In this document: one piece after another, positions 1-64,000 of the stretch
Layout: the number at the start of each line of letters is the position of its first letter
Numbering within the stretch: the stretch's first letter is position 1
NCBI GenBank assembly: GCA_045542115.1
Contig: JAZQKK010000019.1
Coordinates: 133,362-197,361, forward strand
Direction of reading: 5' to 3'
From: Eubacteriales bacterium
Lineage (GTDB): Bacteria; Bacillota; Clostridia; Oscillospirales; UBA644
Length of the DNA stretch: 64,000 bases
Notes under the pieces: model-generated
Database searches by the model: none
What the model was told of the DNA's origin: nothing
Seen by the model: only the letters and a program-made list of their open reading frames with translations
Translations under genes and position numbers: made by a program

Positions 1-1
1 C

Positions 2-817
2 GAAATGCTGGAAACGGCGAAGATTCGCTCGGTGGCCGGGAAATTGGATTTTCAAAAACCCCTTTCTCCCATTCGTCCCTTTGCCTCGCCCCATCACAAT
101 ATCACCGTGCAGGGGTTGGCGGGCGGAGGAAGTATTCCCAAGCCGGGAGAGATCTCGTTGGCGCACAACGGAGTTTTATTCTTAGACGAATTCCCCGAAT
201 TTTCCAAAACCGTTTTGGAAGCCCTACGACAACCGATGGAAGACGGGAAAGTCACCATTTCCCGGGCGGCAAAGACCCTCACCTACCCCGCCGCCTTTCA
301 GTTGGTCTGTGCAATGAACCCCTGTCCTTGCGGCTATTTCGGACACCCCACCCGGAAATGCACCTGTCCCCCCGGAGCGGTGAGCCGGTATTTGGGAAAG
401 ATCTCCGGACCGCTACTGGACCGCATCGACTTGCAGATCGAACTTCCCCCCGTGCAATATACCGATATTACCTCCCCGGACAAGACCGCAGAACCTTCTG
501 CCGTGATTCGCAAACGGGTCGAACGAGCCCGGGCCGTTCAACGGGAACGGTACCGTGGATCGGGGGTGGAATGTAACGCCCACGCCACACCCCGGCAGAT
601 GCGGGAATTGTTTCTGCTGACCCCGGAAGCCGATGATACGCTGAAACAAATTTTTGACCGGCTGGGTCTTTCGATGCGGGCAAGGGATAAGATTCTGAAA
701 ATCGCCCGGACCATTGCGGACCTGGACGGGAGCGACGGAATTCGGCCGGAGCATATCTCCGAGGCATCCTTCTACCGGTCTCTGGACAAAAAATATTGGA
801 ATCGAACCGAGCGGTAA
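2..817 (+). CDS. comM: YifB/ComM-family Mg-chelatase-like AAA+ ATPase, C-terminal part (5' end lies outside the window)
   Basis: Frame is open to the window edge. Contains GVLFLDEFPEF (Walker B / sensor region), SGPLLDRIDLQIELP and the C-terminal helical region typical of YifB/ComM. Confidence 0.85.
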   Translation, partial: EMLETAKIRSVAGKLDFQKPLSPIRPFASPHHNITVQGLAGGGSIPKPGEISLAHNGVLFLDEFPEFSKTVLEALRQPMEDGKVTISRAAKTLTYPAAFQLVCAMNPCPCGYFGHPTRKCTCPPGAVSRYLGKISGPLLDRIDLQIELPPVQYTDITSPDKTAEPSAVIRKRVERARAVQRERYRGSGVECNAHATPRQMRELFLLTPEADDTLKQIFDRLGLSMRARDKILKIARTIADLDGSDGIRPEHISEASFYRSLDKKYWNRTER

Positions 818-909
818 ATGCAAAATTATAATGGCGTTTCCGACGATTCGAAGTGACAAAAATTTTGCAATTGCGCCGAGAGATTTCAAAAATATGTTGC
901 AATCCACCC

Positions 910-998
910 TGTGGATAACTTTGCAGATTTCTCCGAAAATCTGTGGATAACTCTGTGGATTGGGTGGAAAAACCCGATGATTTCGTGGGTTTTCCACA
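910..998. promoter_or_regulatory. DnaA-box cluster: two perfect boxes and two near-perfect boxes
   Basis: TGTGGATAA (reverse complement of TTATCCACA) at 910-918 and 942-950. TGTGGATTG at 954-962. TTTTCCACA at 990-998 (1 mismatch). GGTGGAAAA at 963-971 is weaker. An AT-rich stretch follows at 1001-1030. Confidence 0.6.
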
Positions 999-1074
999 GT
1001 TCATAACTAATTCATAAAAAATTCGCAATCTTCGACACTGTTGACATTTTCGTGAAATAAAAGGAACAAAGAAA

Positions 1075-2550
1075 ATGAATCTTTCCGAAATTCGTGTGCT
1101 TTTGACCCAAGCAAAGTTGTTAACCAAAGACGCTTTAAACGGGTACGATACCGTCCCCGCGGCCATCGGGTGCGACTCCAAATCTGTCGCCCCCGGAACG
1201 TTGTTTTTCTGCAAGGGGGTCCGGTTCAAATCGCAATACCTTGCCGATGCCCTGCGCCGGGGGGCCTGCGCCTATATTTCCGAAGTGGAGTACGACGTGG
1301 ACCTGCCCCACTTGTTGGTGTCCGACGTGCGAAAGGCGATGCCGTTGATTGCCCGGGAGTTCTACGGACATCCCGATGAAAAATATCCTTTGGTAGGAAT
1401 CACCGGAACGAAAGGCAAAACCTCCTGTGCCTATCAGTTGGCAGCGATTTTTGATGAAGCCTTTGCCGGGCGGTACGGAATCATCTCCACCAACGAAGCC
1501 TTATCCTGCGGCCAACCCCGCCCCAAAAGCGGAACCACCCCCGAAGCCTTGGATCTGTACGGTCTTCTGAACGGCTTTGCCGGGGACGGCGTTGAGGCGG
1601 CGGTGATGGAAGTCTCCTCCCAAGGGTTGCAATACGACAGAGTGGCGGGGCTGGAATTTGCCGTGGGCATCTATTTGAACCTTTCCCCCGACCACATTTC
1701 CCCTACGGAGCACAAGGATTTTGAAGAATACAAAACCGCCAAAAAGAAAATGCTCACCCTATGCAAGACCGGAATCGTCAATTTAGACGACCCCCACGCC
1801 GCAGATATGATAGCGGCCGCCACCTGTGAAACCCTTCTCACCGTTTCCCTTACCGACCCGAAGGCGGATTACTACGCCAAAGACCCGGAGCTGACCGAAG
1901 AGGGGCTGTCTTTTACCGTGGAAGGAACCGATTTGCAGGGAGAAACGATAACCTTAAAGATGGCCGGAGAATTTAACATTTCCAACGCTCTTTGCGCCAT
2001 CGCCGCCGCCCGGACACTGGGCATCGGCCTTTGGGGGATCCGCCGGGGGCTGGCCAAAGCCACGGTCAAAGGCCGGATGGAGCAGTTCACCCTCAACGGC
2101 GTAAATATCATCGTAGATTACGCCCACAACGGGCTTTCCTTCGAAAAGGTCTTTGACTACGCCCACCGTTTCCACCCCGAGGCGAAAAAAGTGGTGGTCT
2201 ACGGTTGTCCGGGGAACAAAGCCCTGGACCGCCGGGAAGAAATGTCCGACGTGGCGGGGCGAAGGGCGGATTTCACCGTACTGACCGACGATGACCCGGC
2301 CGACGAAGACCCGGACGCCATTATGGACCAAGCGGAAGAACGGTTAATACACCACGGGGCCGAATATATCCGCATCCACGACCGAAAACAAGCCGTCGCC
2401 TACGGTCTTTCCCAATGCAAAAAGGGCGACCTGTTGTTGCTGTTGGGCAAAGGACACGAGACCGGTCAGACCGTCAAAGGACAGTCGGTGTTCTACGGCG
2501 GAGACCGGGCTTGCGCGGAAGAAGCGGCAATGACCGCCATCGTTCATTAA
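1075..2550 (+). CDS. murE: UDP-N-acetylmuramoyl-L-alanyl-D-glutamate--2,6-diaminopimelate (or L-lysine) ligase, Mur ligase family
   Basis: P-loop GITGTKGKTS, DYAHNG motif, 491 aa with typical Mur ligase three-domain length. RBS AAAGGAAC lies upstream of the ATG. Confidence 0.85.
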   Translation: MNLSEIRVLLTQAKLLTKDALNGYDTVPAAIGCDSKSVAPGTLFFCKGVRFKSQYLADALRRGACAYISEVEYDVDLPHLLVSDVRKAMPLIAREFYGHPDEKYPLVGITGTKGKTSCAYQLAAIFDEAFAGRYGIISTNEALSCGQPRPKSGTTPEALDLYGLLNGFAGDGVEAAVMEVSSQGLQYDRVAGLEFAVGIYLNLSPDHISPTEHKDFEEYKTAKKKMLTLCKTGIVNLDDPHAADMIAAATCETLLTVSLTDPKADYYAKDPELTEEGLSFTVEGTDLQGETITLKMAGEFNISNALCAIAAARTLGIGLWGIRRGLAKATVKGRMEQFTLNGVNIIVDYAHNGLSFEKVFDYAHRFHPEAKKVVVYGCPGNKALDRREEMSDVAGRRADFTVLTDDDPADEDPDAIMDQAEERLIHHGAEYIRIHDRKQAVAYGLSQCKKGDLLLLLGKGHETGQTVKGQSVFYGGDRACAEEAAMTAIVH

Positions 2551-2560
2551 AAGGAGGAGA

Positions 2561-3598
2561 ATGGATATGACGAATCATCCTTACGACGACCAATATACGC
2601 CGGAACCCCTTCCGGAACAGGAAACGCCCCCGGCAGACTCCGGGGAAGAATTTGATATCTCTTCCTTTGACTTTACCATTGCCGACCCGGGAGAGATTGC
2701 AGAATTTTCCGAGTTGGCGGACCGGGAGGCATCCTTGCCGGAAGAAGACAGCGAACGCTCGGAAACGGATTTGGAATCCCCGAAAAAACCGACGTTTTCC
2801 TTCCGGAAATTCTCTGCAACCGTCACAGAAAAAGTGACCAAACTGATGGAGGAATCCCCCAAGGAACCGAAAGAACCGAAAAAACCCAAAGAGCCGAAAG
2901 AACACAAATTCCCCATCAAAGCAACCTGGTTCCCGAAGAAAACGAAGAACTCCGAACCGGGTTTGGCATCCACCCTCATTGATTCAGCGAAGCTCGACCC
3001 CGCTCCGAAACCGGAAGAGGGGGAAAGAATTCACTTCACCGGCGGAACCTTCCGCCAAGTGTCGAAGCGTTGGCTTCGGTACGCCCTGCGACCGGGGACC
3101 TTGTGTGACGGGGTATCGGAACGGTTGTGGCCCCTGTTTTTGGCAGGTGTGATGGCCTTTTTCTTCGGATTTTATCTGTTGCTGGGGCTGGATTGGTATT
3201 TTGCAGGCCTGGTCTCCCCCGGTCGCCTGTGGGCGATTGCCGCCGTGGGACCGTTGGTGGGAGGAGCTGCTGCAATGGCCTTTGCCGCAGGAACGCTGGC
3301 CCTTTCGGTCTTTGGCCGCAAAGAACGGATTCGTCCCTTCCGGGTGATGTCCGGAGTGGCTGGGGCCTGTGTCTATCCCGGCTTTTTAATGTTGCTGGGA
3401 CTTTTGATTCAACTTATCTTCCGGGCGTCGGTATCGATGTCCTTCGGGATGACGGCGTTGCTGTGGTTCTGTTACTTACTGCTAGACGTACTGCGGGAAC
3501 TGTTTGGAGAAAAACACTTGTTTAAGAGCGTCGTTTTGTTGGTGGTATGGGGCTTTGTCCTGTTCGCGGTAATGACGTTGACCTTTTCGCTGAAATAA
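2561..3598 (+). CDS. hypothetical polytopic membrane protein with acidic, Pro/Glu/Lys-rich N-terminal region
   Basis: Strong RBS AAGGAGGAG 10 nt after the murE stop. N-terminal ~170 aa is low-complexity (KEPKEPKKPKEPKEHK). C-terminal half has about 5 hydrophobic helices. Confidence 0.6.
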   Translation: MDMTNHPYDDQYTPEPLPEQETPPADSGEEFDISSFDFTIADPGEIAEFSELADREASLPEEDSERSETDLESPKKPTFSFRKFSATVTEKVTKLMEESPKEPKEPKKPKEPKEHKFPIKATWFPKKTKNSEPGLASTLIDSAKLDPAPKPEEGERIHFTGGTFRQVSKRWLRYALRPGTLCDGVSERLWPLFLAGVMAFFFGFYLLLGLDWYFAGLVSPGRLWAIAAVGPLVGGAAAMAFAAGTLALSVFGRKERIRPFRVMSGVAGACVYPGFLMLLGLLIQLIFRASVSMSFGMTALLWFCYLLLDVLRELFGEKHLFKSVVLLVVWGFVLFAVMTLTFSLK

Positions 3599-3611
3599 AG
3601 GAGGGGGAAGA

Positions 3612-4022
3612 ATGAAATTTGACCGTTTTACCATCGTGGGTCTGCTTTGTGCTCTGCCCTACCTTATCTTCGGCGTCGTTTTGACCGACTCCAACGGCGT
3701 AAGCATTTTGTCGTATCTGGTGCTGACCCTGGCGCTGACCGGGGGGGAAGTGACGCTGTACGATATGATGCTCTCTTCCCGGCGGAGAAATTGGCTCTAC
3801 CGCGTTCCCTTTTCGGCGCTGTTTTTCCTGGTACAGTTTATTTTGGGATGGAACGTAATGATTCCCTTCTACGTGATGGGACAGTTTGCAATGGGCGTTG
3901 CCACCACCAAAGACCGCTTTGAGCATATGCCAAAAAACAAAGCGGCAAAACCCCTGATCATTTCCGCGGGGGCTTCGGTTTTGTACATATTGATTGCTTT
4001 GATTACGGGGGTGAGCGCGTGA
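3612..4022 (+). CDS. hypothetical small membrane protein (4 predicted TM helices)
   Basis: RBS AAGGAGGGGG before the ATG. 136 aa, hydrophobic throughout. Tightly packed between neighbouring genes. Confidence 0.55.
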   Translation: MKFDRFTIVGLLCALPYLIFGVVLTDSNGVSILSYLVLTLALTGGEVTLYDMMLSSRRRNWLYRVPFSALFFLVQFILGWNVMIPFYVMGQFAMGVATTKDRFEHMPKNKAAKPLIISAGASVLYILIALITGVSA

Positions 4023-5176
4023 AAAAGATTTTTGTCGCTCTGCTGACGGCGTGTTTTCTGCTGACCCTGGGATTGTCTGCCTCCGCGTCGGCCCACGACG
4101 GGCTGTGCGGCTGTGGGCGGGAGTACGCCTCGCAAGATTCGGATAAGTTTATGATCTACGACTGTTTGGGTTGCGGACGGAATTTCACCTCCTGCACCTG
4201 TCGTACCTGTTGGTGCGGAAGCGATTTGACCCGGACGGAGACCGAAACCGCGTCCCTTGTCACCTGCAACGATTGCGGACTTCCCTGTGAAGATTGCATC
4301 TGCCGGGACCGTTCCTATTATACGGCGTTGCAACAGGTTCCCCAGGGACTGACCGGGGAAGAAATTCCCAATCCCGATAACGGAGCTGTGGTTGCCTTGG
4401 CCTGTCTTTTGCCCTTTGCCGGATTTTTGGCCCTGTATTTCACCATTTACCGCCGGCGTTCTGCGGTTCGGAACCGGAAAAACCGGCCCCAGAAGTTGGA
4501 ACAGGAATTGGACGTCATCGACAAAGAACCCGATGCGAAAAAGCGGTATCTCTTGGCAAAGCAACGGGAAGAATCCAAGCGGGACGGGGATACCCGGATT
4601 CTCGACCGGGAAGGAAAACTTCTGTGTCTGCGGAAAAACGAACTTCTCACCGAAGCCCTGGAAGAAGAGTGGATCCGGGAAACGGTGGGAGAAAACCTCC
4701 GCACCTGCCGGAATATGAACCGCTACGGCTTTGTGGGTTCGGTGGAGACCGTGGAACGGTTGTGGGATTTCAAGGAAAAGAAATTCTCCGACGACCGGAA
4801 AGAGATCAGCGGCGAGACGCCGGCGCAATCTTTGGTCAAATGGGATACCAAAATTGATTCCATTGCTCTGTTTGAAATTGTAAAACCCCTGAACGGACGG
4901 GAAGAAAATCTTTTGTCTCCCGCCTCCAACATCACCCGGTTCGGGGCGCGCATCTTCGACCCCACGCCTCTGATGAACCGCAAGACCGACCCGTCCACCG
5001 AAGAAGAACGGAGAGAGACCCTGCAACGTCTCGTCCCCGGATGCGATGTGGAGCGGTTGCTCCATCTGGACCGAATGGCGGGAAAACCCCTGACGCCCCC
5101 CGTGGGATTGCCGGAAGAAGCCAATCCCCGCCGGATGGGAGAAAAAAATCGTTTTCCGGGAGGGATGACCGAATGA
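4019..5176 (+). CDS. hypothetical single-pass membrane protein with signal peptide and Cys-rich extracytoplasmic domain
   Basis: GTG start overlaps the upstream stop (GTGA). Signal peptide MKKIFVALLTACFLLTLGLSASASA. About 18 Cys in CxC/CxxC spacing between aa 30 and 96. One TM helix (VVALACLLPFAGFLALYFTIY) is followed by a charged cytoplasmic domain. Confidence 0.6.
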   Translation: MKKIFVALLTACFLLTLGLSASASAHDGLCGCGREYASQDSDKFMIYDCLGCGRNFTSCTCRTCWCGSDLTRTETETASLVTCNDCGLPCEDCICRDRSYYTALQQVPQGLTGEEIPNPDNGAVVALACLLPFAGFLALYFTIYRRRSAVRNRKNRPQKLEQELDVIDKEPDAKKRYLLAKQREESKRDGDTRILDREGKLLCLRKNELLTEALEEEWIRETVGENLRTCRNMNRYGFVGSVETVERLWDFKEKKFSDDRKEISGETPAQSLVKWDTKIDSIALFEIVKPLNGREENLLSPASNITRFGARIFDPTPLMNRKTDPSTEEERRETLQRLVPGCDVERLLHLDRMAGKPLTPPVGLPEEANPRRMGEKNRFPGGMTE

Positions 5177-6057
5177 AATATACCTTTTCGACCCGGGAGC
5201 TTTTGACCCTTCTTCGCTCGGCTTCCGTGGACGCCAACGCCGCATCGCCCTTCCGTGGACTGATGACTTTGAACGAAGAAACGCCTTCCATTCCCCTTTC
5301 CGAAGAACAGCAGTTGCTCTGTGCCTTCGCCCTGACCCCGCAACGGACGCTGGTCATCGGCCGTCATTCTGCGGTGGACGGAGAATTGTATCTTCTGAAT
5401 ATCGACGGAATGTGGTATCTGTACAGTTGGCTGGAAGCCCAGGACCGCCACGTGTTTGAAGCCTATTTTGACCGTCCGCGGCTGCTAAAATTCCTCCGGA
5501 AGAATTTCTGCGGATTTTTCCGCCCCAATTTCGGAGCCTTCACCCAACTGGACGTGACCCTGAACCAACACGAATTTTTCGTCTGGAATTTTATCCGGGC
5601 CTTGTACGCCTTCCGGGCAAGAACCAAGAAGGCGGCGGTCAACGACACGTTCTTGGCCGACGACTTGAAAAATCCCGACTTAGCCCTGTATCTGCGGAAT
5701 TATCTGGACGAATTGGGGCTGGAATCGGTATCCGACACCGTGGACCGTCTGATGGACGAAAAGCACCACGGAGAAATGGACGAAGCCTTGAAGGGGCTGG
5801 AAGAAAAGGGGATTCTGACCCCGGATATCAACCGGCTTTCGATGGACAGCGCCTACCGTCTTTCCCGGACCGCCTTGGAGAGGATGGACGACGGGATGTT
5901 GCTGGACACCGTGTGGTTTGCCGACCGCACCGACCCGGAAAAGACCCGAGAAGCCTTGTTCTGCCTGCGGCGGGACGGGGTGCTTGCCATCCTTCCCAGC
6001 CGGGACGGAGCCGTGCTTCGGTCGATGCCCGACTGTCCCTGGGAAGATTTGATTTAA
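5173..6057 (+). CDS. hypothetical cytoplasmic protein (294 aa)
   Basis: ATGA start/stop overlap with the upstream gene. I moved the start from the track's 5041 to the ATG at 5173 (MKYTFSTREL). No recognisable motif. Confidence 0.55.
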   Translation: MKYTFSTRELLTLLRSASVDANAASPFRGLMTLNEETPSIPLSEEQQLLCAFALTPQRTLVIGRHSAVDGELYLLNIDGMWYLYSWLEAQDRHVFEAYFDRPRLLKFLRKNFCGFFRPNFGAFTQLDVTLNQHEFFVWNFIRALYAFRARTKKAAVNDTFLADDLKNPDLALYLRNYLDELGLESVSDTVDRLMDEKHHGEMDEALKGLEEKGILTPDINRLSMDSAYRLSRTALERMDDGMLLDTVWFADRTDPEKTREALFCLRRDGVLAILPSRDGAVLRSMPDCPWEDLI

Positions 6058-6089
6058 CCCACTATTATTTTTGATTTGGAAGGTTTTTT

Positions 6090-7091
6090 ATGCCGAAACT
6101 GTATCCATCTTCCCATCGGGGGAAGACCCACGTACCCGTTCTGCCGGAAGAACGATTTGACGAAGTGATGGTTCAGACCGTGGAACCGTTACTGCAACGC
6201 TACCGGAACAAAGGATTTCTCACCATCGTCCGGGGAATGCGGCTTCATTACGAATATTACCTTTGCGCCGACCCGGTGGGGGCGGTGGTCATCAGCCACG
6301 GCTTTACCGAATCGGCGGAGAAATATCGGGAATTGGCCTATTATTTCCTGGAAGCGGGATATTCGGTCTTTGCTCTGGACCACCGGGGCCACGGGAAATC
6401 CTACCGGGAAATGAAAAATCCCTGCCTTATCCATATCGGAAAATTCCAGCATTACATCGACGACCTGGATTGGTTTATCCAAAAAATCGTTCGCCCCAAC
6501 GCCGTCAACCTCCCCCTGTATCTGTTCGGCCATTCGATGGGAGGTGCAGTGGCAGGAATGTATTTGTCTCAGCATCCCGTCACCTTCCGCCGGGCGGTGT
6601 TATCCGCTCCGATGATTGCGGCAAAGACCCGAAATCTCCCGGGATGGATCGCGGAATTGCTGTCCCTGGGATTTTGCCTTACGGGACAATCCAAAAAACG
6701 GGTGCTGGACGTGGGCGATTTCGACGAAAACGCGTCCTTTGAGCAAAGCGCCGACACCTCTCGGGCCCGGTTTGATTATTATCATCAAAAACGGATCCAT
6801 TACCGCCACTTACAGACGTCCGCCCCCACCTACGGGTGGATACTCCAATCGTTGCGGGTGACCCGGAACCTTCTGAACCGTTCCAACTGTGCTACGGTGC
6901 AAGCCCCCGTGCTTCTTTTCCAGGGGGAGACCGACGACTACGTTCATAATCGCCCCCAGGAAAAGTATATCGCCCGGATTCCCCACGGAGAATTGGTAAA
7001 GGTTCCCGAAAGCAAGCACGAAATTTTTATGACCCCCAACCAGACCCTGCAATCGGTATTGGACCAAACGCTGATCTTCTTTTCCAAATAA
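6090..7091 (+). CDS. alpha/beta hydrolase (lysophospholipase / monoacylglycerol-lipase-like)
   Basis: Nucleophile elbow GHSMGG, HGFTES oxyanion region and a C-terminal His (SKHEIF). 333 aa. Confidence 0.75.
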   Translation: MPKLYPSSHRGKTHVPVLPEERFDEVMVQTVEPLLQRYRNKGFLTIVRGMRLHYEYYLCADPVGAVVISHGFTESAEKYRELAYYFLEAGYSVFALDHRGHGKSYREMKNPCLIHIGKFQHYIDDLDWFIQKIVRPNAVNLPLYLFGHSMGGAVAGMYLSQHPVTFRRAVLSAPMIAAKTRNLPGWIAELLSLGFCLTGQSKKRVLDVGDFDENASFEQSADTSRARFDYYHQKRIHYRHLQTSAPTYGWILQSLRVTRNLLNRSNCATVQAPVLLFQGETDDYVHNRPQEKYIARIPHGELVKVPESKHEIFMTPNQTLQSVLDQTLIFFSK

Positions 7092-7096
7092 AATCT

Positions 7097-7133
7097 CCGG
7101 CGGAACGTTCTTCCGCCGGCCAACCCTTTTTTT
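7097..7133 (+). terminator. rho-independent terminator after the hydrolase gene
   Basis: CCGGCGGAA (7097-7105) pairs with TTCCGCCGG (7111-7119). A T7 run lies at 7127-7133. Confidence 0.5.
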
Positions 7134-7167
7134 CCCTCGTTTCCCATCTTAAAAACGGAGTTTTACT

Positions 7168-8046
7168 ATGAAATTATCTTCCATCCTTTCCCGGGACGTT
7201 CCGTCCCTGTCCTTTGAAGTCTTTCCCCCGAAGACCGACGCTTCTTTTGATACGGTGGAGTCCGCCGTTCATCAGATTGCGGCCTTGAAGCCGGCCTTTA
7301 TGAGCGTCACCTACGGAGCCGGGGGCGGCACCAGCCAATATACGCTGGATATTGCGAAAAAAATCAAAAAACACCACGGGGTCCCCACCCTGGCGCACTT
7401 GACCTGCGTCTCCTCCACCCGGCAATCGGTGGCGGCTCAGATTCAGGCGATGCGGGACGCGGGGATCGAAAACGTAATGGCTCTGCGGGGGGATATTCCC
7501 GAAGACCGGAAACACGAAGACCGTTCCCGGTGGGATTACCGGTACGCGGTGGAGTTGGTTCGGGAATTGAAGGAACAGGGATTTTGCATCGGTGCGGCCT
7601 GTTATCCGGAGATTCACCCGGAAAGCGTCAATCAGAAGGACGATATCCTTCGCTTGAAAGAAAAAGTGGAAGCCGGATGCGATTTTCTCACCACCCAAAT
7701 GTTTTTCGACAACAACCTTCTGTATAATTTCCTGTACAAAATTCGGGAAGCGGGCATCACCGTGCCGGTAGTAGCGGGAATTATGCCCATCACCAACGCC
7801 AATCAGGTGCAACGGGCGGTCTCCCTTTCCGGGTCGTTCGTACCCCAACGGTTCAAAGCCCTGGTAGACCGGTTCGGGACCGACCCGAAATCGATGAAGC
7901 AAGCGGGTATCGCCTACGCCACCGACCAGATCATCGACCTGTTTGCCAACAATATTTGCAACGTACACGTCTATTCGATGAATAACCCCGACGTGGCGAA
8001 AAAAATTCAGGACAACCTGTCGGATATTTTGGAGAGATCCCTATGA
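7168..8046 (+). CDS. metF: 5,10-methylenetetrahydrofolate reductase
   Basis: N-terminal SFEVFPPKT motif and a TYGAGG region. 292 aa. Translationally coupled (ATGA) to the downstream methionine synthase. Confidence 0.85.
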   Translation: MKLSSILSRDVPSLSFEVFPPKTDASFDTVESAVHQIAALKPAFMSVTYGAGGGTSQYTLDIAKKIKKHHGVPTLAHLTCVSSTRQSVAAQIQAMRDAGIENVMALRGDIPEDRKHEDRSRWDYRYAVELVRELKEQGFCIGAACYPEIHPESVNQKDDILRLKEKVEAGCDFLTTQMFFDNNLLYNFLYKIREAGITVPVVAGIMPITNANQVQRAVSLSGSFVPQRFKALVDRFGTDPKSMKQAGIAYATDQIIDLFANNICNVHVYSMNNPDVAKKIQDNLSDILERSL

Positions 8047-10421
8047 ACGTAAGAGAATATCTCGGTAAGAACTTTCTGTTTTTGGACGGAGGCACGGGCA
8101 CGCTGTTGCAACAGGCGGGTCTTTGCCCGGGAGAAGCCCCGGAACGGTGGAATCTGACCCACCCCGAAAGGATAAAGTCCATTGCCCGGGCCTATTACGA
8201 CGCCGGAAGCAACGTGGTTTGCACCAATACCTTCGGGGCGAATCTGCTGAAATTTGACCGAACGGAATTGGAACGGATCATTTCCGCCGCCGTTTCGTTG
8301 GTGCGAGAGGCACGGGCGGAATCGTCCTCTCCCCAGGAAAAATTCATCGCCCTGGACGTGGGCCCGTCGGGGCGTCTTCTCAAACCCCTGGGGGATTTGG
8401 ATTTTGAAGACGCAGTATCCCTCTTTGCCGAAACGATACGGCTGGGGGCAAACTGCGGCGTGGACCTTATCTTCATCGAAACGATGAACGATTCTTACGA
8501 AACCAAAGCCGCACTTCTGGCGGCCAAAGAACAGTGCGACCTTCCGGTCTTCGTGTCCAACGCCTACGGGGCCGACGGACGGCTTTTGAACGGAGCGGAC
8601 CCGGAAAGTATGGTGGCTCTGCTGGAAGGAATGGGCGTAGACGCCTTGGGCGCGAATTGTTCCTTGGGCCCGGAGCAGTTGCGGCCGGTGATGGACCGGC
8701 TGGTGGCGGCGGCCTCGGTGCCGGTGCTGTTCAAGCCCAACGCCGGCCTTCCCCGGACGGAAGACGGGAAAACGGTCTTTGACGTCTCTCCCGACGATTT
8801 TGCAAAGAGCGTTGCCGACCAGATGCGCCGGGGCGTTTCCATTGCCGGAGGATGTTGCGGCACCACCCCGGACTACCTGAAAGCCTTGACCGCCGCGGCA
8901 AAAGGTCTGCAAAAAAAGCCCGTGGAACCCAAAGGATTTTGCCGTATTTCTTCTTATACGCACGCCGTATACTTTGAAAAGGCCCCCATCCTGATTGGGG
9001 AAAGGATTAACCCCACGGGGAAAAAGCGGTTCCAGCAAGCGCTCCGGGAAGGGGATATGAATTTTATTCTGCAAGAAGGTCTCCGACAGGCGGAACAGGG
9101 GGTTCCGGTCTTAGACGTGAACGTGGGAATTCCCGACGTGGACGAAGTTTCCCTTTTGCCCGAAACGGTTTGTGCCCTGCAAGGGGTGACCGATCTGCCC
9201 TTGCAGATTGACACCGCAAACCCGGAAGCGATGGCAAACGCTCTTCGCCGGTACAACGGAAAGGCCCTCATCAACTCCGTCAACGGGACCCGGGAAAGTA
9301 TGGATAACATATTCCCCCTGATGAAACGGTACGGGGGCGTGGCCATTGCCCTGACGCTGGACGAAGAGGGGATTCCTTCCACCGCCGAAGGCCGCGTGGC
9401 TATCGCAAAACGAATCTTGTCCGAAGGGGCAAAATACGGCTTTTCCAAAAACGATTTTATTTTTGACCCCTTGGCAATGACCGTCTCGTCCCATCCCACC
9501 GCCGCGTTGGTCACCCTGCAAGCCCTGAAACAGTTGACCGAACTTGGTTGCCGCACCTCTCTGGGGGTCTCCAACGTTTCCTTCGGTCTCCCGGGACGGG
9601 ATACGGTAAACGCAACCTTTTTTGCCTGCGCGCTGGAACAAGGGTTGTCTGCCGCCATTTTGAACCCCCACTCGGAAGAAATGCAAAAAACCTATTACGC
9701 CTTCCGGTTGTTGCACGGAATGGATGAAAACTGTGCCGATTATATTGCCTTTGCGGAACGCCTTGCAAAAGAAGAACCCACCTCTCCCGGGGAAGCAACG
9801 TGCAAAACCTCGGATTTGAATACCGCCATCCGCAAGGGGCTGAAAACCGAGGCGAAAAAGGCCACCGAAGAACTGTTGCAACATACGGAGCCCCTGGACA
9901 TCGTGCAGCAACACGTCATTCCGGCTCTGGACGCGGTGGGCAAGGGTTTTGAAGAAAACACCGTCTATCTGCCCCAACTTCTGATGAGCGCCGAAGCCGC
10001 GAAAACCGCCTTTGAACAAATCAAACGGGCAATGCCCCGAACCGCGGACACGGGGAAAGGTCCGGTGGTTTTGGCAACCGTAAAAGGAGACGTTCACGAT
10101 ATTGGGAAAAATATCGTGAAAATGCTGTTGGAAAATTACGGCTTTACCGTATTGGATTTGGGGAAAGACGTTCCCCCGGAAGAAGTGGTGCAAGGGGTAA
10201 AACAGTCCAACGCCCCCCTGGTCTGCCTTTCGGCGTTGATGACCACCACCGTACCGGCGATGGAAGAAACGGTGGCGCTGCTCCACAAAACCTGCCCCGA
10301 CTGTAAAGTCATCGTAGGCGGGGCGGTTTTGACCGAAGAATACGCCGCCAAAATCGGCGCCGACGCCTACGGCAAAGACGCCTTATCCGCCGTGCGATAC
10401 GCAGAGCACGTGATACAATAA
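8043..10421 (+). CDS. metH: cobalamin-dependent methionine synthase, short form (Hcy-, pterin- and B12-binding modules; no AdoMet reactivation module)
   Basis: GGCCGTTPDY (zinc Cys pair of the Hcy domain), IGERINPTG (pterin-binding barrel) and GDVHDIGKNIV (DxHxxG) with SALMTTT. At 792 aa it ends straight after the B12 domain. Confidence 0.85.
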   Translation: MNVREYLGKNFLFLDGGTGTLLQQAGLCPGEAPERWNLTHPERIKSIARAYYDAGSNVVCTNTFGANLLKFDRTELERIISAAVSLVREARAESSSPQEKFIALDVGPSGRLLKPLGDLDFEDAVSLFAETIRLGANCGVDLIFIETMNDSYETKAALLAAKEQCDLPVFVSNAYGADGRLLNGADPESMVALLEGMGVDALGANCSLGPEQLRPVMDRLVAAASVPVLFKPNAGLPRTEDGKTVFDVSPDDFAKSVADQMRRGVSIAGGCCGTTPDYLKALTAAAKGLQKKPVEPKGFCRISSYTHAVYFEKAPILIGERINPTGKKRFQQALREGDMNFILQEGLRQAEQGVPVLDVNVGIPDVDEVSLLPETVCALQGVTDLPLQIDTANPEAMANALRRYNGKALINSVNGTRESMDNIFPLMKRYGGVAIALTLDEEGIPSTAEGRVAIAKRILSEGAKYGFSKNDFIFDPLAMTVSSHPTAALVTLQALKQLTELGCRTSLGVSNVSFGLPGRDTVNATFFACALEQGLSAAILNPHSEEMQKTYYAFRLLHGMDENCADYIAFAERLAKEEPTSPGEATCKTSDLNTAIRKGLKTEAKKATEELLQHTEPLDIVQQHVIPALDAVGKGFEENTVYLPQLLMSAEAAKTAFEQIKRAMPRTADTGKGPVVLATVKGDVHDIGKNIVKMLLENYGFTVLDLGKDVPPEEVVQGVKQSNAPLVCLSALMTTTVPAMEETVALLHKTCPDCKVIVGGAVLTEEYAAKIGADAYGKDALSAVRYAEHVIQ

Positions 10422-10449
10422 ACAGAGTTGAAATTTACAGAAATAATAA

Positions 10450-10473
10450 GGGATTGGCCAATCGGCCAATCCC
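10450..10473. terminator. bidirectional hairpin between convergent metH and the aldolase gene
   Basis: GGGATTGGCC / GGCCAATCCC perfect 10-bp stem, flanked by T-rich sequence on both strands. Confidence 0.6.
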
Positions 10474-10497
10474 CGTATTTTAGGTTTTTATGCTCCG

Positions 10498-11538
10498 TTA
10501 AACTGCGGCGGCTTTGATGGATTCGATGAGGTTTTTCACCGCTTCTTCGTCGGTGGCCCAAGAGGTGCAGATACGCACGGCGGTGTGCTCTTCGTCGGGC
10601 TTGCCCCAAACTTCGAAGGCGTATTTTTCGCTCAAAAAGGCCAGGATGTCGTTGGAAAATACGGTAAAGACCTGATTGGCCGCCGTTTCGTACAACAGAG
10701 GGAATCCGTTCTTTTTCAGAGCGTCCCGAATCTTGTCCGCTTGGCGATTGGCCTTTTCCGCAAGTTCGGTGTACAGGCCGTCGGAGAACAGGGTGAAGAA
10801 TTGAATCCCCAACAGTCTGCCTTTGGCCAACATCCCGCCCCGTTGTTTGATAAGGTACCGGAAATCGGCCTTCAATTCCTTTTTCAGAATCATTACCGCT
10901 TCCCCGAACAAAGCACCGCATTTCGTTCCGCCGATGCAGAGCACGTCCACCTTAGATGCAATTTCTTCCAGGGTCAAGTCCGTGCCGGGCACCGCCAAGG
11001 CATAGGCCAAGCGGGCCCCGTCCATATACAGGGGAATGTGATAGGCGCGGCAGACCCGGGAAAGGTCGTACAATTCCTGGCGGGTGTACAACGTTCCGTT
11101 TTCCGTGGGATGGGAAATGTAGACCATCCCCGGCTGAACGGTATGCTCGTGATTGGCTTCGGCGTAATGGGCGTTGATGGCGTCTTCCACCTGTTTTGCC
11201 GTCAGTTTGCCGTCGGTAGAAGGCAAGGGCAGAACTTTATGGCCGGTCGCTTCAATGGCGCCTGATTCGTGAACTGCAATATGTCCGGTCTCCGCCGACA
11301 AAACGCCTTGGTGCGGACGGAGCAACGCCGAGATTACCGTGGTGTTTGCCTGGGTTCCCCCCATCAGAAAATGCACGTCCCCGTCGGGGGCGTTGGCGGC
11401 TTGTTTGATTCTGTCCCGGGCAAGGTCGCAATAGGGGTCGCACCCATACCCGACGGTCTGCTCCAAATTGGTTTGGGTCAGGGCTTTCAGAATTCGGGGA
11501 TGGCACCCCTCTTGGTAATCACAGGCAAAACGGTACAT
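10498..11538 (-). CDS. ltaE: low-specificity L-threonine aldolase / beta-eliminating lyase family (PLP enzyme)
   Basis: 346 aa. N-terminal FACDYQEGCHPRIL, a GGTKCG PLP-lysine region, and overall fold-type I aldolase pattern. Confidence 0.7.
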   Translation of the reverse strand: MYRFACDYQEGCHPRILKALTQTNLEQTVGYGCDPYCDLARDRIKQAANAPDGDVHFLMGGTQANTTVISALLRPHQGVLSAETGHIAVHESGAIEATGHKVLPLPSTDGKLTAKQVEDAINAHYAEANHEHTVQPGMVYISHPTENGTLYTRQELYDLSRVCRAYHIPLYMDGARLAYALAVPGTDLTLEEIASKVDVLCIGGTKCGALFGEAVMILKKELKADFRYLIKQRGGMLAKGRLLGIQFFTLFSDGLYTELAEKANRQADKIRDALKKNGFPLLYETAANQVFTVFSNDILAFLSEKYAFEVWGKPDEEHTAVRICTSWATDEEAVKNLIESIKAAAV

Positions 11539-11576
11539 AGATGCAATTCCTTTCTATAATAAATGAAAATAGTTTT

Positions 11577-12284
11577 TTATCCGAACAATCCGCCGAAGAC
11601 GGGGAGGGAAAACAACCACCAGAGCAAGGGGGCAAACACCAGGGCAGGCAGAAAGTTTGCTACCTTGATTTTGGTCACCCCCAAAAGATTCAGCCCCAAC
11701 GCCACGATCATCAGCGACCCCACACAGGTCATCACGTCCACGGCAGATTCGGTGAGCAGGGGTTGTAAAAACTGGGCCAACAACACCAGCGCCCCCTGGA
11801 AGACCAATACGAAGGCGGCGGAAAACAAAACGCCGATGCCCAAAGACACGGAGAGCATCATCGAAGAGCACAAGTCCAACAGAGATTTGGTGAACAACAG
11901 GGTATTGTCCCCGGAAATCCCGGCGTTCAGCGATCCGACTATCGTCATTGCGCCCACGCAAAAAAGCAGAGACGCGGTGACGAATCCCCGGGCTACGGTG
12001 CCGGTCTCGGTCTTGGAAAACCGTCCTTCCACCCAAGTTCCCAGCCATTCGATGCCTTTGTCCAGATTCAGCAAGAATCCAACGATGGCACCAAACACCA
12101 TTACCAAAATCACCAAAAGAGGGTTGGACCCGTTCAACATTCCGTCTGCCCCGACGTACAGGGTGCACAGGGCGATGCCGGTCATTACGCCTCCGGAAAT
12201 TTTTTGAGGAATGGCTTTCTTAAACAACAGACCCACGGTGCTTCCCAAAATCACCGCAAGCACGTTTACGATAACACCTAACAT
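11577..12284 (-). CDS. DUF554-family membrane protein
   Basis: MLGVIVNVLAVILGSTVG start. 235 aa with about 7 TM helices, typical of YdfK/YqgA-like DUF554. Confidence 0.65.
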   Translation of the reverse strand: MLGVIVNVLAVILGSTVGLLFKKAIPQKISGGVMTGIALCTLYVGADGMLNGSNPLLVILVMVFGAIVGFLLNLDKGIEWLGTWVEGRFSKTETGTVARGFVTASLLFCVGAMTIVGSLNAGISGDNTLLFTKSLLDLCSSMMLSVSLGIGVLFSAAFVLVFQGALVLLAQFLQPLLTESAVDVMTCVGSLMIVALGLNLLGVTKIKVANFLPALVFAPLLWWLFSLPVFGGLFG

Positions 12285-12288
12285 TTTT

Positions 12289-13080
12289 TTAAGTCCTTAC
12301 AAAGATGAATACAAACAAATACAATATTCCCACCAACACCGGCTGGTGGAACAGATAGACCCAAAGGGATTTCCGTCCGATGCGGCAGAATACGCCGTCT
12401 TTCCCCCGAAGGGCAGGAAAGAGAGATTGCTTTTCCCGGTAGACGGCCTTTCCGATAAAATATCCTACGGGTAACACGCCGGCCGAGGGGAATACGGGGA
12501 ACCAATCCGCTCCGTACCGCACCGTCCCACAGACGATGCCCCAGAGATCTTCTTTGCCAAAGGAATATATGGCCGGAGCGTGATACCATTGAAGGGAAAA
12601 TCCAATGAAAATAATGAGAATACCCAAGGCTAAGGCCACGTATTTCCCCGCTTTTTCTCCCAACAGGGAGCATAAGGCACAGAGCAACGTCCCCACCGCC
12701 ATTGCGGAGAGAACGCCGAACAAGATCGTCGCGCCCGCATCCAAAAACAGGTCGATAAGGACCGTGGCAACGGTGATGGCGGCGGCCGCCCCGGAAATCT
12801 GCAAGACCCGTCGAAAGGGGCGCCGGGTCAAGGCCGAACCGATGCCGGCCAACAGGAGAAACAGGGTAGCGAACAGATAATGCAACACCAATCTCCATTG
12901 TGAAAAGGCAACCGCTTCCCCAAACTGCCCCAAGGCGTCCAACAACCCGCTGTCGGTCTCGGAGAACCAAAAGGGAAGGCAGTACAAATCGTAGGCCAAA
13001 TGGTCCAGACACATCATCACAAGGGCAACGCCCCGGAGAAAATCCAATTCAAAAATGCGGTCGGTCCGGGCGGTTCTCAT
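12289..13080 (-). CDS. DUF1624 / HGSNAT-like membrane acyltransferase-family protein
   Basis: [17 protein letters not shown] motif, polytopic. Start moved to the ATG at 13080, which makes an ATGA overlap with the ruvB stop. Confidence 0.6.
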
Positions 13081-14078
13081 TTCGGGAACTCCAACCCCAA
13101 GTGGCGGCAAGCCGCCTCGGTGACACACCGTCCCCGTTGGGTGCGGACCAAGAACCCGATCTGCATCAAATACGGTTCGTACACGTCTTCAATGGTGACC
13201 GCTTCTTCTCCCACCATCGCCGCCAGGGTCTCCAATCCCACCGGACCGCCCCGGAACTGCTGCACCACGGCCGTCAGCATCCGGCGGTCTTGGGCGTCCA
13301 GGCCTAATTTATCAATATCCAACCGGCGGAGCGCCTCGTCGGCAATCTCGTCGGTAATCACGCCGTCCCCCAACACTTGGGCAAAGTCCCGCACCCGTTT
13401 CAGCAAGCGGTTTGCGATACGGGGGGTTCCCCGGGAACGGGAAGCAATTTCGTGGGCTCCCGCTTCGGTGATGCCGATATCCAAAATGGAAGCGGACCGT
13501 TTGACGATCTGCTCCAATTCTTCCACCTTGTACAGATCCAACCGCAAAAGCACCCCGAACCGGTCCCGGAAGGGGGAGGCCAACTGCCCGGAACGGGTGG
13601 TCGCCCCGATCAGAGTAAATTTCGGCAGGTCGAACCGAATGGAACGGGCGGACGGCCCTTTTCCCAAAATCACGTCGAATTCATAGTCTTCCATCGCCGG
13701 ATACAAAATTTCTTCCACCGTCCGGGAGAGGCGGTGAATCTCATCGATAAAGAGAATATCTCCCTCTTGCAGATTGGTCAGAAGGGCTACGATATCCCCG
13801 GCCTTTTCCAGGGCGGGACCGCTGGTGATCCGGATCGAGACCCCCATTTCCGCCGCCACGATGTTGGCAAGGGTGGTTTTCCCCAACCCCGGAGGACCAA
13901 AGAAGAGAATGTGGTCCAGAGCGTCGCCCCGCAGTTTGGCCGCTTCAATAAAAATGCGGAGATTTTCCTTGGCTTGTACCTGACCGATGTAATCGTCCAA
14001 CCGCTGAGGGCGAAGGTTTTCCGGGTCGTCGGACGGTTCAATGGTCCGGGTGGAAAGCAGTCGTTCATCAAATTCCAT
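13077..14078 (-). CDS. ruvB: Holliday junction branch migration DNA helicase RuvB
   Basis: Walker [12 protein letters not shown], Walker [10 protein letters not shown] and sensor regions. 333 aa. Confidence 0.95.
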
Positions 14079-14091
14079 TGTTTATCCCCCC

Positions 14092-14682
14092 TCAAATGGT
14101 CGAAAGCATCCGCAACGCCTGACGAACCAGGTCGTTTACATTGTCGGCGGTGCATTTTTCCAAGGCTTTTGCCGCATCGTTCTTGGAATATCCCAGGGCC
14201 ACCAAAACGCCGGTGGCTTCGTCCAGGGCCTCTTTGCCGGCCGCGGCGGCCACCGCCTGCGCCTCGGAAACTTGAATGTTGGTCTTGGCTACTTTGTCTT
14301 TCAATTCCAGACAGATTCGCTGAGCCAATTTCGGTCCCACCCCGTTGGCGCGGGAAATCTGCCGATGGTCTCCCGCCATTACCGCGGCGGCGAAGGTCTC
14401 GGGAACCAATTCCGAAAGAATGGCCAACGCCCCCTTCGGCCCCACCCCGCTGATGGAGATCAGGAGCAAGAAGAATTGTTTTTCCTGTTCGTTGGCAAAG
14501 CCGTACAAGGTCATCGCGTCTTCTTTTACGTGAAGATAGGTGTACAGTTTTACCCGGTCTTTCCCGCTGATCTCCCGGTAGGTGTTGGCGGTAATGTTGC
14601 ACTGATACGCCACGCCGCCGCAATCGATCACCGCGGTGGAAAAATCACACCAGGCTAAGTCTCCGTGAAGGTAATAATACAT
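14092..14682 (-). CDS. ruvA: Holliday junction DNA-binding protein RuvA
   Basis: MYYYLHG start, ISGVGPK and ANGVGPKLAQRI HhH motifs. 196 aa. Immediately upstream of ruvB. Confidence 0.92.
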   Translation of the reverse strand: MYYYLHGDLAWCDFSTAVIDCGGVAYQCNITANTYREISGKDRVKLYTYLHVKEDAMTLYGFANEQEKQFFLLLISISGVGPKGALAILSELVPETFAAAVMAGDHRQISRANGVGPKLAQRICLELKDKVAKTNIQVSEAQAVAAAAGKEALDEATGVLVALGYSKNDAAKALEKCTADNVNDLVRQALRMLSTI

Positions 14683-14699
14683 CGTTTTGACTCCTTACG

Positions 14700-15218
14700 T
14701 TACTGGGGTTTGCATTTTGCATTCTGAATCTTCCCATTCTTTTGCGCCATTCCCATACAGTGGGCACAGCACACCGCCAGCGCAAGGCCGTCGGCGGCGT
14801 CGTCGGGACGGGGAATCTCTTTGAGATTCAAAAGCATTTTGGTCATCAGCATTACTTGTTTTTTCTCGGCGTTTCCATATCCGACCACCGCCTGTTTCAC
14901 TTGGGGCGGCTTGAATTCGTAGCAGGGGATCCCCGCCTTCTGGCAGGCTAACATAATCACACCCCGGGCGTGGGCCACGGCAATCCCGGTGGTGATATTT
15001 TTGGAGAAAAATAATTCTTCAATGGAGGCACAGTCGGGGTTTAATTCGTCAATCAATTTGCTCAACTCGTCGAAAATCATTTCCAACCGCCGTTCCAAGG
15101 GAATCTTCGGCGGGGTAATGATAGCCCCGTATTGAGGGGCGGAAAAACGGTATCCGTCGTAGTGGACGAAACCCCATCCGACGGTGGCAACTCCCGGGTC
15201 GATCCCCAAGACCGTCAT
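14700..15218 (-). CDS. ruvC: crossover junction endodeoxyribonuclease RuvC
   Basis: VLGIDPG start motif and the DAADALAVA-like DAADGLALAVCC. 172 aa. Heads the ruvCAB operon. Confidence 0.92.
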   Translation of the reverse strand: MTVLGIDPGVATVGWGFVHYDGYRFSAPQYGAIITPPKIPLERRLEMIFDELSKLIDELNPDCASIEELFFSKNITTGIAVAHARGVIMLACQKAGIPCYEFKPPQVKQAVVGYGNAEKKQVMLMTKMLLNLKEIPRPDDAADGLALAVCCAHCMGMAQKNGKIQNAKCKPQ

Positions 15219-15301
15219 AAAAACCCCTCCTTCTTAAATCAATAACAGTATATTATATATTATAACACATTTTCCAACCCTTTGCAAGAGGAAAAGACGG
15301 C

Positions 15302-15337
15302 AAAAATGAAACATCCGTTCCCTTTTTTCGGGAACGG
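15302..15337 (-). terminator. terminator after the ECF S-component gene
   Basis: On the minus strand, CCGTTCCC-GAAAAAA-GGGAACGG is followed by ATGTTTCATTTTTG. Confidence 0.5.
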
Positions 15338-15348
15338 ACGGACCATTA

Positions 15349-16143
15349 TTATTCTTCTTCTGAGGGATTGGTAGGTTTCGCCACTTTTTCTTGCAGTACC
15401 AAAAGGGCTTTGCTCACCGCCGCCCCCAGGACGAGGCATACCGCCGCTTCGATGACCGCATTCAGGGTCACCAACAACACCACGATACCCCAAGCGTTGG
15501 TCTGGCCGGTAAATTCCAGCACGCGGGGGTGGTTGCCGAACAACAACACCAGAGCGGAAACGAAGAACAGCGTGTTCAGAACCGCGGCGGAGCAGGCGGA
15601 CAGAACGGCGGGAGCGCCGGTTACGTCCAGGGATGCAATGAAATGGTACAAAAATCCAATCAACACCGCCCCCACGGCCCCGATAAGGTAATTCCAGGGG
15701 GAAGGCCCGTTCATATTAAACAGAACCGACAGCGCCAACCCCACGAAGGCACAGGAGAACACGGCGGCGACGGTGGGAAAATGTTTTCCTTTGACCTTGG
15801 AAAGTCCCCGATACAGCCAACCTACGCAGACCCCCATCAAAACCCGGGTGACTACCGTCATAATAAAGGTAAACACGGGAGAAATATCCAGCAAAAGCAC
15901 GCCCAGGGCGTCCATTCCGAAGCATTGATAAAAACTGGTCAATCCGAAGACTGCCCCTAAAATTCCCCCGGCGGTGGGACCCAACAGAATCGCCCCGATG
16001 GCCACGGGAATGGGAAGCAAGGTCACCGACGTTACTCCCAACTTCAAATACCCGATGGGAGTAAATGCCATCAACAGTTCAATGGCAATAAGAATCGCCA
16101 GAAGGGTGAGTCGAATCAAACGGTTTGCGGATTTCTTTTTCAT
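15349..16143 (-). CDS. ECF-transporter substrate-capture (S) component-like membrane protein, substrate unknown
   Basis: LLMAFTPIGYLKLG..VTLLPIPVAIGAILLGPTAGGILGAVFGLTSF pattern typical of ECF S components. 264 aa. No ECF A/T genes adjacent. Confidence 0.65.
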   Translation of the reverse strand: MKKKSANRLIRLTLLAILIAIELLMAFTPIGYLKLGVTSVTLLPIPVAIGAILLGPTAGGILGAVFGLTSFYQCFGMDALGVLLLDISPVFTFIMTVVTRVLMGVCVGWLYRGLSKVKGKHFPTVAAVFSCAFVGLALSVLFNMNGPSPWNYLIGAVGAVLIGFLYHFIASLDVTGAPAVLSACSAAVLNTLFFVSALVLLFGNHPRVLEFTGQTNAWGIVVLLVTLNAVIEAAVCLVLGAAVSKALLVLQEKVAKPTNPSEEE

Positions 16144-16225
16144 AACAGACTCCTTTAAGATATTCGGGTTTGACCGCAGATGGGAAGGCGTGGAAAACCG
16201 TTGGCTTCCATCCCGGTCGAGGAAC

Positions 16226-16855
16226 TTATTCTTCCTCTTTGATCACGATCAGTTGCTTTGCATAGGGCAATTTCAGCACGAATTCCTCACAGAAGGTGTG
16301 CCATTCGTCCAACTTATGGTTCTTCCGGGCGTGATACATATTGACTAAATTTTCATAATTCATCGTAACCGTGCGGGTCTGATTGTACGATTCGGGAAGG
16401 ATCTGAATCAAATCGTACCACAGAGCCTTATCTTTGGTCTCCATATATTCCAACCGCACCGATTCCAGATAATCCACGATAATGTCAAAAAATTTCGCCG
16501 ACGGCTCGGTGAGATGGTCCACGGAAAAGTCGTCTGCCGTGATGGGTTTGGAATGAATTTTGTGCATCGTGGAGGTGGAGTTTGCCACGGTTCCCACCTT
16601 ATACGTATCAAATTCTTTCCACCAATACAAGGGTGCGGTAATATCCACGGAAACGAAGATCTGACGGATAAATTTCCGATGGTCCGACCCGGCTTTTGCC
16701 AAACGGGTCGCCAGGGACAAGTCCGCTTCTCCCAAAATAAATTCGCCATCGTCGTTGTAATAACTGTCCGACTTATCCCAGGAAGACATCGGATTGCGTG
16801 CTCCTCGGATGGCGTTTTCCAAATTCATAACCGATACGTGATGAAAAGCAATCAT
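16226..16855 (-). CDS. ThyX-fold (Thy1 domain) protein with a degenerate ThyX signature
   Basis: By-eye alignment to canonical ThyX. AIRGARNP matches [32 protein letters not shown] matches [59 protein letters not shown] matches the C-terminal LPLN...RADSHAQWE region. The RHRxxS motif position reads [11 protein letters not shown]. Confidence 0.6.
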   Translation of the reverse strand: [209 protein letters not shown]

Positions 16856-16865
16856 TTTAGCACCT

Positions 16866-17561
16866 CTATCGTACTGATTTCATCTCCCGGACAACCGGAA
16901 GATTATTTTCGATTTTCATTGTTTCTTTTTTTCTTCTTTTTTTGGTGGAAAAGCCGAACAGTCCCAACTTCTTCCCCAAGGTGTAGTAGGCTCCGTGGGC
17001 GTAAGCCATAAGCCCTGCTTTTTCCATACACAGACGGTCTTCGGTGTTGAACAGAGCCTCGTCTGCGTCCACCGAACAGATCTCCGCCAAGAACATATGG
17101 TGGGTCCCCAATTCCAGCACCTGCTTGACTTTGCACTCCAAAGACAAGGGCGCTTGGGTCAGCACCGGAGCCGAGACGTATTTTGCCGGGGTGGTCGTCA
17201 GATTGCAGGCGGCGAATTTATCCAGGTTCCGCCCGGACTTCATTCCGCACAGGTCCAATTCCTTCACCAACGTGGAGGGGGGGAGATTGATTACAAATTC
17301 CCCGGTTTTTTTGATGATTTCATAGGAATACCGTTCCGGCCGCAAAGAAATATAGGTCATCGGGGGATGGGTGCAAACGATACCCGTCCAGGCCACCGTT
17401 ACAATATCGGAAACGTTTCCGTCGGAGCAGGTCACCAACACGGCGGGCACGGGGGATAATTGCACCGAGCCTTTCAGAATCCGCTTTTTCCCGGTCAGCG
17501 CCTTGGTGGGGGCACCTGCCGGCGGCTTTTGGGGAGCCGACCCCTTCTTGAACTCAGACAT
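16866..17561 (-). CDS. flavin reductase-like (FMN-binding split-barrel) domain protein
   Basis: VPAVLVTCSDG..IVTVAWTGIVCTHPPMTYISLRPERYSYEIIKKTGEFVINLP is the classic flavin_reduct pattern. Basic N- and C-terminal tails. Confidence 0.7.
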   Translation of the reverse strand: MSEFKKGSAPQKPPAGAPTKALTGKKRILKGSVQLSPVPAVLVTCSDGNVSDIVTVAWTGIVCTHPPMTYISLRPERYSYEIIKKTGEFVINLPPSTLVKELDLCGMKSGRNLDKFAACNLTTTPAKYVSAPVLTQAPLSLECKVKQVLELGTHHMFLAEICSVDADEALFNTEDRLCMEKAGLMAYAHGAYYTLGKKLGLFGFSTKKRRKKETMKIENNLPVVREMKSVR

Positions 17562-18639
17562 TGAACCGGAAGAGAACCACGTCGCCGTCGTTCATTACGT
17601 ATTCTTTCCCTTCGGAACGGACCAGACCTTTTTCCTTTGCGGCGGTATAGGTCCCGCAGGCGGTCAGGTCGGTAAACGACACCACTTCCGCCCGAATAAA
17701 GCCCCGCTCAAAGTCGGAATGGATCTTCCCGGCGGCCTGGGGGGCTTTCGTTCCCTGCTTGATGGTCCAGGCGCGGACTTCCTGAGGTCCGGCGGTGAGG
17801 TAACTGATCAACCCCAACAGGGCGTAGGATTTTTTAATCAAACGGGCAAGACCGCTCTCGGACAGGCCCATATCTTCCAGGAACATCGCCTTTTCTTCCT
17901 CTTCCAGTTCGGAGATCTCTTCTTCCATCCGAGCGCAGATGGGAAGGGTCTCGGAATGTTCTGATTTGGCAAATTTTTCCACTGCCAAATATTGGGGCGA
18001 GGTCAAATCAAAGGCGGAATCCGCCATATTGGCTACGTAAATCACCGGTTTCATCGTCAAAAGATTGGCGGATGCCACAAGGGCGGCTTCGTCGTCGGTC
18101 AGGTCCATCGTCCGGGCACATTGTCCCCCTTCCAGGACCGCCTTGACCCGTTGGAACAGGTCCACTTCCACAAGCATTTTCTTGTTGCCCTTGGCTTCTT
18201 TTTCCGCCCGGGCGATCCGCTTGTCCACCGCTTCCATATCGGCGAAAATCAATTCCATATTGATGGTCTCAATATCCCGCAGCGGGTCCACGGAACCGTC
18301 CACGTGGACGATATTCCCGTCCTCAAAACACCGGACCACGTGCAAAATGGCGTCCACTTCCCGGATGTGGGACAAGAATTTGTTCCCCAATCCTTCTCCC
18401 TTGGAAGCCCCCTTCACAAGCCCGGCGATATCCACAAATTCAATGATGGCCGGGGTGTACTTGTCGGGATGATACATCTCCGCCAGCACGTCCAACCGTT
18501 CGTCGGGAACGGCCACCACCCCCACGTTGGGCTCGATGGTGCAGAAGGGATAGTTCGCCGCCTCCGCCTTGGTGTTGGTGATGGCGTTGAACAGAGTGGA
18601 CTTACCCACGTTGGGCAGCCCCACGATACCTAATTTCAT
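17554..18639 (-). CDS. ychF: redox-regulated ribosome-binding ATPase YchF
   Basis: [17 protein letters not shown]1 motif and the C-terminal TGS/YchF domain ([10 protein letters not shown]). 361 aa. Confidence 0.93.
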
Positions 18640-18711
18640 AATATAAAATTCCTTTCGGAGTATTGTTTCAAAATGAAGCGCGGGCGGGGCAGAACAGACC
18701 CGTTCATTTTA

Positions 18712-18740
18712 ATTATACCACACAAGAAAGAGTTTCGCAA
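18712..18740 (-). promoter_or_regulatory. sigma-A-type promoter of the ychF operon
   Basis: Minus strand: TTGCGA, 17 nt spacer, TGG-TATAAT (extended -10). Confidence 0.6.
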
Positions 18741-18804
18741 GGGGCGGAAGGAAAACTTTTTCCGAAATTACCGAGAAATTCTTGCCGTATCGGTGTTTTG
18801 CTCC

Positions 18805-19557
18805 TTATTTTCGGTGTTCGGCCCGCCACTGCCCGGGGGTCATTCCGTAGAAGCGGAGATATTCTTTGTAAAATTGAGAGTACTCTCCGTATCCGCACTC
18901 TTCTGCCACCCGGGCCAGGGGAATGGACGTGACGCGCAACAGCCACTCTCCCCGTTTGAGCCGGTAGAAATGTTGATACTCCAAGGGGGTCATTCCGTAC
19001 CCTTTTTTCATCAGGTTAATGATTTGATTTTTGCTGTAAGAAAACCGCTGGGATAATGCAGTGAGGGAAATATTTTCGCAGGCGTGCTTTCGCAGATAGG
19101 CGGCAATCTCGCTTCCCGTTCCGGCAGGTTCTTTTCTTTGGTAGAGGTGGGAAAGAATCCGGTAAAACAGCGCCGCTTTTTCCATCAGGCTCCGGTTTCG
19201 GCTGTGGGCCCGGTCCAGGGCTTCCATCAGAGGCATCAATTCGTCCGGCAAAAAGGTTCCCCGCCGAGGCAGAATTTCCCCTTCCTCTTCCCAGGCGCCC
19301 AGAAAATGCACGTAAAGATATTTGGGGCTGTCCGAAGGGCGGAGCGCCGACTGGTGTGTCTCTTTTTTCTGAATAAAATATTCTCCGGCGCCCAGGTCGT
19401 ATTCGTTTCCATCCTCGGTAAAGTGCAGCGTTCCCTCAAAGACCAACAGCAACACGTCGTCCCGGCAAAACCGGGTCACGTGCGTTTCTTTCGGTTCAAA
19501 ATACCGAAGAGAAGCGTGCTGATACCGTATCGGTTGGTTCAAATCAATTCCCGTCAC
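18805..19557 (-). CDS. AraC-family transcriptional regulator (cupin sensor + C-terminal HTH)
   Basis: N-terminal cupin-like region and C-terminal double HTH ending GMTPGQWR. Divergent from the GH127 gene. Confidence 0.85.
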   Translation of the reverse strand: MTGIDLNQPIRYQHASLRYFEPKETHVTRFCRDDVLLLVFEGTLHFTEDGNEYDLGAGEYFIQKKETHQSALRPSDSPKYLYVHFLGAWEEEGEILPRRGTFLPDELMPLMEALDRAHSRNRSLMEKAALFYRILSHLYQRKEPAGTGSEIAAYLRKHACENISLTALSQRFSYSKNQIINLMKKGYGMTPLEYQHFYRLKRGEWLLRVTSIPLARVAEECGYGEYSQFYKEYLRFYGMTPGQWRAEHRK

Positions 19558-19597
19558 CGTGCTCCCCCCCTTCGTTTTCTTTCAGTATAGCATATAA

Positions 19598-19661
19598 TTG
19601 TGATATTTGCAATACTATTTGTGATTTTTTCATTAAAAAACTGATTTTTTTGTGATATAAT
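19598..19661 (+). promoter_or_regulatory. three phased TTGTGAT direct repeats overlapping an activator-type promoter of the GH127 gene
   Basis: TTGTGAT at 19598, 19619 and 19650, spaced 21 and 31 bp. The last abuts TATAAT at 19656-19661. There is no good -35. Confidence 0.4.
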
Positions 19662-19689
19662 AAAATAAAAAACAGAGGAGTACCCGATA

Positions 19690-21516
19690 ATGACTGACAC
19701 AACGTTGCGGCAGATTCCCTTTTCTGAGATTCAAATTACCGGAGGGTTTTGGAAAAAGAAACAGGAAATGGCACGGAAGGCCACCGTCCGGGCGGTCTAC
19801 GACCGATTCGCCGAGACGGGACGGTTTGACGCTTTGAAGTGCGATTGGACGGAAGGCAAACCCAACAAGCCCCACTTTTTCTGGGATTCCGACGTGGCCA
19901 AATGGTTGGAAGGGGCTATCTATATTCAACAAACCCATCCCTCGGCCCGGTTACAAAAGAAAATTGATACCACCATCGACACCTTCCTTGCAAACCAAGG
20001 GGAAGACGGCTATTTCAACTCTTATTTTACTACGGTTGCCCCCGAAGACCGTCTGTCGGACATTGACAAGCACGAATTGTACTGTGCCGGCCACTGGATG
20101 GAGGCGGCCGTGGCCCATATTCAAGCCACGGGAGACGACCGTTTTTTAAAGGGTGTGGAAAAATTTGCCGATTATATTGAACGTCGCTTCCTTATAAATA
20201 AAGACGTGCCCTTTGAAGTTCCCGGCCACGAAGAAATCGAATTGGCTCTGTTGCGGATGTACGATTGCACGAAAAAGAAAAAATATCTGGAAATGGCCCT
20301 GCATTTTCTCAACCTGCGGGGGGCCCATCCCCAGTCTGTTCATCCCGAACGGGAATGGGTCACCGCGGCCTACTGCCAAAACCATCTTCCGGTCCGTCAG
20401 CAGACCGAAGCGGTTGGCCACGCCGTCCGGGCGGTCTATCTTTACACCGCAATGGCCGACGCCGCCGCAAAAACCGGGGATGAAGCCCTGAAAAACGCCT
20501 GCGAAAGGTTGTGGCGTGACATTACCGAAAAGAAAATGTTCATCACCGGGTCCATTGGCTCTTCCGCCCGAGGGGAAGCCTTCACGGTGGAGTACGACCT
20601 TTGCAACCTTTTGGCTTACAGCGAAACCTGTGCGTCCATCGGTTTAATCTATTTTGCCCAGAAAATGCTTTCGATGGATGCGGATTCCCGCTATTCCGAC
20701 GTCATTGAACAGGCGTTGTATAACTGTTTTTTGGCATCCACGTCTTTGGACGGAATGGCCTTCTACTACGAAAATCCCCAAGAAATCGTGCCCTATCTTC
20801 ATACCCGGGATGCCGGCTCGTCTGCCATTAAGTGGCCCAAGATGGAACGGTCGAAGGTCTTTACTTGTTCCTGTTGCCCGCCGAATATCGTGCGGATGCT
20901 TCCGTCGGTGGGGAATTACGTTGCCTCGGAAGGAAACGGAACCGTTTACGTACATCAATATATGCAATGTGAGATCGGTCTCAGCGACGGAAAACGCTTG
21001 AAGATTGACACCCGCTATCCTCAAAACGGCACCGTCACCCTGACCTTGACGGGGGGAGACGGAAGGCTGGCCGTCCGCGTTCCCGGTTGGTGTAAAAACC
21101 ACGGTTATCCGACGGCAAAAGGGTATACGTATCTGGAAGCAAAAGACGGAGTTCCCGTTTCCTTGTCCTTCCCGATGAAAGTACAGTTTATCGAGGCTCG
21201 CCCCGAGGTCATCTTCAACTGCGGACGGGTCGCCGTCCGGCGAGGACCGGTGTTGTACTGCGCCGAACAGGCCGACAACGGCCCCCAACTTCGGGATTTG
21301 ATTCTTTCGGAGGGGAGCCGCTTCAAGCAAGGCGTTCACCCCGACTTGGGGGTTCCCACCCTGACCGGTAAGGCCTTCCGCCGCACCTGGACCGAACGGG
21401 ACCTGTACCGGGAACGAAACCGAACCCTTACCCCCGTCCCCGTTACCCTGATTCCCTATTACGCGATGGCCAACCGAGGAGAAGGGGAAATGCTTCTCTG
21501 GTTCCAAATCCAATAA
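19690..21516 (+). CDS. glycoside hydrolase family 127 (DUF1680; beta-L-arabinofuranosidase-like)
   Basis: N-terminal IQITGGFWKKKQ, GHEEIELALLRMY and the Cys-rich zinc/catalytic motif FTCSCCPPNIVR. 608 aa. Confidence 0.85.
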   Translation: MTDTTLRQIPFSEIQITGGFWKKKQEMARKATVRAVYDRFAETGRFDALKCDWTEGKPNKPHFFWDSDVAKWLEGAIYIQQTHPSARLQKKIDTTIDTFLANQGEDGYFNSYFTTVAPEDRLSDIDKHELYCAGHWMEAAVAHIQATGDDRFLKGVEKFADYIERRFLINKDVPFEVPGHEEIELALLRMYDCTKKKKYLEMALHFLNLRGAHPQSVHPEREWVTAAYCQNHLPVRQQTEAVGHAVRAVYLYTAMADAAAKTGDEALKNACERLWRDITEKKMFITGSIGSSARGEAFTVEYDLCNLLAYSETCASIGLIYFAQKMLSMDADSRYSDVIEQALYNCFLASTSLDGMAFYYENPQEIVPYLHTRDAGSSAIKWPKMERSKVFTCSCCPPNIVRMLPSVGNYVASEGNGTVYVHQYMQCEIGLSDGKRLKIDTRYPQNGTVTLTLTGGDGRLAVRVPGWCKNHGYPTAKGYTYLEAKDGVPVSLSFPMKVQFIEARPEVIFNCGRVAVRRGPVLYCAEQADNGPQLRDLILSEGSRFKQGVHPDLGVPTLTGKAFRRTWTERDLYRERNRTLTPVPVTLIPYYAMANRGEGEMLLWFQIQ

Positions 21517-21525
21517 AAAACAGGT

Positions 21526-21558
21526 ACGCCCCCTTGTAAAAGCAAGGGGGCGTTTGTT
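21526..21558 (+). terminator. rho-independent terminator after GH127
   Basis: ACGCCCCCTTG-TAAAAG-CAAGGGGGCGT followed by TTGTTG. Confidence 0.7.
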
Positions 21559-21737
21559 GATACCGTCGGGGCATTGCCTGTTTAATTCGTTCAAAGGCAG
21601 CTTTTGCGTTGACCGGCATCCCTGCGGTACGCTTCTTTCGGGAAAAGGAACGAATTTAACAACGTAATACGACGCGCCCCACGGGCGGGTTTTCCTTGGG
21701 CGCATTTACGAAACGGATAAAAATTTTGCCGTGTAAG

Positions 21738-21766
21738 TTGACACGACCTGTTTTTTGCGGTATAAT
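21738..21766 (+). promoter_or_regulatory. consensus sigma-A promoter of the GH116-LacI unit
   Basis: TTGACA (21738-21743), 17 nt spacer, TATAAT (21761-21766). Confidence 0.7.
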
Positions 21767-21798
21767 AGAAAAAAAGATTTCGGAAAGGAATCCGTGGT

Positions 21799-24321
21799 GT
21801 GCAGTACAAAAATGAATTTTTACAAAATATCTCCTTCCCTTTGGGGGGCATCGGTACGGGGTGTATCGGCCTTGCAGGGAACGGGGAACTGATTGACTGG
21901 GAGATTTTCAATCGCCCCAACAAAAATACCCGCAACGGCTATTCCCATTTCGCGGTGCGGGCGGTGACGGACGACGGCGTGGTGGCCAAAGTCCTGCAAG
22001 GGGATACTTATGAAAATTTGAGCGGAAGTTACGACGGCGGGTCGGGGCATATCGGCTTCGGATTCGGCGTTCACAACAATTCCCTGGCCGGATTTCCCCA
22101 CTTCCGAAACGTGACCTTTGAGGGGAATTTTCCTCTTTGCTCCTTGTCCTTTACCGACGACACCTTTCCAGGCGCAGTGCGGCTGACCGCCCTGAACCCG
22201 ATGATTCCCCACAACGCTTTCGACTCTTCGTTGCCGGCGGCGTTATTTGAATGGGAGATTGAAAACACCTCGGACAGACCGGTGGAATACACCTTGGCGT
22301 TCAGTGTGTGCAACCCTGCCGCCGTGTCGGAGAACCGGGAGATTTCCACGGAAAACGCCACGGGGATCTTCTTCGTCAACGGAGAAAAGCAGCCGGATGA
22401 AATCGGCTATTGCGACCTGTGTTGTCTGACCGACCGAACCAACGGCTACACCCAGGAATCCTGGTATCGGGGGCGGTGGCGGGATGCAAGTACCACCTTT
22501 TGGAACAATTTTACCGCAAAAGAGCCCCTGCCCGCCCGTCATTGCGACACGCCGGGACAGCACGACCACGGGTCGGTGGCCTCGGCGGTGACCGTTGCTC
22601 CGGGAGAACGGGCAAGGGTTCGGTTCGTACTTGCCTGGTCCGTTCCGGTGCAGTACAATTATTGGAAACCGTATCAGGATGAAAACGGCAACCACGTCAC
22701 CTGGAAAAACTACTACGCCACCCAATTTGCCGATTCCCGTCAGACGGCGCAGTACGTTTTAGACCGTTTCGACGACCTTCGGGAGCAATCCCTTCGCTTT
22801 GCGGAAGCCTTGAATCAGTCTTCTCTGCCCGACGCCGCCCGGGACGCGGTCAGTTCCAATCTTTCGGTACTGAAAACCCCCACGGTGCTTCGGTTGGAAG
22901 ACGGCTCGCTTTGGGGATGGGAAGGGTGCAACGAGCGGACGGGGTCCTGCGAGGGGTCCTGCCAGCACGTGTGGAATTACGCCTACGCTCTCCCCTACCT
23001 GTTCCCCGAATTGGAACGGTCGCTGCGGGAAAACACCGTAAAATATGCTTTGACCGAAGCCGGCGCCACCACGTTCCGGGTTCCCCTGCCGGTGGGAAGA
23101 AAATTGGGAGAGTTTCGCTCCTGCGTGGACGGACAGATGGGAGAAGTCATCAAATGTTACCGGGAATGGAAACTTTCCGGAGATACGGAATGGCTGAAGA
23201 AGATGGCTCCGTCCATTTTTAAGATGTTGGATTACGCCCGTTCCCCGGAAAATCCCGACGCCTGGGACCGGGACTGCGACGGCGTTTTGGAAGGCCGCCA
23301 ACATCATACCTTGGATATGGAACTGTTCGGGCCCAATTCCTGGTTGCAGGGATTCTACCTGCTGGCCCTCGACTGCGGCGCCCGGATGGCGGAAGCCCTG
23401 GGGCGGAATGAAAAAGCCGAGGAATACCGTGCTTTATATGAAAAGGGCAAAGAATGGACGGCAAAGAACCTGTTCAACGGCTTCTATTTCTGCCAAAACG
23501 TGGACTTGACCGACCGGGACGTTGTAGCTCGGTTCGGGGCGGAAGACACGTATTGGAACGAAGAAGCAGGGCAGATTAAATATCAGGTGGCCCAAGGATG
23601 TATCATCGACCAAATGCTGGCCGATTGGCACGCCGGACTGATCGGACTTGACCCGGTTTTTGAGGAAGAACAGCGAAAAACGGCGTTGGGCAACCTTTAC
23701 AAAAACAATTTCGTTCCGTCGATGCGGTCGGTTGCCAATATGTGGCGGAACTTCGCGGTCAACGACGAAGGGGGAACGGTAATCTGCTCTTACCCGGACG
23801 GCGCTCCGAAGCCCGCCATTCCCATTCCTTACTGCGAAGAGGTAATGACCGGGTTTGAATACGCGGCGGCGGGCCTTCTTCTGCAAAACGGATTTTCCGA
23901 CGAAGGGTTAACGGTGGTCTCCGCCATCCGGGACCGGTACGACGGAAAGAAGCGGAATCCCTGGAACGAAATCGAATGCGGGAGCAACTACGCCCGGTCG
24001 ATGGCCTCCTTTGCACTGCTTCCCATTTACAGCGGATTTACCTTCGATATGACGAAATCCTACCTTGGCTTTGCCCCCTTGTCCGGAGAAGGCACCTATC
24101 TTTGGAGCATCAAAAACACGTGGGGAACCGTCTCGGTGGAACAAGACCGGTGCACCCTTTCGGTGTACGGAGAACCCCTGACGCTGGCCCGCTTCGGAAT
24201 CCCCGGAGAAGCCAAGACCCTTTCGGTGGACGGAACCGAACTCCCCTTCGCAGCGCAAGGGGACGGTATTGAATTTGAAGAAGTTAAAATAAATCATACT
24301 TTGGAGTTGATGTTTAAATGA
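21799..24321 (+). CDS. glycoside hydrolase family 116 (GBA2-type beta-glucosidase / beta-xylosidase-like)
   Basis: N-terminal FPLGGIGTGCIGLAGNGELIDWEIFNRPNK and a C-terminal (alpha/alpha)6 region. 840 aa from the GTG at 21799; an ATG at 21812 is an alternative start. Confidence 0.8.
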   Translation: MQYKNEFLQNISFPLGGIGTGCIGLAGNGELIDWEIFNRPNKNTRNGYSHFAVRAVTDDGVVAKVLQGDTYENLSGSYDGGSGHIGFGFGVHNNSLAGFPHFRNVTFEGNFPLCSLSFTDDTFPGAVRLTALNPMIPHNAFDSSLPAALFEWEIENTSDRPVEYTLAFSVCNPAAVSENREISTENATGIFFVNGEKQPDEIGYCDLCCLTDRTNGYTQESWYRGRWRDASTTFWNNFTAKEPLPARHCDTPGQHDHGSVASAVTVAPGERARVRFVLAWSVPVQYNYWKPYQDENGNHVTWKNYYATQFADSRQTAQYVLDRFDDLREQSLRFAEALNQSSLPDAARDAVSSNLSVLKTPTVLRLEDGSLWGWEGCNERTGSCEGSCQHVWNYAYALPYLFPELERSLRENTVKYALTEAGATTFRVPLPVGRKLGEFRSCVDGQMGEVIKCYREWKLSGDTEWLKKMAPSIFKMLDYARSPENPDAWDRDCDGVLEGRQHHTLDMELFGPNSWLQGFYLLALDCGARMAEALGRNEKAEEYRALYEKGKEWTAKNLFNGFYFCQNVDLTDRDVVARFGAEDTYWNEEAGQIKYQVAQGCIIDQMLADWHAGLIGLDPVFEEEQRKTALGNLYKNNFVPSMRSVANMWRNFAVNDEGGTVICSYPDGAPKPAIPIPYCEEVMTGFEYAAAGLLLQNGFSDEGLTVVSAIRDRYDGKKRNPWNEIECGSNYARSMASFALLPIYSGFTFDMTKSYLGFAPLSGEGTYLWSIKNTWGTVSVEQDRCTLSVYGEPLTLARFGIPGEAKTLSVDGTELPFAAQGDGIEFEEVKINHTLELMFK

Positions 24322-25250
24322 AGCGTTTCTCCGGCATTACCACCACTCAACTGGCCCGCATTTGCGGCGTTTCCCAAGGTACGGTAGACCGGGCGCTCCA
24401 CGACCGTCCCGGCATCCGCCCGGAAACCAAAGAATACATCCTTTCCGTGGCCCGGGAATACGATTATCTGCCCCACGTCAAGGGAAGTACCGGAAACAAT
24501 TCGATGCTGATTGGTGTGGTTTTGTTTGATTTGAAAAACGAATTTTTCTCCAAACTTGCCACGAGCCTGGTCAACGAAGCGAAACGGATGGGATATTCTC
24601 TCATTTTTCAATTTTCGGAAAAAGACGCAAGCCGGGAGCGGAAAGCCTTGGAATATTTTGACTATATCGGGGTGGACGGCATCGTTCTGTTTTCCGTGGG
24701 AAGTGACGACGACGTCTACGAAAAATACCTTCGCTCCATCAAACGTCCCCTCGTCAGCATCGGGAATCGAATCTTTCAGTTCCCTTACGTGGGAATCGAC
24801 GATAAAAAGGCGATGCAGGAAATTGCCCTGCGCCTTTGCAACGAGGCAAAAGACGGAGAATTGGTCTACTACGCCCCCATTTTGCGGAAACCCCTTCATA
24901 CCCTGAATGCGCAACGCCTTCGCTTACAGGGGGCTCGGGCGGCAATAAAACAACAGAATCGAACTCTGCGAATTGCGTTCACACCGGAAGAACTTTCCGG
25001 CGCCGCCGCCGTTATCTGTCCTACCGACGATTACGCCGCATCGGTTCTGCGGCATCTGAAATTTCCCCAATCTCTTCCGATTTCCGGGTTTGACAACATC
25101 TCTCTTTTGAATTATCTGCAAACGCCCGTGCTGACCGTGGAATATTCCACAGACACCATCGCCCGGGAATGTATGAACTTCCTTTTGGGAAGACCGTATC
25201 AGCCGGAAATCCCCTATCAACTGCTCTATAAAAACAAAGAAACGCTATAA
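24318..25250 (+). CDS. LacI-family transcriptional regulator
   Basis: N-terminal HTH TTTQLARICGVSQGTVDRALH plus a periplasmic-binding-protein-like core. ATGA overlap with GH116. Confidence 0.85.
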   Translation: MKRFSGITTTQLARICGVSQGTVDRALHDRPGIRPETKEYILSVAREYDYLPHVKGSTGNNSMLIGVVLFDLKNEFFSKLATSLVNEAKRMGYSLIFQFSEKDASRERKALEYFDYIGVDGIVLFSVGSDDDVYEKYLRSIKRPLVSIGNRIFQFPYVGIDDKKAMQEIALRLCNEAKDGELVYYAPILRKPLHTLNAQRLRLQGARAAIKQQNRTLRIAFTPEELSGAAAVICPTDDYAASVLRHLKFPQSLPISGFDNISLLNYLQTPVLTVEYSTDTIARECMNFLLGRPYQPEIPYQLLYKNKETL

Positions 25251-25300
25251 AAAAACCAGACCCCACCGCCCGAGACGATTCTTGGGGGTGGGGTCTTTTC
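25251..25300. terminator. bidirectional terminator between LacI (+) and the surface-protein operon (-)
   Basis: A6 run, AGACCCCACC ... GGTGGGGTCT, then a T4 run. It reads as hairpin+U on both strands. Confidence 0.7.
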
Positions 25301-25392
25301 CTGTCGTTCTTTCATAATGCGAACGGAACCGCTTGTACGGACAACAGAACAAGCCGGTTCCGTTCAAAAAAACAAGGATTGCGCAAAATCGT

Positions 25393-27885
25393 TTAAGAAT
25401 TATCCGCCTTGGCAAAGGTCAGCGTCGCGGTGGCGACCTTGTCAGTCCGGCTTTCGCCGTTCTTGGGCGTTCCGTTAACGGTCAGCACAAAATCCACGAA
25501 ATCCGCATCAGCAACGGCCTTTTCTTCTGCCGTTTCCAAAATTTCTTCCGCCGATTCGGGGGTAACGGTCAAGTCGTCATCCGCGTCGGCATCGACAACG
25601 GTCAGGGTGGCTTTCACGCCAACGTTGGAATGGTTGACCACCGTTACCTTCAACTGATTGTCCTTCCATTCTGCCGGACGGAAGCCTTCAAAGGTGTGGT
25701 CTTGCGGTTTCCAAGTCCCTTCGCTTCCGCCGTCATAATCAAAGGAAACGTCATCGTTCTCCCAAGCCACGTCCAGGGAATACACTGGGTCGGAAGGAAG
25801 CCGACCTTGGTAGTTCACGGTAAGATCCCTGTTCTCCGAGGGAAGATTAAGACCGGCAAGTTGATTACTCATATCCCGAACTACCGTGTAAGAGGCGATT
25901 TCGTATACGTCGGGATCCCCGGATTTTTCGCCCGTATTGTAATAGCGGAACGTGATGTGGTCCTCATAGAAATCAATTTTCAGGAACTGAACGATTAACG
26001 GCTCGGCCACCGCCAATCCACCGCTCTGATATTGGTTATTGTAATACCCCATAGATCCCATATGGCAGGAGAGGGCGCCGTTTGTCGTCCAGGAATTGTC
26101 CTCATTTTGCGTTTCACTGCCGAAGATGGGACGCACCAATTCGGACGAGGCGTACCAAGCATATTCACTGTCACTCCCGTGAACGTGCCCGTAGCAATAA
26201 AGCACGTTGGGATATTGTGCCAGGGTCTCCTGAAGAAGATTCGTTGCATCCAACCCCGCGCTAACGGGATAATGGCATTGCAGAATCACGGTTTTATCCT
26301 GTCCGATCTCTTCCAATTGCGCTGCAACCCATTCCGCCTGGCTGACGTAAAGGGTGCTGACATCCCCGGTAGGCTGATAGGGAGTATTGACGCTGATAAA
26401 TTCCATTCCGTTCAACGAATACCGATAGCAGAGCAGTTCGTTGAATTTGGAGTCGGGATTACGCAAATACGCATCGAAGTCTCCTACGTGCTCAAGGAGA
26501 TACGAATCCCAATCCCCGGAATACACGGTTCCGCCGGCAGTATTTCCGGGCTCGGAATCGTGATTGCCGGTGATGGGAAGAACCACGGAATCCGTACTGC
26601 CCTGCAGAAGGGTTGCATAAACCGTATCCATAGAATTGCGGAGATTCTCGTTCGTCCATTCCGCATTCCAATCGTTATTGCTGACGATATCGCCGCCAAC
26701 AAGGATCACGTTTGCCCCACCTAAAGTATCCCTCAGATAATTCACGGCGTTCACCGTTCCCTGACGGATGGGAGAGTTCCAGGACTGAATCCCGTAGTCC
26801 ACGTGCAAATCGGAGAAACAAGCCACGGAATACAGAGGCGTCTGTCCGGCGTTGTCGTATTCCGCTTCATTCTGTTGCAGGGTGTACAAGGTAAATTCAT
26901 TGCTGCTCGGGAGCGTGCCGGAAACCCAACCGGAGCCCGTAGTCAGAACGTTGGAAAACCGCAGATAATACGTAGTTTCGTCAATGACCGTATATATCTT
27001 CATCTTTCTTCCGGAAAGGGTAACGTTCAGATTCTGGGGGGTGTCCGAAAGAGTCGCCGCCGTAGCGGAAAGATTCAGATATTTTCCTGCGGCATCGGAA
27101 TAGAAAACGTAAGTCCCGTCACCGTTTTCGGTGATTCGCCACAGGCTGTCGGTTGCCTTCTCCAAGGTCTTGGGACGGGTTGCGTATTGCAAACCGGCTT
27201 CCTTCGGTGCGGCAACGACGCAAGTGTCCATCGTAACGCCGGCCGCATCCCTCACCGAAGCCCGCCCGAGAGCGTACTGCTCCCCGGAAACGAACTGGCG
27301 CATAGGACGGACGAACGTATCCGAATCCGAATCTTGAATGGTCTGCAGCCCGAATTCCGTGCTGCTCTCAGTGGCCCCAACGACCCAACGACCGTGAACA
27401 GTTGCAGTTCCGCGGGTCATACGCAGATAGTAATTCGTACCTTCCACGGTAGTGTAAATTTTAATTTTCCCATCGGAGATGGTGGCATTCAACGCCTGAG
27501 GCGTATCGGAAAGAGAGGCTTCCGTCGAACTCATATTCAGATACTTTCCGGCGTAATCCGACCAAAGGGTAACGGTGTTGGTCGTCGTTGCGTAGGAAAT
27601 CCGCCACAAGCATTTTTCCCCTGCAGCGACCGTCGCGGGAGGCATAGCAAGAGCCATCCCTCCTTGATAAGTCTCGGCGGAAACACAGTACGTGGTGCTT
27701 GCGCTCACGAGGTTTCCGTTGAAATACATTCTCGTCCCGTTCATAGTCAGGACGTATTCCTCTCCCGGCACGAAACCGTCGGCGGCGGCAAATCCCGTCT
27801 CGGCGGCAACCGAAGAGAGATTCAATCCCGCCAGCAGAGAAAGACAAAGAACTGCAGCGAGGAAGCAAGCTATCGCTTTACGCAT
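25393..27885 (-). CDS. secreted multidomain protein: duplicated lectin-like N-terminal modules + calcineurin-like metallophosphoesterase + shared C-terminal domain
   Basis: Start moved to the ATG at 27885 (RBS GAAGGAGAA; signal peptide MRKAIACFLAAVLCLSLLAGLNLSSVAAE). The internal duplicate CLWRISY...GKYLNMS...YYLRM matches SLWRITE...GKYLNLS...YYLRF. Phosphoesterase motifs: FSDLHVD, GGDIVSNND, TGNHDSE, LQCHYP, YGHVHG. Confidence 0.8.
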   Translation of the reverse strand: MRKAIACFLAAVLCLSLLAGLNLSSVAAETGFAAADGFVPGEEYVLTMNGTRMYFNGNLVSASTTYCVSAETYQGGMALAMPPATVAAGEKCLWRISYATTTNTVTLWSDYAGKYLNMSSTEASLSDTPQALNATISDGKIKIYTTVEGTNYYLRMTRGTATVHGRWVVGATESSTEFGLQTIQDSDSDTFVRPMRQFVSGEQYALGRASVRDAAGVTMDTCVVAAPKEAGLQYATRPKTLEKATDSLWRITENGDGTYVFYSDAAGKYLNLSATAATLSDTPQNLNVTLSGRKMKIYTVIDETTYYLRFSNVLTTGSGWVSGTLPSSNEFTLYTLQQNEAEYDNAGQTPLYSVACFSDLHVDYGIQSWNSPIRQGTVNAVNYLRDTLGGANVILVGGDIVSNNDWNAEWTNENLRNSMDTVYATLLQGSTDSVVLPITGNHDSEPGNTAGGTVYSGDWDSYLLEHVGDFDAYLRNPDSKFNELLCYRYSLNGMEFISVNTPYQPTGDVSTLYVSQAEWVAAQLEEIGQDKTVILQCHYPVSAGLDATNLLQETLAQYPNVLYCYGHVHGSDSEYAWYASSELVRPIFGSETQNEDNSWTTNGALSCHMGSMGYYNNQYQSGGLAVAEPLIVQFLKIDFYEDHITFRYYNTGEKSGDPDVYEIASYTVVRDMSNQLAGLNLPSENRDLTVNYQGRLPSDPVYSLDVAWENDDVSFDYDGGSEGTWKPQDHTFEGFRPAEWKDNQLKVTVVNHSNVGVKATLTVVDADADDDLTVTPESAEEILETAEEKAVADADFVDFVLTVNGTPKNGESRTDKVATATLTFAKADNS
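25427..25766. repeat. copy 1 of a ~340-nt near-identical repeat (3' end of the metallophosphoesterase gene)
   Basis: Aligns base for base with 28011-28350 at a constant offset of 2584 nt. I count about 7 mismatches by eye. Confidence 0.9.
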
Positions 27886-27982
27886 TTGAAACCATTCTCC
27901 TTCTACGTGTCTTTTGAATTGTATTACAGTTCGTATACAATATCGTAGCCTGAATGTAAAATTCCCATTCAAGCCCGACTTC

Positions 27983-29851
27983 TTATTCCGCTTTCGCGAA
28001 AGAGAGCGTAGCGGTGGCGACCGTGTCGGTCCGGCTTTCGCCGTTCTTGGGCGTTCCGTTAACGGTCAGCACAAAATCCACGAAATCCGCATCGGCAACG
28101 GCCTTTTCTTCTGCCGTTTCCAAAATTTCTTCCGCCGATTCGGGGGTAACGGTCAAGTCGTCATCCGCGTCGGCATCGACCACGGTCAGGGTGGCTTTCA
28201 CGCCAACGTTGGAATGGTTGACCACCGTTACCTTCAACTGATTGTCCTTCCATTCTGCCGGACGGAAGCCTTCAAAGGTGTGGTCTTGCGGATTCCAGGT
28301 CCCTTCGCTTCCACCGTCATAATCAAAGGAAACGTCATCGTTCTCCCAAGTGATATCCAGATAATAGGTGGGTTCGGCGGGGATTCTGTCACTGTAGGTC
28401 ACCGTCAAATCCGATTGGGAAATTTGCAGATAGTCCTTCACCAATTCAAACCGGACCCCATTCAAATAGGCACCACCGGAACAAGACAAGGTGACAGGAA
28501 CGTTTTCTCCGGCGGGAAGGTAGATTTCCTCTGCCGAAACAAAGAGCCAAGCGTCGCCGTAAAGTCCCTTATCGGAAGTAGATTTGTAATAGGTGGTTCT
28601 GGGACGTTGCGTGTCAAAAAGGGCCACTTCTCTTTCAGCGACGGAAAGGGAGAAGGGTTTGGCGCTATTATCCGAATTGGAAGAATAAGGAATCAGCACC
28701 TTATACACGCCGGCGGTGGGAATATCCACGTTCCACGTCACAGTCGCAAGCTGATTTCCGGCGTTAAAGCACGCTCCGTCAAAGGCGGAAAGGGTGGTGT
28801 CGTCCTGTACCAAAGAATACTCGGCTCCGGAAGCGGTATACGTATCGGCGGAAGTCAGCCATTCGGAGGCGGGCCAAAGTTGCAAATCAGCCAACATCGG
28901 AGCCCCGTTCGTGCCGTTCATCCCCAAAACCAAGGTGTTGCTTCCAGGAACCAACGTCACTTTAACGATATAATAACTCCACGTAATATCCGTGGTATCG
29001 GTTTTGTCGCCCCAGTAGTTGGTATTGCGTTTGGTGGTGACGGTCTGAGCCGCCCCGTTTACCGTTACGGTCAACATCCGCGCCGTAGAATTCCCGGTGG
29101 CATTGTTATAGTTGATGGCCAGATAATAATCGCCGGGGCGGTCTACGTCAAAGGTGTAGGTAACGGTGCGGCCGTCCCCATTGTTCCCGAAACTCCAATA
29201 AGTCACGTCGTGGGCCGTTCCCATTTTAAACCCTTGGCTCACCGCCGTTTCCGACGTGTCGGAAGGGGTTCCGTTCTCAGGCAGCAGGGTAATTGCGGTT
29301 TGCGCCGTGCCAACGGCAAAATCCTGGATGAGGGAGGCCGTCAGGTCGGAGAGCATCGGACCTTTCGCGCTTCCGTTCAAGGAAAACTTCACAACGTTTT
29401 CCCCTTCCGTAAAGGTCACGGGCACTCTTTGATAGGTCCAGACCCCCGCGACATTATCCCCCCACTTGGTAGAGTTTTTCTGGAAGGCTACTTCGGTAGC
29501 GGCGCCGCCGTTGACCGAAATATTGTAATATCGCACACTGGAATCCGCACTGTTGTAAAGAACCCACAGGTCATAGTTCCCGGCGGTTTTTACGTCAAAT
29601 GCGTAGGAAAACGCATCCCCGCTGGTGTGGTTCCCGGGGTTCACGTATTCCACCCCCGTCGGCCCCGTCCCCCGGTTGCCGGCATCGCTCATCTGGGCGT
29701 GAAGGATGGTGGCATCCATTGCACGGCTGACAAGGACGGAGGAGTCCGCATCAGCGGAACCGTCCGCAGCGGCAGACGAGAAGGGAATTGCGGCAAGCAG
29801 GCTCGTTAAGAGTGCAAGGGTCAGAATAATTGCCAAAATCGACTTTTTCAT
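27983..29851 (-). CDS. secreted protein made of three CBM6/35-like carbohydrate-binding modules + shared C-terminal domain
   Basis: Signal peptide MKKSILAIILTLALLTSLLAAIPFSSAAA. Three modules of ~140 aa with the pattern Y.F.V...G.Y.L...Y.......R...V.VNG......W....V.L..G.N...L. No catalytic motif. Confidence 0.75.
   Translation of the reverse strand: MKKSILAIILTLALLTSLLAAIPFSSAAADGSADADSSVLVSRAMDATILHAQMSDAGNRGTGPTGVEYVNPGNHTSGDAFSYAFDVKTAGNYDLWVLYNSADSSVRYYNISVNGGAATEVAFQKNSTKWGDNVAGVWTYQRVPVTFTEGENVVKFSLNGSAKGPMLSDLTASLIQDFAVGTAQTAITLLPENGTPSDTSETAVSQGFKMGTAHDVTYWSFGNNGDGRTVTYTFDVDRPGDYYLAINYNNATGNSTARMLTVTVNGAAQTVTTKRNTNYWGDKTDTTDITWSYYIVKVTLVPGSNTLVLGMNGTNGAPMLADLQLWPASEWLTSADTYTASGAEYSLVQDDTTLSAFDGACFNAGNQLATVTWNVDIPTAGVYKVLIPYSSNSDNSAKPFSLSVAEREVALFDTQRPRTTYYKSTSDKGLYGDAWLFVSAEEIYLPAGENVPVTLSCSGGAYLNGVRFELVKDYLQISQSDLTVTYSDRIPAEPTYYLDITWENDDVSFDYDGGSEGTWNPQDHTFEGFRPAEWKDNQLKVTVVNHSNVGVKATLTVVDADADDDLTVTPESAEEILETAEEKAVADADFVDFVLTVNGTPKNGESRTDTVATATLSFAKAE
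28011..28350. repeat. copy 2 of the ~340-nt near-identical repeat (3' end of the CBM-only gene)
   Basis: See 25427-25766. Flanking sequence is related only at protein level. Confidence 0.9.
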
Positions 29852-29869
29852 TTTATTCCATCTCCTTTG

Positions 29870-32800
29870 TTAATTTACAGAATCTATGGCTAATGTCAGC
29901 GTTCCCACGGGAACGGTAGTCATTGCTTGGGTAGGTGCGGGGGCAGACAGATAGACGGTGTAGCAAACTTCGTCTCCCTCCCACAGTTCCGTCGGGGCGT
30001 TTTCTTCTCCGTTGGCAAGCAACGTAACGGAATAATCGGGATACTCACCCTTGGGGGCATATCGCAACGCGACAGCAAGGTCGGTCTCGCCCACGTTTTT
30101 CACCGAAATGGAAGCGTCGGTGATTTGGTCTCCGGTACGGTGGACCCATTCGCTCTTTTCGTATTGATGGGTCTGCCCATTCCAACTTCCCTTTTCATAG
30201 GTGAAATTCATATGAGTCCAAGTCACGTCAAAGTCGCTGACCGCGGGGGCTTCTTCGACCAATTCCAGCCGCACGCCGCTCAGGTAAGCACCGCCCGACC
30301 AGGACAGGGCGACGGGAAGATTTTCCCCTGCCTTCAGGGAAAATTCTTCGGTGGTGACGAATTTCCACGCCACACCGTAGGGATTCACGCCGCTGCCGGA
30401 ACCGGTACCGGTCCGTTTTCCGGTGGTAGCCACGGTGGTTCCGTCCACCACAAGGTTGATGGGGACATCACTTCCGCCGCTGGAATAGGGAATCACGGCA
30501 CGGTAGGTCCCACTGACGGGAATCGTCACGTTCCAGGTCAACGTACCCAGAGAGTTGCCCGTATTGTAGGCGGTTCCGTCAAACGCGGAGGAAGAAGAAA
30601 GCGAAACCGCGTTTCCTCCGGCCGCCAGGTCATCTGCCCCGGTGTGGAATTCGCTTTCCGGCCACAGGTACAAGCCGGAAACAGCGGGAGACGCCTCTCC
30701 CTTCCGGGCAAGGAACAGTTCGTTGTTCCCTTCCTGCAAGGTGACCTTGACCACAAAATAGGAATTGGTTGCAAACCAAGACGTGGCATTCGCCGCGCAA
30801 GCAATCCGTTGCGCCTCTCCGTCATTGACCGAAAGGTGTAAGTAGCGGGTGCCGGTCGTGTTGTATCCCACGGCCACGTAATAGTCCCCGGCGTAGGGAG
30901 CGTTCACCGAGAAGACGAACGAGCCGTCTTTGTTGTTGTGGTCGGCAAACAGTCCGTCTCCGGATTGAATCTTGTACTCCTGGCTGACCGTCGATTCCCA
31001 CCGGACGCCGTCGGCCAAGGAGTTTACTCCGTCCACGGTCTTGATTGCGGGATAGTAGGTGGTATGTTCGACGTTGCCGATTTCCGAGGGAATAACGGTA
31101 ATGGAATGGGTGGCGGAAACGGTGTCAAACTGTCCGTCCCCTTCCAGGGTGGCTTTCAGAACCACGGTACCGGGCTGACCGGTGAGGGTCACGCGGCCAC
31201 GGACGGCATCCACCGTCGCCGGACCGGAGACCACCGAATAGGTAATCTGACCGGAAGATTGTCCCCCTTCTGCCGTTACGGCGAAGGGCTTGGAATCTAC
31301 CGTCTTTTTGGTGGGCGTGGTGTCGGAAAATTGAAATTCACTTTCAGGAATATCGTGAAAATACCAATACGCACGGTTGGTTACCAGGTTGCCGGGCAAG
31401 TAATTGCTTTCCTCGTCCATAAACAAGGTCCCCTCTTCCGAAATCGCCAAAACCATTCCGGAATCCACGTGTTTCAGATAATCGAAATGCTCGGTTTCGG
31501 TCACACGGGTCCACAGGGCATTTCTGCCGGTTTCTCCGGCGGCCATCCAGGCGGTTTGTCCGTCGGAAACCAACAGTTTTCCGGACTTGCGGTTGACCAC
31601 GTAAATCAACCCTTCCGGTGTGGTGACCAGATTCCAGGAGGCGTCGGAAGAAACGGTATCGGTTCCCATAATAACGGGAGCGAGCGCCGTAGCGGACAGA
31701 CGGGTATTGTCAACGCAAGAGGCGTCAACCACCGTGGGAGTGACGGGAGACACTTCCACCGGAATCAAGGTCAGCCCCCCAATTAGGGTTCCGCCGGTGG
31801 GAACGTGGATGACAACTTCATTGGTTCCGGGTGCCAAATAGGCTTCCGTCTCTTCATATCCCCAGGTCGCCCCGTAGTTGGGGGAAACCTTCTTCCCGGT
31901 AAAGAGGGCCTGGGTCGTGCCGTTGAGTTCCAGAGAAACTTCCCGGAGAGACCCGTTGGGGGTGGAGAAGAAGAAGGCAATGCGATAGATTCCGGCAGGT
32001 TGGTCGGAAATGTTCCAGACCACGGAACCGCCGGTGCTTCCTACGTCTATCCCCTTGCCATCGAAGGAGGAGGGGTAATCTTTTATCTTATCGTCTCCGT
32101 CGGAGTTGGGAAGGACTGCTTCCGGGGCGGTGTAAACGTCGTCCACCGGCCAGAACACCAATTCTTTCAGGTTCGCCCCCACTGCGGTGCCGGAATCAAA
32201 GGTGATTTTGTTTTCGCCGGCCTGCAAGGGCACTTGAATGATTCGATAGGACCAGAACGTTCCCCAGGCTCCGTTGGATAAGAAGGAATACTCTCCGAGT
32301 TTGGTGCCGTTGACCGAAACGGCCATCGTCTTGGCACATTCCCCGTACACGTTATCACCGTTGGCATTTTTGGACGTGGTGCCGTTGTTGTAGTTGACGG
32401 CCATATAATAGTTGCCGGCTTCGTTTGCGGTGAAGGTATATTCCGCCGTTCCGGAGGTGCCGTTAAAGTCCACGTACTTGTTTACGTAGTCGTAATCTTT
32501 GAGCACCAATCCGTCGGAAATGGTAACGTCGTTGGCGGAAACGATGTTCGACCCAAGGGAGTTGCTTCCCGTTCCTGGCCAGAACATTCCCTCATCGGTG
32601 CCGAAGATTTCTTCCATTACGAACATCGGAACGTCCTCTCCGGCCACGTAAACGGCGGCACGAACGGTGGTCTCCAATTCCACCTCAAACGCGCCCGTAT
32701 ATTTATTGGAAGATTTGTCGGGAACCGTACCGTCGGTGGTATAGTAGATTTCAAAGGTGTCTTTGGCGGGATTTCCCCGAAGAGCCAGCTGCTGAACGTC

Positions 32801-35365
32801 AATGGAGACCAAATTCGAGGTCAATTGCCGTTTTTCGCCCACAATCGAGGCAGCGGTAAACAGAATGTCGCCGGCATCCTGGGTGGGCGCGACGAAAACT
32901 TTGTTCAAGCCCATAAAGGCGTTGCGGTTGTAATTCACGTGGCTTTCCGTGTCGGTGGGAGAGCCGTTGTCGGCGGCCTTGACGTAAGCGGGGCCGGAGA
33001 CGTAATAGTAGGCGCGGTTTTCCCCGTAGGGATAGAAATTACCGTCTTTATCCACGGTAGTAACCGTCACTTGTCCTACCCAGGAGGGGTCTTGGGGAAG
33101 TTCTTCCCCGGTGGTATTTTCCAGAACGATGCCGGAAGGCGCCGAGGCAGTGACGTAAGTATCTTTCAAAACTTCCTTCCCTTCGGCGTCGTAACCGATG
33201 GCGGTCAGCGTGCCGGGGGTGTAAGGAACGTTGAAATCAAACTGGATTTCCAGATGTTCCCGTTGGTCTATCGGCCCCCGGGTCTGGGTTCCAATCAGTT
33301 CTCCGTTCAGATAGAGAGCCACCGTATCGCAATTGGAATAGACCCAAACGGGGATGACCGTTCCCTCTTCCATTGTGGGATGGGTCCAGGAGGGCAAAAT
33401 GTGAAGCACCGGCTCCTCGGTCCACATACTCTGATAGAGATAGAACATACTCTTCTCAAACAGGGCGGTATCCACAGCGCCGCTATGGAACATCCGGTAG
33501 GGCCAGCCGCCGAGAACGTAGTTGGCTTCCCCTAAGTAGTCGAATCCGGTCCAGCGGAATTCCCCGATTCGCCAATCTTCGTCTCTCGTCCGGGTCCAAT
33601 GCTCCCGAACCGAGACCTGACTGGTGGCATTGTCGTAGTCGGAAGGCCAGATGCGAGCCGCCACGGCGGAAGAAGACCAGTCGTATTTAAAAATTTCTTT
33701 TTCGGTCAGGTGGGGAATGGTGTTGCCGGAACCGGTTTCAGAAATCCGACCCCGGAACCAAGTCTGCGTCCGGTAAACGCCCCGGACCGCGTGGGTATGG
33801 GGGGCTTCGGTGGCAATGAGGGGCAATGTGGAAATGGGTTGGGTAAAGGTGGCAGGTTCGCTCTGTCCGTTTGCACCGGGAATATCAACGCCCGTGTGAA
33901 TGGCACTGCCGGTGGTGGGACGGGTGGTATCAAACTGATGAATAAAATCGCTGATGCCGGTATTGTCGTGGGAGCTTCCGGTTTCGTTCCCGATGGACCA
34001 GACCACCACGGAGGGATGGTTCCGGTCTCTCCGGACCCAATATTCGAAGTCCCGTTGCCAATATTCTTTAAACCAGCGAGTTGCGTAGTCGCCGGCAACC
34101 TTCCCCTTCTCCCCTTCGGAGAATTCATCCAGAACCATCATACCCATTTCGTTACAGAGTTGATAGAAGATGGGGGGGCAGGCGTTGTGGGCGGTGCGGA
34201 TGCAGTTGACTCCCATATTCTTCATCATCTGAATCTTATAGCGAATCATATTGTCCGACTGGGCGGCACCTACGGCGCCCAGAGCCCAGTGATTGGCAAC
34301 CCCCTTCAACTCGGTGTTGACCCCATTGAGATAAAGGCCGTTGACGTCGTAGGAAATGTGCCGGAAGCCAAACTCGGTAAAATAATCATCCAAAACCGTA
34401 TCCCCGAGAAGGATTTCGGTGTGTACGTAATACAAATTGGGAGAATCCACGCTCCACAACAGGGGATTGTCCACGTGAGCGGTCTGGGTGACGGTGAAAT
34501 CGCCCCCCGCCGCAACGGTCACGGGATTCCCGGTCACCTGAGCAACCTGAGAATCGTCAGATTTTTGATAAAGGGTGGAGCGGACGGAAACGTCCACGTC
34601 CGACGCCCCTTCGTTTTTCACCAGCGTTTCCAGGTTGACGTCCCCGTTGGGGGCTCCCTTAAATTCGCCGGGGGTGGTCACGTAGGTTCCGTTTTCCGCA
34701 ATATGTACGTCTTCCGTGGAGACGACCCAGACGTGGCTGTAAATCCCCGAGCCGGTGTACCAACGGGCGGAGGGCAACACGGAGTTGTCCACCTTCACGG
34801 CGACTGTAACGGAATCTTTGCCCTGGACCTGTTGGGTAATATCACAGGAAAAAGAAATCCAACCGTATTCCTGGCCGCCCACCTCTTCCCCGTCCACGTA
34901 GACGGTGCTGTTGGTATAGACCCCGTCAAAGGCCAGAGAGACCTTTCGTCCGTCCCGCCATTCTGCGGGGATGGAGATGGTTTTCCGGTACCAACCGATG
35001 CCGCCGGGCAGATAGCCACCGGAACCGCCGGACGCGTGGGCCTTGTCGTATTCCCCTTCAATGCCCCAGTCGTGGGGAAGGTTCAACGTCCGCCAGGCCG
35101 AATCGTCAAAGTCTTTGGCGGCCGCACCGGAAACGTCTGCTTGCATAAATTTCCAGTTCAGGTCAATCTTTGCCCGATACCGCTGTGCGGTCTTATCCAC
35201 GTTTTCAAAAGTTTCAATATATTCAAAATCATTTTGCGTTTGCTGTTTCATCGTTTTAACTTCTGCACCTTTCGTTATCATCTGTGAAATCTGTGGGAAA
35301 ATTCCACTTCCTAATAGGGCGATACACAAGACCATTGCGGTGCATAGCCAAACCCTTTTCCCCAT
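29870..35365 (-). CDS. giant secreted glycoside hydrolase family 2 enzyme with ricin-like, Big_2-like and CBM-like modules and the shared C-terminal domain
   Basis: Start moved to the ATG at 35365 (RBS AAGGAG; signal MGKRVWLCTAMVLCIALLG). GH2 motifs: NLPHDWGIEG, acid/base WSIGNETG, nucleophile region LIATEAPHTHA. Later modules: ricin-type (KLLVSDGQTAWMAA...WYFH) and Big_2-like (ITYSVVSGPATVDAVRGRVTLTG). Confidence 0.85.
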   Translation of the reverse strand: MGKRVWLCTAMVLCIALLGSGIFPQISQMITKGAEVKTMKQQTQNDFEYIETFENVDKTAQRYRAKIDLNWKFMQADVSGAAAKDFDDSAWRTLNLPHDWGIEGEYDKAHASGGSGGYLPGGIGWYRKTISIPAEWRDGRKVSLAFDGVYTNSTVYVDGEEVGGQEYGWISFSCDITQQVQGKDSVTVAVKVDNSVLPSARWYTGSGIYSHVWVVSTEDVHIAENGTYVTTPGEFKGAPNGDVNLETLVKNEGASDVDVSVRSTLYQKSDDSQVAQVTGNPVTVAAGGDFTVTQTAHVDNPLLWSVDSPNLYYVHTEILLGDTVLDDYFTEFGFRHISYDVNGLYLNGVNTELKGVANHWALGAVGAAQSDNMIRYKIQMMKNMGVNCIRTAHNACPPIFYQLCNEMGMMVLDEFSEGEKGKVAGDYATRWFKEYWQRDFEYWVRRDRNHPSVVVWSIGNETGSSHDNTGISDFIHQFDTTRPTTGSAIHTGVDIPGANGQSEPATFTQPISTLPLIATEAPHTHAVRGVYRTQTWFRGRISETGSGNTIPHLTEKEIFKYDWSSSAVAARIWPSDYDNATSQVSVREHWTRTRDEDWRIGEFRWTGFDYLGEANYVLGGWPYRMFHSGAVDTALFEKSMFYLYQSMWTEEPVLHILPSWTHPTMEEGTVIPVWVYSNCDTVALYLNGELIGTQTRGPIDQREHLEIQFDFNVPYTPGTLTAIGYDAEGKEVLKDTYVTASAPSGIVLENTTGEELPQDPSWVGQVTVTTVDKDGNFYPYGENRAYYYVSGPAYVKAADNGSPTDTESHVNYNRNAFMGLNKVFVAPTQDAGDILFTAASIVGEKRQLTSNLVSIDVQQLALRGNPAKDTFEIYYTTDGTVPDKSSNKYTGAFEVELETTVRAAVYVAGEDVPMFVMEEIFGTDEGMFWPGTGSNSLGSNIVSANDVTISDGLVLKDYDYVNKYVDFNGTSGTAEYTFTANEAGNYYMAVNYNNGTTSKNANGDNVYGECAKTMAVSVNGTKLGEYSFLSNGAWGTFWSYRIIQVPLQAGENKITFDSGTAVGANLKELVFWPVDDVYTAPEAVLPNSDGDDKIKDYPSSFDGKGIDVGSTGGSVVWNISDQPAGIYRIAFFFSTPNGSLREVSLELNGTTQALFTGKKVSPNYGATWGYEETEAYLAPGTNEVVIHVPTGGTLIGGLTLIPVEVSPVTPTVVDASCVDNTRLSATALAPVIMGTDTVSSDASWNLVTTPEGLIYVVNRKSGKLLVSDGQTAWMAAGETGRNALWTRVTETEHFDYLKHVDSGMVLAISEEGTLFMDEESNYLPGNLVTNRAYWYFHDIPESEFQFSDTTPTKKTVDSKPFAVTAEGGQSSGQITYSVVSGPATVDAVRGRVTLTGQPGTVVLKATLEGDGQFDTVSATHSITVIPSEIGNVEHTTYYPAIKTVDGVNSLADGVRWESTVSQEYKIQSGDGLFADHNNKDGSFVFSVNAPYAGDYYVAVGYNTTGTRYLHLSVNDGEAQRIACAANATSWFATNSYFVVKVTLQEGNNELFLARKGEASPAVSGLYLWPESEFHTGADDLAAGGNAVSLSSSSAFDGTAYNTGNSLGTLTWNVTIPVSGTYRAVIPYSSGGSDVPINLVVDGTTVATTGKRTGTGSGSGVNPYGVAWKFVTTEEFSLKAGENLPVALSWSGGAYLSGVRLELVEEAPAVSDFDVTWTHMNFTYEKGSWNGQTHQYEKSEWVHRTGDQITDASISVKNVGETDLAVALRYAPKGEYPDYSVTLLANGEENAPTELWEGDEVCYTVYLSAPAPTQAMTTVPVGTLTLAIDSVN

Positions 35366-35427
35366 TCCGCGGTACTCCTTTTTTGAAAATTTATCCAAAT
35401 AGGTTTTAACTTTTTAGGATATACTCC

Positions 35428-35456
35428 TTGACAATACCATTATACTATGTTATAAT
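35428..35456 (+). promoter_or_regulatory. consensus sigma-A promoter of the AraC gene at 35525
   Basis: TTGACA (35428-35433), 17 nt spacer, TATAAT (35451-35456). Confidence 0.7.
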
Positions 35457-35467
35457 CAAAATGTAAA
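35439..35467 (-). promoter_or_regulatory. divergent promoter of the GH2 operon, interdigitated with the AraC promoter
   Basis: Minus strand: TTTACA (35467-35462), 17 nt spacer, TATAAT (35444-35439). Each -10 lies inside the other promoter's spacer. Confidence 0.6.
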
Positions 35468-35472
35468 TTGAA

Positions 35473-35521
35473 AATATGGCATAAATTTTTAGAAATATGA
35501 AACTGTTTTTAAGGAATATGA
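35473..35521 (+). promoter_or_regulatory. three AATATG(A/G) direct repeats phased exactly 21 bp apart in the AraC 5' UTR
   Basis: Repeat starts at 35473, 35494 and 35515. The last overlaps the RBS (AAGGAATATGAAAGATG). Confidence 0.35.
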
Positions 35522-35524
35522 AAG

Positions 35525-36340
35525 ATGAATGTAATTGACTATGCCGAACAATTCCGAAAAACCAACGCCCCCTTTGCCGTGGACCGTACCAATCTGTCGG
35601 TTGCCTCCCGAACCACGCCGCCCATCGTTCGCGCGTTCGGATGCTGCTCAGTGGAATACGTCATTCGGGGGAAGGGAACGGTTACCGAAAACAATACGAC
35701 CTTTCACGTCAAGGCGGGGGACGTCTTTATTTTGCACAAAGGGGCGTACCATAACTATTTCCCCGACCCGGACGACCCCTGGGTCCGTATCTGGGTGCAA
35801 ATCTCAGGGCCTTCCAGCGAAGAAATTCTCCGGGCGTACGGCCTTTCCCAAGTAAATCATATTCCCAATTTCAATCTGGAAGAAGATTTGTTTAAGATTC
35901 GTTCGGTCATTCAAAACGATACCGACCTTACAACGGTGGACCGGGAAGGGCCCCGGCTTTGCCTGAAGCTGATGCAAAAGATTCACGAAGAACTTCGCCG
36001 CCGGGAACTGGTGGAGCATACCCCTTCCCTTCCGAAGCTGGTTCGGGAGCGAATCGACAATCTCCCCAACGGATACATCACCTTAGACCAACTGTCCGAA
36101 GAGTTTCATTTTTCCAAACAATATATTATCCGCCGGTTCAAAGACCGTTACGGCATCACGCCCCACGAATACATTCTCAATCGGAGAACGGGGCTGGCCC
36201 AGTCTTTGCTGAAGCGAACCGACCTTTCGGTGAAACAGATTTCAGACCAGTTGCAGTTTTGCGATATCGCCTATTTTACCGATTTCTTTCACCGCCGCAC
36301 CGGAATGACGCCTTTGGAATACCGCAAGAAGTACCGGTGA
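35525..36340 (+). CDS. AraC-family transcriptional regulator (cupin + HTH)
   Basis: Cupin-like N-terminal domain (FHVKAGDVFILHKGAYHNY) and a C-terminal double HTH ending GMTPLEYRKKYR. Confidence 0.85.
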   Translation: MNVIDYAEQFRKTNAPFAVDRTNLSVASRTTPPIVRAFGCCSVEYVIRGKGTVTENNTTFHVKAGDVFILHKGAYHNYFPDPDDPWVRIWVQISGPSSEEILRAYGLSQVNHIPNFNLEEDLFKIRSVIQNDTDLTTVDREGPRLCLKLMQKIHEELRRRELVEHTPSLPKLVRERIDNLPNGYITLDQLSEEFHFSKQYIIRRFKDRYGITPHEYILNRRTGLAQSLLKRTDLSVKQISDQLQFCDIAYFTDFFHRRTGMTPLEYRKKYR

Positions 36341-36350
36341 AAACGACATA

Positions 36351-36406
36351 AAAATTCCCCCGAAGATTTGATACGGTTGCACAAAATCTTCGGGGGATTG
36401 TTTTTT
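36351..36406. terminator. bidirectional terminator between the convergent AraC gene and the 1789-aa gene
   Basis: TCCCCCGAAGATTT ... AAATCTTCGGGGGA, a 14-bp stem flanked by A4 and T6 runs. Confidence 0.75.
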
Positions 36407-36411
36407 ATAAT

Positions 36412-39400
36412 TTATTGGTCGGCAGATTCGTCCGCAGCGGACAACGCGATGGTCACCGTAGCGACCTTGTCAATCGCCTCGGTGGGAGTCCCGTCGGCAG
36501 TGAAGGTCACGCTTTCCGTGGGCGCGTCATTCACGGGCGTTCCTTCGGCGGTAGGCAGAGTCAGGGCAGACTTATCAGCCGAAACGGTAACTTTATCGCT
36601 GAAATTCTGCACGCCGATGGCAACGTTCACGGCTCCGTTGGAGTGGTTGACCACGGTGACGTTGATGGTTTTCTTCACCCATTTTCCTTCTTCGCCCCCT
36701 TCATAGGTATGGCTGGAAGGCGTCCAGACGCCTTGGCTTCCGGCGTCGTAGTCAAAGGCAAAATCGTCCCCGTCCCAGGAAATATCTAACAAGTATACCT
36801 TGTCGGCCGGCTGGCGGTCGTTGTAGATGACCGTCAAATCCTCGGATTCGCTCTTGATGGTCTCGCCGCCGACAGGTTCTTTGCCCAAATCTTCCAGGGC
36901 AATGACGTTCGCCCAGGTGTCGGAATCGGCGTTCTTCCATTGAATGTGGGTATCGGTGACTTGTAGGTCGACGTCCGCGTTGGCATCGCCGGTCAGGTCT
37001 TCCACGGTCATCAAATCCTTCCATTCGCCGTATCCTTCCACGTATTGAATCATCCGCGTAGTGGAGCGCATCACCGTGTTTTCTTTGATGCGGACCCGGA
37101 CCTCATCGTTCAGCGCGTTGGGGATAAAGAAATTGGCATTGGCAACGATTTCCCCAGTGAAGGTGTTGTACCCGGACAGAAGCACCCCGTTTTCGTAGAC
37201 CGAAACCAGGTATCCCTCGTAATTCTGGCCGGAAGGAACGTGGACGGCGGTATAGCCGAGAGGTTCGTTGACCGCGGTATAAGGTTGTTTCCAGGTCAGA
37301 CTCGCATCGGCTTCCAAAGCCTCGGCCTTCCACTTCCGGGTGACGGAGACACTTTCGTTATCGCTGAACGCCCGGTGGGAGTGCCCGGCGAAATGAATGA
37401 CGTTGGGGTATTTTTTCAGAAGGTTGTACAACAGGTCGGAGGAGTTCCAATCGGGAACGAATCCATCCCGGGGACCGGACCATTCATTGAAGGCAATGTA
37501 GCCGGTACCGGAGAAGATCTCCTTCTTGTCGTTTCCGTCCGGTTTATTGTAAATCGATGCAAAACCCGATTCGATGGTGTAGTAGTGGAACATCAAATAG
37601 ACGTTGCCGTACACGTCGTTGGTGTTGTAGTAATTTTCCAAAACGCCTTCCAGCCATTCCAACTGCGTGGGGTCCAGATGCTGAGAGGTGTTGGTTTTTG
37701 CGTCGTCCTTGTAGAAATTGGAATTATACACACCGATGCCCATATAAACGAACAGATCGTCGCCGTACTGAACGGTATAGTCGTAGTCGGGATTTTTCTC
37801 GGAAACGGTGACTTTGTATTCTCCGTTGGGGCCGGTGTAGTTGGGATTGGCGTAGGTGGTGCCGCCCAAAGCGTTTTTCAGATTTTCAAGCGCCTGTTCG
37901 GGGGTAAGCCCGTGGGCGGTGTCGATGTTCCATTCCAGAGCGTCGTGGTTCCCGGCGGAAACGAAGACCGGCATCGTCCAGCCGCCTTCGGTGTAGACCC
38001 GCTGGAATTCTGTATAGGCTCCGGCGGCGCCGTTGTTGGTAAAGTCCCCGGTGACCACGGTAAAGGTGGCGTTGGCGGATTCAAACAGGTTCATTGCCGT
38101 AGCGAAGGCAACCGATTGCGCCCCGTTTTTGGTGGCGGTAAAATGCGTATCCGACAAAACCCCGTAGGTATATTTCAAATTCCCAAGGTCGGTCTTCCGG
38201 TCGGAGGGCAATTCGTAACCACTTACGGGAACGCCGTCTTGCGCAAACCACAGATGGGTCGCGCCGGCGGGGATGCCCACCCGGTCAGCAAAGGTGTAAC
38301 TGAGGACCTTACCGCTGATGTTCAGGTCGTCCACTTCTGCAATGGGAGTATATCCCGTAAGCAGTCCGTCCGCAGTTCCCCAACACAGAGAATAGTTTCC
38401 GGAAACGTAATTCTCCCTCAAAGTAACGGTGACCGTTCCTTCGGCGCTGCCGGGGAGGTTCTGCCGGAAGGCATACGTTATTTCGGGAAGGGGTTCAATG
38501 GTCAAAGTATAGTTCTTATCTCCGATTTCGGCGTGGGAAAGGGCCAGGGACCAAGAACCGGGTTCGGAGGCGGTAGCCTTTTTCACCAGCGTCAAATTCG
38601 CGGTATAATCTTCCATCAACGTATCCAGCTTCGAATTCAGATACTCCTGGGTCATATTGTTGGAGGCGGGGATGCTGTTCAGCAGAGTTTCCAAGGCTTC
38701 CAGGTCGGCGGCGGGGTCGATGGCCACGGAATGGTCCACAAAGGTTTTCAGCATCGGATAGTAATAGGTATTCCCGGAAGAAGCCTTGACGGTCCAGGCG
38801 GAGTTTTCTCCGGAGGTAAGTCCGGCAAACAGTTGGGCGTTCTTCGCAGAGAAGCGTTTTACCGACGTAACGTTGGCAAGGTCGGAAGGACAGTGTCCGG
38901 CGAAGATACCTTCAAGGTGGTTCAGCGTTCCGGAGATAGCGTAACTGTTGGTCAGCACGTTTCCGTCCGCAAAGCCTTCGGAGGAATTGCCTACCCGGGG
39001 AACGGCCACGATATTACCCACGGAAGAAACGTTGCTTCCCGCCGTTCCGGCTTTCAGGGAATAAATCGGCCCCACGTTCAGACAGTTGCGAACGGTCATA
39101 TCGTTGTCTTTCAAGTCGCCAACGATACCGGCGGCCGCCGCATAGCAGGAGCCGGTGCCGTGATAGGAAGAAACGACGGTGGCAGCGTTGAAACAATCTT
39201 CCACGACGGTCCCGATATGGTCGGGCGTACGGCCGATCACGCCGCCAACGCTGGTCTGCCGCTTGGCGGAACCGCTGATATAACCGGAAAGAACCGCTAC
39301 GTTTTTCAGAGACAGCGTCGTGTCTTTCAGCGCGTATCCGCTGACGGCACCCACGTTACAGTAGTCATAATTTGCTTGCACGTTGATGCAAATATTTTCA

Positions 39401-41781
39401 AAGGCCAGGTCTTTGATCTCCACCTGCCCGGAGAGTAATTCAAACAAGCCGAAGTTATACGTTCCGCTGTCTCCGCAAACTTTGGGAGAATCCTTCGTCC
39501 CGATAAACAGACCGGAAATCACTTTGCCGTTTCCGTCAAACCGTCCGGAGAATTGCCCTTCGATGGGAACCCATTCTTTATCGGACAGGTCGAGGTTGTT
39601 GATCAGTTTGTAGTTTCCGTTCAGGGGATATTCGGCAATGGTGCCAATCTTCCGCAGTTGTTCGGCGGTTTCAATGTAAATCAGCTCCACAGGAACAGAG
39701 TCCTCCACAAAGGTTTTCAGCATCGGATAGTAATAGGTGCTTATCCCCTCTTGGGTGGTGGATGCCTTTACGGTCCAGAGGGAATTTTCTCCGGCCGTAA
39801 GACCGGCGAAGGACGCGGGGTCGTCCACGTCAAACAAATCCACCACGTTGGTATGGTCCGTATCCCACTGATAGATGCTGGAATAGGTCCCGCTGTGGGA
39901 CAGCGTTCCGGAAATGCCGTAGTTATTGTTAAAGACAAATCCGTCTACCATCGCAGTCCCGCCGGAAACGGTCATTCCCTGCAAGGTAACGATATGACCG
40001 GGCATACAGTACGCGGTCTTGGACGTAGAGGTAGAAGCAGTAGAAATCTTGCCCACGTTCAAGCAATTTTCCACGGTATTTCCTGCCGCATTTTTGGGAC
40101 GGCCGATGATACCGGCAGCGATGGCGTAAGAACCGTTATCGCTTCGCTTGGTGGAAACAGAAAGATTTGCGGCGTTAAAACAGTTGCGGATAACGTATCC
40201 GGCGTTTCCGGTAAATCCACCGGCAATCCCCCCGACCCCGACCTGGTGGTCGTTGTTCAGAGAGCGAATCGTCCCGGTAACGGCGACGTTTTCAATCAAC
40301 GAAGTTCCTTTGATAAAGCCGGTGACTGCACCGATGGCAAAGTCTGCGGTATATTTTGTTTCGCCTACCGTCCAGTTTTTAGCGCAAACGTTAAAGTCTA
40401 CGTCTTTGAAGAAAACGTTTCGGACCGTTCCGTCCAAAAGAATTCCAAAGAATCCCCAGAAACTGTCGGCGGCATTTTCCACGGGAGCCGCTTCGGTCCC
40501 GCTGTGGAGGTTGGCAATCGTGTGCCCGTTTCCGTCAAAGACACCAGAAAATGCGCGGTTGTAATCGAAGGTGGGAAGGTTTACTCCCAAAGGCGTCCAT
40601 TCCACGTCGGCAAAATCCAAGTCGTTCATCAGACGGTAGTACACGCCCGCCGCCAACGGATACATTCCATTCGTTCCGATTTTCCGCAATTCTTCCTCGG
40701 TTTCAATGGAAATGACCGTTCCTTGCGTTCCCACGGGAACGGCGTAGGCGGGATTTAAGGTAGCGGGAAGGGGATAATGACCGTCTTTTAACGTCCAGCC
40801 CGCGGTAAAGGACGCCGCATATTTGGCTGCGTCATCTATATTCTGGGCAGAAAGAAGGGTAACGCTGTTTTTATCCGCTTCATAATAGATGGCATCGTCC
40901 GCCGTATACGAAACGCAACCTTCCAACCCGTAGCAGTTGACGATCTGAGAACTTCCGGGCAGGGAGGTAATGGGAGAAGAACTCGTGGAGGCCCGGCCGG
41001 CAATGGACCCACAGCTGCTGATATTCGTCCCACTTTGAAGGGCTACTTCACTGACGATCTGCCCCACGTTGATGCAATTGGAAATGGTGGTACCCTGATT
41101 CAAAAGATACCCGACCATCCCGCCGATGGAGAGATAGCGATTTACATCTCCGGACGTGGTGGTCGCCCCGGAAACGGTCGCCCCGTTATAACAGTTTTTA
41201 ATCAGAACGGTGGAATTGGCTTTGTGTTGGCACATCCCAACAAAGCCGCCCACACGGTTTTGGCGTTCCACACAATACAAAGAACCGGAGAGAACGGCAA
41301 CGTTCTCAATTACGACCGTTTGCGTTCCGTTGTCCGGTCTCAAATATCCGACAATCGTACCCACGCCGGACTGACTTCCCCGTCCGGGGGCTCCGTTGTA
41401 GTATACGTTTTCAAAGATAACGTTTTTTACGGTAATGCTGTCATAAACTTCGGAAAACAAACCCCAGTTGGGTTGGGTCGTGGGCGTCGTGGCAGTCCCG
41501 GCATACATCCCAGAAATGACGTGTCCCTGCCCGTCGAACGTCCCGGCAAAGTTTTCAATGGCATCCCACTCTCCGTCGGACAGGTCAATATCCGCGGTAA
41601 GTACATAGTTCCCGTCCAAGGGGTAATAGACTTCGTCCGTACCGATCTTGCGCAGATCTTCTGCGGTGCTGATTTCGATGATGTCTTCCCCGATGGAAAT
41701 CATCCCCATCAATCCGATGCACAGACCGCATCCCACGCTGAAAGCGAGGACGAAGGCGAGAAGTTTTTGCCAACGTTTCAT
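36412..41781 (-). CDS. giant secreted/anchored protein: three ~330-aa GLUG-like beta-helix modules + calcineurin-like metallophosphoesterase + shared C-terminal domain
   Basis: N-terminal signal/anchor MKRWQKLLAFVLAFSVGCGLCIGLMG. Each of three modules opens with I.I.TAE(D/E/Q)LRKIGT...Y.L..D(I/L)DL...(E)W.P(I/L)..F.G.FDG(Q/N)G(H/K).I and holds repeated GG(F/I/M/V)(V/A/I)G motifs. Phosphoesterase motifs: LSDTHFT, TGDFTNNG, AGNHDA, MFHYY, AGHSHR. Confidence 0.8.
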   Translation of the reverse strand: MKRWQKLLAFVLAFSVGCGLCIGLMGMISIGEDIIEISTAEDLRKIGTDEVYYPLDGNYVLTADIDLSDGEWDAIENFAGTFDGQGHVISGMYAGTATTPTTQPNWGLFSEVYDSITVKNVIFENVYYNGAPGRGSQSGVGTIVGYLRPDNGTQTVVIENVAVLSGSLYCVERQNRVGGFVGMCQHKANSTVLIKNCYNGATVSGATTTSGDVNRYLSIGGMVGYLLNQGTTISNCINVGQIVSEVALQSGTNISSCGSIAGRASTSSSPITSLPGSSQIVNCYGLEGCVSYTADDAIYYEADKNSVTLLSAQNIDDAAKYAASFTAGWTLKDGHYPLPATLNPAYAVPVGTQGTVISIETEEELRKIGTNGMYPLAAGVYYRLMNDLDFADVEWTPLGVNLPTFDYNRAFSGVFDGNGHTIANLHSGTEAAPVENAADSFWGFFGILLDGTVRNVFFKDVDFNVCAKNWTVGETKYTADFAIGAVTGFIKGTSLIENVAVTGTIRSLNNDHQVGVGGIAGGFTGNAGYVIRNCFNAANLSVSTKRSDNGSYAIAAGIIGRPKNAAGNTVENCLNVGKISTASTSTSKTAYCMPGHIVTLQGMTVSGGTAMVDGFVFNNNYGISGTLSHSGTYSSIYQWDTDHTNVVDLFDVDDPASFAGLTAGENSLWTVKASTTQEGISTYYYPMLKTFVEDSVPVELIYIETAEQLRKIGTIAEYPLNGNYKLINNLDLSDKEWVPIEGQFSGRFDGNGKVISGLFIGTKDSPKVCGDSGTYNFGLFELLSGQVEIKDLAFENICINVQANYDYCNVGAVSGYALKDTTLSLKNVAVLSGYISGSAKRQTSVGGVIGRTPDHIGTVVEDCFNAATVVSSYHGTGSCYAAAAGIVGDLKDNDMTVRNCLNVGPIYSLKAGTAGSNVSSVGNIVAVPRVGNSSEGFADGNVLTNSYAISGTLNHLEGIFAGHCPSDLANVTSVKRFSAKNAQLFAGLTSGENSAWTVKASSGNTYYYPMLKTFVDHSVAIDPAADLEALETLLNSIPASNNMTQEYLNSKLDTLMEDYTANLTLVKKATASEPGSWSLALSHAEIGDKNYTLTIEPLPEITYAFRQNLPGSAEGTVTVTLRENYVSGNYSLCWGTADGLLTGYTPIAEVDDLNISGKVLSYTFADRVGIPAGATHLWFAQDGVPVSGYELPSDRKTDLGNLKYTYGVLSDTHFTATKNGAQSVAFATAMNLFESANATFTVVTGDFTNNGAAGAYTEFQRVYTEGGWTMPVFVSAGNHDALEWNIDTAHGLTPEQALENLKNALGGTTYANPNYTGPNGEYKVTVSEKNPDYDYTVQYGDDLFVYMGIGVYNSNFYKDDAKTNTSQHLDPTQLEWLEGVLENYYNTNDVYGNVYLMFHYYTIESGFASIYNKPDGNDKKEIFSGTGYIAFNEWSGPRDGFVPDWNSSDLLYNLLKKYPNVIHFAGHSHRAFSDNESVSVTRKWKAEALEADASLTWKQPYTAVNEPLGYTAVHVPSGQNYEGYLVSVYENGVLLSGYNTFTGEIVANANFFIPNALNDEVRVRIKENTVMRSTTRMIQYVEGYGEWKDLMTVEDLTGDANADVDLQVTDTHIQWKNADSDTWANVIALEDLGKEPVGGETIKSESEDLTVIYNDRQPADKVYLLDISWDGDDFAFDYDAGSQGVWTPSSHTYEGGEEGKWVKKTINVTVVNHSNGAVNVAIGVQNFSDKVTVSADKSALTLPTAEGTPVNDAPTESVTFTADGTPTEAIDKVATVTIALSAADESADQ

Positions 41782-41816
41782 TGAAAATACACTCCTTCTT
41801 TTTTTTGAAAATTTAT

Positions 41817-42710
41817 TTATTCTTCGGTAAGTTCGAGATAAGCAATCCGTTGCCGGTAGAGATGGACGCCGGTGGCTCTATGGTTTCCCAGGTGTCCCAA
41901 ATGAAGGCTGATCAAGTCCCCTTTTTTGACCGGGAGAGTGGCGGTAAAGAAAATCGGGTCAAAGGTTCGAAGCACGACCGGCTCCTGCAACGGAACGCCG
42001 TTCCGATAAAGGTGGACTTCCGTCGGCTGATGCCAATGGCGAAAATTTGCGTTCCGTCCCACGGAAAAGAAAATTTCCGCCGTCCCGGAATGGGGACAGT
42101 GAAACGTCCGCACCGACCGGGCAACTTTCCCGGGGTGCATTCCATAGCCTTGGTCCCGGTTCAGACAGTACCAATAGGGGTCGTAAAATTCCCGGGAGGG
42201 GGCTTGGAAGTGGTCCTTCTCGTCGTCCCATTCCATCAACCCGTATTCCCCCGTATCGGGACGGAAGTAGGCAAACTCCCAAAGTCCGTCGGGGGTGGGG
42301 TTTTGTCCTTTGCCCCACATTTCTTCGGAATAGCGGTATTCGTATTCTTTGACGAACCGCGCGCCGGTCTTCCCCTCTTTGAGTTGGGAGGGCAATACGC
42401 CGAAATGAGACATCACTGCTTTACGAAATCCCCGGGGGGTATACGACAACGCCTCGGCCGTCTTGACGGCAGACCAGCCCCGTTGCAGCAATTCCTTGGC
42501 CTTTTCCATCCGAAGCCGCCGGAGAAAGTCTCCCAGAGTCTCTCCGTAATAGGTGCGAAAGAGGAGATTTAAACGACGGGGAGAATATCCGGTTTTTCGA
42601 GCCACGTCTTCGATGCGAAGATTGTCTTGGTAATGCTGCAAAGCATAATTCATAATCCGCAGAAAATCCGAATGAAAACACCGATTGATAATATCTCCCC
42701 CTTCCCCCAA
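41817..42710 (-). CDS. AraC-family regulator with reversed architecture (N-terminal HTH, unassigned ~190-aa C-terminal domain)
   Basis: The double HTH spans aa ~20-115 (IEDVARKTGYSPRRLNLLFR ... FRKAVMSHFGVLPSQL). The remainder matches no domain I recognise. Its stop lies 35 nt upstream of the 1789-aa gene, with no terminator between. Confidence 0.7.
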   Translation of the reverse strand: MGEGGDIINRCFHSDFLRIMNYALQHYQDNLRIEDVARKTGYSPRRLNLLFRTYYGETLGDFLRRLRMEKAKELLQRGWSAVKTAEALSYTPRGFRKAVMSHFGVLPSQLKEGKTGARFVKEYEYRYSEEMWGKGQNPTPDGLWEFAYFRPDTGEYGLMEWDDEKDHFQAPSREFYDPYWYCLNRDQGYGMHPGKVARSVRTFHCPHSGTAEIFFSVGRNANFRHWHQPTEVHLYRNGVPLQEPVVLRTFDPIFFTATLPVKKGDLISLHLGHLGNHRATGVHLYRQRIAYLELTEE

Positions 42711-42810
42711 GATAATTTACCATTATAATGATAGCATATTTTTTGCCGATTGACAAGATGGCGTGAAAAATTGGGTACAAAAGTTCCCTATCTGCCCTAA
42801 GATAGAGAAC

Positions 42811-42849
42811 AAAAATTCCCCCTCCGGGCGAAATTGTCCGGAAGGGGAG
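42811..42849 (-). terminator. rho-independent terminator after GH36
   Basis: Minus strand: CTCCCCTTCCGG-loop-CCGGAGGGGGA followed by ATTTTTG. Confidence 0.65.
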
Positions 42850-42868
42850 TCTTGTTTGTGTTGTTTTA

Positions 42869-45037
42869 TTATTTGACTTCGGTGAGGTGGACTTTGAAGG
42901 TGGTGAAATCACCCATAATTTCAAGCCGGTTTACCCCGCCGTTCATCCACACGCTGCCGGGGCGGACGGTCCCGTCCTGGTCGGCGTACAATTTGTCCGG
43001 GTCAAGGCCGCGGAAATGAACCGTGCGCCGGCGAACCCGGGGACGGTTGTGGATGCACACGAAGGTCAGCAAGGCCTCGGACTTGTCTTCGGAAACATAG
43101 CACCAGGCACATTCTTCCCGGTTGGGGGGCAGGACCCGGTACAATTCCCCGAAATGAATCACGTCGTAATACTTGTGGTATTCCGCAATCTGACCTTTGA
43201 CCGCTTCTTTTTCTTCCTCGGACATCTTTGTCACGTCCAATTCATATCCGAACGACCCCGCCAAAGCCACGTCGCAACGGGTCTGCAAGGGGGTGATGCG
43301 GCCGGTCTGATGATTGGGAACGGCGGACACGTGAGAGGATACGGCAGAGGTAGGATAGCACATCGACGTGCCGTACTGAATATCCAGTCGGTCCATCGCG
43401 TCGGTATTGTCACTGGTCCAATATTGGGGAGAGTAATACAGCATCGCTGGGTCAAACCGTCCGCCGCCGGAAGCACATCCTTCCAAAAGCAGGTCGGGAT
43501 GGGCAGTCAAAAGCCGGTCGAGAAGGGCGTACAGCCCCAAAACGTACCGGTGGAAAATTTCCTTCTGCCGTTCGGGAGCAAGCAGGGCGCTGCCCACTTC
43601 GGTGAGATACCGGTTAAAGTCCCACTTAATGTATTCAATCCTGGCGTTTTTCATCACGTTGTCCATACAGTTGAACAGGTAATCCCGCACGTCGGGACGG
43701 GACATATCCAGAACGTACTGATTCCGGCTGGTACACATCGGACGGCCTTCTGCGTGCAGACACCAATCGGGATGGGCACGGTACAAATCACTGTCGGGGT
43801 TCACCATTTCCGGCTCGAACCACAGACCGAATTTCATTCCCAGGCCGTGGATACGGTGGGAGAGAAGCCCCAAACCGCCCTTTAATTTTTCTTCGTTGAC
43901 AAACCAATCCCCAAGCCCGGATTTATCGCTGTTCCGGGACCCGAACCAGCCGTCGTCGAGAACCAGCATCTCCACGCCCAGTTCCCCGGCTTGCTTGGCG
44001 ATGTTGTAAATCTTTTCTTCGTCGAAATCGAAATACGTGCCTTCCCAGTTGTTGATAAGAAGGGGGCGCTTGGCATTTTTCCAAGGGCCGCGGCAGAGAT
44101 TGTTTCGGTACAGTTTGTGGAAGGTCCGGCTCATTCCGCCCAAGCCGTCGGCAGAGAAGACAGCCACCGCTTCGGGAGTCTCAAAGGTCTTGCCCGGTTC
44201 CAGTTTCCAGCCGAAGTTGGTGGGGTTGATTCCCATAATCAGCCGCACGTCTCCGTCCACTTGCAGTTCGGTCTGAATGGAGAAGTTGCCGCTGTAAACA
44301 AAGTTAAAGCCGTAAGCCGCGCCTACGTCTTCGTTGGTGTCCTTGTCCACGAGGGCAACGAAGGGGTTGTGGTGGTGGCTCGACGCCCCTTCCAAACTTT
44401 CCACGGCGGTAATTCCGTGGATAAGGTCGGCCCGTTCGAAGTTCCGCTCTCTGCCCCATTCTCCGTACAGATGGCACAACTGCCAATTGCCGAAGGGCAT
44501 ATCCAGGCAAAGAGAGTAGGCCCGTTCGATATCCATCGTCTTGTCGGAAGCGTTTTCAATCACCGCCCGGCGGGTGATGGCGTCGTAGATTTCAAACACG
44601 GAATAGAACAACGTCACCTTCAAACCGGTCACTTTGTCTTCGGTCAATACTTCCAGGGTGGTCACTTCGTCTTCGGTACCGTAGGTGGCGGGCTGACCGG
44701 GAATGGCCGGCTTGCCGGGATAGATTTTATGGGAAACGTAGCGGATGTCCGTGGCGGCATCCCCCCAAGCGTTGCGAACTTGGAGGGCAGAGACCCGAAA
44801 ATCCCCCGTGCCGTTGCATCCGTATTCCAAAGCGGCGGTACAGGGCGACAAGGTTCCGTCGGCGGTCTTCGGGCCCCGGGCCAAACGACCGGAATACTCC
44901 CTCATATCACAAGGGGGAACCTTCGGCCCGTAATAATCGTGCAACAAAAATCCCCCATCGTTGATGTGAAACGCGTACGACGAGTTGGGGGTCGAAAGGT
45001 GAAAAGAACGAAATTCGTCCAAGAATTGAATGGGCAT
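42869..45037 (-). CDS. alpha-galactosidase, glycoside hydrolase family 36
   Basis: YIKWDFNRYL and LEGCASGGGRFD catalytic-region motifs, with the N-terminal MPIQFLDEF..FHLSTPNSSY pattern. Start set at the second ATG (45037), preceded by AAAGGAGA. Confidence 0.88.
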   Translation of the reverse strand: MPIQFLDEFRSFHLSTPNSSYAFHINDGGFLLHDYYGPKVPPCDMREYSGRLARGPKTADGTLSPCTAALEYGCNGTGDFRVSALQVRNAWGDAATDIRYVSHKIYPGKPAIPGQPATYGTEDEVTTLEVLTEDKVTGLKVTLFYSVFEIYDAITRRAVIENASDKTMDIERAYSLCLDMPFGNWQLCHLYGEWGRERNFERADLIHGITAVESLEGASSHHHNPFVALVDKDTNEDVGAAYGFNFVYSGNFSIQTELQVDGDVRLIMGINPTNFGWKLEPGKTFETPEAVAVFSADGLGGMSRTFHKLYRNNLCRGPWKNAKRPLLINNWEGTYFDFDEEKIYNIAKQAGELGVEMLVLDDGWFGSRNSDKSGLGDWFVNEEKLKGGLGLLSHRIHGLGMKFGLWFEPEMVNPDSDLYRAHPDWCLHAEGRPMCTSRNQYVLDMSRPDVRDYLFNCMDNVMKNARIEYIKWDFNRYLTEVGSALLAPERQKEIFHRYVLGLYALLDRLLTAHPDLLLEGCASGGGRFDPAMLYYSPQYWTSDNTDAMDRLDIQYGTSMCYPTSAVSSHVSAVPNHQTGRITPLQTRCDVALAGSFGYELDVTKMSEEEKEAVKGQIAEYHKYYDVIHFGELYRVLPPNREECAWCYVSEDKSEALLTFVCIHNRPRVRRRTVHFRGLDPDKLYADQDGTVRPGSVWMNGGVNRLEIMGDFTTFKVHLTEVK

Positions 45038-45070
45038 AGCCAATCTCCTTTTTTCCATATTTTACGATCT

Positions 45071-45100
45071 ATTATACCATAAATATCCCCGGCGTGTCAA
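45071..45100 (-). promoter_or_regulatory. near-consensus promoter of the GH36 gene
   Basis: Minus strand: TTGACA (45100-45095), 18 nt spacer, TGG-TATAAT (45076-45071). Confidence 0.6.
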
Positions 45101-45145
45101 GTTGCTGGGCCGGGGATACAAAAATTCCTGGGATAACAGATTGAT

Positions 45146-46555
45146 TTAAAACATCATATATTCCATAAACAGGTCGGAAAACAGTTTCTCTCCCGACAGG
45201 TCTACCGCCTCTGCCGAAGATAGAGGCAGCGGCAATGAACCGGAACAGGCGTATTGCACCGTTCCCGAAAGGCTTGCGTTGTTGACCCCGTGGAAGATTT
45301 CTTGCAATTCTTCGGGAATCAACCCCACGAAGGCGGCGCTTTTCACGTTCAGTCCGGCGGAGAATCCCCCCGCCACGTACAACCCGTCTACGGCGTCGTA
45401 AGAAATTCCCGCCTGATGCAAAAGACATTCCAGCCCTGCCCGGACGGCGGATTTGGCCAACTGAAATTCCCGGATATCCTTCCCCGTCAATTCCACGCCG
45501 GGGCAAAGGGGTAAGGGGTCTTCTTCCAAAAATCCGGTCTCGTCGATATCTTCTTCCCGGACGGCCCGGGCAACGGCGTCCACCAACCCGGTGGCACACA
45601 ATCCCTTGGCTTCGCCCCCGCCCAAGACCGTCACGTCCCCCTGGGGAGAGACGGCACAGACCGCTCCGTCGGAGGCACTCATCCCGCAAGAGATATTCGC
45701 CCCCTCGAAGCAAGGACCGGCGGCAGCCGCGGTGCAAAGGATACGGCGTTCGTTATAAAGGGCGATTTCCGCGTTGGTCCCCAAATCCAAAAGAATCCGA
45801 TATTTTCCGGAGGGCGGCATTCCCACGGCGTTGATGCCCGCCACGATGTCCGCCCCCACAAAGGCGGAGATCCCGGGCAGAGCGGTGACGGTGTTCACTT
45901 GGAAAAATCCCAAATCTTCCCCCGGCACGGTGCGGAAATCCAAAAAGGCGGGGGTATAGGGAGCCACCCCCAGAGATGCACAGTTTTCCCCAAAGAAGAG
46001 ATGGAGCATCGTGGTGTTCCCCGCCACGTACATCGTCTCCACCGAAGAAAGGGCGAAGGGAGACAGTAAGCGGAAGGTCAATTCTTTGATTCGTTCCAGC
46101 AAAACGTTTTGCAGAGACTCCGGTCCGTTTTTGGCGCAATGGGCAATCCGGGAAATGACGTCTGCCCCGAAGACCCGTTGAGGGTTGGGGGCGGTCACGG
46201 TGCGAATCACCGCATTTTCATCCAAAGAGACCAACGCCAGGGCCAGGGTGGTCGTCCCGATATCCAGGCAGAGGCAGACCCGTTCGGTCAGCCGCCCCGT
46301 CTCGGCCCCCGCAGTGACCGAAACCAGGTTTTCTTTTTCGGGAAGAATCACTTCCCCATCCCCGGAAAGCATCGTACGGCAGGCCAAAACCGGACTGCCG
46401 TTTAACAAGACCGTACATTTTTTACAGGTCCCCCGCCCCCCGCAGGGATGGGGCACAAAATAGCCGTTATCGGCTAAAATTTCGCTGAGAAGCCGGGGAG
46501 ATTCCACCGAAATCTCCCTTGTTGTTCCGTTTTGAAGGACGGTTAATCGTAACAC
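45146..46555 (-). CDS. RACo-like reductive activator of corrinoid proteins (2Fe-2S ferredoxin domain + ASKHA/DUF4445 ATPase)
   Basis: GTG start with RBS GGAAGGAG. N-terminal PCGGRGTCKKCTV...LAC ferredoxin motif, then a sugar-kinase/actin-like fold pattern (LDIGTTT, LDLGTNAE). Confidence 0.75.
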   Translation of the reverse strand: MLRLTVLQNGTTREISVESPRLLSEILADNGYFVPHPCGGRGTCKKCTVLLNGSPVLACRTMLSGDGEVILPEKENLVSVTAGAETGRLTERVCLCLDIGTTTLALALVSLDENAVIRTVTAPNPQRVFGADVISRIAHCAKNGPESLQNVLLERIKELTFRLLSPFALSSVETMYVAGNTTMLHLFFGENCASLGVAPYTPAFLDFRTVPGEDLGFFQVNTVTALPGISAFVGADIVAGINAVGMPPSGKYRILLDLGTNAEIALYNERRILCTAAAAGPCFEGANISCGMSASDGAVCAVSPQGDVTVLGGGEAKGLCATGLVDAVARAVREEDIDETGFLEEDPLPLCPGVELTGKDIREFQLAKSAVRAGLECLLHQAGISYDAVDGLYVAGGFSAGLNVKSAAFVGLIPEELQEIFHGVNNASLSGTVQYACSGSLPLPLSSAEAVDLSGEKLFSDLFMEYMMF

Positions 46556-46559
46556 GGCG

Positions 46560-47117
46560 TTACTCCTTCCATAAAAGCAGGCCGAAATAGGTCACGGTGT
46601 CGGCTCCGTTGATGTATTTCATCGACGTATTTTTCACCGTGGCACTTACGTTGATTCCATAGGCTTCCAAGGAGGAGATGGCTTTGTCCGGAAACCGGCA
46701 AGGCAGATTTTCCCGTTTGGAGCAGGTGGGACAAACGCCGCATCCCCCCTTGGACAGATGGAGATACTCTCCCCATCCCGCCTCTTTGAGCAGGCGGTCC
46801 AAGGCTTGACTTCGTTGGCTTTGCTCCCGGCCGGCGTCTTGCATCCCCTCAAAATCAAAACTGTCTTCCAGGGGAAAGACCGATTGATAGAGAAATCCTC
46901 TGGAATAAGATTGCACCTGGGCAATCAGTTGGTCAATCTCTCCCACGTCCGGAGGGCACATCCAACATTTTCCGTAAACGCCGCAGGCGTTTGCTTCGCA
47001 TTGCCCCCGAAACCGCCGGTCGCAGACGATTTGGGAAACGTCAATCACTTCACCGTTGGTGCACCCCACGGATTTTGCCAAGGCGACAAGGTCTGTATTT
47101 GCAAAATCAGTTTTCAT
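46560..47117 (-). CDS. DUF2284-family Cys-rich metal-binding protein
   Basis: 185 aa. CEANACGVYGKCWMCPP and GGCGVCPTC motifs. This family typically accompanies corrinoid methyltransferase genes. Confidence 0.65.
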   Translation of the reverse strand: MKTDFANTDLVALAKSVGCTNGEVIDVSQIVCDRRFRGQCEANACGVYGKCWMCPPDVGEIDQLIAQVQSYSRGFLYQSVFPLEDSFDFEGMQDAGREQSQRSQALDRLLKEAGWGEYLHLSKGGCGVCPTCSKRENLPCRFPDKAISSLEAYGINVSATVKNTSMKYINGADTVTYFGLLLWKE

Positions 47118-48111
47118 AAAATTCCTTCACCGCCCCGAAAAAGGCGTCCAAATTTTCCCACGGAGTGGCCGGGGGAACGTCGCAGCCGGAAGAAACGGTA
47201 AAGTTTTCGTATCCGGCGCATTTTTCCAGCAGTTCCAACGTCTTTGCCCGCACGGTGTCGGGGTCGGACATCCGCAGAATCCCGGCGGGGTCCACGTTTC
47301 CCATTACGGGAAGGTCTTTGGGGAAGGTGTCCAGCATTTCTTTCAAATCAATGGAGTTGCCGAAGTGGTATCCGGCGGCTCCGATGGACGCAATGGAATC
47401 GGCCATCCGAATCACGTTGTCGCCGCAGTTGTGATAAATCAAAAGATACGAATCGTCTTGCACCGCGTCTACGATTTTCTTCATATAGGGGGCGGAAAAT
47501 TCTTCTTCCAGGGCGGGGGAAAGAAGTCCCGCCACCGGCTCTGCCACCATAATGCCGTCGGCACCGGCGGCCTTGAAGGCTTTGGCGTATTCCACCAAAA
47601 ATTCCGTGGCCTTTTCCAACACGGTGTGGACCATATCCGGCTCGTCGTAGCAGTCCATCATAATTTCCGATACGTCCAACAGGCGGGCGGCCAGAGAAAA
47701 CGGTCCAATCATTCCGGCGAAGACCGGCTTGTCGGTGATTTGAGACACCGCCTTGGCAATGGCTTGCACGTAAAGCCCGGAACGGCCATCCCCCACCCTG
47801 GGGACGGGAAGAGCCTCGGCGCCTTCTTCGTCTTCCACCAAACGGCCGGTGACGGTGGGAACTTCATCGTCGGAAAAGCGGACGGCGGCCCCGAAACATT
47901 CCGCTTCCACGGAAAGGTCCATAAAACCGATGGCGGCGGCGCTGTCGCCACGGTTTGCCACCAAAACCATCCCTTTCGCCTGCTTGTCGCTGTCGAAAAT
48001 CAGTTCTTTCACGGTGCATCCCAGCAACGAAATGCAGGGAAAGGACAAAATGGGAAAGGCTTTTTTCGATTGGGGAAGGTTTTGCAACCACTCTCGCATA
48101 TTTTTCTTCAT
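47107..48111 (-). CDS. URO-D / MtaA-CmuA-family methyltransferase, paralog 4 (classical HxC...C zinc pattern)
   Basis: 334 aa TIM-barrel pattern. YHNCGD (HxC) and SSGCDVPP. RBS AAAGGAAAAGGA. Confidence 0.7.
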   Translation of the reverse strand: MKKNMREWLQNLPQSKKAFPILSFPCISLLGCTVKELIFDSDKQAKGMVLVANRGDSAAAIGFMDLSVEAECFGAAVRFSDDEVPTVTGRLVEDEEGAEALPVPRVGDGRSGLYVQAIAKAVSQITDKPVFAGMIGPFSLAARLLDVSEIMMDCYDEPDMVHTVLEKATEFLVEYAKAFKAAGADGIMVAEPVAGLLSPALEEEFSAPYMKKIVDAVQDDSYLLIYHNCGDNVIRMADSIASIGAAGYHFGNSIDLKEMLDTFPKDLPVMGNVDPAGILRMSDPDTVRAKTLELLEKCAGYENFTVSSGCDVPPATPWENLDAFFGAVKEFYEN

Positions 48112-48123
48112 ATCCTTTTCCTT

Positions 48124-48354
48124 TCAAGAATTATTCCCCGTAATAGGCGTCCAAGACTTCGGGAACGGTCTTCGCCCGGACCATCCGGTTTTCGGGGGAG
48201 GTGTGACGGTGGGGACTTGAATCAAATCAACGCTTTCTACGGCTTCCAACACGTCTTCCAAGGGGTTCAAACCGCGTGTCTGCCTGAAAATACTTCCGGA
48301 GGACAGACCGGGTCCTCCCGTTGCGTTATCATAAAAATACTTACTTAAAATCAA
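48124..48354 (-). other. 239-nt gap holding a doubtful TTG-start ORF; possible frameshifted remnant
   Basis: Only ORF in the gap. Its last third is Pro/Gly/Trp-rich junk. The +1 frame after a C5 run (about 48195-48199) instead reads ENRMVRAKTVPEVLDAYYGE and stops at 48131. Confidence 0.25.
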
Positions 48355-49421
48355 TACTTCCCTAATTTGTGGGCCAGGTCGGAGATTTGCTTCATCGTGT
48401 CCAAAGAAACGGAGTTGGGAATGGAATGGTCGGAAGCGAAGACGTAGCCGCCCCCTTGTTTCATCATCGGAAGGATGCGCTCCATTTCCGCCAACACCAA
48501 CTCCGGCTTATCCCACAGTTGGGCATTGATGCCCCCGTGGAAGGCCAATTTGTCCCCATAGGTCTCTTTCAGTTTTTTCGGGTCCATTCCCGCTTTGATT
48601 TCCAGGGGATTGAGCATATCCAACCCGATATCCACCAAATCACCAATCAACGGTTCAACGTAACCGCAAGAGTGCAGTTCCGCGAACATTCCCCGTTCGT
48701 GGGCCCAATCGATGGCCTTCTTGTGAAAAGGCTTCAATAGTTCCCGATAGGTTTCGGGAGAAAAGAAGGGAGCCCCTTTATACCCCATATCGTCCCACCA
48801 GAAAATGCCGTCGAATTGATAGCCGGCATCCAGAATCTTCTGGGCCTGACGCAGCGTTGTCGTCAGATAGGTATCCACCACGTCGGTAAACCATTCGGGT
48901 TCGTCCAACATTGCCACCAACACGTTTTCCGTGCCAATCATATGGGAATGGGCCACGTCAAAACCGAACCACAGATTCAGCTGACGGTACCGCTGTTCTT
49001 TCTCCCAGATAGGATAACTTCGCTTTAACCCGGCCCAGTCGATGCGGTCTTCTGCGTCGGCAAGCATCCGGGCCTTGGCTTCCTCCCAACGGTCGGAGTC
49101 ACAGTAATAACAATCCAACACTTCGGGGGTGGAATCCAATTCCTTGAACACCTTTTGGGTCTGTCCCCATTTGGTGGTGATGATACGATAGCGGTCGGTC
49201 TCTTCCAATACCTTGTATTCAAAGCGGGGAGAATTGTCGGGGAGCGTGTTGCTGATCTTATCGAAGCCGAAATAATCCTTCCAATCTACGTCAGCGGGCA
49301 TTCCTTCCCGTTTCCAACGGGCGACGGTTCCGCCCCAAGCGGAATCAATCATCATCAACCGGTCCACTTCCTGGTGGCGGAAGGTACGAAGCATACGTTC
49401 TCTTGAAGTCAATTCTTTCAT
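48351..49421 (-). CDS. URO-D / MtaA-family methyltransferase, paralog 3
   Basis: Start moved to the ATG at 49421 (RBS AAGGGAG). MKELTSRERMLRTFRHQEVDR N-terminus typical of the family. AELHSCGYV. Confidence 0.7.
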   Translation of the reverse strand: MKELTSRERMLRTFRHQEVDRLMMIDSAWGGTVARWKREGMPADVDWKDYFGFDKISNTLPDNSPRFEYKVLEETDRYRIITTKWGQTQKVFKELDSTPEVLDCYYCDSDRWEEAKARMLADAEDRIDWAGLKRSYPIWEKEQRYRQLNLWFGFDVAHSHMIGTENVLVAMLDEPEWFTDVVDTYLTTTLRQAQKILDAGYQFDGIFWWDDMGYKGAPFFSPETYRELLKPFHKKAIDWAHERGMFAELHSCGYVEPLIGDLVDIGLDMLNPLEIKAGMDPKKLKETYGDKLAFHGGINAQLWDKPELVLAEMERILPMMKQGGGYVFASDHSIPNSVSLDTMKQISDLAHKLGKY

Positions 49422-49425
49422 AGGA

Positions 49426-50394
49426 TTACTCCCTTGCAAGATTGTAAATCAAATCAAAGGCAAATTCCAGGTCTTCCACGGTACAGTGGTCCTGAACGAA
49501 GTGGGAGGTGCAACAAACCCAACGCTTGCCTTTCAGGATCGAAAAGACCCGGCGGATTTCCGATTCCAGTTTGTCTTGGGGCAGAATCCCCAGGACAGAC
49601 TGGACGCAGATTCCGCCCAGCGTTGCAAATTTATCCTGATATTTTTCTAAGTAGAGTTCGTAGGGCATATTGGCATTTTCCTGCCAGGGGTGAATCAAGT
49701 CAAACCCTATGTCCACAATGCCGTCCAGCACTTTTGCCACACAGCCGTCGGAGTGCAAAGACGCCAAAACGCCCCGGGAGTGAACGTGGTCCACGACTTT
49801 TTTCAGATTGGGATAAATCAAATCCCACCAAACCTCGGGGGAGAACATCAAATCTTTCTGGGAACCCCAGTCGTCGGAGATGTGAATCATATCCGCGCCG
49901 GCGTCGATGCTCTGGTCGGCGCATTGAATCACCCAATCGGCGTGCCGGCGGTACAGTTCCGCCATTTCATCGGGGTACATCAGAAGCCACGCCAGGTGGT
50001 CTTCGATTCCGAAGGCACCGTTGAAACATTCAAAGAATCCGGGGGTCTGCATATAACAGAACCGACCCCGCTGCTTGTGAAAAGCGATGGATTTTTTGAT
50101 ATTTTCGAAAGTCTCTTCGGTCTTGGGGGGCAGATAATAATCGTGTTCCAGCAAAACGTCGGGGGAAACTTCGCCGTTTTCTTCCCGAATCTGCTCCAAC
50201 ACTTCTTGTTTGAAGACGCGAGGGCCGCCGAAAATGTGGGCAGCGTCGAATTCGTAGTGGTCTTCAAAGGCCTCCACAGAGCCCCATTTTTCGGTAATCT
50301 GCTCTTCCAGATTCGCCCGGACCCAGCCATAGATGGGCTGACGGTCCACAGGCTTGCCAAGAATGGCATTGCGCACGCGTTCGGTACTGTTCAT
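49426..50394 (-). CDS. URO-D / MtaA-family methyltransferase, paralog 2
   Basis: Start at the ATG at 50394 (RBS AAGGAG). MNSTERVRNAILGKPVDRQP N-terminus. SLHSDGCV. Confidence 0.7.
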   Translation of the reverse strand: MNSTERVRNAILGKPVDRQPIYGWVRANLEEQITEKWGSVEAFEDHYEFDAAHIFGGPRVFKQEVLEQIREENGEVSPDVLLEHDYYLPPKTEETFENIKKSIAFHKQRGRFCYMQTPGFFECFNGAFGIEDHLAWLLMYPDEMAELYRRHADWVIQCADQSIDAGADMIHISDDWGSQKDLMFSPEVWWDLIYPNLKKVVDHVHSRGVLASLHSDGCVAKVLDGIVDIGFDLIHPWQENANMPYELYLEKYQDKFATLGGICVQSVLGILPQDKLESEIRRVFSILKGKRWVCCTSHFVQDHCTVEDLEFAFDLIYNLARE

Positions 50395-50413
50395 CCTCAA
50401 AACTCCTTGTTAG

Positions 50414-51943
50414 TTAAGCATTTTTGCACAATGCAACGGCGGCGTCGGCGGCGGAAGCGGCGTCAACGGTATAGCAGTCCGCTCCGATGGCTTCGCAGAA
50501 TTTCTGATTGACGGGAGCGCCTCCAATCATAATCTTCACACGATCCCGGATACCGGCGGCTTCGGCGGCCTTGACCACGTCGGCCATTACGTCCATCGTG
50601 GTGGTGAGAAGGGCGGAGCAGCAGATAACCTGGCAGCCCTGTTCTTTGGCGGTCTGCACGAAGGTTTCCGCGGGAACGTCGGTGCCAAGGTCGATAACTT
50701 CCAGGCCCTTGCCTTCCATCATCATTTTTACCAGGTTTTTACCGATGTCGTGCAGGTCGCCCTGTACCGTACCGATACAAACTTTACCGGCGGATTCCAC
50801 GCCGCTGGAAATCAGGTGGGGTTTGAGCACGGTGATACCCATATTCATCGCCCGGGCCGCGACGAGAACTTCGGGAACGTAAACTTCGTTGTTCTTGAAT
50901 TTTTCCCCAATAATCCCCATTCCGGCCAAGAGGCCTTCTTCCAGAATCTTGGCAGGTTCGCATCCTTCGTCGATGGCCTGCTGGACCATTTCTTTTACGA
51001 TTTTGCCTTTGCCTTTTTGCAGTTGTTCGGAAATTTCGCTCAGAATAATCATAATCTTTTCTCCCTTCGATTCAAACGAATGTTTTTCATTATATTGATT
51101 CCGATATTGAATCGGAGTCATTTCCGCATAGGTATGAAAACTGCGGTAAAAGGACGGCAGGTCCCGAAGTCCACACTCTTCCATAATCCGGTTGACCGAC
51201 CAATCGGTCTGTTGTAACAGGGTACACGCGTGGGCCATTCGCCGTTCCCGAAGATAATCGGAAAAGGTCTTCCCCACCGCGGTCTTAAACAGCCGGCTCA
51301 GTTGGGATTGGCTGACGAACCGTTGTTCTGCCACCGTTTCCAGAGTCAGCGTCTCGGAAGAAAATTCCTCGTTGACCGTTTGCAAGACCGATTGTACCAG
51401 GGCCTTTTCTTTGCCTTTGACGGCGGAATCGTTGCGAATCGCCCCGTTCATATACCGGGTCAGGGTAATCAGCAACACCGAAAGGTACGCGGAGGTGGCC
51501 TCGGCCCAGTCGGAGCGGGATTGCTCCACTTCCTTGGCAATGCCGTCGAACAGAACGAACACCTCGTTCAGCGTGTCCCGGTTCAGGGTGGCGTAGCAGA
51601 CCGTCGCCCCTTCGCAGAACACCCCGTAGCAAAACCGGGGGCGGTCTTCGTTGCCCAAATCCCCGCTCAGGAATACCTTGGGGTCAAAAAGGATGCGCCG
51701 CACTTCCGGGCCCGGCCCCTCTTCCCCTTCGTAACCGTGGGGGGTGTGGGGGGCAATGACGCACAGATCCCCTTCGTTGCAGGGGATGGCTTGGTTCAAA
51801 ATCCGGTGGATGCCGTTGCCGGCGACCACAAGGTCAATCTCCACCCAACCGCCGGGATACAACCGGGCGGCGGTACGGTCCGCCCACCGAACCGTTTCGG
51901 TCAGGATGGGCCCCGCCGTGGCATACGTTTTCTTCCCGTCCAT
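50414..51943 (-). CDS. AraC-type regulator (cupin + double HTH, aa 1-~295) in frame with a complete MtaC/MtbC-like corrinoid-binding protein (aa 298-509)
   Basis: Single 509-codon ORF. The HTH ends ...MTPIQYRNQY. The corrinoid part begins at the internal ATG 51052, which has its own SD (AAGGGAGAAAAGATTATG). It carries GDLHDIGKNLV (DxHxxG), SALLTTTM and IMIGGAP. Confidence 0.75.
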   Translation of the reverse strand: MDGKKTYATAGPILTETVRWADRTAARLYPGGWVEIDLVVAGNGIHRILNQAIPCNEGDLCVIAPHTPHGYEGEEGPGPEVRRILFDPKVFLSGDLGNEDRPRFCYGVFCEGATVCYATLNRDTLNEVFVLFDGIAKEVEQSRSDWAEATSAYLSVLLITLTRYMNGAIRNDSAVKGKEKALVQSVLQTVNEEFSSETLTLETVAEQRFVSQSQLSRLFKTAVGKTFSDYLRERRMAHACTLLQQTDWSVNRIMEECGLRDLPSFYRSFHTYAEMTPIQYRNQYNEKHSFESKGEKIMIILSEISEQLQKGKGKIVKEMVQQAIDEGCEPAKILEEGLLAGMGIIGEKFKNNEVYVPEVLVAARAMNMGITVLKPHLISSGVESAGKVCIGTVQGDLHDIGKNLVKMMMEGKGLEVIDLGTDVPAETFVQTAKEQGCQVICCSALLTTTMDVMADVVKAAEAAGIRDRVKIMIGGAPVNQKFCEAIGADCYTVDAASAADAAVALCKNA

Positions 51944-51953
51944 ACTTCACCGT

Positions 51954-53072
51954 TCAGAATGTAATCTTTTTCATCTCTTCCGCGTAATACTGTACCAATT
52001 CAAATTTGGTGCCGGGCATCAGACGATGGTCCGGGCAGGGGATAAATCCGCCCAAAGAGGCCAGCCGCTGCATCCGTTCCAATTCTTGGTCCACCGCGGC
52101 TTTGTCTTTGCGAAGAGCCGTCTTATCCATTCCGCCCACGCCCAACATTCCCTTGCCGAACTTGTTCCGGGCGGCTTCGAATTGGTCGCCCCACGTTCCT
52201 ACTTCGATGGGGAACATCGTGTTGACTCCGTTTTCAAACCAGGTGGGCAACAGCGCTTCGGTCACCCCGTCGCAGTCGAGGGAGATAACGTCAATGCCGT
52301 ATTGCCGGAACAGGGCGTTGCGTTTTTCATAATGCTTTGCGCACAGTTCGTCAAAGATTCCCGGTGCAATCAGCGGTCCGTTCTTAAAGCAGATGTCTTC
52401 CCAATAATGGGCAAAATCGAATTTCGCCCCGGTCTCCAACACGGCCTTCACACATTGATATTGCATTTCCGCGTAAGTGTCCACAATATCCGCAAACAAC
52501 GCTTCGTCTTCGTCGTAGAGAAGATAACTCATCCCCACCACCGAAGTCATATTCCGGATATCCCCAAGAATACTTCCCGCACTCAGCCCCACGGGGACGT
52601 CCCAGGGACGGGTGTCGTTGAAGGTTTTCCAATATTCCATATCGATGCGGTCGGGCGTGAACTGCATTTTGGGGAGATACAATTCTTCAAAAGCCTTACG
52701 GTCTTTCAACTGATAGTCGTCTTCCGAAGGAATGGATTGGTTTCCCGGCTTTTGCCGTTCAATCAGCCCCAGGGAATTCTGAATCCGTTGCGTCCCGTCG
52801 GGGAAGGTCTCCAACACTTTGGTCTCAAAGAGAGGGCGAAGACGTTTGTCTGCTCCCCGGCAACGGTACCAGTTAAAGTCCCAGCCGATGATTTTGTCCA
52901 ATTCCCGGTCGGCGTCGTTGCCGTCCCCCCAGGCTTTGGCCAAATCCATCGAAATCTTACCTTGCTCTGCCCACTCCAACAACAACTCGTTCCAATACCC
53001 GAAATGTACGGCAGGCATCCGGTCAGCAGGCTGATAGTGAAGAATGTTCATCGCACGCTCCCGATTGGTCAT
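51954..53072 (-). CDS. URO-D / MtaA-family methyltransferase, paralog 1 (most divergent)
   Basis: RBS GAGGAG. MTNRERAMNILHYQPADRMP N-terminus. 372 aa. First gene of the operon. Confidence 0.65.
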   Translation of the reverse strand: MTNRERAMNILHYQPADRMPAVHFGYWNELLLEWAEQGKISMDLAKAWGDGNDADRELDKIIGWDFNWYRCRGADKRLRPLFETKVLETFPDGTQRIQNSLGLIERQKPGNQSIPSEDDYQLKDRKAFEELYLPKMQFTPDRIDMEYWKTFNDTRPWDVPVGLSAGSILGDIRNMTSVVGMSYLLYDEDEALFADIVDTYAEMQYQCVKAVLETGAKFDFAHYWEDICFKNGPLIAPGIFDELCAKHYEKRNALFRQYGIDVISLDCDGVTEALLPTWFENGVNTMFPIEVGTWGDQFEAARNKFGKGMLGVGGMDKTALRKDKAAVDQELERMQRLASLGGFIPCPDHRLMPGTKFELVQYYAEEMKKITF

Positions 53073-53115
53073 AGCACACGCTCCTCATCTAAAATCTTTT
53101 ATGTTCTATGATATC

Positions 53116-53144
53116 ATTGTACCAAAAATAAAATGGATTGTAAA
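53116..53144 (-). promoter_or_regulatory. promoter of the corrinoid methyltransferase operon
   Basis: Minus strand: TTTACA (53144-53139), 17 nt spacer, TGG-TACAAT (53121-53116), about 45 nt upstream of the start codon. Confidence 0.6.
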
Positions 53145-53253
53145 TAGGGTTTTCTTTCCGTTTTTAACTTTTTTTCGAAAGAAAACCAAAGTCGCCGTTC
53201 TTTTCTCGGTTTTCAGCAGACTGTTTTCCTATTATATTGATGGGGAAAACCGC

Positions 53254-53498
53254 AAAAAAATTCGGCACCTCCGGAAAGACCACCGGAAGTGCCGATATTG
53301 ATAAAATAATATCCGGCTCTTTGGGGGGAACAAAGAGCCGGATGCAGTCGGCGGAGAGGGGCCCGCCGAGATTGTTTTATGAGAATCCACCAACCTTGTC
53401 GCGAAGACGCGGGAATCCATAAAACAATAAAGGAGAGAGTGGGCTGCGTTCCCACTACCGAATAAGCGTTTTTCCCCGGAAATAGGGGGAATTTTTAT
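53254..53498 (-). ncRNA. candidate stand-alone structured RNA (~200-245 nt), family not recognised
   Basis: Lies between a perfect consensus promoter (53505-53533) and two successive hairpin terminators. The first is the 13-bp stem ATCCGGCTCTTTG/CAAAGAGCCGGAT at 53311-53343, followed by AUAUUAUUUUAU. The second is GGCACTTCCGG/CCGGAGGTGCC at 53264-53293, followed by U7. Internal helices include AGTGGG/CCCACT, ATTGTTTTATG/CATAAAACAAT, CGCG/CGCG and CGGCGG/CCGCCG. No RBS-preceded ORF. Confidence 0.5.
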
Positions 53499-53504
53499 GG
53501 CATT

Positions 53505-53533
53505 ATTATAGCACAGGGGGATAAAAATGTCAA
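53505..53533 (-). promoter_or_regulatory. perfect consensus sigma-A promoter driving the candidate RNA
   Basis: Minus strand: TTGACA (53533-53528), 17 nt spacer, TGC-TATAAT (53510-53505). Confidence 0.7.
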
Positions 53534-53690
53534 GTGATTTTTTATAAATTTATAAAATTCATTCGTTTTGGAGATAAGAGCCAAAGATGGAAGATAAAAT
53601 TTGTAAATATTGCACAAAAACAGAGGATAAATATCGGTTTTACAACCTTTTTCTCTTGTATTATTATACATTTATGCAAATGTTTTAAGC

Positions 53691-53721
53691 AAAAAAAAGA
53701 CCGGCAGAATGTCTCTGCCGG
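53691..53721 (-). terminator. rho-independent terminator of the SGNH hydrolase gene
   Basis: Minus strand: CCGGCAGA-GACAT-TCTGCCGG followed by TCTTTTTTTT. Confidence 0.8.
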
Positions 53722-53736
53722 CAGATTGGATTCCGT

Positions 53737-54504
53737 TCAGTGGGGGAGAAAACCAACGTGGTTAAAATCCTTGTGATTGTGGCGGATGATGTAATCGGTA
53801 TAGGACAGTATCATCTTTGCCGTCAAGGCGTATCCCATCGGATTCATATGACCGTTCAGGAAGAACTTTTCCCGGAAGGCCTCGTCGTAACAAGGGGCGT
53901 AGCGATGCAGGTCAATCACGTAGCACCCGTCGAATTTCTTTGCAATTTCGTAGAGCAGTTCCGTAATTTTTGCTCCCTGCTCCGTCCACTCGGGCTTTTT
54001 GTCCCTGGGGGGCGCAATCAAGAACAGTTTTGCTCCCGGGGAGATTTCCCGATACCGTTGAAGAATCGTTCCGTAGCGGCCGGCGAAGGTTTCGGGATTG
54101 TTGTCGTGCCAATCCTCTTTTACGTCATCGGCGGTGCCCAATTGCTGATGGCAATTGAAAATATCGTTCACCCCAAGGGCAACGTAGTAGGCTTGGCATT
54201 TCAACTCCGGATTCCAGAACCCCTTTTCGTCTGCAAAGGTATCCAGATACCACTTGCAAGTCATTCCCCCCCGGGAGAAATTATAAACCTTGCTCCCGGT
54301 GGTCCGGGCCATAAACTGCCCCCAGGAATACTCGTACATATCGTAGTATCCTCTACTGCCGTCTTCTTTGAAAATCTCAAATTCTCCGGAAGAAAGGCTG
54401 TCGCCCACACAGGCTACCGTGCGAAAGATGGAGCAAAAGCCGCCGTCGTCCACCAAGCGGTCCAGGGGCTGTTCCTTTTCGTCAAAATAATGCATCCAAT
54501 CCAT
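53737..54504 (-). CDS. SGNH/GDSL-family hydrolase
   Basis: Block I VACVGDSLSSGE and a block V-like C-terminal DxxH region (NGHMNPMG). 255 aa. Confidence 0.75.
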   Translation of the reverse strand: MDWMHYFDEKEQPLDRLVDDGGFCSIFRTVACVGDSLSSGEFEIFKEDGSRGYYDMYEYSWGQFMARTTGSKVYNFSRGGMTCKWYLDTFADEKGFWNPELKCQAYYVALGVNDIFNCHQQLGTADDVKEDWHDNNPETFAGRYGTILQRYREISPGAKLFLIAPPRDKKPEWTEQGAKITELLYEIAKKFDGCYVIDLHRYAPCYDEAFREKFFLNGHMNPMGYALTAKMILSYTDYIIRHNHKDFNHVGFLPH

Positions 54505-54540
54505 TCTGTTCTCCTGAATATGTTAAAATGCTTTTTTCGA

Positions 54541-55524
54541 TTAACCTTCCATTCCTTCCAGCACACCCAAAAGGATGATACCGGCAATGGCAAGACCCAC
54601 GGCGCAGTAATGTTTCCAGGACAGTTTTTCTTTCAGGAAAATGCGGCTCCACAGGACGCTTGCCACACAGTAGGCGGAAATAATGGGGGCAGACATTGCC
54701 ACGTGCTCCGTATCGGCCAGCGCGTAGATGTAGGCAAATTGTCCGGCGGTCTCAAACACACCGCCCAGGAAGCGGGGCGCGGCCTTTTTCGGTCTTTGCA
54801 GGTCGTTTTTCGCCCACAGATACACCAAACAACCGATGGCGGCGACCAAGAAGGTCAATTCATAGGCAACGTTGGCGCTGTCTTCGTTCAACCCCTGCAC
54901 GAATCCTTGCAGGAAACCGGGGATTCCCCCCATCGTTTCCGGGTCGGCGGGGTCGGCAAGCACCAGAGAATCCGCAAAAGACCCCAGCGCGTCCAGCAAG
55001 CAATAGGCGATGGGCAAGCACAGGGCGAGCCAGGATTTGGCATACTTCCGATTGGATTTTTCCTGACGGCGGGCCCGCAGTTCTTCGTCTTCCGTGGCTT
55101 CCACCACACCCAGAGCAATGACCCCGAGGCAAATCAAGACGATGGCAACAATCTGCAACGCCGAGATTTCCGCCATTCCCATCACGATGCACAACACCGC
55201 AACCAAGGCGCCGCTGCAATTACAGATGGGGGAGGAAATGGAAAGTTCAATATACCGAAGCCCCACGTATCCCAGCACCATAGAAAATATGTAAAGAAGG
55301 GAGACGGGGAGATAGGCCAAAAGTACTTGGGGAGTAACAACAACGCCGCCAAAAATAATTTCGTACAGAGCGTGTACCCCCATAATGGTACCCACCGCGA
55401 TGACCATCCGCAGATGGGCGTGTTTATCGTTTTGTTCAGAGCAACCGATTTTGGAGAACAAATCCGACCCGCTCCAACAGAACAAAGCCAATAAGGCAAA
55501 TACAAACCAAGACATAAAATACAC
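54541..55524 (-). CDS. EamA/DMT-superfamily transporter
   Basis: 10-TM pattern with a duplicated EamA-like half. N-terminal FALLALFCWSGSDLFSKIG. Confidence 0.75.
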   Translation of the reverse strand: MYFMSWFVFALLALFCWSGSDLFSKIGCSEQNDKHAHLRMVIAVGTIMGVHALYEIIFGGVVVTPQVLLAYLPVSLLYIFSMVLGYVGLRYIELSISSPICNCSGALVAVLCIVMGMAEISALQIVAIVLICLGVIALGVVEATEDEELRARRQEKSNRKYAKSWLALCLPIAYCLLDALGSFADSLVLADPADPETMGGIPGFLQGFVQGLNEDSANVAYELTFLVAAIGCLVYLWAKNDLQRPKKAAPRFLGGVFETAGQFAYIYALADTEHVAMSAPIISAYCVASVLWSRIFLKEKLSWKHYCAVGLAIAGIILLGVLEGMEG

Positions 55525-55550
55525 CTAATTTCTTTTTATTTTTGTGAGAA

Positions 55551-55820
55551 TCAGGCGTATTTCGGCGGCGCCCGGACGGCGGAACGGTAGAACGGCAATT
55601 CGGGAAGGGAAAATTTCCGCACCTCGAACACGTGGACAAAGAACGACAATTTTCGCGTGCGGGCCCGGATATACCGTCGGTCTTCCGGCTCGGCTTTTCC
55701 CAAAAACAAGGGGCGAAGCCCCCGCATCACGGGACAATCGCTCTCTTCCCACCGTTGGAACAACGCCGCTCCCTGCCGCCGTAAGGCAGACAGAACGGTA
55801 AGAAAAAACTGTTTTATCAT
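55551..55820 (-). CDS. hypothetical basic 89-aa protein (doubtful)
   Basis: ATG 3 nt after the upstream stop, with GAAGGAAA as a possible RBS. No recognisable motif, and the composition is partly non-coding-like. Confidence 0.3.
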   Translation of the reverse strand: MIKQFFLTVLSALRRQGAALFQRWEESDCPVMRGLRPLFLGKAEPEDRRYIRARTRKLSFFVHVFEVRKFSLPELPFYRSAVRAPPKYA

Positions 55821-55823
55821 TGA

Positions 55824-56798
55824 TTATTTCCTTCTTTTGGCGGCTTTGCGGCGAAGAGATTCCGCCCGAAGGTCCGCATCGGGGAAATTGAGATTTAAAA
55901 AAGAATAGGTCAGCCGGGAATTCAACCGGGACGCATAACATTCCCCCCGCTCCTCAATGGAAAGGTTGGTGCTGATGATGGTCGGTTTTTTCCGGGTCAG
56001 ACGGGTATTGATGACCGAGTACAGGGTGGATTCCACGAAAGAAGAGTAGAATTCCGTGCCTAAATCGTCGATAATCAAAAGGTCGGCGTCCAAATAATCG
56101 TCGATGGGAAGGCCGGGTTCTTTGTTGCGGAAGGTGGCGGCTTCAAAATCGTTGAGCAGTTCCTGGACGGGGGCGTACAACACGAATTTCCCCGTGCGGA
56201 TGACCTCACAACCGATGCAGACCGACAAATAGGTCTTGCCGCATCCCGGCTCTCCCACGAAAAGAAGGTTTTGAGATTCTTCTCCGAAGGTTTTGACGTA
56301 CTTTTTGGCAAAGGCCAGCAAGTCCTTCATCTTCCCCTGCACGTCTTCGGGGTAGAGGGACAAATCGTATTTGGCAAAAGAACAACCGGAAAACAGATGG
56401 CTCATTCCCGATTCTTTTAAATATTGCTCGGAGAGAGCCTGTTTGTAACAAGCGCACAGTTCCCCATCCAAAACCCCTTCGTCGCAACAGACCGGACAAT
56501 GGTGCACCGGGTCGAGGTAGTCGGCGGGGTAGCCGTTTGCTTCCAGCAATCCCCGGATTTCTTCTTGCAGAGCCAAGGATTTGTCCCGGAAGGCCAAAAA
56601 CTTTTCTTCGCTGTCGTCCCGGTCGGCGATAAAACGGAAAAATGCGGCGTGATTTTCCTGCAATTCCCGTTCTTTTTCGGCGATGGCGGGAACGCCGGCA
56701 AAAATGGCTTCCCGACGGCGGTTTTCTTCAATCTTCGATTGGGTGCGGCGGTCTTCCATCAACTGATTGACCGCTTCCAGGCATTTGTTCTTATTCAT
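55824..56798 (-). CDS. dnaI: DnaI/DnaC-like replicative helicase loader (IstB-like AAA+ ATPase)
   Basis: Walker A GEPGCGKTYL, Walker B LLIIDDLGTE and an N-terminal Cys cluster (HHCPVCCDEG...CAC). Overlaps the upstream dnaD-like gene by 4 nt. Confidence 0.75.
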   Translation of the reverse strand: MNKNKCLEAVNQLMEDRRTQSKIEENRRREAIFAGVPAIAEKERELQENHAAFFRFIADRDDSEEKFLAFRDKSLALQEEIRGLLEANGYPADYLDPVHHCPVCCDEGVLDGELCACYKQALSEQYLKESGMSHLFSGCSFAKYDLSLYPEDVQGKMKDLLAFAKKYVKTFGEESQNLLFVGEPGCGKTYLSVCIGCEVIRTGKFVLYAPVQELLNDFEAATFRNKEPGLPIDDYLDADLLIIDDLGTEFYSSFVESTLYSVINTRLTRKKPTIISTNLSIEERGECYASRLNSRLTYSFLNLNFPDADLRAESLRRKAAKRRK

Positions 56799-57754
56799 TC
56801 TCCATCATCTCCTCGGGCAATTTCCCAGGCCAGATCCATCGCGTCGTTGGCGGCGGCGGATTTTCGGGGATGGTTTGTGGGGGCTTTGCGGGGTTTTCGG
56901 GCGGTTTTTTGCTCCGGCTTGGGAGCGGAGGCCGCCTGCTCCGGGGTCTTATATCCCGCATCGTGCCACTTGGCGAGAATCTTGTCAATGTAAGCGTAGG
57001 TATATTTCCCGGTGTTGCGGACCGTCTCGTCGTAGGCGTAGCCGATCATATCCATTCCAAAGCCCCATTCCAGGCTCCATTTCAGGAACGCCTTGCCTTC
57101 CGCGTCGGTAATGGCACGGGTGCCCAAAATACCGAACCGGGCGGCGATACGGTTGACGGTCTGTTTCTTTTCCGCTTGCTTTTGTATGTATCGTTCCGCC
57201 ATTTCAAAGGTGGTGATCCCCTCGTCGGACCACTGAATCCCCATATTGGACATCTGCCGCAGAGACATTCCGTTTTCCGACCCGTACCGCATCAACAGCG
57301 CCACCACGTCGGAAGGAAGCCCGCACCAATCCACAAGCGAAAAAATCAGAGAAGCATCCGCCGACGTCAACGGCTTTTTCAGGGTCTCCTCCGCGTGCTT
57401 GTAAAGATACCGCAACGCCGAATCCCCTTCCAGCCGCTGGGCGATGGTCTCGGGGTTGTAGGTCATAAAGTCGGTGGATTTCAATTGGGGGCGTTGGAGG
57501 GTATATTTCCCCGCCGCCTTGTACAAAACCCCCGCTTTGACCCAATATTGAAAGGCCTGTTTCAGCCGTTCTTCGTCCACGTTCAGAGTTCGCATCAAAT
57601 CGCCTTTCAGAAAGGCGGCGTTGGCGTTTCGCAACAGCAATAAAATCAGCCGCAACTCCACGTCGGGGGCGGAAATGTGCTTATCCACCACGTCGCAGGG
57701 CACGGAAAAGACCGAGGCCGATTCAAATAAGACCGTATTTTCCATCCTTGCCAT
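56795..57754 (-). CDS. DnaD-domain replication initiation protein (DnaB/DnaD-like, Firmicute type)
   Basis: 319 aa. DnaD-like repeat pattern (...IQWSDEGITTFEMAERYI..., ...IDKILAKWHDAGYKTPEQA). Operon partner of the helicase loader. Confidence 0.65.
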   Translation of the reverse strand: MARMENTVLFESASVFSVPCDVVDKHISAPDVELRLILLLLRNANAAFLKGDLMRTLNVDEERLKQAFQYWVKAGVLYKAAGKYTLQRPQLKSTDFMTYNPETIAQRLEGDSALRYLYKHAEETLKKPLTSADASLIFSLVDWCGLPSDVVALLMRYGSENGMSLRQMSNMGIQWSDEGITTFEMAERYIQKQAEKKQTVNRIAARFGILGTRAITDAEGKAFLKWSLEWGFGMDMIGYAYDETVRNTGKYTYAYIDKILAKWHDAGYKTPEQAASAPKPEQKTARKPRKAPTNHPRKSAAANDAMDLAWEIARGDDGE

Positions 57755-57760
57755 CCTTTC

Positions 57761-58222
57761 TCAGCGTTCTATCTTCATTGAGCGTTCCATCTCCCGCTTG
57801 GCCGATTGCTTGGCGGCGGATTCCCGCTTGTCGTACAATTTTTTCCCCTTGCAAAGACCCAATTCCACCTTCACGTAGGGACCTTTCAGATAAACTTGCA
57901 GGGGGATGATGGAATATCCGTCCTGCTTGGCCTTTCCGAAAAGGCGGTCAATTTCCTTGCGGTGCAACAACAATTTTCGCTCCCGCAAGGGGTCTTTGTT
58001 GAAAATGTTTCCCTTCTCATAGGGGGAAATATGTGCCCCCAGCAGGAACAGTTCTCCTCCCTTGACCGAACAGTAGGAATCTTTCAGATTCACGCGACCC
58101 TGACGGACCGATTTCACTTCCGTGCCGGCCAGAGAAATGCCGGCTTCCATCTTCTCTTCCACAAAATAATCGTGGTACGCCTTTTTGTTGTTGGCGATGA
58201 CCTTCACCGAAGCATTTTTCAT
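57761..58222 (-). CDS. smpB: SsrA-binding protein SmpB
   Basis: [30 protein letters not shown] signature. Start moved to the ATG at 58222 (RBS AAAGGAG). Confidence 0.92.
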
Positions 58223-58270
58223 CGGGAGACTCCTTTCTTGAACGGTTAAAACGGGAAACACCTTCGTGGG

Positions 58271-58351
58271 CTTACAGTTTGCTCATTCCGTATTCTGCGG
58301 GCCTCCCCCTGGAAGGGGAAGGCTTAGAGTTTGCTCATTACGTATTCGGCG
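58271..58351. repeat. 29-nt direct duplication of the icd 3' end flanking a GC hairpin
   Basis: CTTACAGTTTGCTCATTCCGTATTCTGCG (58271-58299) and CTTAGAGTTTGCTCATTACGTATTCGGCG (58323-58351) match at 26/29 positions. The hairpin GCCTCCCCC-TGGAA-GGGGAAGGC lies between them. Confidence 0.7.
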
Positions 58352-59478
58352 TATTCGTCGCCGGTGCAGCCGGTGTCCCGGCCGGTCATCACCAGTTTCC
58401 GCTCGGTGAACATACATTCATCCAAGGCGGCGGACAGCTTGTCAGACTGTTCCTGATATCCGATGTGGGACAGAAGCAGAACGGCGGCGCGGAGCATCGA
58501 CGAGGGGTCGGCGTACTTGGCACGGCCTTCCCGGACCATCCGGGGAGCGTCGCCGTGGATGGCTTCGAACATCGCGTATTTTTTCCCGATGTTGGCGGAA
58601 CCGGCGGTTCCCACCCCGCCCTGGAATTCGGCGGCTTCGTCGGTGATGATATCCCCGTACAAATTGGGAAGCACGAAGACCTGGAAATCGCGACGGCGTT
58701 TTTCGTCAATCAGCTTGGCGGTCATAATATCAATGAACCATTCGTTCAACTGAATGTCGGGATACCCTTCGGCGACCTTGTGGCAATGTTCCAGGAATTT
58801 TCCGTCGGTGGTCTTGATGATGTTGGCCTTCGTGACCACTTCTACCCGGGTCTTGCCGTTCTTTTTGGCGTAATCAAAAGCAATTTCCGCAATTCGGTCA
58901 CACCCCTGGGAGGTGGCAACGGTAAAGTCGATGCCCAAATCTTCGGTGACGTTCACGCCCTTGGAACCCACGGCATAACCGCCTTCGGTGTTTTCCCGGA
59001 AGAAGGTCCAGTCAATGCCCTGGTCGGGAACTTTGACGGGGCGAACGTTGGCAAACAGGTCGAGAGCCTTCCGCATTGCCACGTTGGCGGATTCGATATT
59101 GGGGTATCCGTCTCCGGCGTTGGGAGTGTGGGTGGGGCCTTTCAGGATAACGTGGCAGGCTTTTAATTCTTCCATCACGTCGTCGGGGATGGCTTTCATC
59201 ACCTTGACGCGGTTTTCGATGGTCAACCCGTCAATGTCCCGGAATTCCACTTTTCCGGCCTTCACTTCGTCGGCCAAAAGGTGTTCCAGAACCCGTTTGG
59301 ACTGGGCGGTGATGGTGGGACCGATGCCGTCGCCACCGCAAACGCCGATGATAATCTTGTCCAATTTTCCGTAGTCGATGAAATCCCCTTGGGCTTTCAG
59401 ACCGTCTACCCGTTTCAGCTGTTCTTCCAGCAGAGCGGCAAATTTTTCGGTAGCCGCTTGAATCTGAGCTTCGTACAT
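58324..59478 (-). CDS. icd: isocitrate / isopropylmalate dehydrogenase-family enzyme (probable isocitrate dehydrogenase)
   Basis: NLYGDIITDEAA family signature and GDGIGPTIT. 384 aa. Downstream of aconitase in the same orientation. Confidence 0.8.
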   Translation of the reverse strand: MYEAQIQAATEKFAALLEEQLKRVDGLKAQGDFIDYGKLDKIIIGVCGGDGIGPTITAQSKRVLEHLLADEVKAGKVEFRDIDGLTIENRVKVMKAIPDDVMEELKACHVILKGPTHTPNAGDGYPNIESANVAMRKALDLFANVRPVKVPDQGIDWTFFRENTEGGYAVGSKGVNVTEDLGIDFTVATSQGCDRIAEIAFDYAKKNGKTRVEVVTKANIIKTTDGKFLEHCHKVAEGYPDIQLNEWFIDIMTAKLIDEKRRRDFQVFVLPNLYGDIITDEAAEFQGGVGTAGSANIGKKYAMFEAIHGDAPRMVREGRAKYADPSSMLRAAVLLLSHIGYQEQSDKLSAALDECMFTERKLVMTGRDTGCTGDEYAEYVMSKL

Positions 59479-59533
59479 AACTATATTCTCCTTTGATAAA
59501 TTGAAAAAAATTCACAAAATTCACATTTTTCCG

Positions 59534-59905
59534 TCACCGGGCCGCATCTGCCTTCACCGCACCGGACAATCCGAACAGGGGAAGGGGGAAAAAGACCCAC
59601 ACCACGGGAATCTCCCACAACAGAATGGAAATCGTCAACGCCGCCGCCGTCAAAAGGACCATCAGCCCCTCCACAGTACGGACAAGCACAGTGCTTTCCC
59701 TTGGGGTGGCGCGCAAAGAGGCCCGCCGCAGAATGGCGAACACGCACCATCGCAAAAGCCCCATCGTCACCGCCGCCCATACCATCGCCAAAAGAAGACC
59801 TGGTCCGCCGGGAACCACGGCCAACAAGACGATATCCAAGGTCAGGCAACCCAAAATCAACACCGGCAACAAAAATCTATCCAGACCTGCAATCAAGCGC
59901 TTCAT
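59534..59905 (-). CDS. hypothetical small membrane protein (123 aa, 3-4 TM)
   Basis: Starts 3 nt after the aconitase stop. Hydrophobic segments throughout. Confidence 0.45.
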   Translation of the reverse strand: MKRLIAGLDRFLLPVLILGCLTLDIVLLAVVPGGPGLLLAMVWAAVTMGLLRWCVFAILRRASLRATPRESTVLVRTVEGLMVLLTAAALTISILLWEIPVVWVFFPLPLFGLSGAVKADAAR

Positions 59906-59908
59906 AAC

Positions 59909-61828
59909 TCAGGCGTTTTTCGTGGCGTTGAGAAGACCGCCGGCCAGAATCATCTTCTTCTGACGGTCGGTAAAGACGGTAGCCAGAGGAATTTCAATGC
60001 CCTTGGTCTTGTTGATAAGGACCATCGGCGTGCCGTCTTCCACGTTCTTGCGAATGCCGGGGATCTCCAATTCGTCCCCTTGTTCAATGCGGTCGTAGTC
60101 CGCCTCGTTTTCAAAGGTCAGGGGCAAAATGCCGGAGTTGATAAGGTTTGCCGCGTGGATACGGGCGAAAGATTTGGCAACCACGGCCTTCACACCCAAA
60201 TACAGGGGAACCAGCGCCGCGTGCTCTCTGGAAGAGCCCTGGCCGTAGTTCTGCCCGCCGATCACAAAGCCGCCGCCCCATTCCAGCGCCCGTTCGGGGA
60301 AGGATTTATCGCAGACCCCAAAGCAGAACTGGGACAGGTAGGGAATGTTGGACCGATAAGGCAGAATCTTCGCCCCTGCCGGCATAATGTGGTCGGTAGT
60401 GATGTTGTCCCCCACCTTCAAGACCGCCTTGGCAGAAAGAACTTCGGGCAATTCTTTGTTCAGGGGGAAGGGTTTGATGTTGGGCCCGTAGAGAACTTCG
60501 CGTTCTTCGTCCGCGGGATAGGGTTTGATAATCATATTATCGTTGATATCGAACTTTTGAGGCATTTCCACCGTCAGATCGGGAACGTTTTCCATCGGGT
60601 CGGTAAACACGCCGGTGAGGGCGGAAACAGCGGCGGTTTCGGGGGAAACCAGATAAATCTGTCCGTCTGCCGTTCCGGAACGACCTTCAAAATTCCGGTT
60701 AAAGGTCCGCAACGAGACCCCGTTGGAATTGGGAGCCTGCCCCATTCCGATACAGGGACCGCAAGCACATTCCAGAATCCGGGCGCCGGAAGCGATAATA
60801 TCGCTCAAAGCCCCGTTCTTGGCCAACATATCCAACACCTGCTTGGAGCCGGGAGCGATGACCAAAGAAACGTGTTCCGCCACCGTCTTCCCTTTCAGAA
60901 TCTTGGCGACCTTCATCAGGTCTAAGTAAGAAGAGTTGGTGCAAGAACCGATACACACCTGGTCAATCTTCTTTCCGGCCAAATCCCGGATGGGTTTGAT
61001 GTTGTCGGGAGAGTGGGGGCAAGCGGCAAGGGGTTCCAATTCGCCCAGGTCGATGTCGATAATGCGGGAATATTCCGCGTCTTCGTCCGCTTCCAGGGGG
61101 AAGAAATCTCCCCCGCGGTTTTGGGCGTTCATAAAGGCCGCAGTCACGTCATCCGCAGGGAAAATAGAGGTGGTAGCCCCCAGTTCCGCACCCATATTGG
61201 TGATGGTTGCCCGTTCGGGAACCGACAGAGATGATAAATCGCCGCCGTATTCGATGACCTTTCCAACGCCGCCTTTGACCGACAGGATTTCCAACAGTTT
61301 CAGAATAATATCTTTCGCCGCAACGCCGGGACGGAGTTTGCCGTGAAGGTTAACTTTGATGACCTCGGGCATATTCAGGTGGAAGGCACCGCCCCCCATC
61401 GCCACCGCCACGTCCAGACCGCCGGCGCCGATGGCCATCATCCCAAGGCCGCCGCCAGTGGGGGTATGAGAGTCGCTTCCCAAAAGCGTCTTGCCGGGAA
61501 CACCGAACCGTTCCAGATGCACCTGATGGCAGATGCCGTTGCCGGGACGGGAATAATACAGGCCGTATTTGGCACAGCACGACTGAATATACCGATGGTC
61601 GTCGGCATTTTCAAAGCCGGTCTGCAAGGTGTTGTGGTCGATGTAAGCCACGGAACATTCGGTCTTGACCCGAGGAATCCCGATGGCTTCAAATTGCAGA
61701 TACGCCATCGTGCCCGTAGCGTCCTGGGTCAGCGTCTGGTCGATCCGAATGGCGATTTCCTTCCCGGGAATCATTTCCCCGGACACCAAATGCTTTTTGA
61801 TGATTTTTTGAGCAAGATTCATTCCCAT
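59909..61828 (-). CDS. acn: aconitate hydratase (short, ~640-aa bacterial type)
   Basis: LGSDSHTPTGG and CIGSCTNSSY Fe-S cluster motifs. Start moved to the ATG at 61828 (RBS AGGAGAA; MGMNLAQKIIKKHL). Confidence 0.9.
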   Translation of the reverse strand: MGMNLAQKIIKKHLVSGEMIPGKEIAIRIDQTLTQDATGTMAYLQFEAIGIPRVKTECSVAYIDHNTLQTGFENADDHRYIQSCCAKYGLYYSRPGNGICHQVHLERFGVPGKTLLGSDSHTPTGGGLGMMAIGAGGLDVAVAMGGGAFHLNMPEVIKVNLHGKLRPGVAAKDIILKLLEILSVKGGVGKVIEYGGDLSSLSVPERATITNMGAELGATTSIFPADDVTAAFMNAQNRGGDFFPLEADEDAEYSRIIDIDLGELEPLAACPHSPDNIKPIRDLAGKKIDQVCIGSCTNSSYLDLMKVAKILKGKTVAEHVSLVIAPGSKQVLDMLAKNGALSDIIASGARILECACGPCIGMGQAPNSNGVSLRTFNRNFEGRSGTADGQIYLVSPETAAVSALTGVFTDPMENVPDLTVEMPQKFDINDNMIIKPYPADEEREVLYGPNIKPFPLNKELPEVLSAKAVLKVGDNITTDHIMPAGAKILPYRSNIPYLSQFCFGVCDKSFPERALEWGGGFVIGGQNYGQGSSREHAALVPLYLGVKAVVAKSFARIHAANLINSGILPLTFENEADYDRIEQGDELEIPGIRKNVEDGTPMVLINKTKGIEIPLATVFTDRQKKMILAGGLLNATKNA

Positions 61829-61938
61829 TGATTGTTTTCTCCTATCCTGGGTAATACTGTACCAAGCCGCGGAACAGGGAGGGCAAAAACGCCTTCCGCA
61901 AGCCGACACTATCCTATTTTAATAGTTTATAATAATTT

Positions 61939-61967
61939 ATTATACACGATACGGAAGGGTTTGTCAA
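61939..61967 (-). promoter_or_regulatory. perfect consensus promoter of the acn-icd operon
   Basis: Minus strand: TTGACA (61967-61962), 17 nt spacer, TATAAT (61944-61939). Confidence 0.7.
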
Positions 61968-62025
61968 GAATTTCTTTTGAAAAAGACGGATTTGTTCGCA
62001 TTTTTTTTGCAACCCGGACCCCCAT

Positions 62026-62054
62026 TTGACAATCGGCGGAAATTGTGGTATACT
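62026..62054 (+). promoter_or_regulatory. promoter of the lipoprotein gene
   Basis: TTGACA (62026-62031), 17 nt spacer, TGG-TATACT (62049-62054). Confidence 0.65.
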
Positions 62055-62160
62055 TTAACAAACGCAACGGGCCGCGGCAGGGATATAAAAATCACATCTC
62101 CGCCCCTTCGGGCGAACCCCTGAACCACGGTCTATTTTCCTTTTCGAAAGGAGAAAATAA

Positions 62161-63714
62161 ATGAGAATAAGAAGTATTCTTAGTATTTTTTTGGCCGGAA
62201 TCCTGCTTCTTCTGTGCGGTTGTTCCAACGTTCCGGAAGACCACTACGACGTGGAGGAAGCCGGCAAGATGCGGGAAGACCGGCAGGTCTATCTGACGGT
62301 TTGGTCCTGGCAGATTACGTCGGACGAAGAGGCGCAAGCCTATGCAGCAAAGGCGAAGGAATATGGCTTTACCGCCGTGGATTTCGGCATTTTATGGACG
62401 AAATTCGAGCCGCTGCAAGACCATTTCGAATGGACGTATCTGGACCAAGTGGTCAAGACCTTCACCGATGCCGGGTTGTACGTCTCTCTGCAACCCCTGT
62501 TCTGGACGAAGGATTTGTCCTGGGCACACAATCTTGCCCTTCAAGAAACAAAGACCCGAAAGGTCTATGAAGTGGAAGGGCGCGGGTCGTATCTCTCTTT
62601 TTCCGACCCGAAGACCCGGATGATTCTGGAAAACTCCCTGCTGAACTTTGCCCTTCACGCTTCTCAGACCTACGGAACGAATCTGACCCGCTGGGGCGTG
62701 CGGCTTTCCTGCTTTGGAGAATTGGACTATTCAGTAAATGAAAGTTTGGATTTTTCCGGTGCTGCGGCACGGGAATTTTACGATTATCTCAAAGAAATTT
62801 ACGGAACCTGGGGAAATTTGGCGGAAAAGAAAAATCTGCCCATCGCCACCCGGGAAGACTTGGAAGCAATGTCTTTGTCCGATATTTCGGCGGCTTGTCC
62901 CGGCGAGTGGCGGCGGTTCCGCCAGGAGAGTCTGTTTCGGATCGTGGATACCGTTACGACAATCTATCGGAGCGTAGATAAAACCATTCCTATCCTGTTT
63001 TCTTTGGGGACCTTCGGAAACGGAATGAACACCGCCTATTCCGGAGTCGTGGATTTGTGGTCCGCCACCGCAGAGCGGGACGTGGACATTATCGGTCTCT
63101 CCTTTTGCGACGGAGCCGACCCGAAGATGATGTTGTCCCTACTCTCGTCGCTGACCACCAAGAAAATCGCTGTGGAAGTGGACGGAGCCTGGGCCTTGGA
63201 AGAAGGACGGGACATTTCTTCCCAAGTGGCTCTCTGCGGAAATTACGGCGTGTTCTCTCTTGCCACGGCAAACTTCACCTTAGAACAATTGGACACTCAT
63301 AAAAACACATTGACCGGTTATCCGGCGCTGTTTTTTACCGAACCGTCCTTGGGCGAACGGGACCCGGGACAGGGAATTTTGATTCTCTCCAACGGCCTTG
63401 CCCAGGCAGACCCACCCCCTTCGTACGATGCGTTGTACGGAGATATTTTCCAAAAACTGTCGGAAAACGGGGCTCGTCCCGTACGGTTCGTCACCGAACA
63501 ACAGATTGCTTCCGGAGAGATTTCTCTGGAAGGTGTCAAAACGCTGTATGCCGGTAATATCAATGGTTCCGCCCCCGTAAGCCTTGCCTTTGCCGAGGCC
63601 TTTGCAGCCACGGAAACCACCCTGTACGGCAACGTAACCTTCACCGCCTTGGACGGCTCTGCCCTGCCGGAAGAGACGGCGTCCGCCCTCTCCGCCCGGG
63701 TGCAGGCACAATAA
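62161..63714 (+). CDS. lipoprotein with a GH42-like / TIM-barrel glycosidase-like N-terminal region (function uncertain)
   Basis: Lipobox LLLLCGC. AKEYGFTAVDFGILWTKFEPLQDHFEWTYLDQVV resembles the opening of GH42/GH35-type barrels. 517 aa. Confidence 0.6.
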   Translation: MRIRSILSIFLAGILLLLCGCSNVPEDHYDVEEAGKMREDRQVYLTVWSWQITSDEEAQAYAAKAKEYGFTAVDFGILWTKFEPLQDHFEWTYLDQVVKTFTDAGLYVSLQPLFWTKDLSWAHNLALQETKTRKVYEVEGRGSYLSFSDPKTRMILENSLLNFALHASQTYGTNLTRWGVRLSCFGELDYSVNESLDFSGAAAREFYDYLKEIYGTWGNLAEKKNLPIATREDLEAMSLSDISAACPGEWRRFRQESLFRIVDTVTTIYRSVDKTIPILFSLGTFGNGMNTAYSGVVDLWSATAERDVDIIGLSFCDGADPKMMLSLLSSLTTKKIAVEVDGAWALEEGRDISSQVALCGNYGVFSLATANFTLEQLDTHKNTLTGYPALFFTEPSLGERDPGQGILILSNGLAQADPPPSYDALYGDIFQKLSENGARPVRFVTEQQIASGEISLEGVKTLYAGNINGSAPVSLAFAEAFAATETTLYGNVTFTALDGSALPEETASALSARVQAQ

Positions 63715-63755
63715 CAAAAAAGTCCTTTGCCTTATTTGGCGAAGGACTCTTTTTT
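63715..63755. terminator. bidirectional terminator
   Basis: A6 run, AGTCCTTTGCC-loop-GGCGAAGGACT, then CTTTTTTT. Confidence 0.7.
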
Positions 63756-63758
63756 TCC

Positions 63759-64000
63759 TTACAGGTTTTCCGCAAACGCCCGCACTTCATCGGGCAATGA
63801 TTCGGGGGTCACCACCCGAAGACAATCCACCGTTTGGGCAAAATAGCGACAAACGGGTTCCTGGGGTGCGCCGTCGGGGCACACCAACCAAATGCGGAGA
63901 TTTTCCCCCTTGGACAAGTGGCCGGTCAACAGCCGCAAATCTTCCGACAAAAAAGTGGGGTCCGTGGTCTCGTCGGTGGAAATCACGATTTGTATGGGGG
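63759..64000 (-). CDS. 3' end of an unidentified CDS running out of the window
   Basis: Open frame to the window edge, ending ...PESLPDEVRAFAENL. No motif recognised. Confidence 0.35.
   Translation of the reverse strand, partial: PIQIVISTDETTDPTFLSEDLRLLTGHLSKGENLRIWLVCPDGAPQEPVCRYFAQTVDCLRVVTPESLPDEVRAFAENL

Follow-up and report, generated by a model that had tools for sequence, protein, structure and literature searches.

Four secreted proteins (A-D) of a gut-type member of the Clostridia, enzymes and sugar-binding proteins encoded on the minus strand of the window, the whole 64-kb stretch of DNA analysed here, terminate in one homologous domain of 125-147 residues, which elsewhere is a building block of a surface-structure gene cluster that has not previously been described. 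The domain and its partner genes are abundant and widespread. Given its place in those clusters, the tail most likely hooks the enzymes that carry it onto the structure, and we therefore propose that it is a subunit domain of an undescribed surface assembly of Clostridia, most likely serving as a module for docking or assembly by which A-D are held on that structure at the cell surface. We give this proposal about an even chance of being correct.

That the four proteins end in a common module had been claimed in the first-pass annotation, and an HMM built from 106 homologues, none of them from the window (the outside-only HMM), confirmed it with scores of 38-122 bits; searched against all six frames, the same HMM found no fifth copy in the 64 kb. 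Each of the four proteins opens with a signal-peptide-like segment, in agreement with the N-terminal signal peptides that had been predicted, and in a protein cluster look-up the window proteins were singletons. The genes and their tails are listed below, where SMALL and LARGE scores refer to the two types of the domain.

25393..27885, minus strand: gene A, a secreted protein of 830 aa with ricin-type lectin repeats, a calcineurin-like phosphoesterase and the C-terminal domain (Pfam Metallophos 6e-11, RicinB_lectin_2; identical to P0107)
25396..25842, minus strand: tail of A, small type, aa 682-830 (outside-only HMM 122 bits; SMALL 125 vs LARGE 40 bits)
25810-25827, minus strand: N-terminal strand of the A tail, DLTVNY
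27983..29851, minus strand: gene B, a secreted protein of 622 aa with CBM35/Golvesin_C-like modules (Pfam) and the C-terminal domain (identical to P0108)
27986..28420, minus strand: tail of B, small type, aa 478-622 (outside-only HMM 122 bits)
28394-28411, minus strand: N-terminal strand of the B tail, DLTVTY
29870..35365, minus strand: gene C, a secreted GH2 glycosidase of 1831 aa that also has additional CBM-like modules and the C-terminal domain (Pfam Glyco_hydro_2_N, Glyco_hydro_2, Glyco_hydro_2_C, DUF4982, Glyco_hydro2_C5, CBM_35)
29873..30256, minus strand: tail of C, large type, aa 1704-1831 (outside-only HMM 38 bits, model positions 50-178; LARGE 71 vs SMALL 54 bits)
35525..36340, plus strand: AraC-family regulator, divergent from C and located between D and the row of genes C-B-A (Pfam AraC_binding, HTH_18)
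36412..41781, minus strand: gene D, a secreted protein of 1789 aa with three long N-terminal repeats, a calcineurin-like phosphoesterase (Pfam Metallophos) and the C-terminal domain (identical to P0109)
36415..36855, minus strand: tail of D, small type, aa 1643-1789 (outside-only HMM 116 bits; SMALL 130 vs LARGE 43 bits)
36823-36840, minus strand: N-terminal strand of the D tail, DLTVIY

The A and B tails share 87-90% of their residues (tblastn E 1e-78), with DNA identity of 94.7% across 380 bp, and the remainder of the two genes is unrelated; both are about 40% identical to the tail of D (E 1e-29 to 1e-33). The tail of C matched the other window tails weakly in pairwise comparison (E 0.02-0.4), and because a single-sequence search with it found no match, profiles were needed to establish its membership; the outside-only HMM matched it over the whole domain (E 6e-11, six-frame search of the window). 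The GH2 copy had been described as divergent; by its higher LARGE score it belongs to a distinct subtype within the family and is more than a diverged copy. It is without the N-terminal strand, and has ISVKNVG where the others have VVNHSN.

As had been supposed, the domain belongs to no assigned family: searches of Pfam, NCBIfam, PHROGs and PDB sequences with the tail were all empty, and the domain together with the X, Y and Z components of the cluster described below is not covered by Pfam, NCBIfam or PHROGs, and sequence comparison found no related solved structure. A full-text literature search found no description of the domain or of the partner genes. The statement that A-D are without known anchors also stands, there being no Pfam match to SLH, dockerin, CWB2 or choline-binding domains (whole proteins at E<=0.01, tails at E<=10) and no C-terminal xPxTG or LPXTG-like sortase signal; the sole LPITG in the four proteins is internal, at residue 436 of A. 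The WxL profile PF13731 matched neither the tails (E<=10) nor 110 family members (E<=1), the W.L motif is absent from the four 170-aa tails of A-D, and the TasA/camelysin profile (Peptidase_M73) had no match among tails or family members. A phage origin was considered and rejected, a viral-contig search with P0012 and the PHROGs scan both being empty.

The profile search (E<=1e-3) gave a family of at least 1377 clusters at 50% identity. Among the best 150 of the 1377 representatives the domain stands alone in 94, these being secreted proteins of about 175 aa; it is C-terminal in 30, N-terminal in 20, where it directly follows the signal peptide, internal in 3 and tandem in 1. The strictly C-terminal position assigned to it earlier was therefore not upheld beyond the window. 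A signal-peptide heuristic was passed by 136 of these 150, most of the others appearing truncated; the family is not cytoplasmic, nor did the domain match any generic internal family of the Ig or CBM kind with confidence. In the C-terminal class the passenger domains (Metallophos, CBM35, GDSL, Cthe_2159) are of extracellular kinds, either enzymes or CBMs. Among stand-alone members, P0123 and the small protein of locus L011 are closest to the window tails, at 41-43% identity; the latter lies in an X-small-Y-Z cluster, immediately downstream of a degenerate gene that bears a tail.

Small-type copies, those of A, B and D included, carry before the core a strongly conserved amphipathic strand, I-D-V-x-A/G-x-Y, in which the V is conserved at 90% and the Y at 80% across 295 small proteins. 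This strand is missing from large-type copies, both in the GH2 C and in the LARGE proteins of the clusters. The invariant or near-invariant residues of the domain are rich in aromatics (three W, F, two Y, H), and one protein, P0243, has one copy of each type, large and small, together with an LRR domain in a single chain. In the AF2 models the core has a pLDDT above 90 and the N-terminal strand lies unpacked at pLDDT 62-73; the model of the A tail is a beta-sandwich (pLDDT 87) with its first ~23 residues unpacked. In a covariation analysis (MI-APC), alignment columns of the strand were coupled to columns 65, 75, 126 and 166-170 of the core, ranking 18-60 among ~15,000 column pairs, a signal in which cis and trans contacts are not separable.

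The stand-alone members are encoded in a conserved cluster in the order LARGE, X, one or two small proteins, Y and Z. LARGE is secreted and has the large-type domain at its C-terminal end, and X and Y are paralogues that each have a membrane helix at the N-terminus and a single Ig-like domain. Z carries a signal peptide, the small-type N-terminal strand and a C-terminal sortase signal of the xPxTG form; these signals include LPQTG, PPETG, SPKTG, FPKTG and NPQTG, each with a hydrophobic segment and then a basic tail after it. Across 79 metagenome loci, which were chosen for their similarity to one small protein and contain near-duplicates, with the result that the counts overstate independence, X was present in 59 of 61 evaluable loci, LARGE in 43 of 50, Y in 36 of 46 and Z in 23 of 32, the commonest order being LARGE-X-small-small-Y-Z. 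The same core cluster is found in L001, L006, L008, L011, L091 and L092. Its hosts are assigned to Clostridia/Eubacteriales, the contig titles often read 'human gut metagenome' and sometimes 'fermentation metagenome', and the X family alone comprises 991 clusters at 90% identity. Within the 64-kb window there is no X, Y, Z or stand-alone small gene. Co-occurrence with a secretion or processing gene, which the first-pass annotation had suggested looking for, did not emerge, as the cluster has no conserved transporter or peptidase gene. Neither X nor Y matched DUF916 or DUF3324, and no usher or other pore family appeared in the Pfam lists or scans of the example loci, the remaining loci having been scanned with the DOM, X, Y and Z profiles only.

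Structure prediction followed by Foldseek, also suggested earlier, agreed with a beta-sandwich but returned only weak, generic matches (E ~1e-3, TM 0.3-0.5), and Ig-like folds cross-match easily. For the X model these were mostly chaperone-usher chaperones, with PapD at E 8.5e-4, then SfaE, SafB, DraB, CsuC and FimC at up to 1e-2, and also YadV; X has no sequence match, and is single-domain and membrane-tethered. For the domain model, PapD-like/MSP folds and chaperone-usher pilins were listed, the pilins with a TM of only 0.3-0.4, and other weak matches were GH115 accessory domains, a porphyran-binding CBM and the Sulfolobus 0406 thread subunit. The F-ENA endospore appendages, which turn up in the donor-strand literature (PMC12357932), were set aside as a candidate because no F-ENA structure was among the 50 PDB matches listed. 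F-ENA subunits are not known to have signal peptides.

If the tail does dock A-D onto a surface assembly, the subunits of that assembly might be joined by the N-terminal strand, much as pilus subunits are by donor-strand complementation. At the distal end, LARGE-type proteins would then serve only as acceptors, and small-type proteins, the enzymes A, B and D among them, would be built in as subunits. Attachment to peptidoglycan would be provided by Z, the part of X and Y would be that of membrane-tethered, PapD-like chaperones or assembly factors, and the net effect would be the display of enzymes beside the cell, an outcome comparable to that of dockerin-cohesin or WxL systems. A more specific version, in which gut Clostridia build a novel, donor-strand-complemented, pilus-like fibre, we regard as tentative and rather unlikely; here the small proteins would polymerise through their N-terminal strand, a LARGE adhesin or enzyme would cap the tip, X and Y would act as chaperones, Z would insert its strand into the last subunit and so link the fibre to peptidoglycan, and the glycoside hydrolase, CBM and phosphoesterase proteins of the window would have gained the subunit domain and be displayed on the fibre.

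The resemblance to chaperone-usher pili extends to several components. Small subunits of the FimA/PapA type likewise consist of an N-terminal amphipathic strand and an Ig-like domain, LARGE is like FimH and PapG in having an N-terminal functional part and a strand-less, C-terminal subunit-like domain, and the predicted Ig-like fold of X best matches chaperones of the PapD family (PapD/FimC), albeit weakly (E ~1e-3). On the other hand, the host is presumably single-membraned, given its assignment to Clostridia, Pfam showed no usher or pore gene in the example clusters, X is a membrane-tethered single domain, anchoring appears to proceed via a sortase substrate, and donor-strand exchange is in this case putative. 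A common assembly principle is also possible with TasA/CalY fibres, archaeal threads and bundling pili, the Sulfolobus 0406 subunit being among the weak Foldseek matches, but there is no Peptidase_M73/TasA match and no SipW-type peptidase in the clusters, which have accessory proteins of their own in X, Y and Z.

The cluster also invites comparison with the WxL/Csc clusters of Lactobacillales, Listeria and Enterococcus. These encode a small WxL protein, a large protein with a C-terminal WxL domain and an Ig-like partner anchored in the membrane, often together with an LPxTG protein, and the partner is predicted to insert a strand beside the WxL N-terminus (PMC9772566, PMC10599100). The parallels are a small protein made up of the domain alone, a large one that has the domain at its end, an Ig-like membrane partner and a small sortase-anchored protein, the occurrence of small-type and large-type domain variants in both systems, and an N-terminal strand implicated in rearrangement or partner-strand insertion (PMC9772566, PMC10599100). 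The two systems differ in that there is no detectable homology, with no PF13731, DUF916 or DUF3324 match and no Trp-x-Leu motif; X and Y, with a single Ig domain each, are anchored by an N-terminal helix whereas the WxL partner (WxLIP, DUF916-DUF3324-TM) is anchored C-terminally; the lineage is Clostridia and not Bacilli; and the domain occurs N-terminally as well, and on glycoside hydrolases and phosphoesterases.

Given this close parallel in cluster composition, and given that the WxL domain has been reported to bind peptidoglycan (PMC9772566, PMC10599100), one could propose that the tail binds the wall directly and non-covalently, through peptidoglycan or a secondary wall polymer and with no protein polymer, X, Y and Z then stabilising or organising the bound proteins. 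Near-invariant aromatics such as those of the domain are found on many glycan-binding surfaces, and its position at protein termini is consistent with this as well. We nevertheless consider wall binding improbable, since by sequence the domain is unrelated to WxL, SLH, CWB2 or any family of CBMs and the WxL motifs are missing, and since it would leave unexplained why Z shares only the N-terminal strand and why large-type copies are without it. Quite improbable, in our judgement, is that the domain serves as a generic Ig-like spacer, or as a CBM-like module for substrate binding, with no anchoring role, and that its presence in four neighbours reflects local domain shuffling. The plain beta-sandwich with its generic matches, GH115 accessory domains and the porphyran-binding CBM among them, is what such a module might give, A and B have clearly swapped the module recently, and A-D are rich in other CBM-like modules; yet most members of the family stand alone in a conserved operon with membrane- and wall-anchored partners, the fusions place the domain at the extreme terminus and not between domains, and the only tandem-repeat match, P0133 (2218 aa, 17 matched stretches), proved to be a different Ig repeat that matches only partly.

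The first-pass annotation had put the module forward as a candidate anchoring or secretion-sorting domain, and the two halves of that claim fared differently. The genomic associations favour surface attachment or assembly, but we find it hardly credible that the tail is a C-terminal signal for a dedicated export or processing machine, of the kind represented by the T9SS C-terminal domain and by exosortase or sortase signals. The C-terminal position in A-D and in 30 of the best 150 representatives would suit such a signal; however, the 94 stand-alone and 20 N-terminal occurrences argue against it and favour a modular domain for protein-protein assembly or retention, the proteins already have Sec-type signal peptides, and there is neither a conserved transporter or peptidase gene nor an NCBIfam sorting-domain match. 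Assembly or docking on a surface structure remains our preferred reading, and in its functional outcome it recalls the dockerin-cohesin cellulosomes, where unrelated enzymes share a common terminal module for recruitment to a scaffold, a putative role here for passengers that include GH2, CBM35, GDSL esterases and phosphoesterases. Unlike in cellulosomes, no dockerin or cohesin fold or Pfam match was found, the beta-sandwich module also exists as a free protein, and no scaffoldin with repeated receptor modules was seen.

Outside the cellulosome producers it is poorly known how gut Clostridia, which degrade complex glycans, keep large secreted enzymes at their surface. If the tail recruits enzymes to a surface structure, it would provide a new and predictable marker for surface-displayed enzymes in these genomes, and the cluster would allow the possibility of a fibre built by strand complementation with the help of chaperones to be tested in a bacterium that lacks an outer membrane. 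Were the fibre reading true, an enzyme-decorated pilus would constitute a third route of surface display beside cellulosomes and direct wall anchoring.

The four long minus-strand ORFs of the first-pass annotation are present in the window at its coordinates, and their products (A to D below) each begin, as it had claimed, with a signal-peptide-like segment.

25393-27885, minus strand: A, 830 aa; ricin-type lectin repeats and a calcineurin-like phosphoesterase (Pfam)
27983-29851, minus strand: B, 622 aa; CBM35/Golvesin_C-like modules (Pfam)
29870-35365, minus strand: C, 1831 aa; complete GH2 set and additional CBM-like modules (Pfam)
36412-41781, minus strand: D, 1789 aa; three long N-terminal repeats and a second calcineurin-like phosphoesterase (Pfam)
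19690-24321 and 42869-45058: flanking glycan enzymes, GH127 (beta-L-arabinofuranosidase-like), GH116 and GH36 (alpha-galactosidase); one LacI and two AraC regulators are also among the neighbouring genes

The neighbourhood is a glycan-utilisation island, and the GH127, GH116 and GH36 flanks are compatible with one for plant or host glycans. Given intergenic gaps of only 18 bp (C-B) and 97 bp (B-A), C, B and A probably constitute one operon. Long plus-strand ORFs of 380-800 aa lie antisense to the four genes (27914-29809, 33599-35287, 37045-39438 and 26803-27948); they overlap well-supported genes in full and translate into low-complexity sequence rich in Gly, Arg and Pro, which suggests that they are not genes. 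Elsewhere in the window (45146-46555 and 50414-51943) are encoded a corrinoid activase of the RACo type and an AraC regulator that has B12-binding domains, and the same AraC-B12 architecture stands beside URO-D-type methyltransferases in L011, a locus from outside the window (15644-20540). These genes point to a methyl-corrinoid pathway, and the two organisms are possibly related.

By tblastn the C-terminal domains (tails) of A and B are 87-90% identical (E 1e-78) and ~40% identical to that of D (E 1e-29 to 1e-33), with the tail of C marginal (E 0.02-0.4). An HMM built from 106 homologues, all from outside the window, scored A and B at 122 bits each, D at 116 and C at 38, the last with E 6e-11 over all six-frame ORFs of the window and a match to model positions 50-178; it found no fifth copy among those ORFs. 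Given these tblastn and HMM scores, the common tail is real, far beyond chance, and the proposal of one C-terminal module shared by A to D is borne out. Genes A and B are otherwise unrelated, yet 380 bp of their tail DNA (25403-25782 versus 27987-28366) show 94.7% identity, which indicates a recent module exchange or duplication, or gene conversion, of the tail alone.

Two further claims, that the tail fits no known family and that the proteins lack an LPXTG end, SLH, dockerin, CWB2 and choline-binding modules, agree with our searches. The four tails had no Pfam match at E<=10, and among 110 members of the domain family no Pfam entry recurred consistently at E<=1; neither NCBIfam, PHROGs nor a profile search of PDB sequences gave a match covering the tail. 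The Trp-x-Leu motif is absent from the tails and a C-terminal xPxTG signal from the proteins, for which Pfam reported none of the named anchoring families. In the AlphaFold2 model, computed from the 110-sequence alignment, the domain is an all-beta sandwich predicted with confidence (mean pLDDT 87; core >90). Foldseek of this model against the PDB returned nothing below E 1e-3; the highest-ranking matches, all weak (TM 0.3-0.5), comprised ASH/MSP/PapD-like Ig folds, the chaperone-usher pilins CfaB, FimG, PapG pilin domain, Caf1 and CsuA/B, and an archaeal thread subunit.

A word-indexed search yielded 106 relatives of the tail, nearly all of 167-200 aa and consisting of a signal peptide and the domain alone. 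Exhaustive HMMER searching over 1.84 billion representatives returned 1377 proteins at E<=1e-3 (357 at E<=1e-10, 19 at E<=1e-30). When the best 150 of the 1377 were sorted with the outside-only HMM, the domain stood alone in 94, at the extreme C-terminus in 30 (with passengers including Metallophos, CBM35, GDSL esterases and Cthe_2159 beta-helix), directly behind the signal peptide in 20, there followed by LRR, beta-helix or CBM-like parts, and internally in 3; P0243 has it in tandem (see below), and P0139 fell in the multi-copy class solely because its signal-peptide region matched separately. A simple heuristic found signal peptides in 136 of the 150, and most of the other 14 look like truncated gene calls. 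In secreted proteins the domain stands by itself or occupies one of the two ends, and because it is alone or N-terminal in most of these 150, the strictly C-terminal position that had been read as a hallmark of anchoring or sorting fails as a rule for the family. P0133, also among the 150, gave no qualifying match; its repeat is a different one.

Several members have unusual architectures. P0002, P0004 and P0005 (245-256 aa) and P0165 and P0190 (452-461 aa) join a signal peptide, a eukaryote-like ubiquitin domain (PF00240, E 3.7e-22) and a tail-type domain, followed in P0165 by a beta-helix-like part; P0190 is probably built likewise, judged from its similar length and domain position. Ubiquitin-like proteins secreted by bacteria are unusual. 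At L009 440-4470, an upstream F5/8-type-C/CE2_N gene (1107 aa) overlaps at its end with P0001 (an SGNH-like part and the tail), and the two are probably one frameshifted or mis-called large esterase gene ending in a domain of the small type described below.

A repeated gene module around the stand-alone proteins was evident already in the contexts L001, L003 and L006. We ran HMMs for the domain and for three neighbour families, X, Y and Z, over six-frame translations of 79 metagenome loci. Among 61 evaluable loci, 59 have X immediately upstream of the small protein. Beyond X there is a large protein with the domain at its end (LARGE) in 43 of 50, and on the downstream side Y occurs in 36 of 46 and Z in 23 of 32. 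These counts are not independent samples, since the loci were picked for their resemblance to a single protein and some are near-duplicates. The most frequent order was LARGE-X-small-small-Y-Z, and the core is kept in divergent lineages: L091 has LARGE (721 aa)-X-small, L092 a protein of >2476 aa followed by X-small-small-Y, and L008, a Eubacteriales MAG, keeps the core. The giant LARGE protein of L092 (1-7432) gives a faint Glug-motif match, and in the N-terminal ~1000 aa of D a long repeat with the pattern I-x-T-A-E-x-L-R-K-I-G ... F-D-G-x-G-H occurs three times; given these two features, this part of D may be adhesin-like, as in the LARGE proteins. LytTR response regulators and HATPase_c_5 histidine kinases, an Agr-like pair, border LARGE-X-small-Y-Z in L001 (2072-4074) and L006 (2025-4069), which suggests peptide- or density-dependent control of the cluster. 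On contigs L003, L004 and L005 (16-67 kb) an X-small-Y trio occurs without LARGE or Z; the NrdD, YqaJ-like exonuclease, RecD-like helicase and many unannotated small genes around it suggest a phage or plasmid setting, and an IMG/VR scan and PHROGs gave no support for phage origin.

X and Y are paralogues whose HMMs match each other. For X (~180 aa; 991 unannotated clusters at 90% identity), the model (pLDDT 85) places a linker between an N-terminal helix (residues 3-36) and a single Ig-like sandwich; Y (~160 aa) has an N-terminal hydrophobic segment and, from homology, is presumably built like X. The best PDB match of the X model was PapD (Foldseek, E 8.5e-4), followed by SfaE, SafB, DraB, CsuC, FimC, YadV and several chaperone-usher pilins, a list of weak scores that is unusually uniform. 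Z (~220 aa) has a signal peptide and an N-terminal strand; its middle part is unrelated, and its C-terminal signal (LPQTG, PPETG, SPKTG, FPKTG or NPQTG, then a hydrophobic segment and basic tail) marks it by sequence as a sortase substrate; some variants have a membrane anchor only.

The strand of Z (IGVFAKAVYT, IDVFAKAVYT) follows the pattern seen in the small proteins, 295 unique examples of which carry an amphipathic strand, separated from the core by a variable 8-residue linker, with the consensus I(41%)-D(60%)-V(90%)-x-A/G(82%)-x-Y(80%) and conservation equal to that of the core. It is unpacked in the AlphaFold2 model (pLDDT 62-73). In the same alignment MI-APC couples strand columns to core columns 65, 75, 126 and 166-170 (ranks 18-60 of ~15,000 pairs; other top pairs are plausible strand ladders), and from this covariation the strand contacts a core domain, either in its own chain or in a neighbouring subunit. 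In LARGE proteins the C-terminal domain begins behind the strand position and has V-x-N-x-G in place of VVNHSN. With HMMs for these subtypes, the A, B and D tails are of the small type (120-130 bits versus ~40) and that of C is of the large type (71 versus 54 bits). Over residues ~1919-2466 of P0243 (2466 aa), a large-type copy is followed by a small-type copy with N-terminal strand and then by an LRR domain. This protein appears to be a LARGE protein fused to one of the N-terminal class, and the joining of both subtypes in one chain hints that they adjoin in an assembled structure.

None of X, Y, Z or a stand-alone small gene is encoded within the 64-kb window. The closest stand-alone relatives of its tails are P0123 and the L011 small protein (41-43% identity), the latter is part of an X-small-Y-Z cluster and has directly upstream of it a degenerate gene that keeps an A/B-like tail at its end.

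Like the WxL/Csc clusters of Bacilli, the new cluster combines a small protein of the domain only with a large protein ending in it, a protein anchored by sortase and Ig-like partners anchored in the membrane. For WxL clusters, the prediction is that the membrane partner inserts a strand beside the WxL N-terminus (PMC9772566, PMC10599100). Homology between WxL and the new domain is not detectable, and X and Y have an architecture other than that of the WxL partner. That the tail binds the wall directly, in the WxL manner, is an unlikely reading. A generic spacer or CBM is improbable, and a secretion signal very improbable indeed.

The new cluster also resembles chaperone-usher pili in its distribution of the strand, which small subunits and Z have and LARGE lacks; LARGE is built like FimH or PapG, the functional part coming first and a subunit domain that lacks the strand after it, and the accessory protein X has weak PapD-like fold matches. 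Given this strand distribution, the PapD-like fold matches and the WxL-like cluster logic, we favour, at about an even chance, the reading of the tail as a module for docking or assembly, which would place A to D on a cluster-encoded surface structure; strand complementation would be the most likely mode of contact.

Our searches of the full-text literature found no description of the domain or cluster. A multi-protein Gram-positive surface cluster with a common terminal domain is of a kind already known from WxL; what is new here is a non-homologous variant in another bacterial class that has accessory proteins of its own and carries enzymes as passengers.

Follow-up and report, generated by a model that had tools for sequence, protein, structure and literature searches.

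A seven-gene corrinoid methyl-transfer operon with four divergent URO-D paralogs is a copy of a module conserved in gut Clostridia

Organization of the operon

The region 45146–53144 on the minus strand of the window (the whole 64,000-nucleotide stretch analyzed here) was confirmed to be a genuine seven-gene corrinoid methyl-transfer operon, whose core recurs widely, and with strong conservation, among non-methanogenic Clostridia of the gut. Seven intact ORFs lie downstream of one sigma-70-like promoter in the order P1 (URO-D), AraC–corrinoid fusion, P2, P3 and P4 (all URO-D), DUF2284 protein and RACo-like activase (Table 1). Both the gene order and the single promoter had been proposed in an earlier sequence-only reading, and both hold, the promoter by consensus scan. 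The position of the -35/-10 pair is kept across aligned upstream regions of orthologs, and a GAGGAG Shine-Dalgarno sequence precedes the ATG of P1. From P1 to the activase gene, successive spacings are 10, 13, -14, 239, -11 and 4 nt, so that the description of the genes as tightly packed is accurate for five of the six gaps and fails for the one between P3 and P4; the DUF2284 gene shares 11 nt with P4, and 4 nt separate its end from the activase gene. The operon encodes the four components of a classical system, namely, substrate:corrinoid methyltransferase (MT-I), corrinoid protein, methyl-corrinoid:acceptor methyltransferase (MT-II) and activase, in translationally coupled genes, with their roles predicted from homology. 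As the same gene set is found in dozens of other genomes, the clustering is far beyond chance. Domain search revealed no MttB, MtaB or pterin-type methyltransferase within the operon, as the sequence-only reading had maintained. The window has a single pterin-binding domain, that of MetH (8043–10421); MetH lies 35 kb from the operon and forms a pair with MTHFR.

Table 1. Coordinates of the operon genes and associated elements within the window
Feature	Positions	Strand	Description
RACo/RACE-type ATP-dependent reductive activase	45146..46555	-	469 aa; Fer2, Raco_middle 136.9 bits, RACo_C_ter 156.7 bits
DUF2284 Cys-rich metal-binding protein	46560..47117	-	185 aa; Pfam DUF2284 156 bits
P4, MtaA/MecE-like URO-D methyltransferase	47107..48111	-	334 aa; URO-D 201.7 bits, full length
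Relic of lost 408-aa-type paralog gene	48112..48350	-	tblastn fragments
P3, VdmB-like URO-D paralog	48351..49439	-	362 aa; URO-D 66.5 bits
P2, OdmB-like URO-D paralog	49426..50400	-	324 aa; URO-D 66.8 bits
AraC–corrinoid fusion	50414..51943	-	509 aa; AraC_binding, HTH_18/HTH_AraC, B12-binding_2, B12-binding
P1, divergent URO-D-fold protein	51954..53072	-	372 aa; Pfam URO-D 31.5 bits, C-terminal half only
Sigma-70-like promoter	53116..53144	-	TTTACA-17-TACAAT, TG extended -10, 10/12 consensus matches
Operator-like palindrome	53148..53187	-	40 bp; GGTTTTCTTTC-N18-GAAAGAAAACC

Conservation of the module and of the upstream palindrome

The module, comprising P1, corrinoid protein, P4, DUF2284 and RACo, is present in at least 58 of 80 related loci, its hosts being gut genomes of Lachnospiraceae, Oscillospiraceae and Acutalibacteraceae. 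The minimal conserved form, found for example in Acetatifactor aquisgranensis, consists of exactly these five genes, and its possession of P1 together with P4 fits one MT-I plus one MT-II. P1 is the signature gene and the best conserved member (75–87% identity across module loci). Among the 58 module loci, P4 is found in 43, the activase in 40, DUF2284 in at least 30, P3-like genes in 30 and P2 in 19. The carrier is fused to AraC in about half of the loci and stands alone in the others.

An operator-like palindrome specific to the module lies upstream of the -35 hexamer, its end 3 nt away. The same palindrome lies ahead of the first cluster gene in six other loci (L005, L007, L008, L009, L031 and L039), and its inner changes are mirrored between the arms (CTTTC/GAAAG, CTCCC/GGGAG, GTTTC/GAAAC, CATTC/GAATG and CTTGC/GCAAG). 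A looser composite motif has 17 matches in 2.4 Mb, 16 of which are positioned 55–111 nt upstream of the first module gene. We infer that the AraC half of the fusion is the binder of this palindrome; from a site abutting the -35 box, it would control the operon.

As the sequence-only reading had noted, the operon sits within a glycoside-hydrolase island (GH127, GH116, GH2, CBM35 and GH36, by domain search of the window), and GH36 is driven by its own promoter, a perfect TTGACA-18-TATAAT at 45100–45071 in the consensus scan. Elsewhere, the module is recurrently accompanied by glycosidases of families GH2, GH116, GH28, GH32 and GH78 and by GPH-type sugar transporters, often co-oriented, which keeps a link to plant glycoconjugates plausible.

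The URO-D paralogs

The four URO-D paralogs, which had been put forward as the only methyltransferase candidates of the operon, are indeed divergent, being mutually 18–31% identical or not detectably similar. The best identities to characterized O-demethylases are 25–34% over partial lengths, those to OdmB and VdmB lying mostly in the C-terminal half, and in an unbootstrapped NJ tree the paralogs are placed on deep branches separate from the characterized enzymes. Thus, none of them clusters tightly with a characterized O-demethylase, an outcome that would have told against the sequence-only reading.

P1 has more than 5000 homologs, the best 120 of which are 76–87% identical, and 434 P1-related stretches are found in species-representative genomes. 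Its AF2 model (pLDDT 95.3) matches UroD and MtaA in Foldseek at TM 0.62–0.65, and the family profile detects UroD (1e-7) and MtaA (4e-4). The near-invariant residues of the family are W27, W34, R142, R173, D219, E225, D226, D266, D268, E290, K317, D348 and H349; of these, D266, D268, D348, H349, E225, D226 and E290 fall at the H-x-C...C positions or close by. The equivalent of the metal site reads DCD...DH. The sole characterized match of P1 is OdmB (25% identity, 1e-6). On these grounds, P1 is predicted to be the MT-I. In seven loci with at least 5 kb on both sides P1 is solitary among housekeeping genes, which, together with its unusual conservation, is more in keeping with a ubiquitous substrate than with a niche plant compound.

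P2 and P3 resemble OdmB and VdmB in their distance from the URO-D family, OdmB itself scoring 62 bits. In blastp searches, P2 matches the A. dehalogenans paralog WP_026394102 (33%, 1e-19), VdmB (31%, 5e-17) and OdmB (29%, 3e-13), and P3 matches WP_026394102 (34%, 5e-26), WP_026394596 (24% over the full length, 2e-25), VdmB (27%, 2e-20) and OdmB (26%, 1e-17). SDDWGSQKD and L-H-S-D-G of P2 align with HDDWGSQ and H-H-S-D-S of OdmB, giving a HSD...SH site, whereas L-H-S-C-G of P3 aligns with Q-H-T-C-G of VdmB and the position of the third ligand reads S-D-H, giving HSC...DH. OdmB and VdmB, the MT-I enzymes of aryl-methyl-ether O-demethylases, are therefore the nearest characterized kin of P2 and P3, with matching motifs but identity of only 27–34%. 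The true starts are probably the ATG codons at 50394 for P2 (orthologs of 322 aa) and 49421 for P3 (orthologs of 356–357 aa); no TTG-start versions of either were found in the protein collection. Both are candidate accessory MT-I enzymes.

The 239-bp gap between P3 and P4 is a deletion scar with the relic of a lost paralog gene. When the 408-aa proteins of loci L005, L006 and L007 were used as tblastn queries, three collinear fragments were recovered from the gap (aa 85–99, 129–153 and 388–408), the last of which retains the stop codon after ...VPEVLDAYYGE. Because of these remnants, the gap was rejected as a regulatory spacer. In the closest relatives (L005–L007 and L009), P3 and P4 are separated by intact genes of the 354/366-aa and 408-aa types. 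The window copy has lost two paralog genes, which counts against the function proposed below. The P2-, P3-, 354-aa- and 408-aa-type paralogs are variably gained and lost between genomes, behavior that would be expected of alternative MT-I enzymes.

P4 is the only one of the four with H-x-C...C aligned to MtaA (PDB 4AY7, 1.3e-21); the alignment pairs YHNCG with LHICG and SSGCD with APGCG, all three zinc ligands being kept, and bears out the earlier by-eye observation that the other paralogs read HSC/DH, HSDGC or nothing equivalent. Across 43 orthologs, conservation of the H, C and C residues is 95% or more. P4 scores 161.7 bits with the NCBIfam methylcobalamin:CoM methyltransferase subfamily, below the cut-off of 244, and is 23% identical to MecE (9e-21). 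In this superfamily, the Cys ligands are replaced by Asp or Glu in O-methyltransferases, while S-methyltransferases retain His-Cys-Cys (PMC10418091). We predict that P4 is the MT-II. However, His-Cys-Cys URO-D enzymes such as MtsA, CmuA and MecE may be MT-I as well (PMC13222342), and hence P4 could work on the donor side, in which case the true MT-II would be encoded elsewhere (cf. MtqA of E. limosum).

Carrier fusion, DUF2284 protein and activase

In the fusion, a cupin sensor and a dual HTH are joined to a B12 part made up of a helical cap and a Rossmann domain with D-L-H-D-I-G, an architecture shared by all of the best 120 of its 4834 homologs. Its individual domains are confidently modeled by AF2, and the pTM of 0.40 suggests that they have no fixed packing against each other. 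The NCBIfam scores are 200.7 bits for pyl_corrinoid and 211.6 bits for MtgC. The C-terminal half is 41–42% identical to MttC (TM 0.81–0.84) and also matches MtmC, the D. hafniense corrinoid protein 4JGI and MtaC. The identity to MttC, the DxHxxG motif and orthology to stand-alone carriers all point to a corrinoid half of the carrier type. The fusion is thus predicted to be the methyl carrier and is a candidate autoregulator.

DUF2284 has eight conserved Cys residues in two blocks, C..N.CG....W.CPP and GGC..C..C......C; no published function was found for it in the literature, and it probably assists in the activation step. The activase scores 245.9 bits with the AcsV-type and 134.9 bits with the RamA-type NCBIfam models, both under the equivalog cut-offs.

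Proposed function and alternative explanations

Judging from sequence, there is about an even chance that the operon encodes a self-contained O-demethylase-type corrinoid-dependent demethylase with an MtaA/MecE-like MT-II. P1, with P2 and P3 as accessories, would provide substrate-specific MT-I enzymes, each moving a methyl group from an O-methyl compound to Co(I) in the fusion's corrinoid domain; this assignment follows from the OdmB/VdmB-like motifs and URO-D distance of P2 and P3 and from the carboxylates and His at the ligand positions of P1. The likeliest substrates would be methoxylated plant phenolics freed from glycoconjugates by flanking glycosidases and esterases. P4, through its zinc site, would then take the methyl group off CH3-Co(III) and hand it to a soft nucleophile, probably a thiol, e.g. 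homocysteine or sulfide; no thiol-acceptor or sulfur-metabolism gene linked to the module was seen among the neighbor families. Tetrahydrofolate, to which acetogens pass the methyl group via a pterin-type enzyme, would not be the acceptor here. Accidentally oxidized Co(II) would be returned to Co(I) by the RACo-like ATPase, probably with the help of DUF2284. The earlier proposal that both half-reactions come from the paralogs is plausible in light of the minimal module, but the MT-II could be encoded elsewhere. If so, all four paralogs would be donor-side MT-I enzymes, P4 acting on a methyl-thiol or halomethane, and a pterin-type methyl-corrinoid:THF enzyme or MetH would serve as MT-II. E. limosum does split the genes for MT-I, carrier and MT-II between loci, MecE and CmuA, the nearest characterized kin of P4 besides MtaA, are MT-I enzymes, and MetH and MTHFR lie in the window. 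However, P4 is as constant as the carrier and activase while the other paralogs vary, the pattern expected of a shared MT-II, and no pterin-type methyltransferase was seen among neighbors in the 80 loci, leaving this arrangement unlikely, if the most credible of the alternatives.

Next in probability, and also unlikely, is that the substrates of the MT-I paralogs are O-methylated sugars, uronic acids or cyclitols (e.g. 4-O-methyl-glucuronate, 2-O-methyl-fucose or -xylose, pinitol) released by the surrounding glycoside hydrolases. The operon does lie inside a glycan island, and neighbors elsewhere include co-oriented GH2 (five Acetatifactor loci), GH116 with LacI (L005), GH28, GH32 and GH78, as well as MFS_2/GPH transporters, an ABC sugar transporter and altronate dehydratase. 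Moreover, the mostly charged or Trp near-invariant residues of P1 would suit a polar substrate, cupin sensors of AraC proteins often bind sugars, and no corrinoid sugar O-demethylase was found in the literature, so that the niche is open. Yet GH36, the neighbor behind the original suggestion of methylated sugars or cyclitols, adjoins the module in 0 of the 80 related loci, the linked GH families are heterogeneous and abundant in these genomes regardless, P1 occurs amid housekeeping genes, and phenolates are far better leaving groups than alkoxides. The suggestion is thus unsupported, and it is weakened further by the motifs that P2 and P3 share with OdmB and VdmB, given that aryl methyl ethers are the substrates of every characterized O-demethylating enzyme in the URO-D superfamily (PMC13222342). 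It is improbable that P4 instead methylates or demethylates thiol or selenol compounds, with the other paralogs acting on related S/Se substrates in methionine salvage or selenium recycling. The His-Cys-Cys site of P4 is typical of S-methyltransferases and the MTHFR–MetH pair is in the same window, but Type 1 clusters are defined by Mlp2 together with Mlp3, both His-Cys-Cys, whereas three of the four paralogs here lack that site and are O-demethylase-like. Furthermore, no sulfur, selenium, MarHDK or methionine genes occur among the 179 + 63 neighbor families, and Acetatifactor, Eisenbergiella, Lachnospiraceae and Oscillospiraceae are all missing from the names in the supplementary files of the Mlp study. 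Finally, B12-binding domains serve as sensors in CarH/LitR-type regulators and the DNA-binding half of the fusion is complete, yet it is very improbable that the fusion acts purely as a transcription factor sensing cobalamin or light, with the true carrier elsewhere. Its B12 half is far closer to MttC than to the B12 domains of light sensors (20–21% identity) and is orthologous to stand-alone 210-aa carriers at the same place in sister clusters (56–81%, compared with 70–88% to other fusions). It is also much better conserved than the AraC half (77–82% versus 41–48%). All 28 fused clusters encode an activase and methyltransferases that need a corrinoid protein, and in 27 of them the fusion is the sole one.

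Overall, the operon represents one copy of an uncharacterized module of many gut Clostridia, whose enzymes are nearest to those that demethylate plant methoxy compounds.

A seven-gene corrinoid operon within a glycan island

Matches to Pfam and NCBIfam models support each of the seven intact minus-strand ORFs that the sequence-only reading had placed at 45146–53144; they are tabulated below by coordinate, and P1 is the first gene transcribed and the activase the last. Four of these encode URO-D paralogs (P1–P4), and the others an AraC-corrinoid fusion, a DUF2284 protein and a RACo-like reductive activase. The intergenic distances, 5′ to 3′, are 10, 13, −14, 239, −11 and 4 nt. The promoter-like site of the operon (TTTACA-17-TACAAT with a TG extension) is present as described, as is the perfect consensus promoter belonging to the adjacent GH36 gene, and no terminator was found between the RACo stop codon and GH36. 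Domain searches likewise bear out the absence of MttB, MtaB and pterin-type methyltransferases from the operon. The sole pterin-binding domain of the window lies 35 kb away, in a short MetH (792 aa), which is preceded by, and overlaps with, an MTHFR gene. This MetH has homocysteine-methyltransferase, pterin, B12-cap and B12 domains and lacks the reactivation domain; its B12 domain, 34% identical to the carrier, is the only other corrinoid-binding domain in the window.

Features of the operon and its surroundings (window coordinates)
Feature	Position	Strand	Description
MTHFR	7168–8046	+	overlaps MetH
Short MetH	8043–10421	+	792 aa
Metallophos protein	25393–27972		glycan island
Metallophos protein	36412–41781		glycan island
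GH36	42869–45058		glycan island
GH36 promoter	45100–45071		perfect consensus
RACo-like activase	45146–46555	-	469 aa; Fer2, Raco_middle, RACo_C_ter
DUF2284 protein	46560–47117	-	185 aa; DUF2284 156 bits
P4	47107–48111	-	334 aa; URO-D 201.7 bits, full length; MtaA/CmuA-type matches
P3/P4 gap	48112–48350		239 bp
P3	48351–49439	-	362 aa; URO-D 66.5 bits
P2	49426–50400	-	324 aa; URO-D 66.8 bits
AraC-corrinoid fusion	50414–51943	-	509 aa; AraC_binding cupin, HTH_18/HTH_AraC, B12-binding_2 cap, B12-binding Rossmann domain
P1	51954–53072	-	372 aa; URO-D 31.5 bits, C-terminal half only
Operon promoter-like site	53144–53116		TTTACA-17-TACAAT, TG extension
Palindrome	53187–53148		40 bp
RNA promoter and structured RNA	53255–53533	-	RNA of ~245 nt
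Intrinsic terminators of RNA	53343–53311, 53295–53262		
Promoter of RNA	53533–53505		TTGACA-17-TATAAT
GDSL/SGNH esterase and EamA-family transporter	53737–55524	-	5′ of operon

The glycan island reported around the operon was recovered (GH127, GH116 with LacI, a Metallophos/ricin protein, a CBM35 protein, AraC regulators and GH36), and it also holds a 1842-aa GH2 and a 1789-aa Metallophos protein. Two large Metallophos (calcineurin-like phosphoesterase) proteins of the island are tabulated; some such proteins carry ricin or CBM35 domains, and Metallophos proteins lie directly upstream of the related gene set in two other genomes (L059:5714–7249 and L084:5672–7258). On the 5′ side, a GDSL/SGNH esterase gene and an EamA-family transporter gene are separated from the operon by a terminator, a structured RNA and two further terminators; this pair was not seen beside related genes in the other 80 loci compared. 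The RNA, situated between the esterase gene and the operon promoter, follows a perfect sigma-70 promoter, folds with an MFE of −100.8 kcal/mol (z = −7.4) and closes with two intrinsic terminators. It has no Rfam family, tRNA or convincing ORF; it could represent a novel small RNA or else a leader that has lost its gene. Neither a riboswitch nor any other Rfam family was found in 41–58 kb or in the intergenic region, nor was a tRNA, and riboswitch or leader control of the operon was dropped on these grounds.

Four divergent URO-D paralogs with different metal sites

All four paralogs pass the URO-D profile cut-off (23.9 bits), P1–P3 through the C-terminal half of the model only. Pairwise blastp agrees with the strong divergence previously noted: P1 and P3 share 21% identity, P1 and P2 19%, P2 and P3 31% (C-terminal half), and P1 and P4 have practically no similarity. 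By sequence, P1–P3 have nearly no matches in the PDB, and P1 has none. Nevertheless, a profile of the wider P1 family (60 sequences) reaches UroD (1e−7) and MtaA (4e−4), and the AF2 model of P1 (pLDDT 95.3) is a UroD/MtaA-type (β/α)8 barrel, which in a PDB fold search is equidistant from UroD and MtaA (TM 0.62–0.65), with MetE third. P4 aligns with Methanosarcina MtaA (PDB 4AY7, 1.3e−21), YHNCG opposite LHICG and SSGCD opposite APGCG. As had been judged by eye, it alone keeps the His-x-Cys...Cys zinc site, whose conservation among 43 orthologs is 95% or higher; P1, P2 and P3 have D-C-D...D-H, H-S-D...S-H and H-S-C...D-H, respectively. Against the curated NCBIfam models P4 scores 161.7 bits (PRK06252, cut-off 244) and 132.7 bits (mtaA_cmuA, cut-off 235.4), both below cut-off, and judged by these scores it is a relative of the curated methylcobamide:CoM methyltransferase subfamily and not a member of it.

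The paralogs were compared with CdmB, MtoB, MtvB, OdmB (two species), VdmB, CmuA, MecE, MecC, UroD and further Acetobacterium dehalogenans paralogs (PMC13222342, Supplementary Data 3).

Ligand positions and best matches of the URO-D proteins
Protein	First two ligands	Third ligand	Best matches in the comparison set
P1	D-C-D (family D-S-D)	P-D-H	OdmB only, 25%, 1e−6
P2	H-S-D	T-S-H	WP_026394102 33%, 1e−19; VdmB 31%, 5e−17; OdmB 29%, 3e−13
P3	H-S-C	S-D-H	WP_026394102 34%, 5e−26; WP_026394596 24% full length, 2e−25; VdmB 27%, 2e−20; OdmB 26%, 1e−17
P4	H-N-C	G-C-D/E	MecE 23%, 9e−21; MecC 2e−13
OdmB	H-S-D		
VdmB	H-T-C		
MecE	H-M-C	G-C-D/E	
CmuA	H-T-C	G-C-D/E	
UroD		L-G-H	

P2 and P3 match VdmB and OdmB at 1e−13 to 1e−20 with 27–31% identity and shared motifs, and P1 matches OdmB alone, at 1e−6; all three are relatives rather than established orthologs of these enzymes. 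WP_026394102, the best match of both P2 and P3, is an uncharacterised A. dehalogenans paralog. The strand motif preceding the ligand site of P2, SDDWGSQKD, is nearly the HDDWGSQ of OdmB. Moreover, the Pfam URO-D scores of OdmB (62 bits) and VdmB (59 bits) fall close to those of P2 and P3, whereas MecE (171 bits) scores like P4. In a crude NJ tree, P1, P2, P3 and P3-like proteins occupy deep clades of their own beside OdmB and VdmB, and P4 stands apart. Within the URO-D superfamily, S-methyltransferases keep His-Cys-Cys, whereas O-methyltransferases swap Cys for carboxylates (PMC10418091). Taken together, ligand residues, motifs, URO-D scores and the tree place P1–P3, as far as sequence can tell, on the ether-cleaving side of the superfamily. 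Tight clustering with characterised O-demethylases, which the sequence-only reading had named as evidence against its proposal, was found for no paralog, since all lie in separate deep clades.

Loss of paralogs from the window copy

The closest relatives (loci L005–L007 and L009 in other genomes) have two extra genes between P3 and P4, of 354–366 aa and 408 aa, neither type with a Pfam match at gathering level; both are carried, for instance, by L005:13826–16174. The 408-aa type occurs in at least 8 loci (the additional ones being L012, L039, L050, L068, L077, L079 and L082) and matches P4 weakly (6e−5), and the 354-aa type reaches 13 bits against URO-D and 3e−4 against OdmB. Both types are probably extremely divergent additional barrels. 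The P3/P4 gap, the only long spacer of the operon, still holds three pieces of the 408-aa gene in collinear order, the final one with the last 21 codons and the stop, and is therefore a deletion scar of this gene. Given this origin of the gap, and since its sole promoter-like match overlaps the P4 start, the idea of an internal promoter there was rejected. The neighbouring 354-aa gene has been wholly deleted from the window copy, and the two genes in the relatives, together with the relic in the window, point to an ancestral cluster of up to six URO-D-like genes. Such gain and loss of paralogs is expected of interchangeable, substrate-specific MT-I enzymes (substrate:corrinoid methyltransferases).

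A corrinoid carrier fused to an AraC regulator

The AraC half of the fusion contains two HTH motifs and a cupin (HTH_18 73.6, HTH_AraC 58.2 and AraC_binding 25.5 bits), and its fold matches ToxT and Rns. The B12 half has the DxHxxG motif (D-L-H-D-I-G) and covers the full pyl_corrinoid model (TIGR02370, residues 305–498) with 200.7 bits against a cut-off of 215.3, fold and motif agreeing with this family of methyltransferase-cognate corrinoid proteins. Its closest structures are MttC (41–42% identity, TM 0.81–0.84), MtmC, the Desulfitobacterium corrinoid protein 4JGI (D. hafniense, 30% identity) and MtaC. In related loci the carrier is AraC-fused in 28 and a stand-alone protein of ~210 aa in 26, the window B12 half being about equally similar to both (70–88% identical to the former and 56–81% to the latter), and in 27 of the 28 fused loci the fusion is the sole corrinoid protein of the cluster. 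The fusion family numbers 4834 proteins at E ≤1e−10; the best 120 all share the same four-domain architecture, and their database names go no further than ‘cobalamin-dependent protein’ or ‘HTH domain-containing protein’. Conservation is higher in the corrinoid half (77–82%) than in the HTH (48%) and cupin (41%) regions. In the AF2 model of the fusion (pTM 0.40) the inter-domain geometry is not fixed. We conclude that the fusion is, as predicted from sequence and modelled fold, a methyl carrier, and infer that it also regulates transcription. A literature search for an AraC regulator with a C-terminal corrinoid protein found none, and searches for AraC–B12 fusions, DUF2284 in corrinoid clusters and the gene set itself returned nothing relevant.

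Directly upstream of the operon promoter lies an operator-like 40-bp palindrome, GGTTTTCTTTC-N18-GAAAGAAAACC, which ends 3 nt before the −35 hexamer. It recurs upstream of the first cluster gene in L005, L007, L008, L009, L031 and L039, with inner changes mirrored in both arms. A looser composite pattern has 17 matches in 2.4 Mb of loci, 16 of them 55–111 nt upstream of the first module gene, including loci with a non-fused carrier. In three loci (L027, L028 and L045) the conserved upstream element (GGTTTTGTTGC...ACC-ATATT) is likewise found ~100 nt upstream of P1, the corrinoid protein is not AraC-fused and no AraC gene was seen on the short contigs; since the element is present there without a fused AraC, the regulator may be encoded elsewhere in the genome. 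Two 20-bp half-sites abutting the −35 hexamer would suit binding by an AraC-family dimer in the manner of a class II activator. RhaS acts likewise, from an inverted repeat directly upstream of, or overlapping, −35. MtaR of Eubacterium limosum is a proposed class II activator with an inverted-repeat site likewise directly upstream of, or overlapping, −35 (PMC13602510). The fusion resembles RhaS/RhaR and MtaR, AraC-family activators of sugar and methylotrophy operons, in its cupin-type sensor and dual HTH and in the position of the putative inverted-repeat site, and differs from them in its C-terminal corrinoid protein.

Distribution and genomic neighbours of the module

P1 has more than 5000 homologs, the best 120 of which are 76–87% identical to it, and a scan of species-representative genomes yielded 434 P1-related stretches. 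The best 80 of these were compared; they come from Acetatifactor, Eisenbergiella and other Lachnospiraceae and from MAGs of Oscillospiraceae, Acutalibacteraceae and Ruminococcaceae, with ruminants, mice and humans as the gut hosts. Genes were counted with tblastn and a codon-log-odds ORF caller trained on the core genes, so the neighbour statistics rest on a home-made caller. This neighbourhood survey, which the sequence-only reading had suggested, found further core genes in 58 of the 80 loci. Within the sequence available, P1, carrier, P4 and RACo occur together in 32 loci; individually, P4 was found in 43, RACo in 40, DUF2284 in at least 30, a P3-like gene in 30 and P2 in 19. The minimal module, as in Acetatifactor aquisgranensis, consists of the AraC-corrinoid protein, P4, P1, DUF2284 and RACo. 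P1, the signature enzyme of the module, is the best conserved (75–87% identity across families), compared with 46–82% for P4, 37–73% for DUF2284 and 32–70% for RACo. Current annotation of the module proteins is generic (‘uroporphyrinogen decarboxylase family protein’, ‘cobalamin-dependent protein’). In seven loci for which 5 kb or more of flanking sequence is available on either side (L041, L049, L053, L054, L056, L064 and L066) P1 stands alone: these orthologs are 76–78% identical, carrier, P4 and activase are absent within 5–10 kb, and the neighbours are housekeeping genes (iPGM, TldD/PmbA, thioredoxin reductase, fumarase). The partners of lone P1 are either elsewhere in the genome, or P1 has a module-independent role.

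A conserved link to GH36 was rejected, as not one of the 80 loci has GH36 adjoining the module, and the GH116–LacI pair of the window recurs in L005 only. Elsewhere, co-oriented neighbours include GH2 (five Acetatifactor loci), GH116, GH28, GH32 (two), GH78, MFS_2/GPH transporters (three), an ABC sugar transporter, Metallophos proteins, a sulfatase and altronate dehydratase, and are thus heterogeneous but often glycan-related. No sulfur, selenium or aromatic-catabolism genes are prominent among the most frequent neighbour families of the 80 loci.

Relation to known corrinoid systems and proposed function

The module shares its four-part logic with the aryl-methyl-ether O-demethylase systems of acetogens and Desulfitobacterium (OdmABCD/Vdm of A. 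dehalogenans, the Dhaf O-demethylase, MtvABC of Moorella thermoacetica and MtoABCD of Methermicoccus), namely, a URO-D-superfamily MT-I, an MtaC/MttC-type corrinoid protein, an MT-II (methyl-corrinoid:acceptor methyltransferase) and a RACE/RACo activase. P2 shares DDWGSQ and H-S-D with OdmB, P3 shares H-x-C-G with VdmB, their URO-D scores are similar (59–67 bits), and in both cases several alternative MT-I paralogs accompany one carrier. A cognate corrinoid protein with DxHxxG and an activase of the RACE/RACo type are present; in the latter, all three Pfam domains (Fe-S, middle and ASKHA ATPase) pass their cut-offs, with scores below the equivalog models (245.9 of 800 for AcsV and 134.9 of 500 for the RamA type). 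However, identities are only 25–34%, with separate deep clades, an AraC regulator is joined to the carrier and a DUF2284 protein is added. In the O-demethylase systems MT-II is a pterin-binding THF methyltransferase, whereas here its place is taken by an MtaA/MecE-like URO-D protein; Pterin_bind/MtrH domains are absent from the operon and from the neighbours in the 80 loci, and MetH is distant. The hosts, gut Clostridia, are not known to be acetogens. The module would work like the Odm/Vdm/Mtv O-demethylases but without a pterin-type MT-II.

Two further groups of systems bear comparison. As in the methanogen systems (MtaA/MtbA/MtsA with MtaC/MttC and RamA), P4 matches MtaA with conserved zinc ligands and the carrier half shares 41% identity with MttC; by contrast, the activase, which has a 2Fe-2S domain, is a bacterial RACo-type enzyme rather than RamA, P4 falls below the subfamily cut-offs and coenzyme M is not expected in these bacteria. 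The best characterised bacterial matches of P4, MecE and MecC, belong to halomethane systems (CmuA/CmuB, mec, CdmBCA). CmuA unites a URO-D methyltransferase domain and a corrinoid domain in one protein, whereas here the corrinoid domain is joined to a transcription factor; there is no halomethane context, and the CdmB-type MT-I is not close to P1–P4.

In the scheme we propose, P1, P2 and P3 would act as MT-I and methylate Co(I) of the carrier, P4, with its His-Cys-Cys site, would act as MT-II, with a soft nucleophile (probably a thiol) as its methyl acceptor, RACo with DUF2284 would regenerate Co(I) using ATP, and the AraC half would govern transcription. We consider this four-step scheme about evenly balanced between right and wrong, and each of its specifics less probable than the whole. 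An alternative, in which all four paralogs are MT-I enzymes and MT-II is encoded elsewhere, we regard as unlikely. Type 1 mlp clusters have no H4folate methyltransferase either, combine a corrinoid protein with a Ram/RACE activase and are present in anaerobic Firmicutes, gut species among them; for the most part they have no assigned function, and their Mlp2 and Mlp3, with invariant His-Cys-Cys, are found in sulfur and selenium contexts (PMC10418091). Here His-Cys-Cys is confined to P4 rather than present in two proteins, P1–P3 fall on the O-demethylase side, neighbours are glycan-related and the carrier is often AraC-fused. A sulfur/selenium function like that of the type 1 MGCs is improbable. 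As for the fusion, CarH/LitR of the MerR family likewise combine a transcription factor with B12-binding_2 and B12-binding domains, and a sensor-only role would follow that precedent. DNA binding is of the AraC type here, the B12 half is 20–21% identical to CarH-like photoreceptor domains against 41% to MttC and orthologous to stand-alone carriers, and the context is methyl transfer with an activase, so that this role is highly improbable.

Regarding substrates, every O-demethylating URO-D enzyme characterised to date uses aryl methyl ethers (PMC13222342); with the motif matches of P2 and P3 to OdmB and VdmB, methoxy-aromatics rank first as their predicted substrates. For P1, the invariant residues, charged and rich in Trp, and the extreme degree of conservation suggest a substrate that is polar and common. 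Rhamnosidases, β-glucosidases, glucuronidases and esterases, which occur as neighbours, would be required to deglycosylate methoxylated flavonoid and lignan glycosides and feruloylated wall polymers. They fit methylated sugars equally well. A literature search for corrinoid-dependent sugar demethylation returned nothing relevant. Methylated sugars or cyclitols, the speculative substrates of the sequence-only reading, we hold to be rather improbable. In the boldest reading, which we think unlikely to hold as a whole, the fusion would be both the methyl carrier and the operon's transcription factor, reading its own cobalt state (apo, Co(II) or, with substrate flowing, CH3-Co(III)) via the 40-bp palindrome at −35, and the module would strip O-methyl groups from compounds of plant glycoconjugates, possibly including methylated sugars, in non-acetogenic gut Clostridia, delivering them to a thiol through an MtaA-like enzyme without the Wood-Ljungdahl pathway.

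Implications for gut Clostridia

Corrinoid O-demethylation, which acts on dietary lignans and flavonoids, on drugs such as etoposide and on 3-methoxytyramine, is known in the gut from only a handful of acetogens to date, Blautia and Eubacterium limosum among them. The module occurs in Lachnospiraceae, Oscillospiraceae and Acutalibacteraceae of ruminants, mice and humans, where hundreds of species-level genomes carry it. Because two cultured species carry it (Acetatifactor aquisgranensis DSM 110981 and Eisenbergiella porci), these questions are directly testable, and the regulator–carrier fusion, which is split in about half of the genomes, makes it practicable to ask whether a cofactor-loaded carrier can serve as a flux sensor. 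If the module is indeed an O-demethylase with a thiol-type sink, more gut organisms would be able to demethylate compounds from diet and drugs, a source of methylated sulfur compounds would be predicted, and the fibre-degrading Clostridia would face an added demand for B12.

Follow-up and report, generated by a model that had tools for sequence, protein, structure and literature searches.

A gene of gut Clostridia that joins an AraC-type regulator to a corrinoid protein, with a conserved internal start for a putative free carrier

The 64-kb window, by which we mean the whole stretch of DNA that was analysed, contains an open reading frame in which an AraC-family regulator is fused to a complete corrinoid protein, inside an operon for corrinoid-dependent methyl transfer. 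Comparison of related loci shows that this fusion is real and that a translation start within it is under selection. The explanation that we prefer, and regard as probable although far from settled, is that of a two-in-one gene: an AraC–corrinoid regulator that activates its own operon, and, nested in the same frame, a free corrinoid protein that serves as methyl carrier. The regulatory part of this proposal is inferred.

Structure of the gene and its operon

The coordinates of the ORF, the operon and the operator are positions within the 64-kb window. The fused gene has the following parts.

50414..51943, minus strand: full-length ORF, AraC-family regulator plus corrinoid protein (ATG start, 509 aa, 55.7 kDa, full-length homologues)
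51587..51907, minus strand: N-terminal cupin-type AraC ligand-binding domain (residues ~13-119; Pfam AraC_binding 34-93, AF2)
51077..51415, minus strand: AraC double HTH region (HTH_18 1.6e-20, HTH_AraC 7.9e-16, PDB matches)
51053..51091, minus strand: linker (residues 285-297, 13 aa; in homologues variable in length and sequence, always open and in frame)
51060..51067, minus strand: internal Shine-Dalgarno (SD) sequence AAGGGAGA (within linker codons K293-G294-E295; AAGGAG core conserved in DNA)
51050..51052, minus strand: internal ATG (Met298), putative start of the nested free corrinoid protein (conservation, alignment, RNA openness)
50414..51052, minus strand: nested ORF, MtaC/MtbC-type corrinoid protein (212 aa, 22.2 kDa; Pfam, NCBIfam, PDB)
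50735..50761, minus strand: GDLHDIGKN, the DxHxxG motif with the lower axial cobalt ligand His398 (D396, H398 and G401 invariant)

Four Pfam domains are found in one polypeptide: AraC_binding (residues 34-93; 25.5 bits against a cut-off of 21.1), the HTH region at 205-283 (HTH_18, 73.6 against 33.6 bits; HTH_AraC, 58.2 against 26.6 bits), B12-binding_2 (302-374; PF02607, 66.4 bits) and B12-binding (387-502; PF02310, 89.4 bits). Two marks of an AraC/XylS regulator, an HTH match and an N-terminal cupin-type ligand-binding/dimerisation domain, are present in the product, and the DNA-binding domains of MarA, SoxS and YesN are among the PDB matches to the HTH part. The nested protein consists of a four-helix cap (302-374) followed by a Rossmann B12-binding domain (387-502), and carries the base-off/His-on motif DxHxxG...SxL...GG as GDLHDIG (395-401), SALL (443-446) and GGAP (474-477), with motif residues that are invariant across 78 sequences. 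An AF2 model built on the 78-sequence alignment has well-folded domains (mean pLDDT 86), with a beta-barrel at 13-119 whose strands have a pLDDT around 90, long helices at 122-168 and seven helices over 177-289. No interface between the domains of the 509-aa protein is predicted by AF2, and with a pTM of only 0.42 the prediction says nothing on the packing of the B12 module against the AraC domains.

An earlier note on this DNA had described a 509-codon ORF with a cupin, a double HTH and a corrinoid protein, which agrees with the translation and the Pfam matches; the motifs that it quoted are likewise present, MTPIQYRNQY at the AraC end (275-284) and GDLHDIGKNLV (395-405), SALLTTTM (443-450) and IMIGGAP (471-477) in the corrinoid part. 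The linker exists as well, but measures 13 aa (residues 285-297) instead of about 12, and the two possible products, given as 57 and 23 kDa, have calculated masses of 55.7 and 22.2 kDa. The sequence NQYNEKHSFESK is part of an example peptide that spans the linker and would be found only in the full-length form.

The note had also placed the ORF inside a methyltransferase operon, and four genes of the URO-D/MtaA family, a DUF2284 gene and a RACo gene are indeed found around it.

51954..53072, minus strand: uA, divergent URO-D-family protein without HxC zinc motif, putative substrate:corrinoid methyltransferase (MT1) (Pfam, motif)
49426..50400, minus strand: uB, URO-D/MtaA-CmuA family, putative MT1 (Pfam, NCBIfam)
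48351..49439, minus strand: uC, URO-D/MtaA-CmuA family with HSC motif, putative MT1 (Pfam, NCBIfam, motif)
47107..48111, minus strand: uD, MtaA-like methylcobamide methyltransferase with HNC...C zinc motif, putative MT2 (URO-D 2.2e-59; PDB 4AY7 MtaA 1.3e-21)
46560..47117, minus strand: DUF2284 Cys-rich predicted metal-binding protein (Pfam; present in related loci)
45146..46555, minus strand: RACo-type reductive activase of corrinoid proteins (2Fe-2S and ASKHA domains)

The partners expected of a methyl carrier, the methyltransferases uA-uD with DUF2284 and the RACo activase, are thus encoded in the operon, and this neighbourhood is conserved across 80 loci; uD is the conserved member, present in nearly all of them. 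The gap between uC and uD holds a 76-codon ORF with a low-complexity translation. The mlp clusters of MtaA-like homologues are a different system, without AraC or DUF2284 (PMC10418091). Glycoside hydrolases encoded nearby, GH36 at the present locus and a large hydrolase-like ORF in locus L080, hint at plant-derived methylated compounds as substrates.

Conservation of the fusion

Among GTDB species-representative genomes 558 related stretches were found, and full-length homologues of the fusion form at least 120 clusters at 90% identity; the hosts of the relatives are anaerobes of the ruminant or animal gut. The earlier note had seen the two halves as one reading frame, and the comparison of orthologous loci bears this out: in 78 of 80 of them a single frame runs from the AraC half into the corrinoid half without a stop. 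Given the number of homologues and related stretches, the fusion is far beyond chance. The linkers of the homologues are 9-25 aa long and comprise 17 different lengths and 73 distinct DNA sequences. Although a single mutation could turn 53% of their codons into a stop, a stop or frameshift occurs in none of 79 loci, and all length changes are in frame. That linkers stay open despite such diverse sequences and so many near-stop codons indicates that read-through is selected. One PocR-AraC-corrinoid fusion was found as well (P0208), truncated by a mobile element.

The fused corrinoid module is the sole corrinoid protein in most related loci, whereas eight loci contain a separate carrier gene and thereby offer a natural experiment. 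At least five independent carrier duplications can be discerned, after which the internal ATG and/or SD was lost in five lineages. The free copy then remains conserved and the fused copy diverges, as illustrated by L005, where the free protein has 94.8% and the fused module 79.7% identity to the fused module of L002. Even so, every fused copy without internal start retains all B12-binding motifs (GDLHDIGKN, SALLTTT, GGAP), and in the two lineage pairs tested the dN/dS of the start-less fused B12 module is 0.06-0.10, similar to that of the AraC half. At the level of codon evolution, the tethered B12 module is thus shown to be under purifying selection of its own.

These data bear on an explanation that we consider unlikely but cannot discard, namely that the stop codon between adjacent araC-type and corrinoid genes was simply lost, the carrier being made from its own SD and ATG, and that the B12 module of the regulator conveys no signal, its only possible benefit being co-expression or co-localisation. 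An unfused arrangement does exist (in L078 an AraC-type gene with its stop is followed after 9 nt by a corrinoid-protein gene), and the variable linker and the absence of an AF2 inter-domain interface would also fit a module that merely travels along. However, a neutral fusion would be expected to come apart again soon, given that a single mutation could make a stop of 53% of the linker codons, and not one of the 79 linkers is interrupted; moreover, the tethered module was kept, with its B12 ligand motifs and, in the two lineage pairs tested, a low dN/dS, after at least five independent duplications that had provided a separate carrier.

Internal start and free carrier

That the corrinoid part has its own ATG at 51052 and a good SD, and that two products are therefore possible, had been proposed in the earlier note; both signals were found and are conserved, and the second claim has gained strong comparative support from the conserved ATG and SD, the open RNA and the loss of the start beside a separate carrier. 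Where no separate corrinoid-protein gene exists, the internal ATG, 8 nt from the GGAG, is found in every locus (71 of 71); in alignments it falls on Met1 of the corrinoid proteins that L080 and L078 encode as stand-alone genes. It is preceded by an SD match of 5 nt or more in 58 of these 71 loci (12 of the remaining 13 have 4 nt and one has none), a feature seen at 8% of the other in-frame ATGs and at 46% of the starts of downstream genes. Around the internal start, the RNA is unstructured and unusually open (mean z +2.3). The features expected of a nested start, a conserved in-frame start codon with a properly spaced SD in accessible RNA, are all present. In loci with a separate carrier gene, on the other hand, the start codon is kept in only two of eight (lost in six), and ATG and good SD together in one of eight (Fisher p = 1.8e-4, uncorrected for shared ancestry), and the open-RNA signal is weak; L029 retains the internal start despite its separate carrier gene.

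It remains conceivable, but in our view quite improbable, that only the 509-aa protein is made, as regulator and carrier in one, with the internal SD and ATG being a relic or a consequence of amino-acid constraint on KGEKIM. Corrinoid modules joined to pathway partners are common, for instance in URO-D+corrinoid fusions, and an SD-like sequence also precedes the full-length start in most loci. Against this stands the observation that the SD is kept as nucleotides and not as peptide: GGAG is retained though read in a different frame in L041, L051, L007 and L068, and GGA encodes the linker Gly in 65 of 67 cases, as opposed to 22% elsewhere in these ORFs. The site also lies in a stretch of open RNA typical of initiation regions, and of the eight loci in which the carrier has its own gene, seven have lost the ATG, the SD or both.

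Selection on the internal start is thus shown by the comparison of loci, and this suggests that free carrier is also made from it, although detection of the short isoform is lacking. The purifying selection and intact B12 motifs of start-less fused copies, taken together with the conserved internal start, make both the full-length and the free product appear functional; no expression, proteomic or biochemical data exist for any member of the family. An internal promoter before the corrinoid part was also considered, for which there is no evidence, the only candidate being a 9-of-12 consensus match that overlaps the start itself. The product begun at the internal start would have MIILSEISEQLQK as its N-terminal, non-tryptic peptide, and a silent change in the internal SD is offered by replacing AAGGGAGAA with AAAGGCGAA.

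Identity of the corrinoid module

The best PDB relatives of the corrinoid module are methyltransferase corrinoid proteins and not CarH (1Y80, 7XCN_M, 4JGI and 3EZX), with a match to 1Y80 at 1.7e-53 and to MttC at 5e-47. None of the curated NCBIfam cut-offs (TIGR02370 or the MtgC/MtbC/MtaC equivalogs) is reached by the module, which scores 200.7 bits for TIGR02370 pyl_corrinoid (cut-off 215.3), 211.6 bits for MtgC-like (cut-off 370) and 166.8 bits for MtbC (cut-off 350). By these scores, the module represents a related yet distinct subfamily of methyltransferase-cognate corrinoid proteins. With the corrinoid protein of L080, a stand-alone protein encoded ahead of the same uC-uD-RACo genes, it shares 82% identity, and no other stand-alone corrinoid protein was found in the 64-kb window, where a second B12 domain occurs only inside a 792-aa ORF (8043-10421). 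Its position and relatives identify the module as the operon's methyl carrier; corrinoid binding and Co(I)/CH3-Co(III) cycling are inferred.

B12-binding domains on transcription factors have so far been known mainly from light sensors (CarH/LitR), and a similar role, in which adenosylcobalamin is bound in the B12 module and photolysis switches DNA binding, can be imagined here but is very improbable. The plan of a DNA-binding domain plus a four-helix-bundle/Rossmann B12 module is shared, and a weak sequence match to CarH exists (4e-5). The module is, however, far closer to the methyltransferase corrinoid proteins cited above, its gene lies inside a methyltransferase/RACo operon, and the hosts are anaerobes of the animal gut. 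In the helical bundle of CarH a Wx9EH motif contacts the upper adenosyl ligand; this motif cannot be present here, since residues 298-509 contain no Trp. No MerR-type DNA-binding domain was matched by Pfam in the 509-aa protein, the DNA-binding domain being of the AraC type.

The earlier note warned that a sequencing or assembly indel might have merged an AraC gene of the usual length (~295 aa) with a gene for a corrinoid protein of ~212 aa, since TAA and TGA triplets lie out of frame where the AraC protein would be expected to end. This caveat can be set aside with hardly any reservation: of 80 independent assemblies, which come from many studies and hosts, 78 show the in-frame fusion, and so do no fewer than 120 protein clusters.

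Promoter and proposed regulation

Upstream of uA, the operon has a promoter that adjoins a candidate operator.

53177..53187, minus strand: candidate operator, distal arm GGTTTTCTTTC in the direction of transcription (inverted repeat, co-occurrence)
53148..53158, minus strand: candidate operator, proximal arm GAAAGAAAACC (3 nt upstream of the -35 hexamer)
53116..53144, minus strand: operon promoter, TTTACA, 17-nt spacer, TG-TACAAT (aCC.TATTTa ... tg.TAtAaT layout conserved across loci)

The arms form a perfect 11-nt inverted repeat, GGTTTTCTTTC-N18-GAAAGAAAACC, next to the -35 box. A tight two-box pattern was used in the search, as a loose composite pattern gave excess background matches; it recovered the box1-box2-promoter layout in 53 of 79 loci, invariably ahead of the first gene of the operon, and missed it in the other 26, some of which are truncated contigs. 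Conservation of an operator-like motif at the operon promoter is shown by this comparison of loci. The inverted repeat is likely the operator, but this assignment is by co-occurrence only, without binding data, and another regulator could bind. No cobalamin riboswitch or other known RNA was matched by Rfam in the window (gathering threshold) or in 53000-53800 (E<=1), and blastn gave no match in related loci for a structured RNA upstream of the operon.

In the two-in-one gene that we propose, translation from the ATG at 51943 would yield the 509-aa regulator, with cupin sensor, double HTH, flexible linker and corrinoid module, and translation from the internal SD and ATG (51067-51060 and 51052) the 212-aa free corrinoid protein. 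The free carrier would move methyl groups from the substrate-specific uA, uB and uC to the MtaA-like uD, and would be re-reduced by RACo once oxidised. The full-length protein may bind the inverted repeat beside the -35 box and activate its own operon. If the cupin domain senses a small-molecule substrate, and the tethered corrinoid module, which has the same sequence as the carrier, reports the availability and state of the corrinoid, the operon would be induced only when substrate and usable cofactor coincide. DNA binding, activation of transcription and the nature of the corrinoid signal are inferred only; whether that signal would be cofactor availability (apo or holo), methylation or redox state (Co(II) or Co(I)) cannot be read from the sequence. 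The earlier note had suggested that transcription could be coupled to the loading, methylation or redox state of the cofactor carrier; this is still an inference, which gains indirect support from the purifying selection that persists on the tethered B12 module where it no longer doubles as the carrier. The variable linker length argues against rigid allosteric coupling.

A bolder version, which we put forward as a tentative possibility, is that DNA binding or activation is switched not by mere B12 binding but by the Co(I)/CH3-Co(III)/Co(II) state of the regulator. Because the tethered module has the sequence of the free carrier, the methyltransferases of the operon could methylate and demethylate it and RACo could reduce it, so that the cobalt state of the regulator would mirror methyl flux. 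If true, this would be a transcription factor that reads its own pathway via the cofactor chemistry of that pathway.

Implications

The AraC–corrinoid fusion family extends over hundreds of gut Clostridia species. Cobalamin dependence of the induction of B12 pathways is known via EutR or via riboswitch RNAs; if the present proposal is true, a third solution would be an AraC activator with a built-in copy of the pathway's corrinoid carrier, in a gene whose nested start also yields that carrier on its own. The system offers a clean and testable example in which regulator and catalytic component share one coding sequence and natural duplications have already split both roles, and possibly a protein-based sensor of corrinoid availability or methylation state that can be used in anaerobes. 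There is also a lesson for annotation: gene callers label the fusion "cobalamin-dependent protein" or "HTH domain-containing protein", and with such a single label methyltransferase operons seem to lack a corrinoid protein.

Comparison with known systems

Although transcription factors with B12 domains are otherwise known, we found no description of such a regulator. The earlier note knew of no characterised AraC-B12 fusion, and in agreement with this no published description of an AraC-B12 or regulator-corrinoid fusion was found in the literature searched, and no solved structure among the PDB matches covers both the AraC and the corrinoid halves. CarH and LitR, MerR-type photoreceptor repressors, resemble the present protein in combining a DNA-binding domain and a four-helix-bundle/Rossmann B12 module in one polypeptide, and in control of transcription by B12 state, which is only proposed here. 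They differ in that the present DNA-binding domain is of the AraC/XylS type, with the B12 module C-terminal to a complete sensor-plus-DNA-binding regulator. The module itself is of the methyltransferase-carrier type (1Y80, MttC, Dhaf4611), without Trp and thus without Wx9EH; it is, as proposed, also expressed separately as catalytic carrier, and the gut hosts live in the dark.

EutR and PocR are AraC-type activators of the B12-dependent ethanolamine and propanediol pathways, and EutR ties induction to cobalamin. Induction of a B12-dependent catabolic operon by substrate and, for EutR, cobalamin follows the same AND logic as proposed here, and so does B12-riboswitch control of eut. Unlike the present protein, EutR and PocR have no canonical Rossmann-type B12-binding domain, and they serve adenosylcobalamin radical enzymes instead of methyl transfer. 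MtaR is an AraC-type regulator that activates a corrinoid methyltransferase operon in acetogens; it is a PocR-AraC activator encoded by the first gene of the methanol methyltransferase mta operon (PMC13602510). Like the present protein, MtaR is of the AraC family and is encoded inside a corrinoid methyltransferase operon, which it controls, as proposed here too; its binding region directly precedes the -35 box, as does the candidate operator here. MtaR, however, senses through a PocR domain, lacks a B12 domain and has its corrinoid protein, MtaC, encoded by a separate gene (PMC13602510). The PocR sensory domain PF10114 gave no match in the window protein and is present in the separate fusion P0208. 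An MtaR-like unfused layout is seen in L078, beside a close relative of the present corrinoid protein.

With corrinoid proteins of the MtaC/MtbC/MttC/MtgC type and those of bacterial O-demethylases (1Y80, 7XCN_M, 3EZX, 4JGI), residues 298-509 share the complete fold with DxHxxG, SxL and GG, and URO-D-family methyltransferases and a RACo activase are encoded alongside; the present module differs in scoring below the equivalog and subfamily cut-offs and in having its coding sequence nested within a gene for a regulator, in the 3' part. Covalent joining of a corrinoid module to a partner from the same pathway is also seen in MtsD/F/H, CmuA, MetH and URO-D+B12 proteins, where the partner is a methyltransferase and not, as here, a DNA-binding regulator. 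Finally, CheA-L/CheA-S, IF2 alpha/beta and ClpB 93/79 are known cases of C-terminal isoforms that arise from an internal SD and ATG within an ORF. The proposed arrangement is alike in that the internal start would add a C-terminal protein beside the full-length one, but the short form would in this case act as a catalytic cofactor carrier, and the long form as its transcription factor.

Gene arrangement

The fusion gene is a minus-strand frame of 509 codons opening with ATG (50414..51943), as the earlier note had described, and it is part of a co-directional cluster that runs from 53072 to 45146:

51954-53072, uA, divergent member of the URO-D family
50414-51943, fusion gene, AraC regulator and corrinoid protein
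49426-50400, uB, URO-D/MtaA-CmuA family
48351-49439, uC, URO-D/MtaA-CmuA family
47107-48111, uD, MtaA-like with an HNC...C zinc motif (PDB 4AY7 match, 1.3e-21)
46560-47117, DUF2284, Cys-rich, predicted metal-binding protein
45146-46555, RACo, reductive activase of corrinoid proteins

A single polypeptide carries all four Pfam domains, namely AraC_binding (residues 34-93), HTH_18/HTH_AraC (205-283), B12-binding_2 (302-374) and B12-binding (387-502), and the motifs cited previously (MTPIQYRNQY at residues 275-284, GDLHDIGKNLV, SALLTTTM and IMIGGAP) were all recovered from the translation. A linker of 13 residues (NEKHSFESKGEKI, residues 285-297) leads up to Met298, the codon of which (ATG, 51052-51050) is preceded at 8 nt by AAGGGAGA. 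The calculated masses are 55.7 kDa for the full-length protein and 22.2 kDa for the corrinoid part. Apart from the module of the fusion, the 64-kb window holds no gene for a stand-alone corrinoid protein. The sole other B12 domain lies inside a 792-aa plus-strand ORF (8043-10421), probably a short methionine-synthase-like protein (domains not checked), which shares 34% identity with the corrinoid module in its C-terminal part (9810-10403).

The gap between uC and uD (48112-48350, minus strand) is unusually long (239 nt) and holds a GGAGGAC...GTCCTCC hairpin as well as a low-complexity, not gene-like ORF of 76 codons; it may be an attenuator or an RNA-processing site within the operon. Downstream of the operon, a GH36 alpha-galactosidase gene (42869-45058) has its own promoter directly upstream (45071-45100, minus strand), a perfect 12-of-12 sigma-70 consensus with extended -10, and is therefore a separate transcription unit. 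Methyltransferase operons of this kind often occur among carbohydrate-utilisation genes, which are represented in the window by this GH36 gene and a GH42-like gene (62161-63714). Judged from translations without domain search, the related locus L080 has a divergently transcribed, glycoside hydrolase-like ORF of 760 aa (3279-5561), and L078 encodes a secreted, sugar-binding-like protein (9230-10930). This neighbourhood gives a hint of plant-derived methylated compounds as possible methyl donors. Two very large minus-strand ORFs (29870-35398 and 36412-41781; 1842 and 1789 aa) are situated between genes for AraC-type regulators (35525-36340 and 41817-42710).

Conservation of the fusion

A protein search gave at least 120 clusters (90% identity) of full-length homologues with 55-70% identity, 93-99% coverage and the same four Pfam domains, under generic database names ("cobalamin-dependent protein" or "helix-turn-helix domain-containing protein"). 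Scanning one genome per GTDB species yielded 558 related stretches, mostly in gut MAGs of ruminants and other animals, which belong to Oscillospiraceae, Acutalibacteraceae and Lachnospiraceae, including Acetatifactor. The possibility that a single indel error had created the fusion, raised in the earlier note together with a proposed search of orthologues for a stop between the two halves, can be dismissed: both halves share one uninterrupted frame in 78 of the 80 loci that were fetched. Comparison of loci thus indicates that the fusion is real and conserved.

Conservation of the fusion is lowest in the linker, with 9-25 residues, 17 lengths and 73 distinct DNA sequences. Although a single mutation would turn 53% of the linker codons into a stop, no stop or frameshift in the linker was found at any locus, which argues that read-through into the corrinoid module is under selection. 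Of the two exceptions, L078 is the unfused counterpart, in which a 422-aa AraC-type regulator is followed by a stop, 9 nt and a 214-aa corrinoid protein (7011-8933). The L078 regulator has a Cys-rich N-terminal sensor, and its neighbour shares 73% identity with the corrinoid part (residues 298-509) of the window protein. In the other, L080, orthologues of uC, uD and RACo come after a stand-alone corrinoid protein that matches residues 298-509 at 82% identity.

The internal start and a probable free carrier

In an alignment of the junction across 79 loci, nearly all have a Met at the place of Met1 of stand-alone corrinoid proteins, in most cases with K-G-E ahead of it. The DNA behind K-G-E is an AAGGAG(A) Shine-Dalgarno (SD) sequence, 7-9 nt ahead of the ATG, and AAGGAG is kept even where the linker is read differently (QKES, KKEP, NKEKK, EKEKS). 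For the linker Gly, GGA is used in 65 of 67 cases, as compared to 22% at other Gly codons of the same ORFs. The internal ATG is present at each of the 71 loci that have no further corrinoid gene. At 58 of these it is accompanied by an SD match of 5 nt or more; a match of this length occurs at 8% of 1191 other in-frame ATGs and at 46% of downstream-gene starts. Compared to other parts of the ORF, RNA structure is much reduced in the 60-nt window at this ATG (mean z +2.3), only 3% of other windows being as open. Taken together, these observations imply that the constraint acts on nucleotides, and indicate that the internal start is under selection.

The product would be a free carrier. In about 70 of the 80 loci the fused gene encodes the only corrinoid protein, adjoining uD, DUF2284 and RACo, with a variable set of uA, uB and uC beside it. 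By sequence, the nearest solved relatives of the module are methyltransferase corrinoid proteins (Moorella 1Y80, 1.7e-53; MttC 7XCN, 5e-47; Desulfitobacterium 4JGI; MtmC 3EZX). Its NCBIfam scores are slightly under the cut-offs for named corrinoid proteins, and it therefore forms a distinct subfamily. As far as can be inferred from these data, the module is the carrier of the pathway.

Eight loci carry a separate corrinoid-protein gene besides the fusion. In seven of these (L004, L005, L039, L044, L050, L056, L070) the ATG, the SD or both have disappeared from the fused gene, and only L029 keeps the two (Fisher's p = 1.8e-4, without correction for shared ancestry). There is also little sign of open RNA at these loci (z 0 to 1.5). 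In a neighbour-joining tree the cases fall in at least five separate lineages, in each of which the free copy lies near the fused, start-bearing modules of relatives and the fused copy on a long branch. For example, the free and fused modules of L005 are 94.8% and 79.7% identical, respectively, to the fused module of L002, and those of L044 are 91.5% and 82.2% identical to that of L033. The fused copies nevertheless retain GDLHDIGKN, SALLTTT and GGAP. Their dN/dS values (0.063 for L004/L005, 0.103 for L056/L070) show that in these pairs the modules are still under purifying selection, comparable to that on the AraC half (0.09-0.12) and weaker than that on the free copies (0.004-0.035). We read this pattern as subfunctionalisation of an ancestral two-product gene: the internal start would exist for production of the free carrier, and a separate, selected role in the regulator would fall to the tethered module. 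The earlier proposal of two products is thus well supported by the conserved ATG, the nucleotide-level SD, the open RNA and the loss of the start beside a separate carrier gene.

Promoter and candidate operator

Upstream of uA lies a promoter (TTTACA-17-TG-TACAAT, 53144-53116), and 3 nt before its -35 box ends a perfect 11-nt inverted repeat, GGTTTTCTTTC-N18-GAAAGAAAACC (arms 53187-53177 and 53158-53148). L003, L004, L005 and L006 have this repeat at the corresponding position. More distant loci have a variant, GGTTTTGTTTC ... ACC.TATTTAC, always ahead of whichever gene opens the cluster (uB, uA or the fusion). The two-box pattern was found in 53 of 79 loci, with the consensus T.TatGGTTTTgTTtC, then aAAAag.Aa....aCC.TATTTa, then tg.TAtAaT, at a fixed spacing of 44-46 nt. 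This geometry is as expected for an AraC-type activator that contacts RNA polymerase at the -35 box. The repeat is a likely DNA target of the fusion protein, as inferred from co-occurrence without binding data.

Just upstream of the operon promoter, a candidate small structured RNA (53255-53533, minus strand) has a perfect TTGACA-17-TG-TATAAT promoter (53533-53505), a transcript of about 190-240 nt that is predicted to be strongly structured (MFE -100.4 kcal/mol, z -8.65) and two tandem intrinsic terminators (53343-53311 and 53295-53262). Rfam gave no match for it, and nothing similar in sequence was found in the 80 related loci.

Structure and possible mechanism

AF2 prediction with 78 homologues gave well-folded modules throughout (mean pLDDT 86), lower confidence for the linker, a pTM of 0.42 and no docking interface between modules. 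In this model the modules look flexibly tethered, which neither supports nor excludes signalling via oligomerisation or partner binding.

In our view, the comparative evidence shows a real fusion, selection for two translation products and a functional tethered module. It may be inferred that the full-length protein would autoregulate the operon from the conserved repeat, with the cupin domain sensing a substrate-related ligand and the corrinoid module reporting cofactor availability or state. In the simplest reading, the signal could be holo versus apo protein, by analogy with control of eut by EutR and a riboswitch. In a more novel alternative, the signal could instead lie in the methylation or redox state, as determined by the enzymes that the operon itself encodes. 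The holo/apo and the methylation or redox signal cannot be separated from sequence alone.

Comparison with known systems

The earlier note knew of no characterised AraC-B12 fusion, and the literature searched for one yielded no description; a gene cluster that surfaced in this search was unrelated. URO-D-corrinoid fusions are common. Two other proteins join an HTH to a corrinoid module. In P0208 (L081, 1680-3452; PocR, HTH_18, B12-binding_2 and B12-binding), a PocR sensor replaces the cupin. Its B12 domain is cut short by a mobile element, followed by IS and phage-like genes, and there is a Met but no SD at the start of the corrinoid module. P0154, a distant fusion (36% identity), resembles the window fusion in having AAGGAG and an ATG where its corrinoid module begins. 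From these two proteins it follows that AraC-corrinoid fusions probably have more than one origin.

The fusion protein resembles CarH/LitR in that a DNA-binding domain is joined to a B12 module, but differs in DNA-binding family, type of B12 module, cofactor chemistry and habitat. The module matches CarH at only 4e-5, and it contains no Trp and thus lacks Wx9EH, the CarH motif. The closest characterised regulator is MtaR (PMC13602510), a PocR-AraC activator without a B12 domain, whose gene comes first in the mta operons of acetogens. Compared to these systems, we regard the fusion as a novel form of B12-domain transcription factor with an unusual nested-gene arrangement, which is directly testable.
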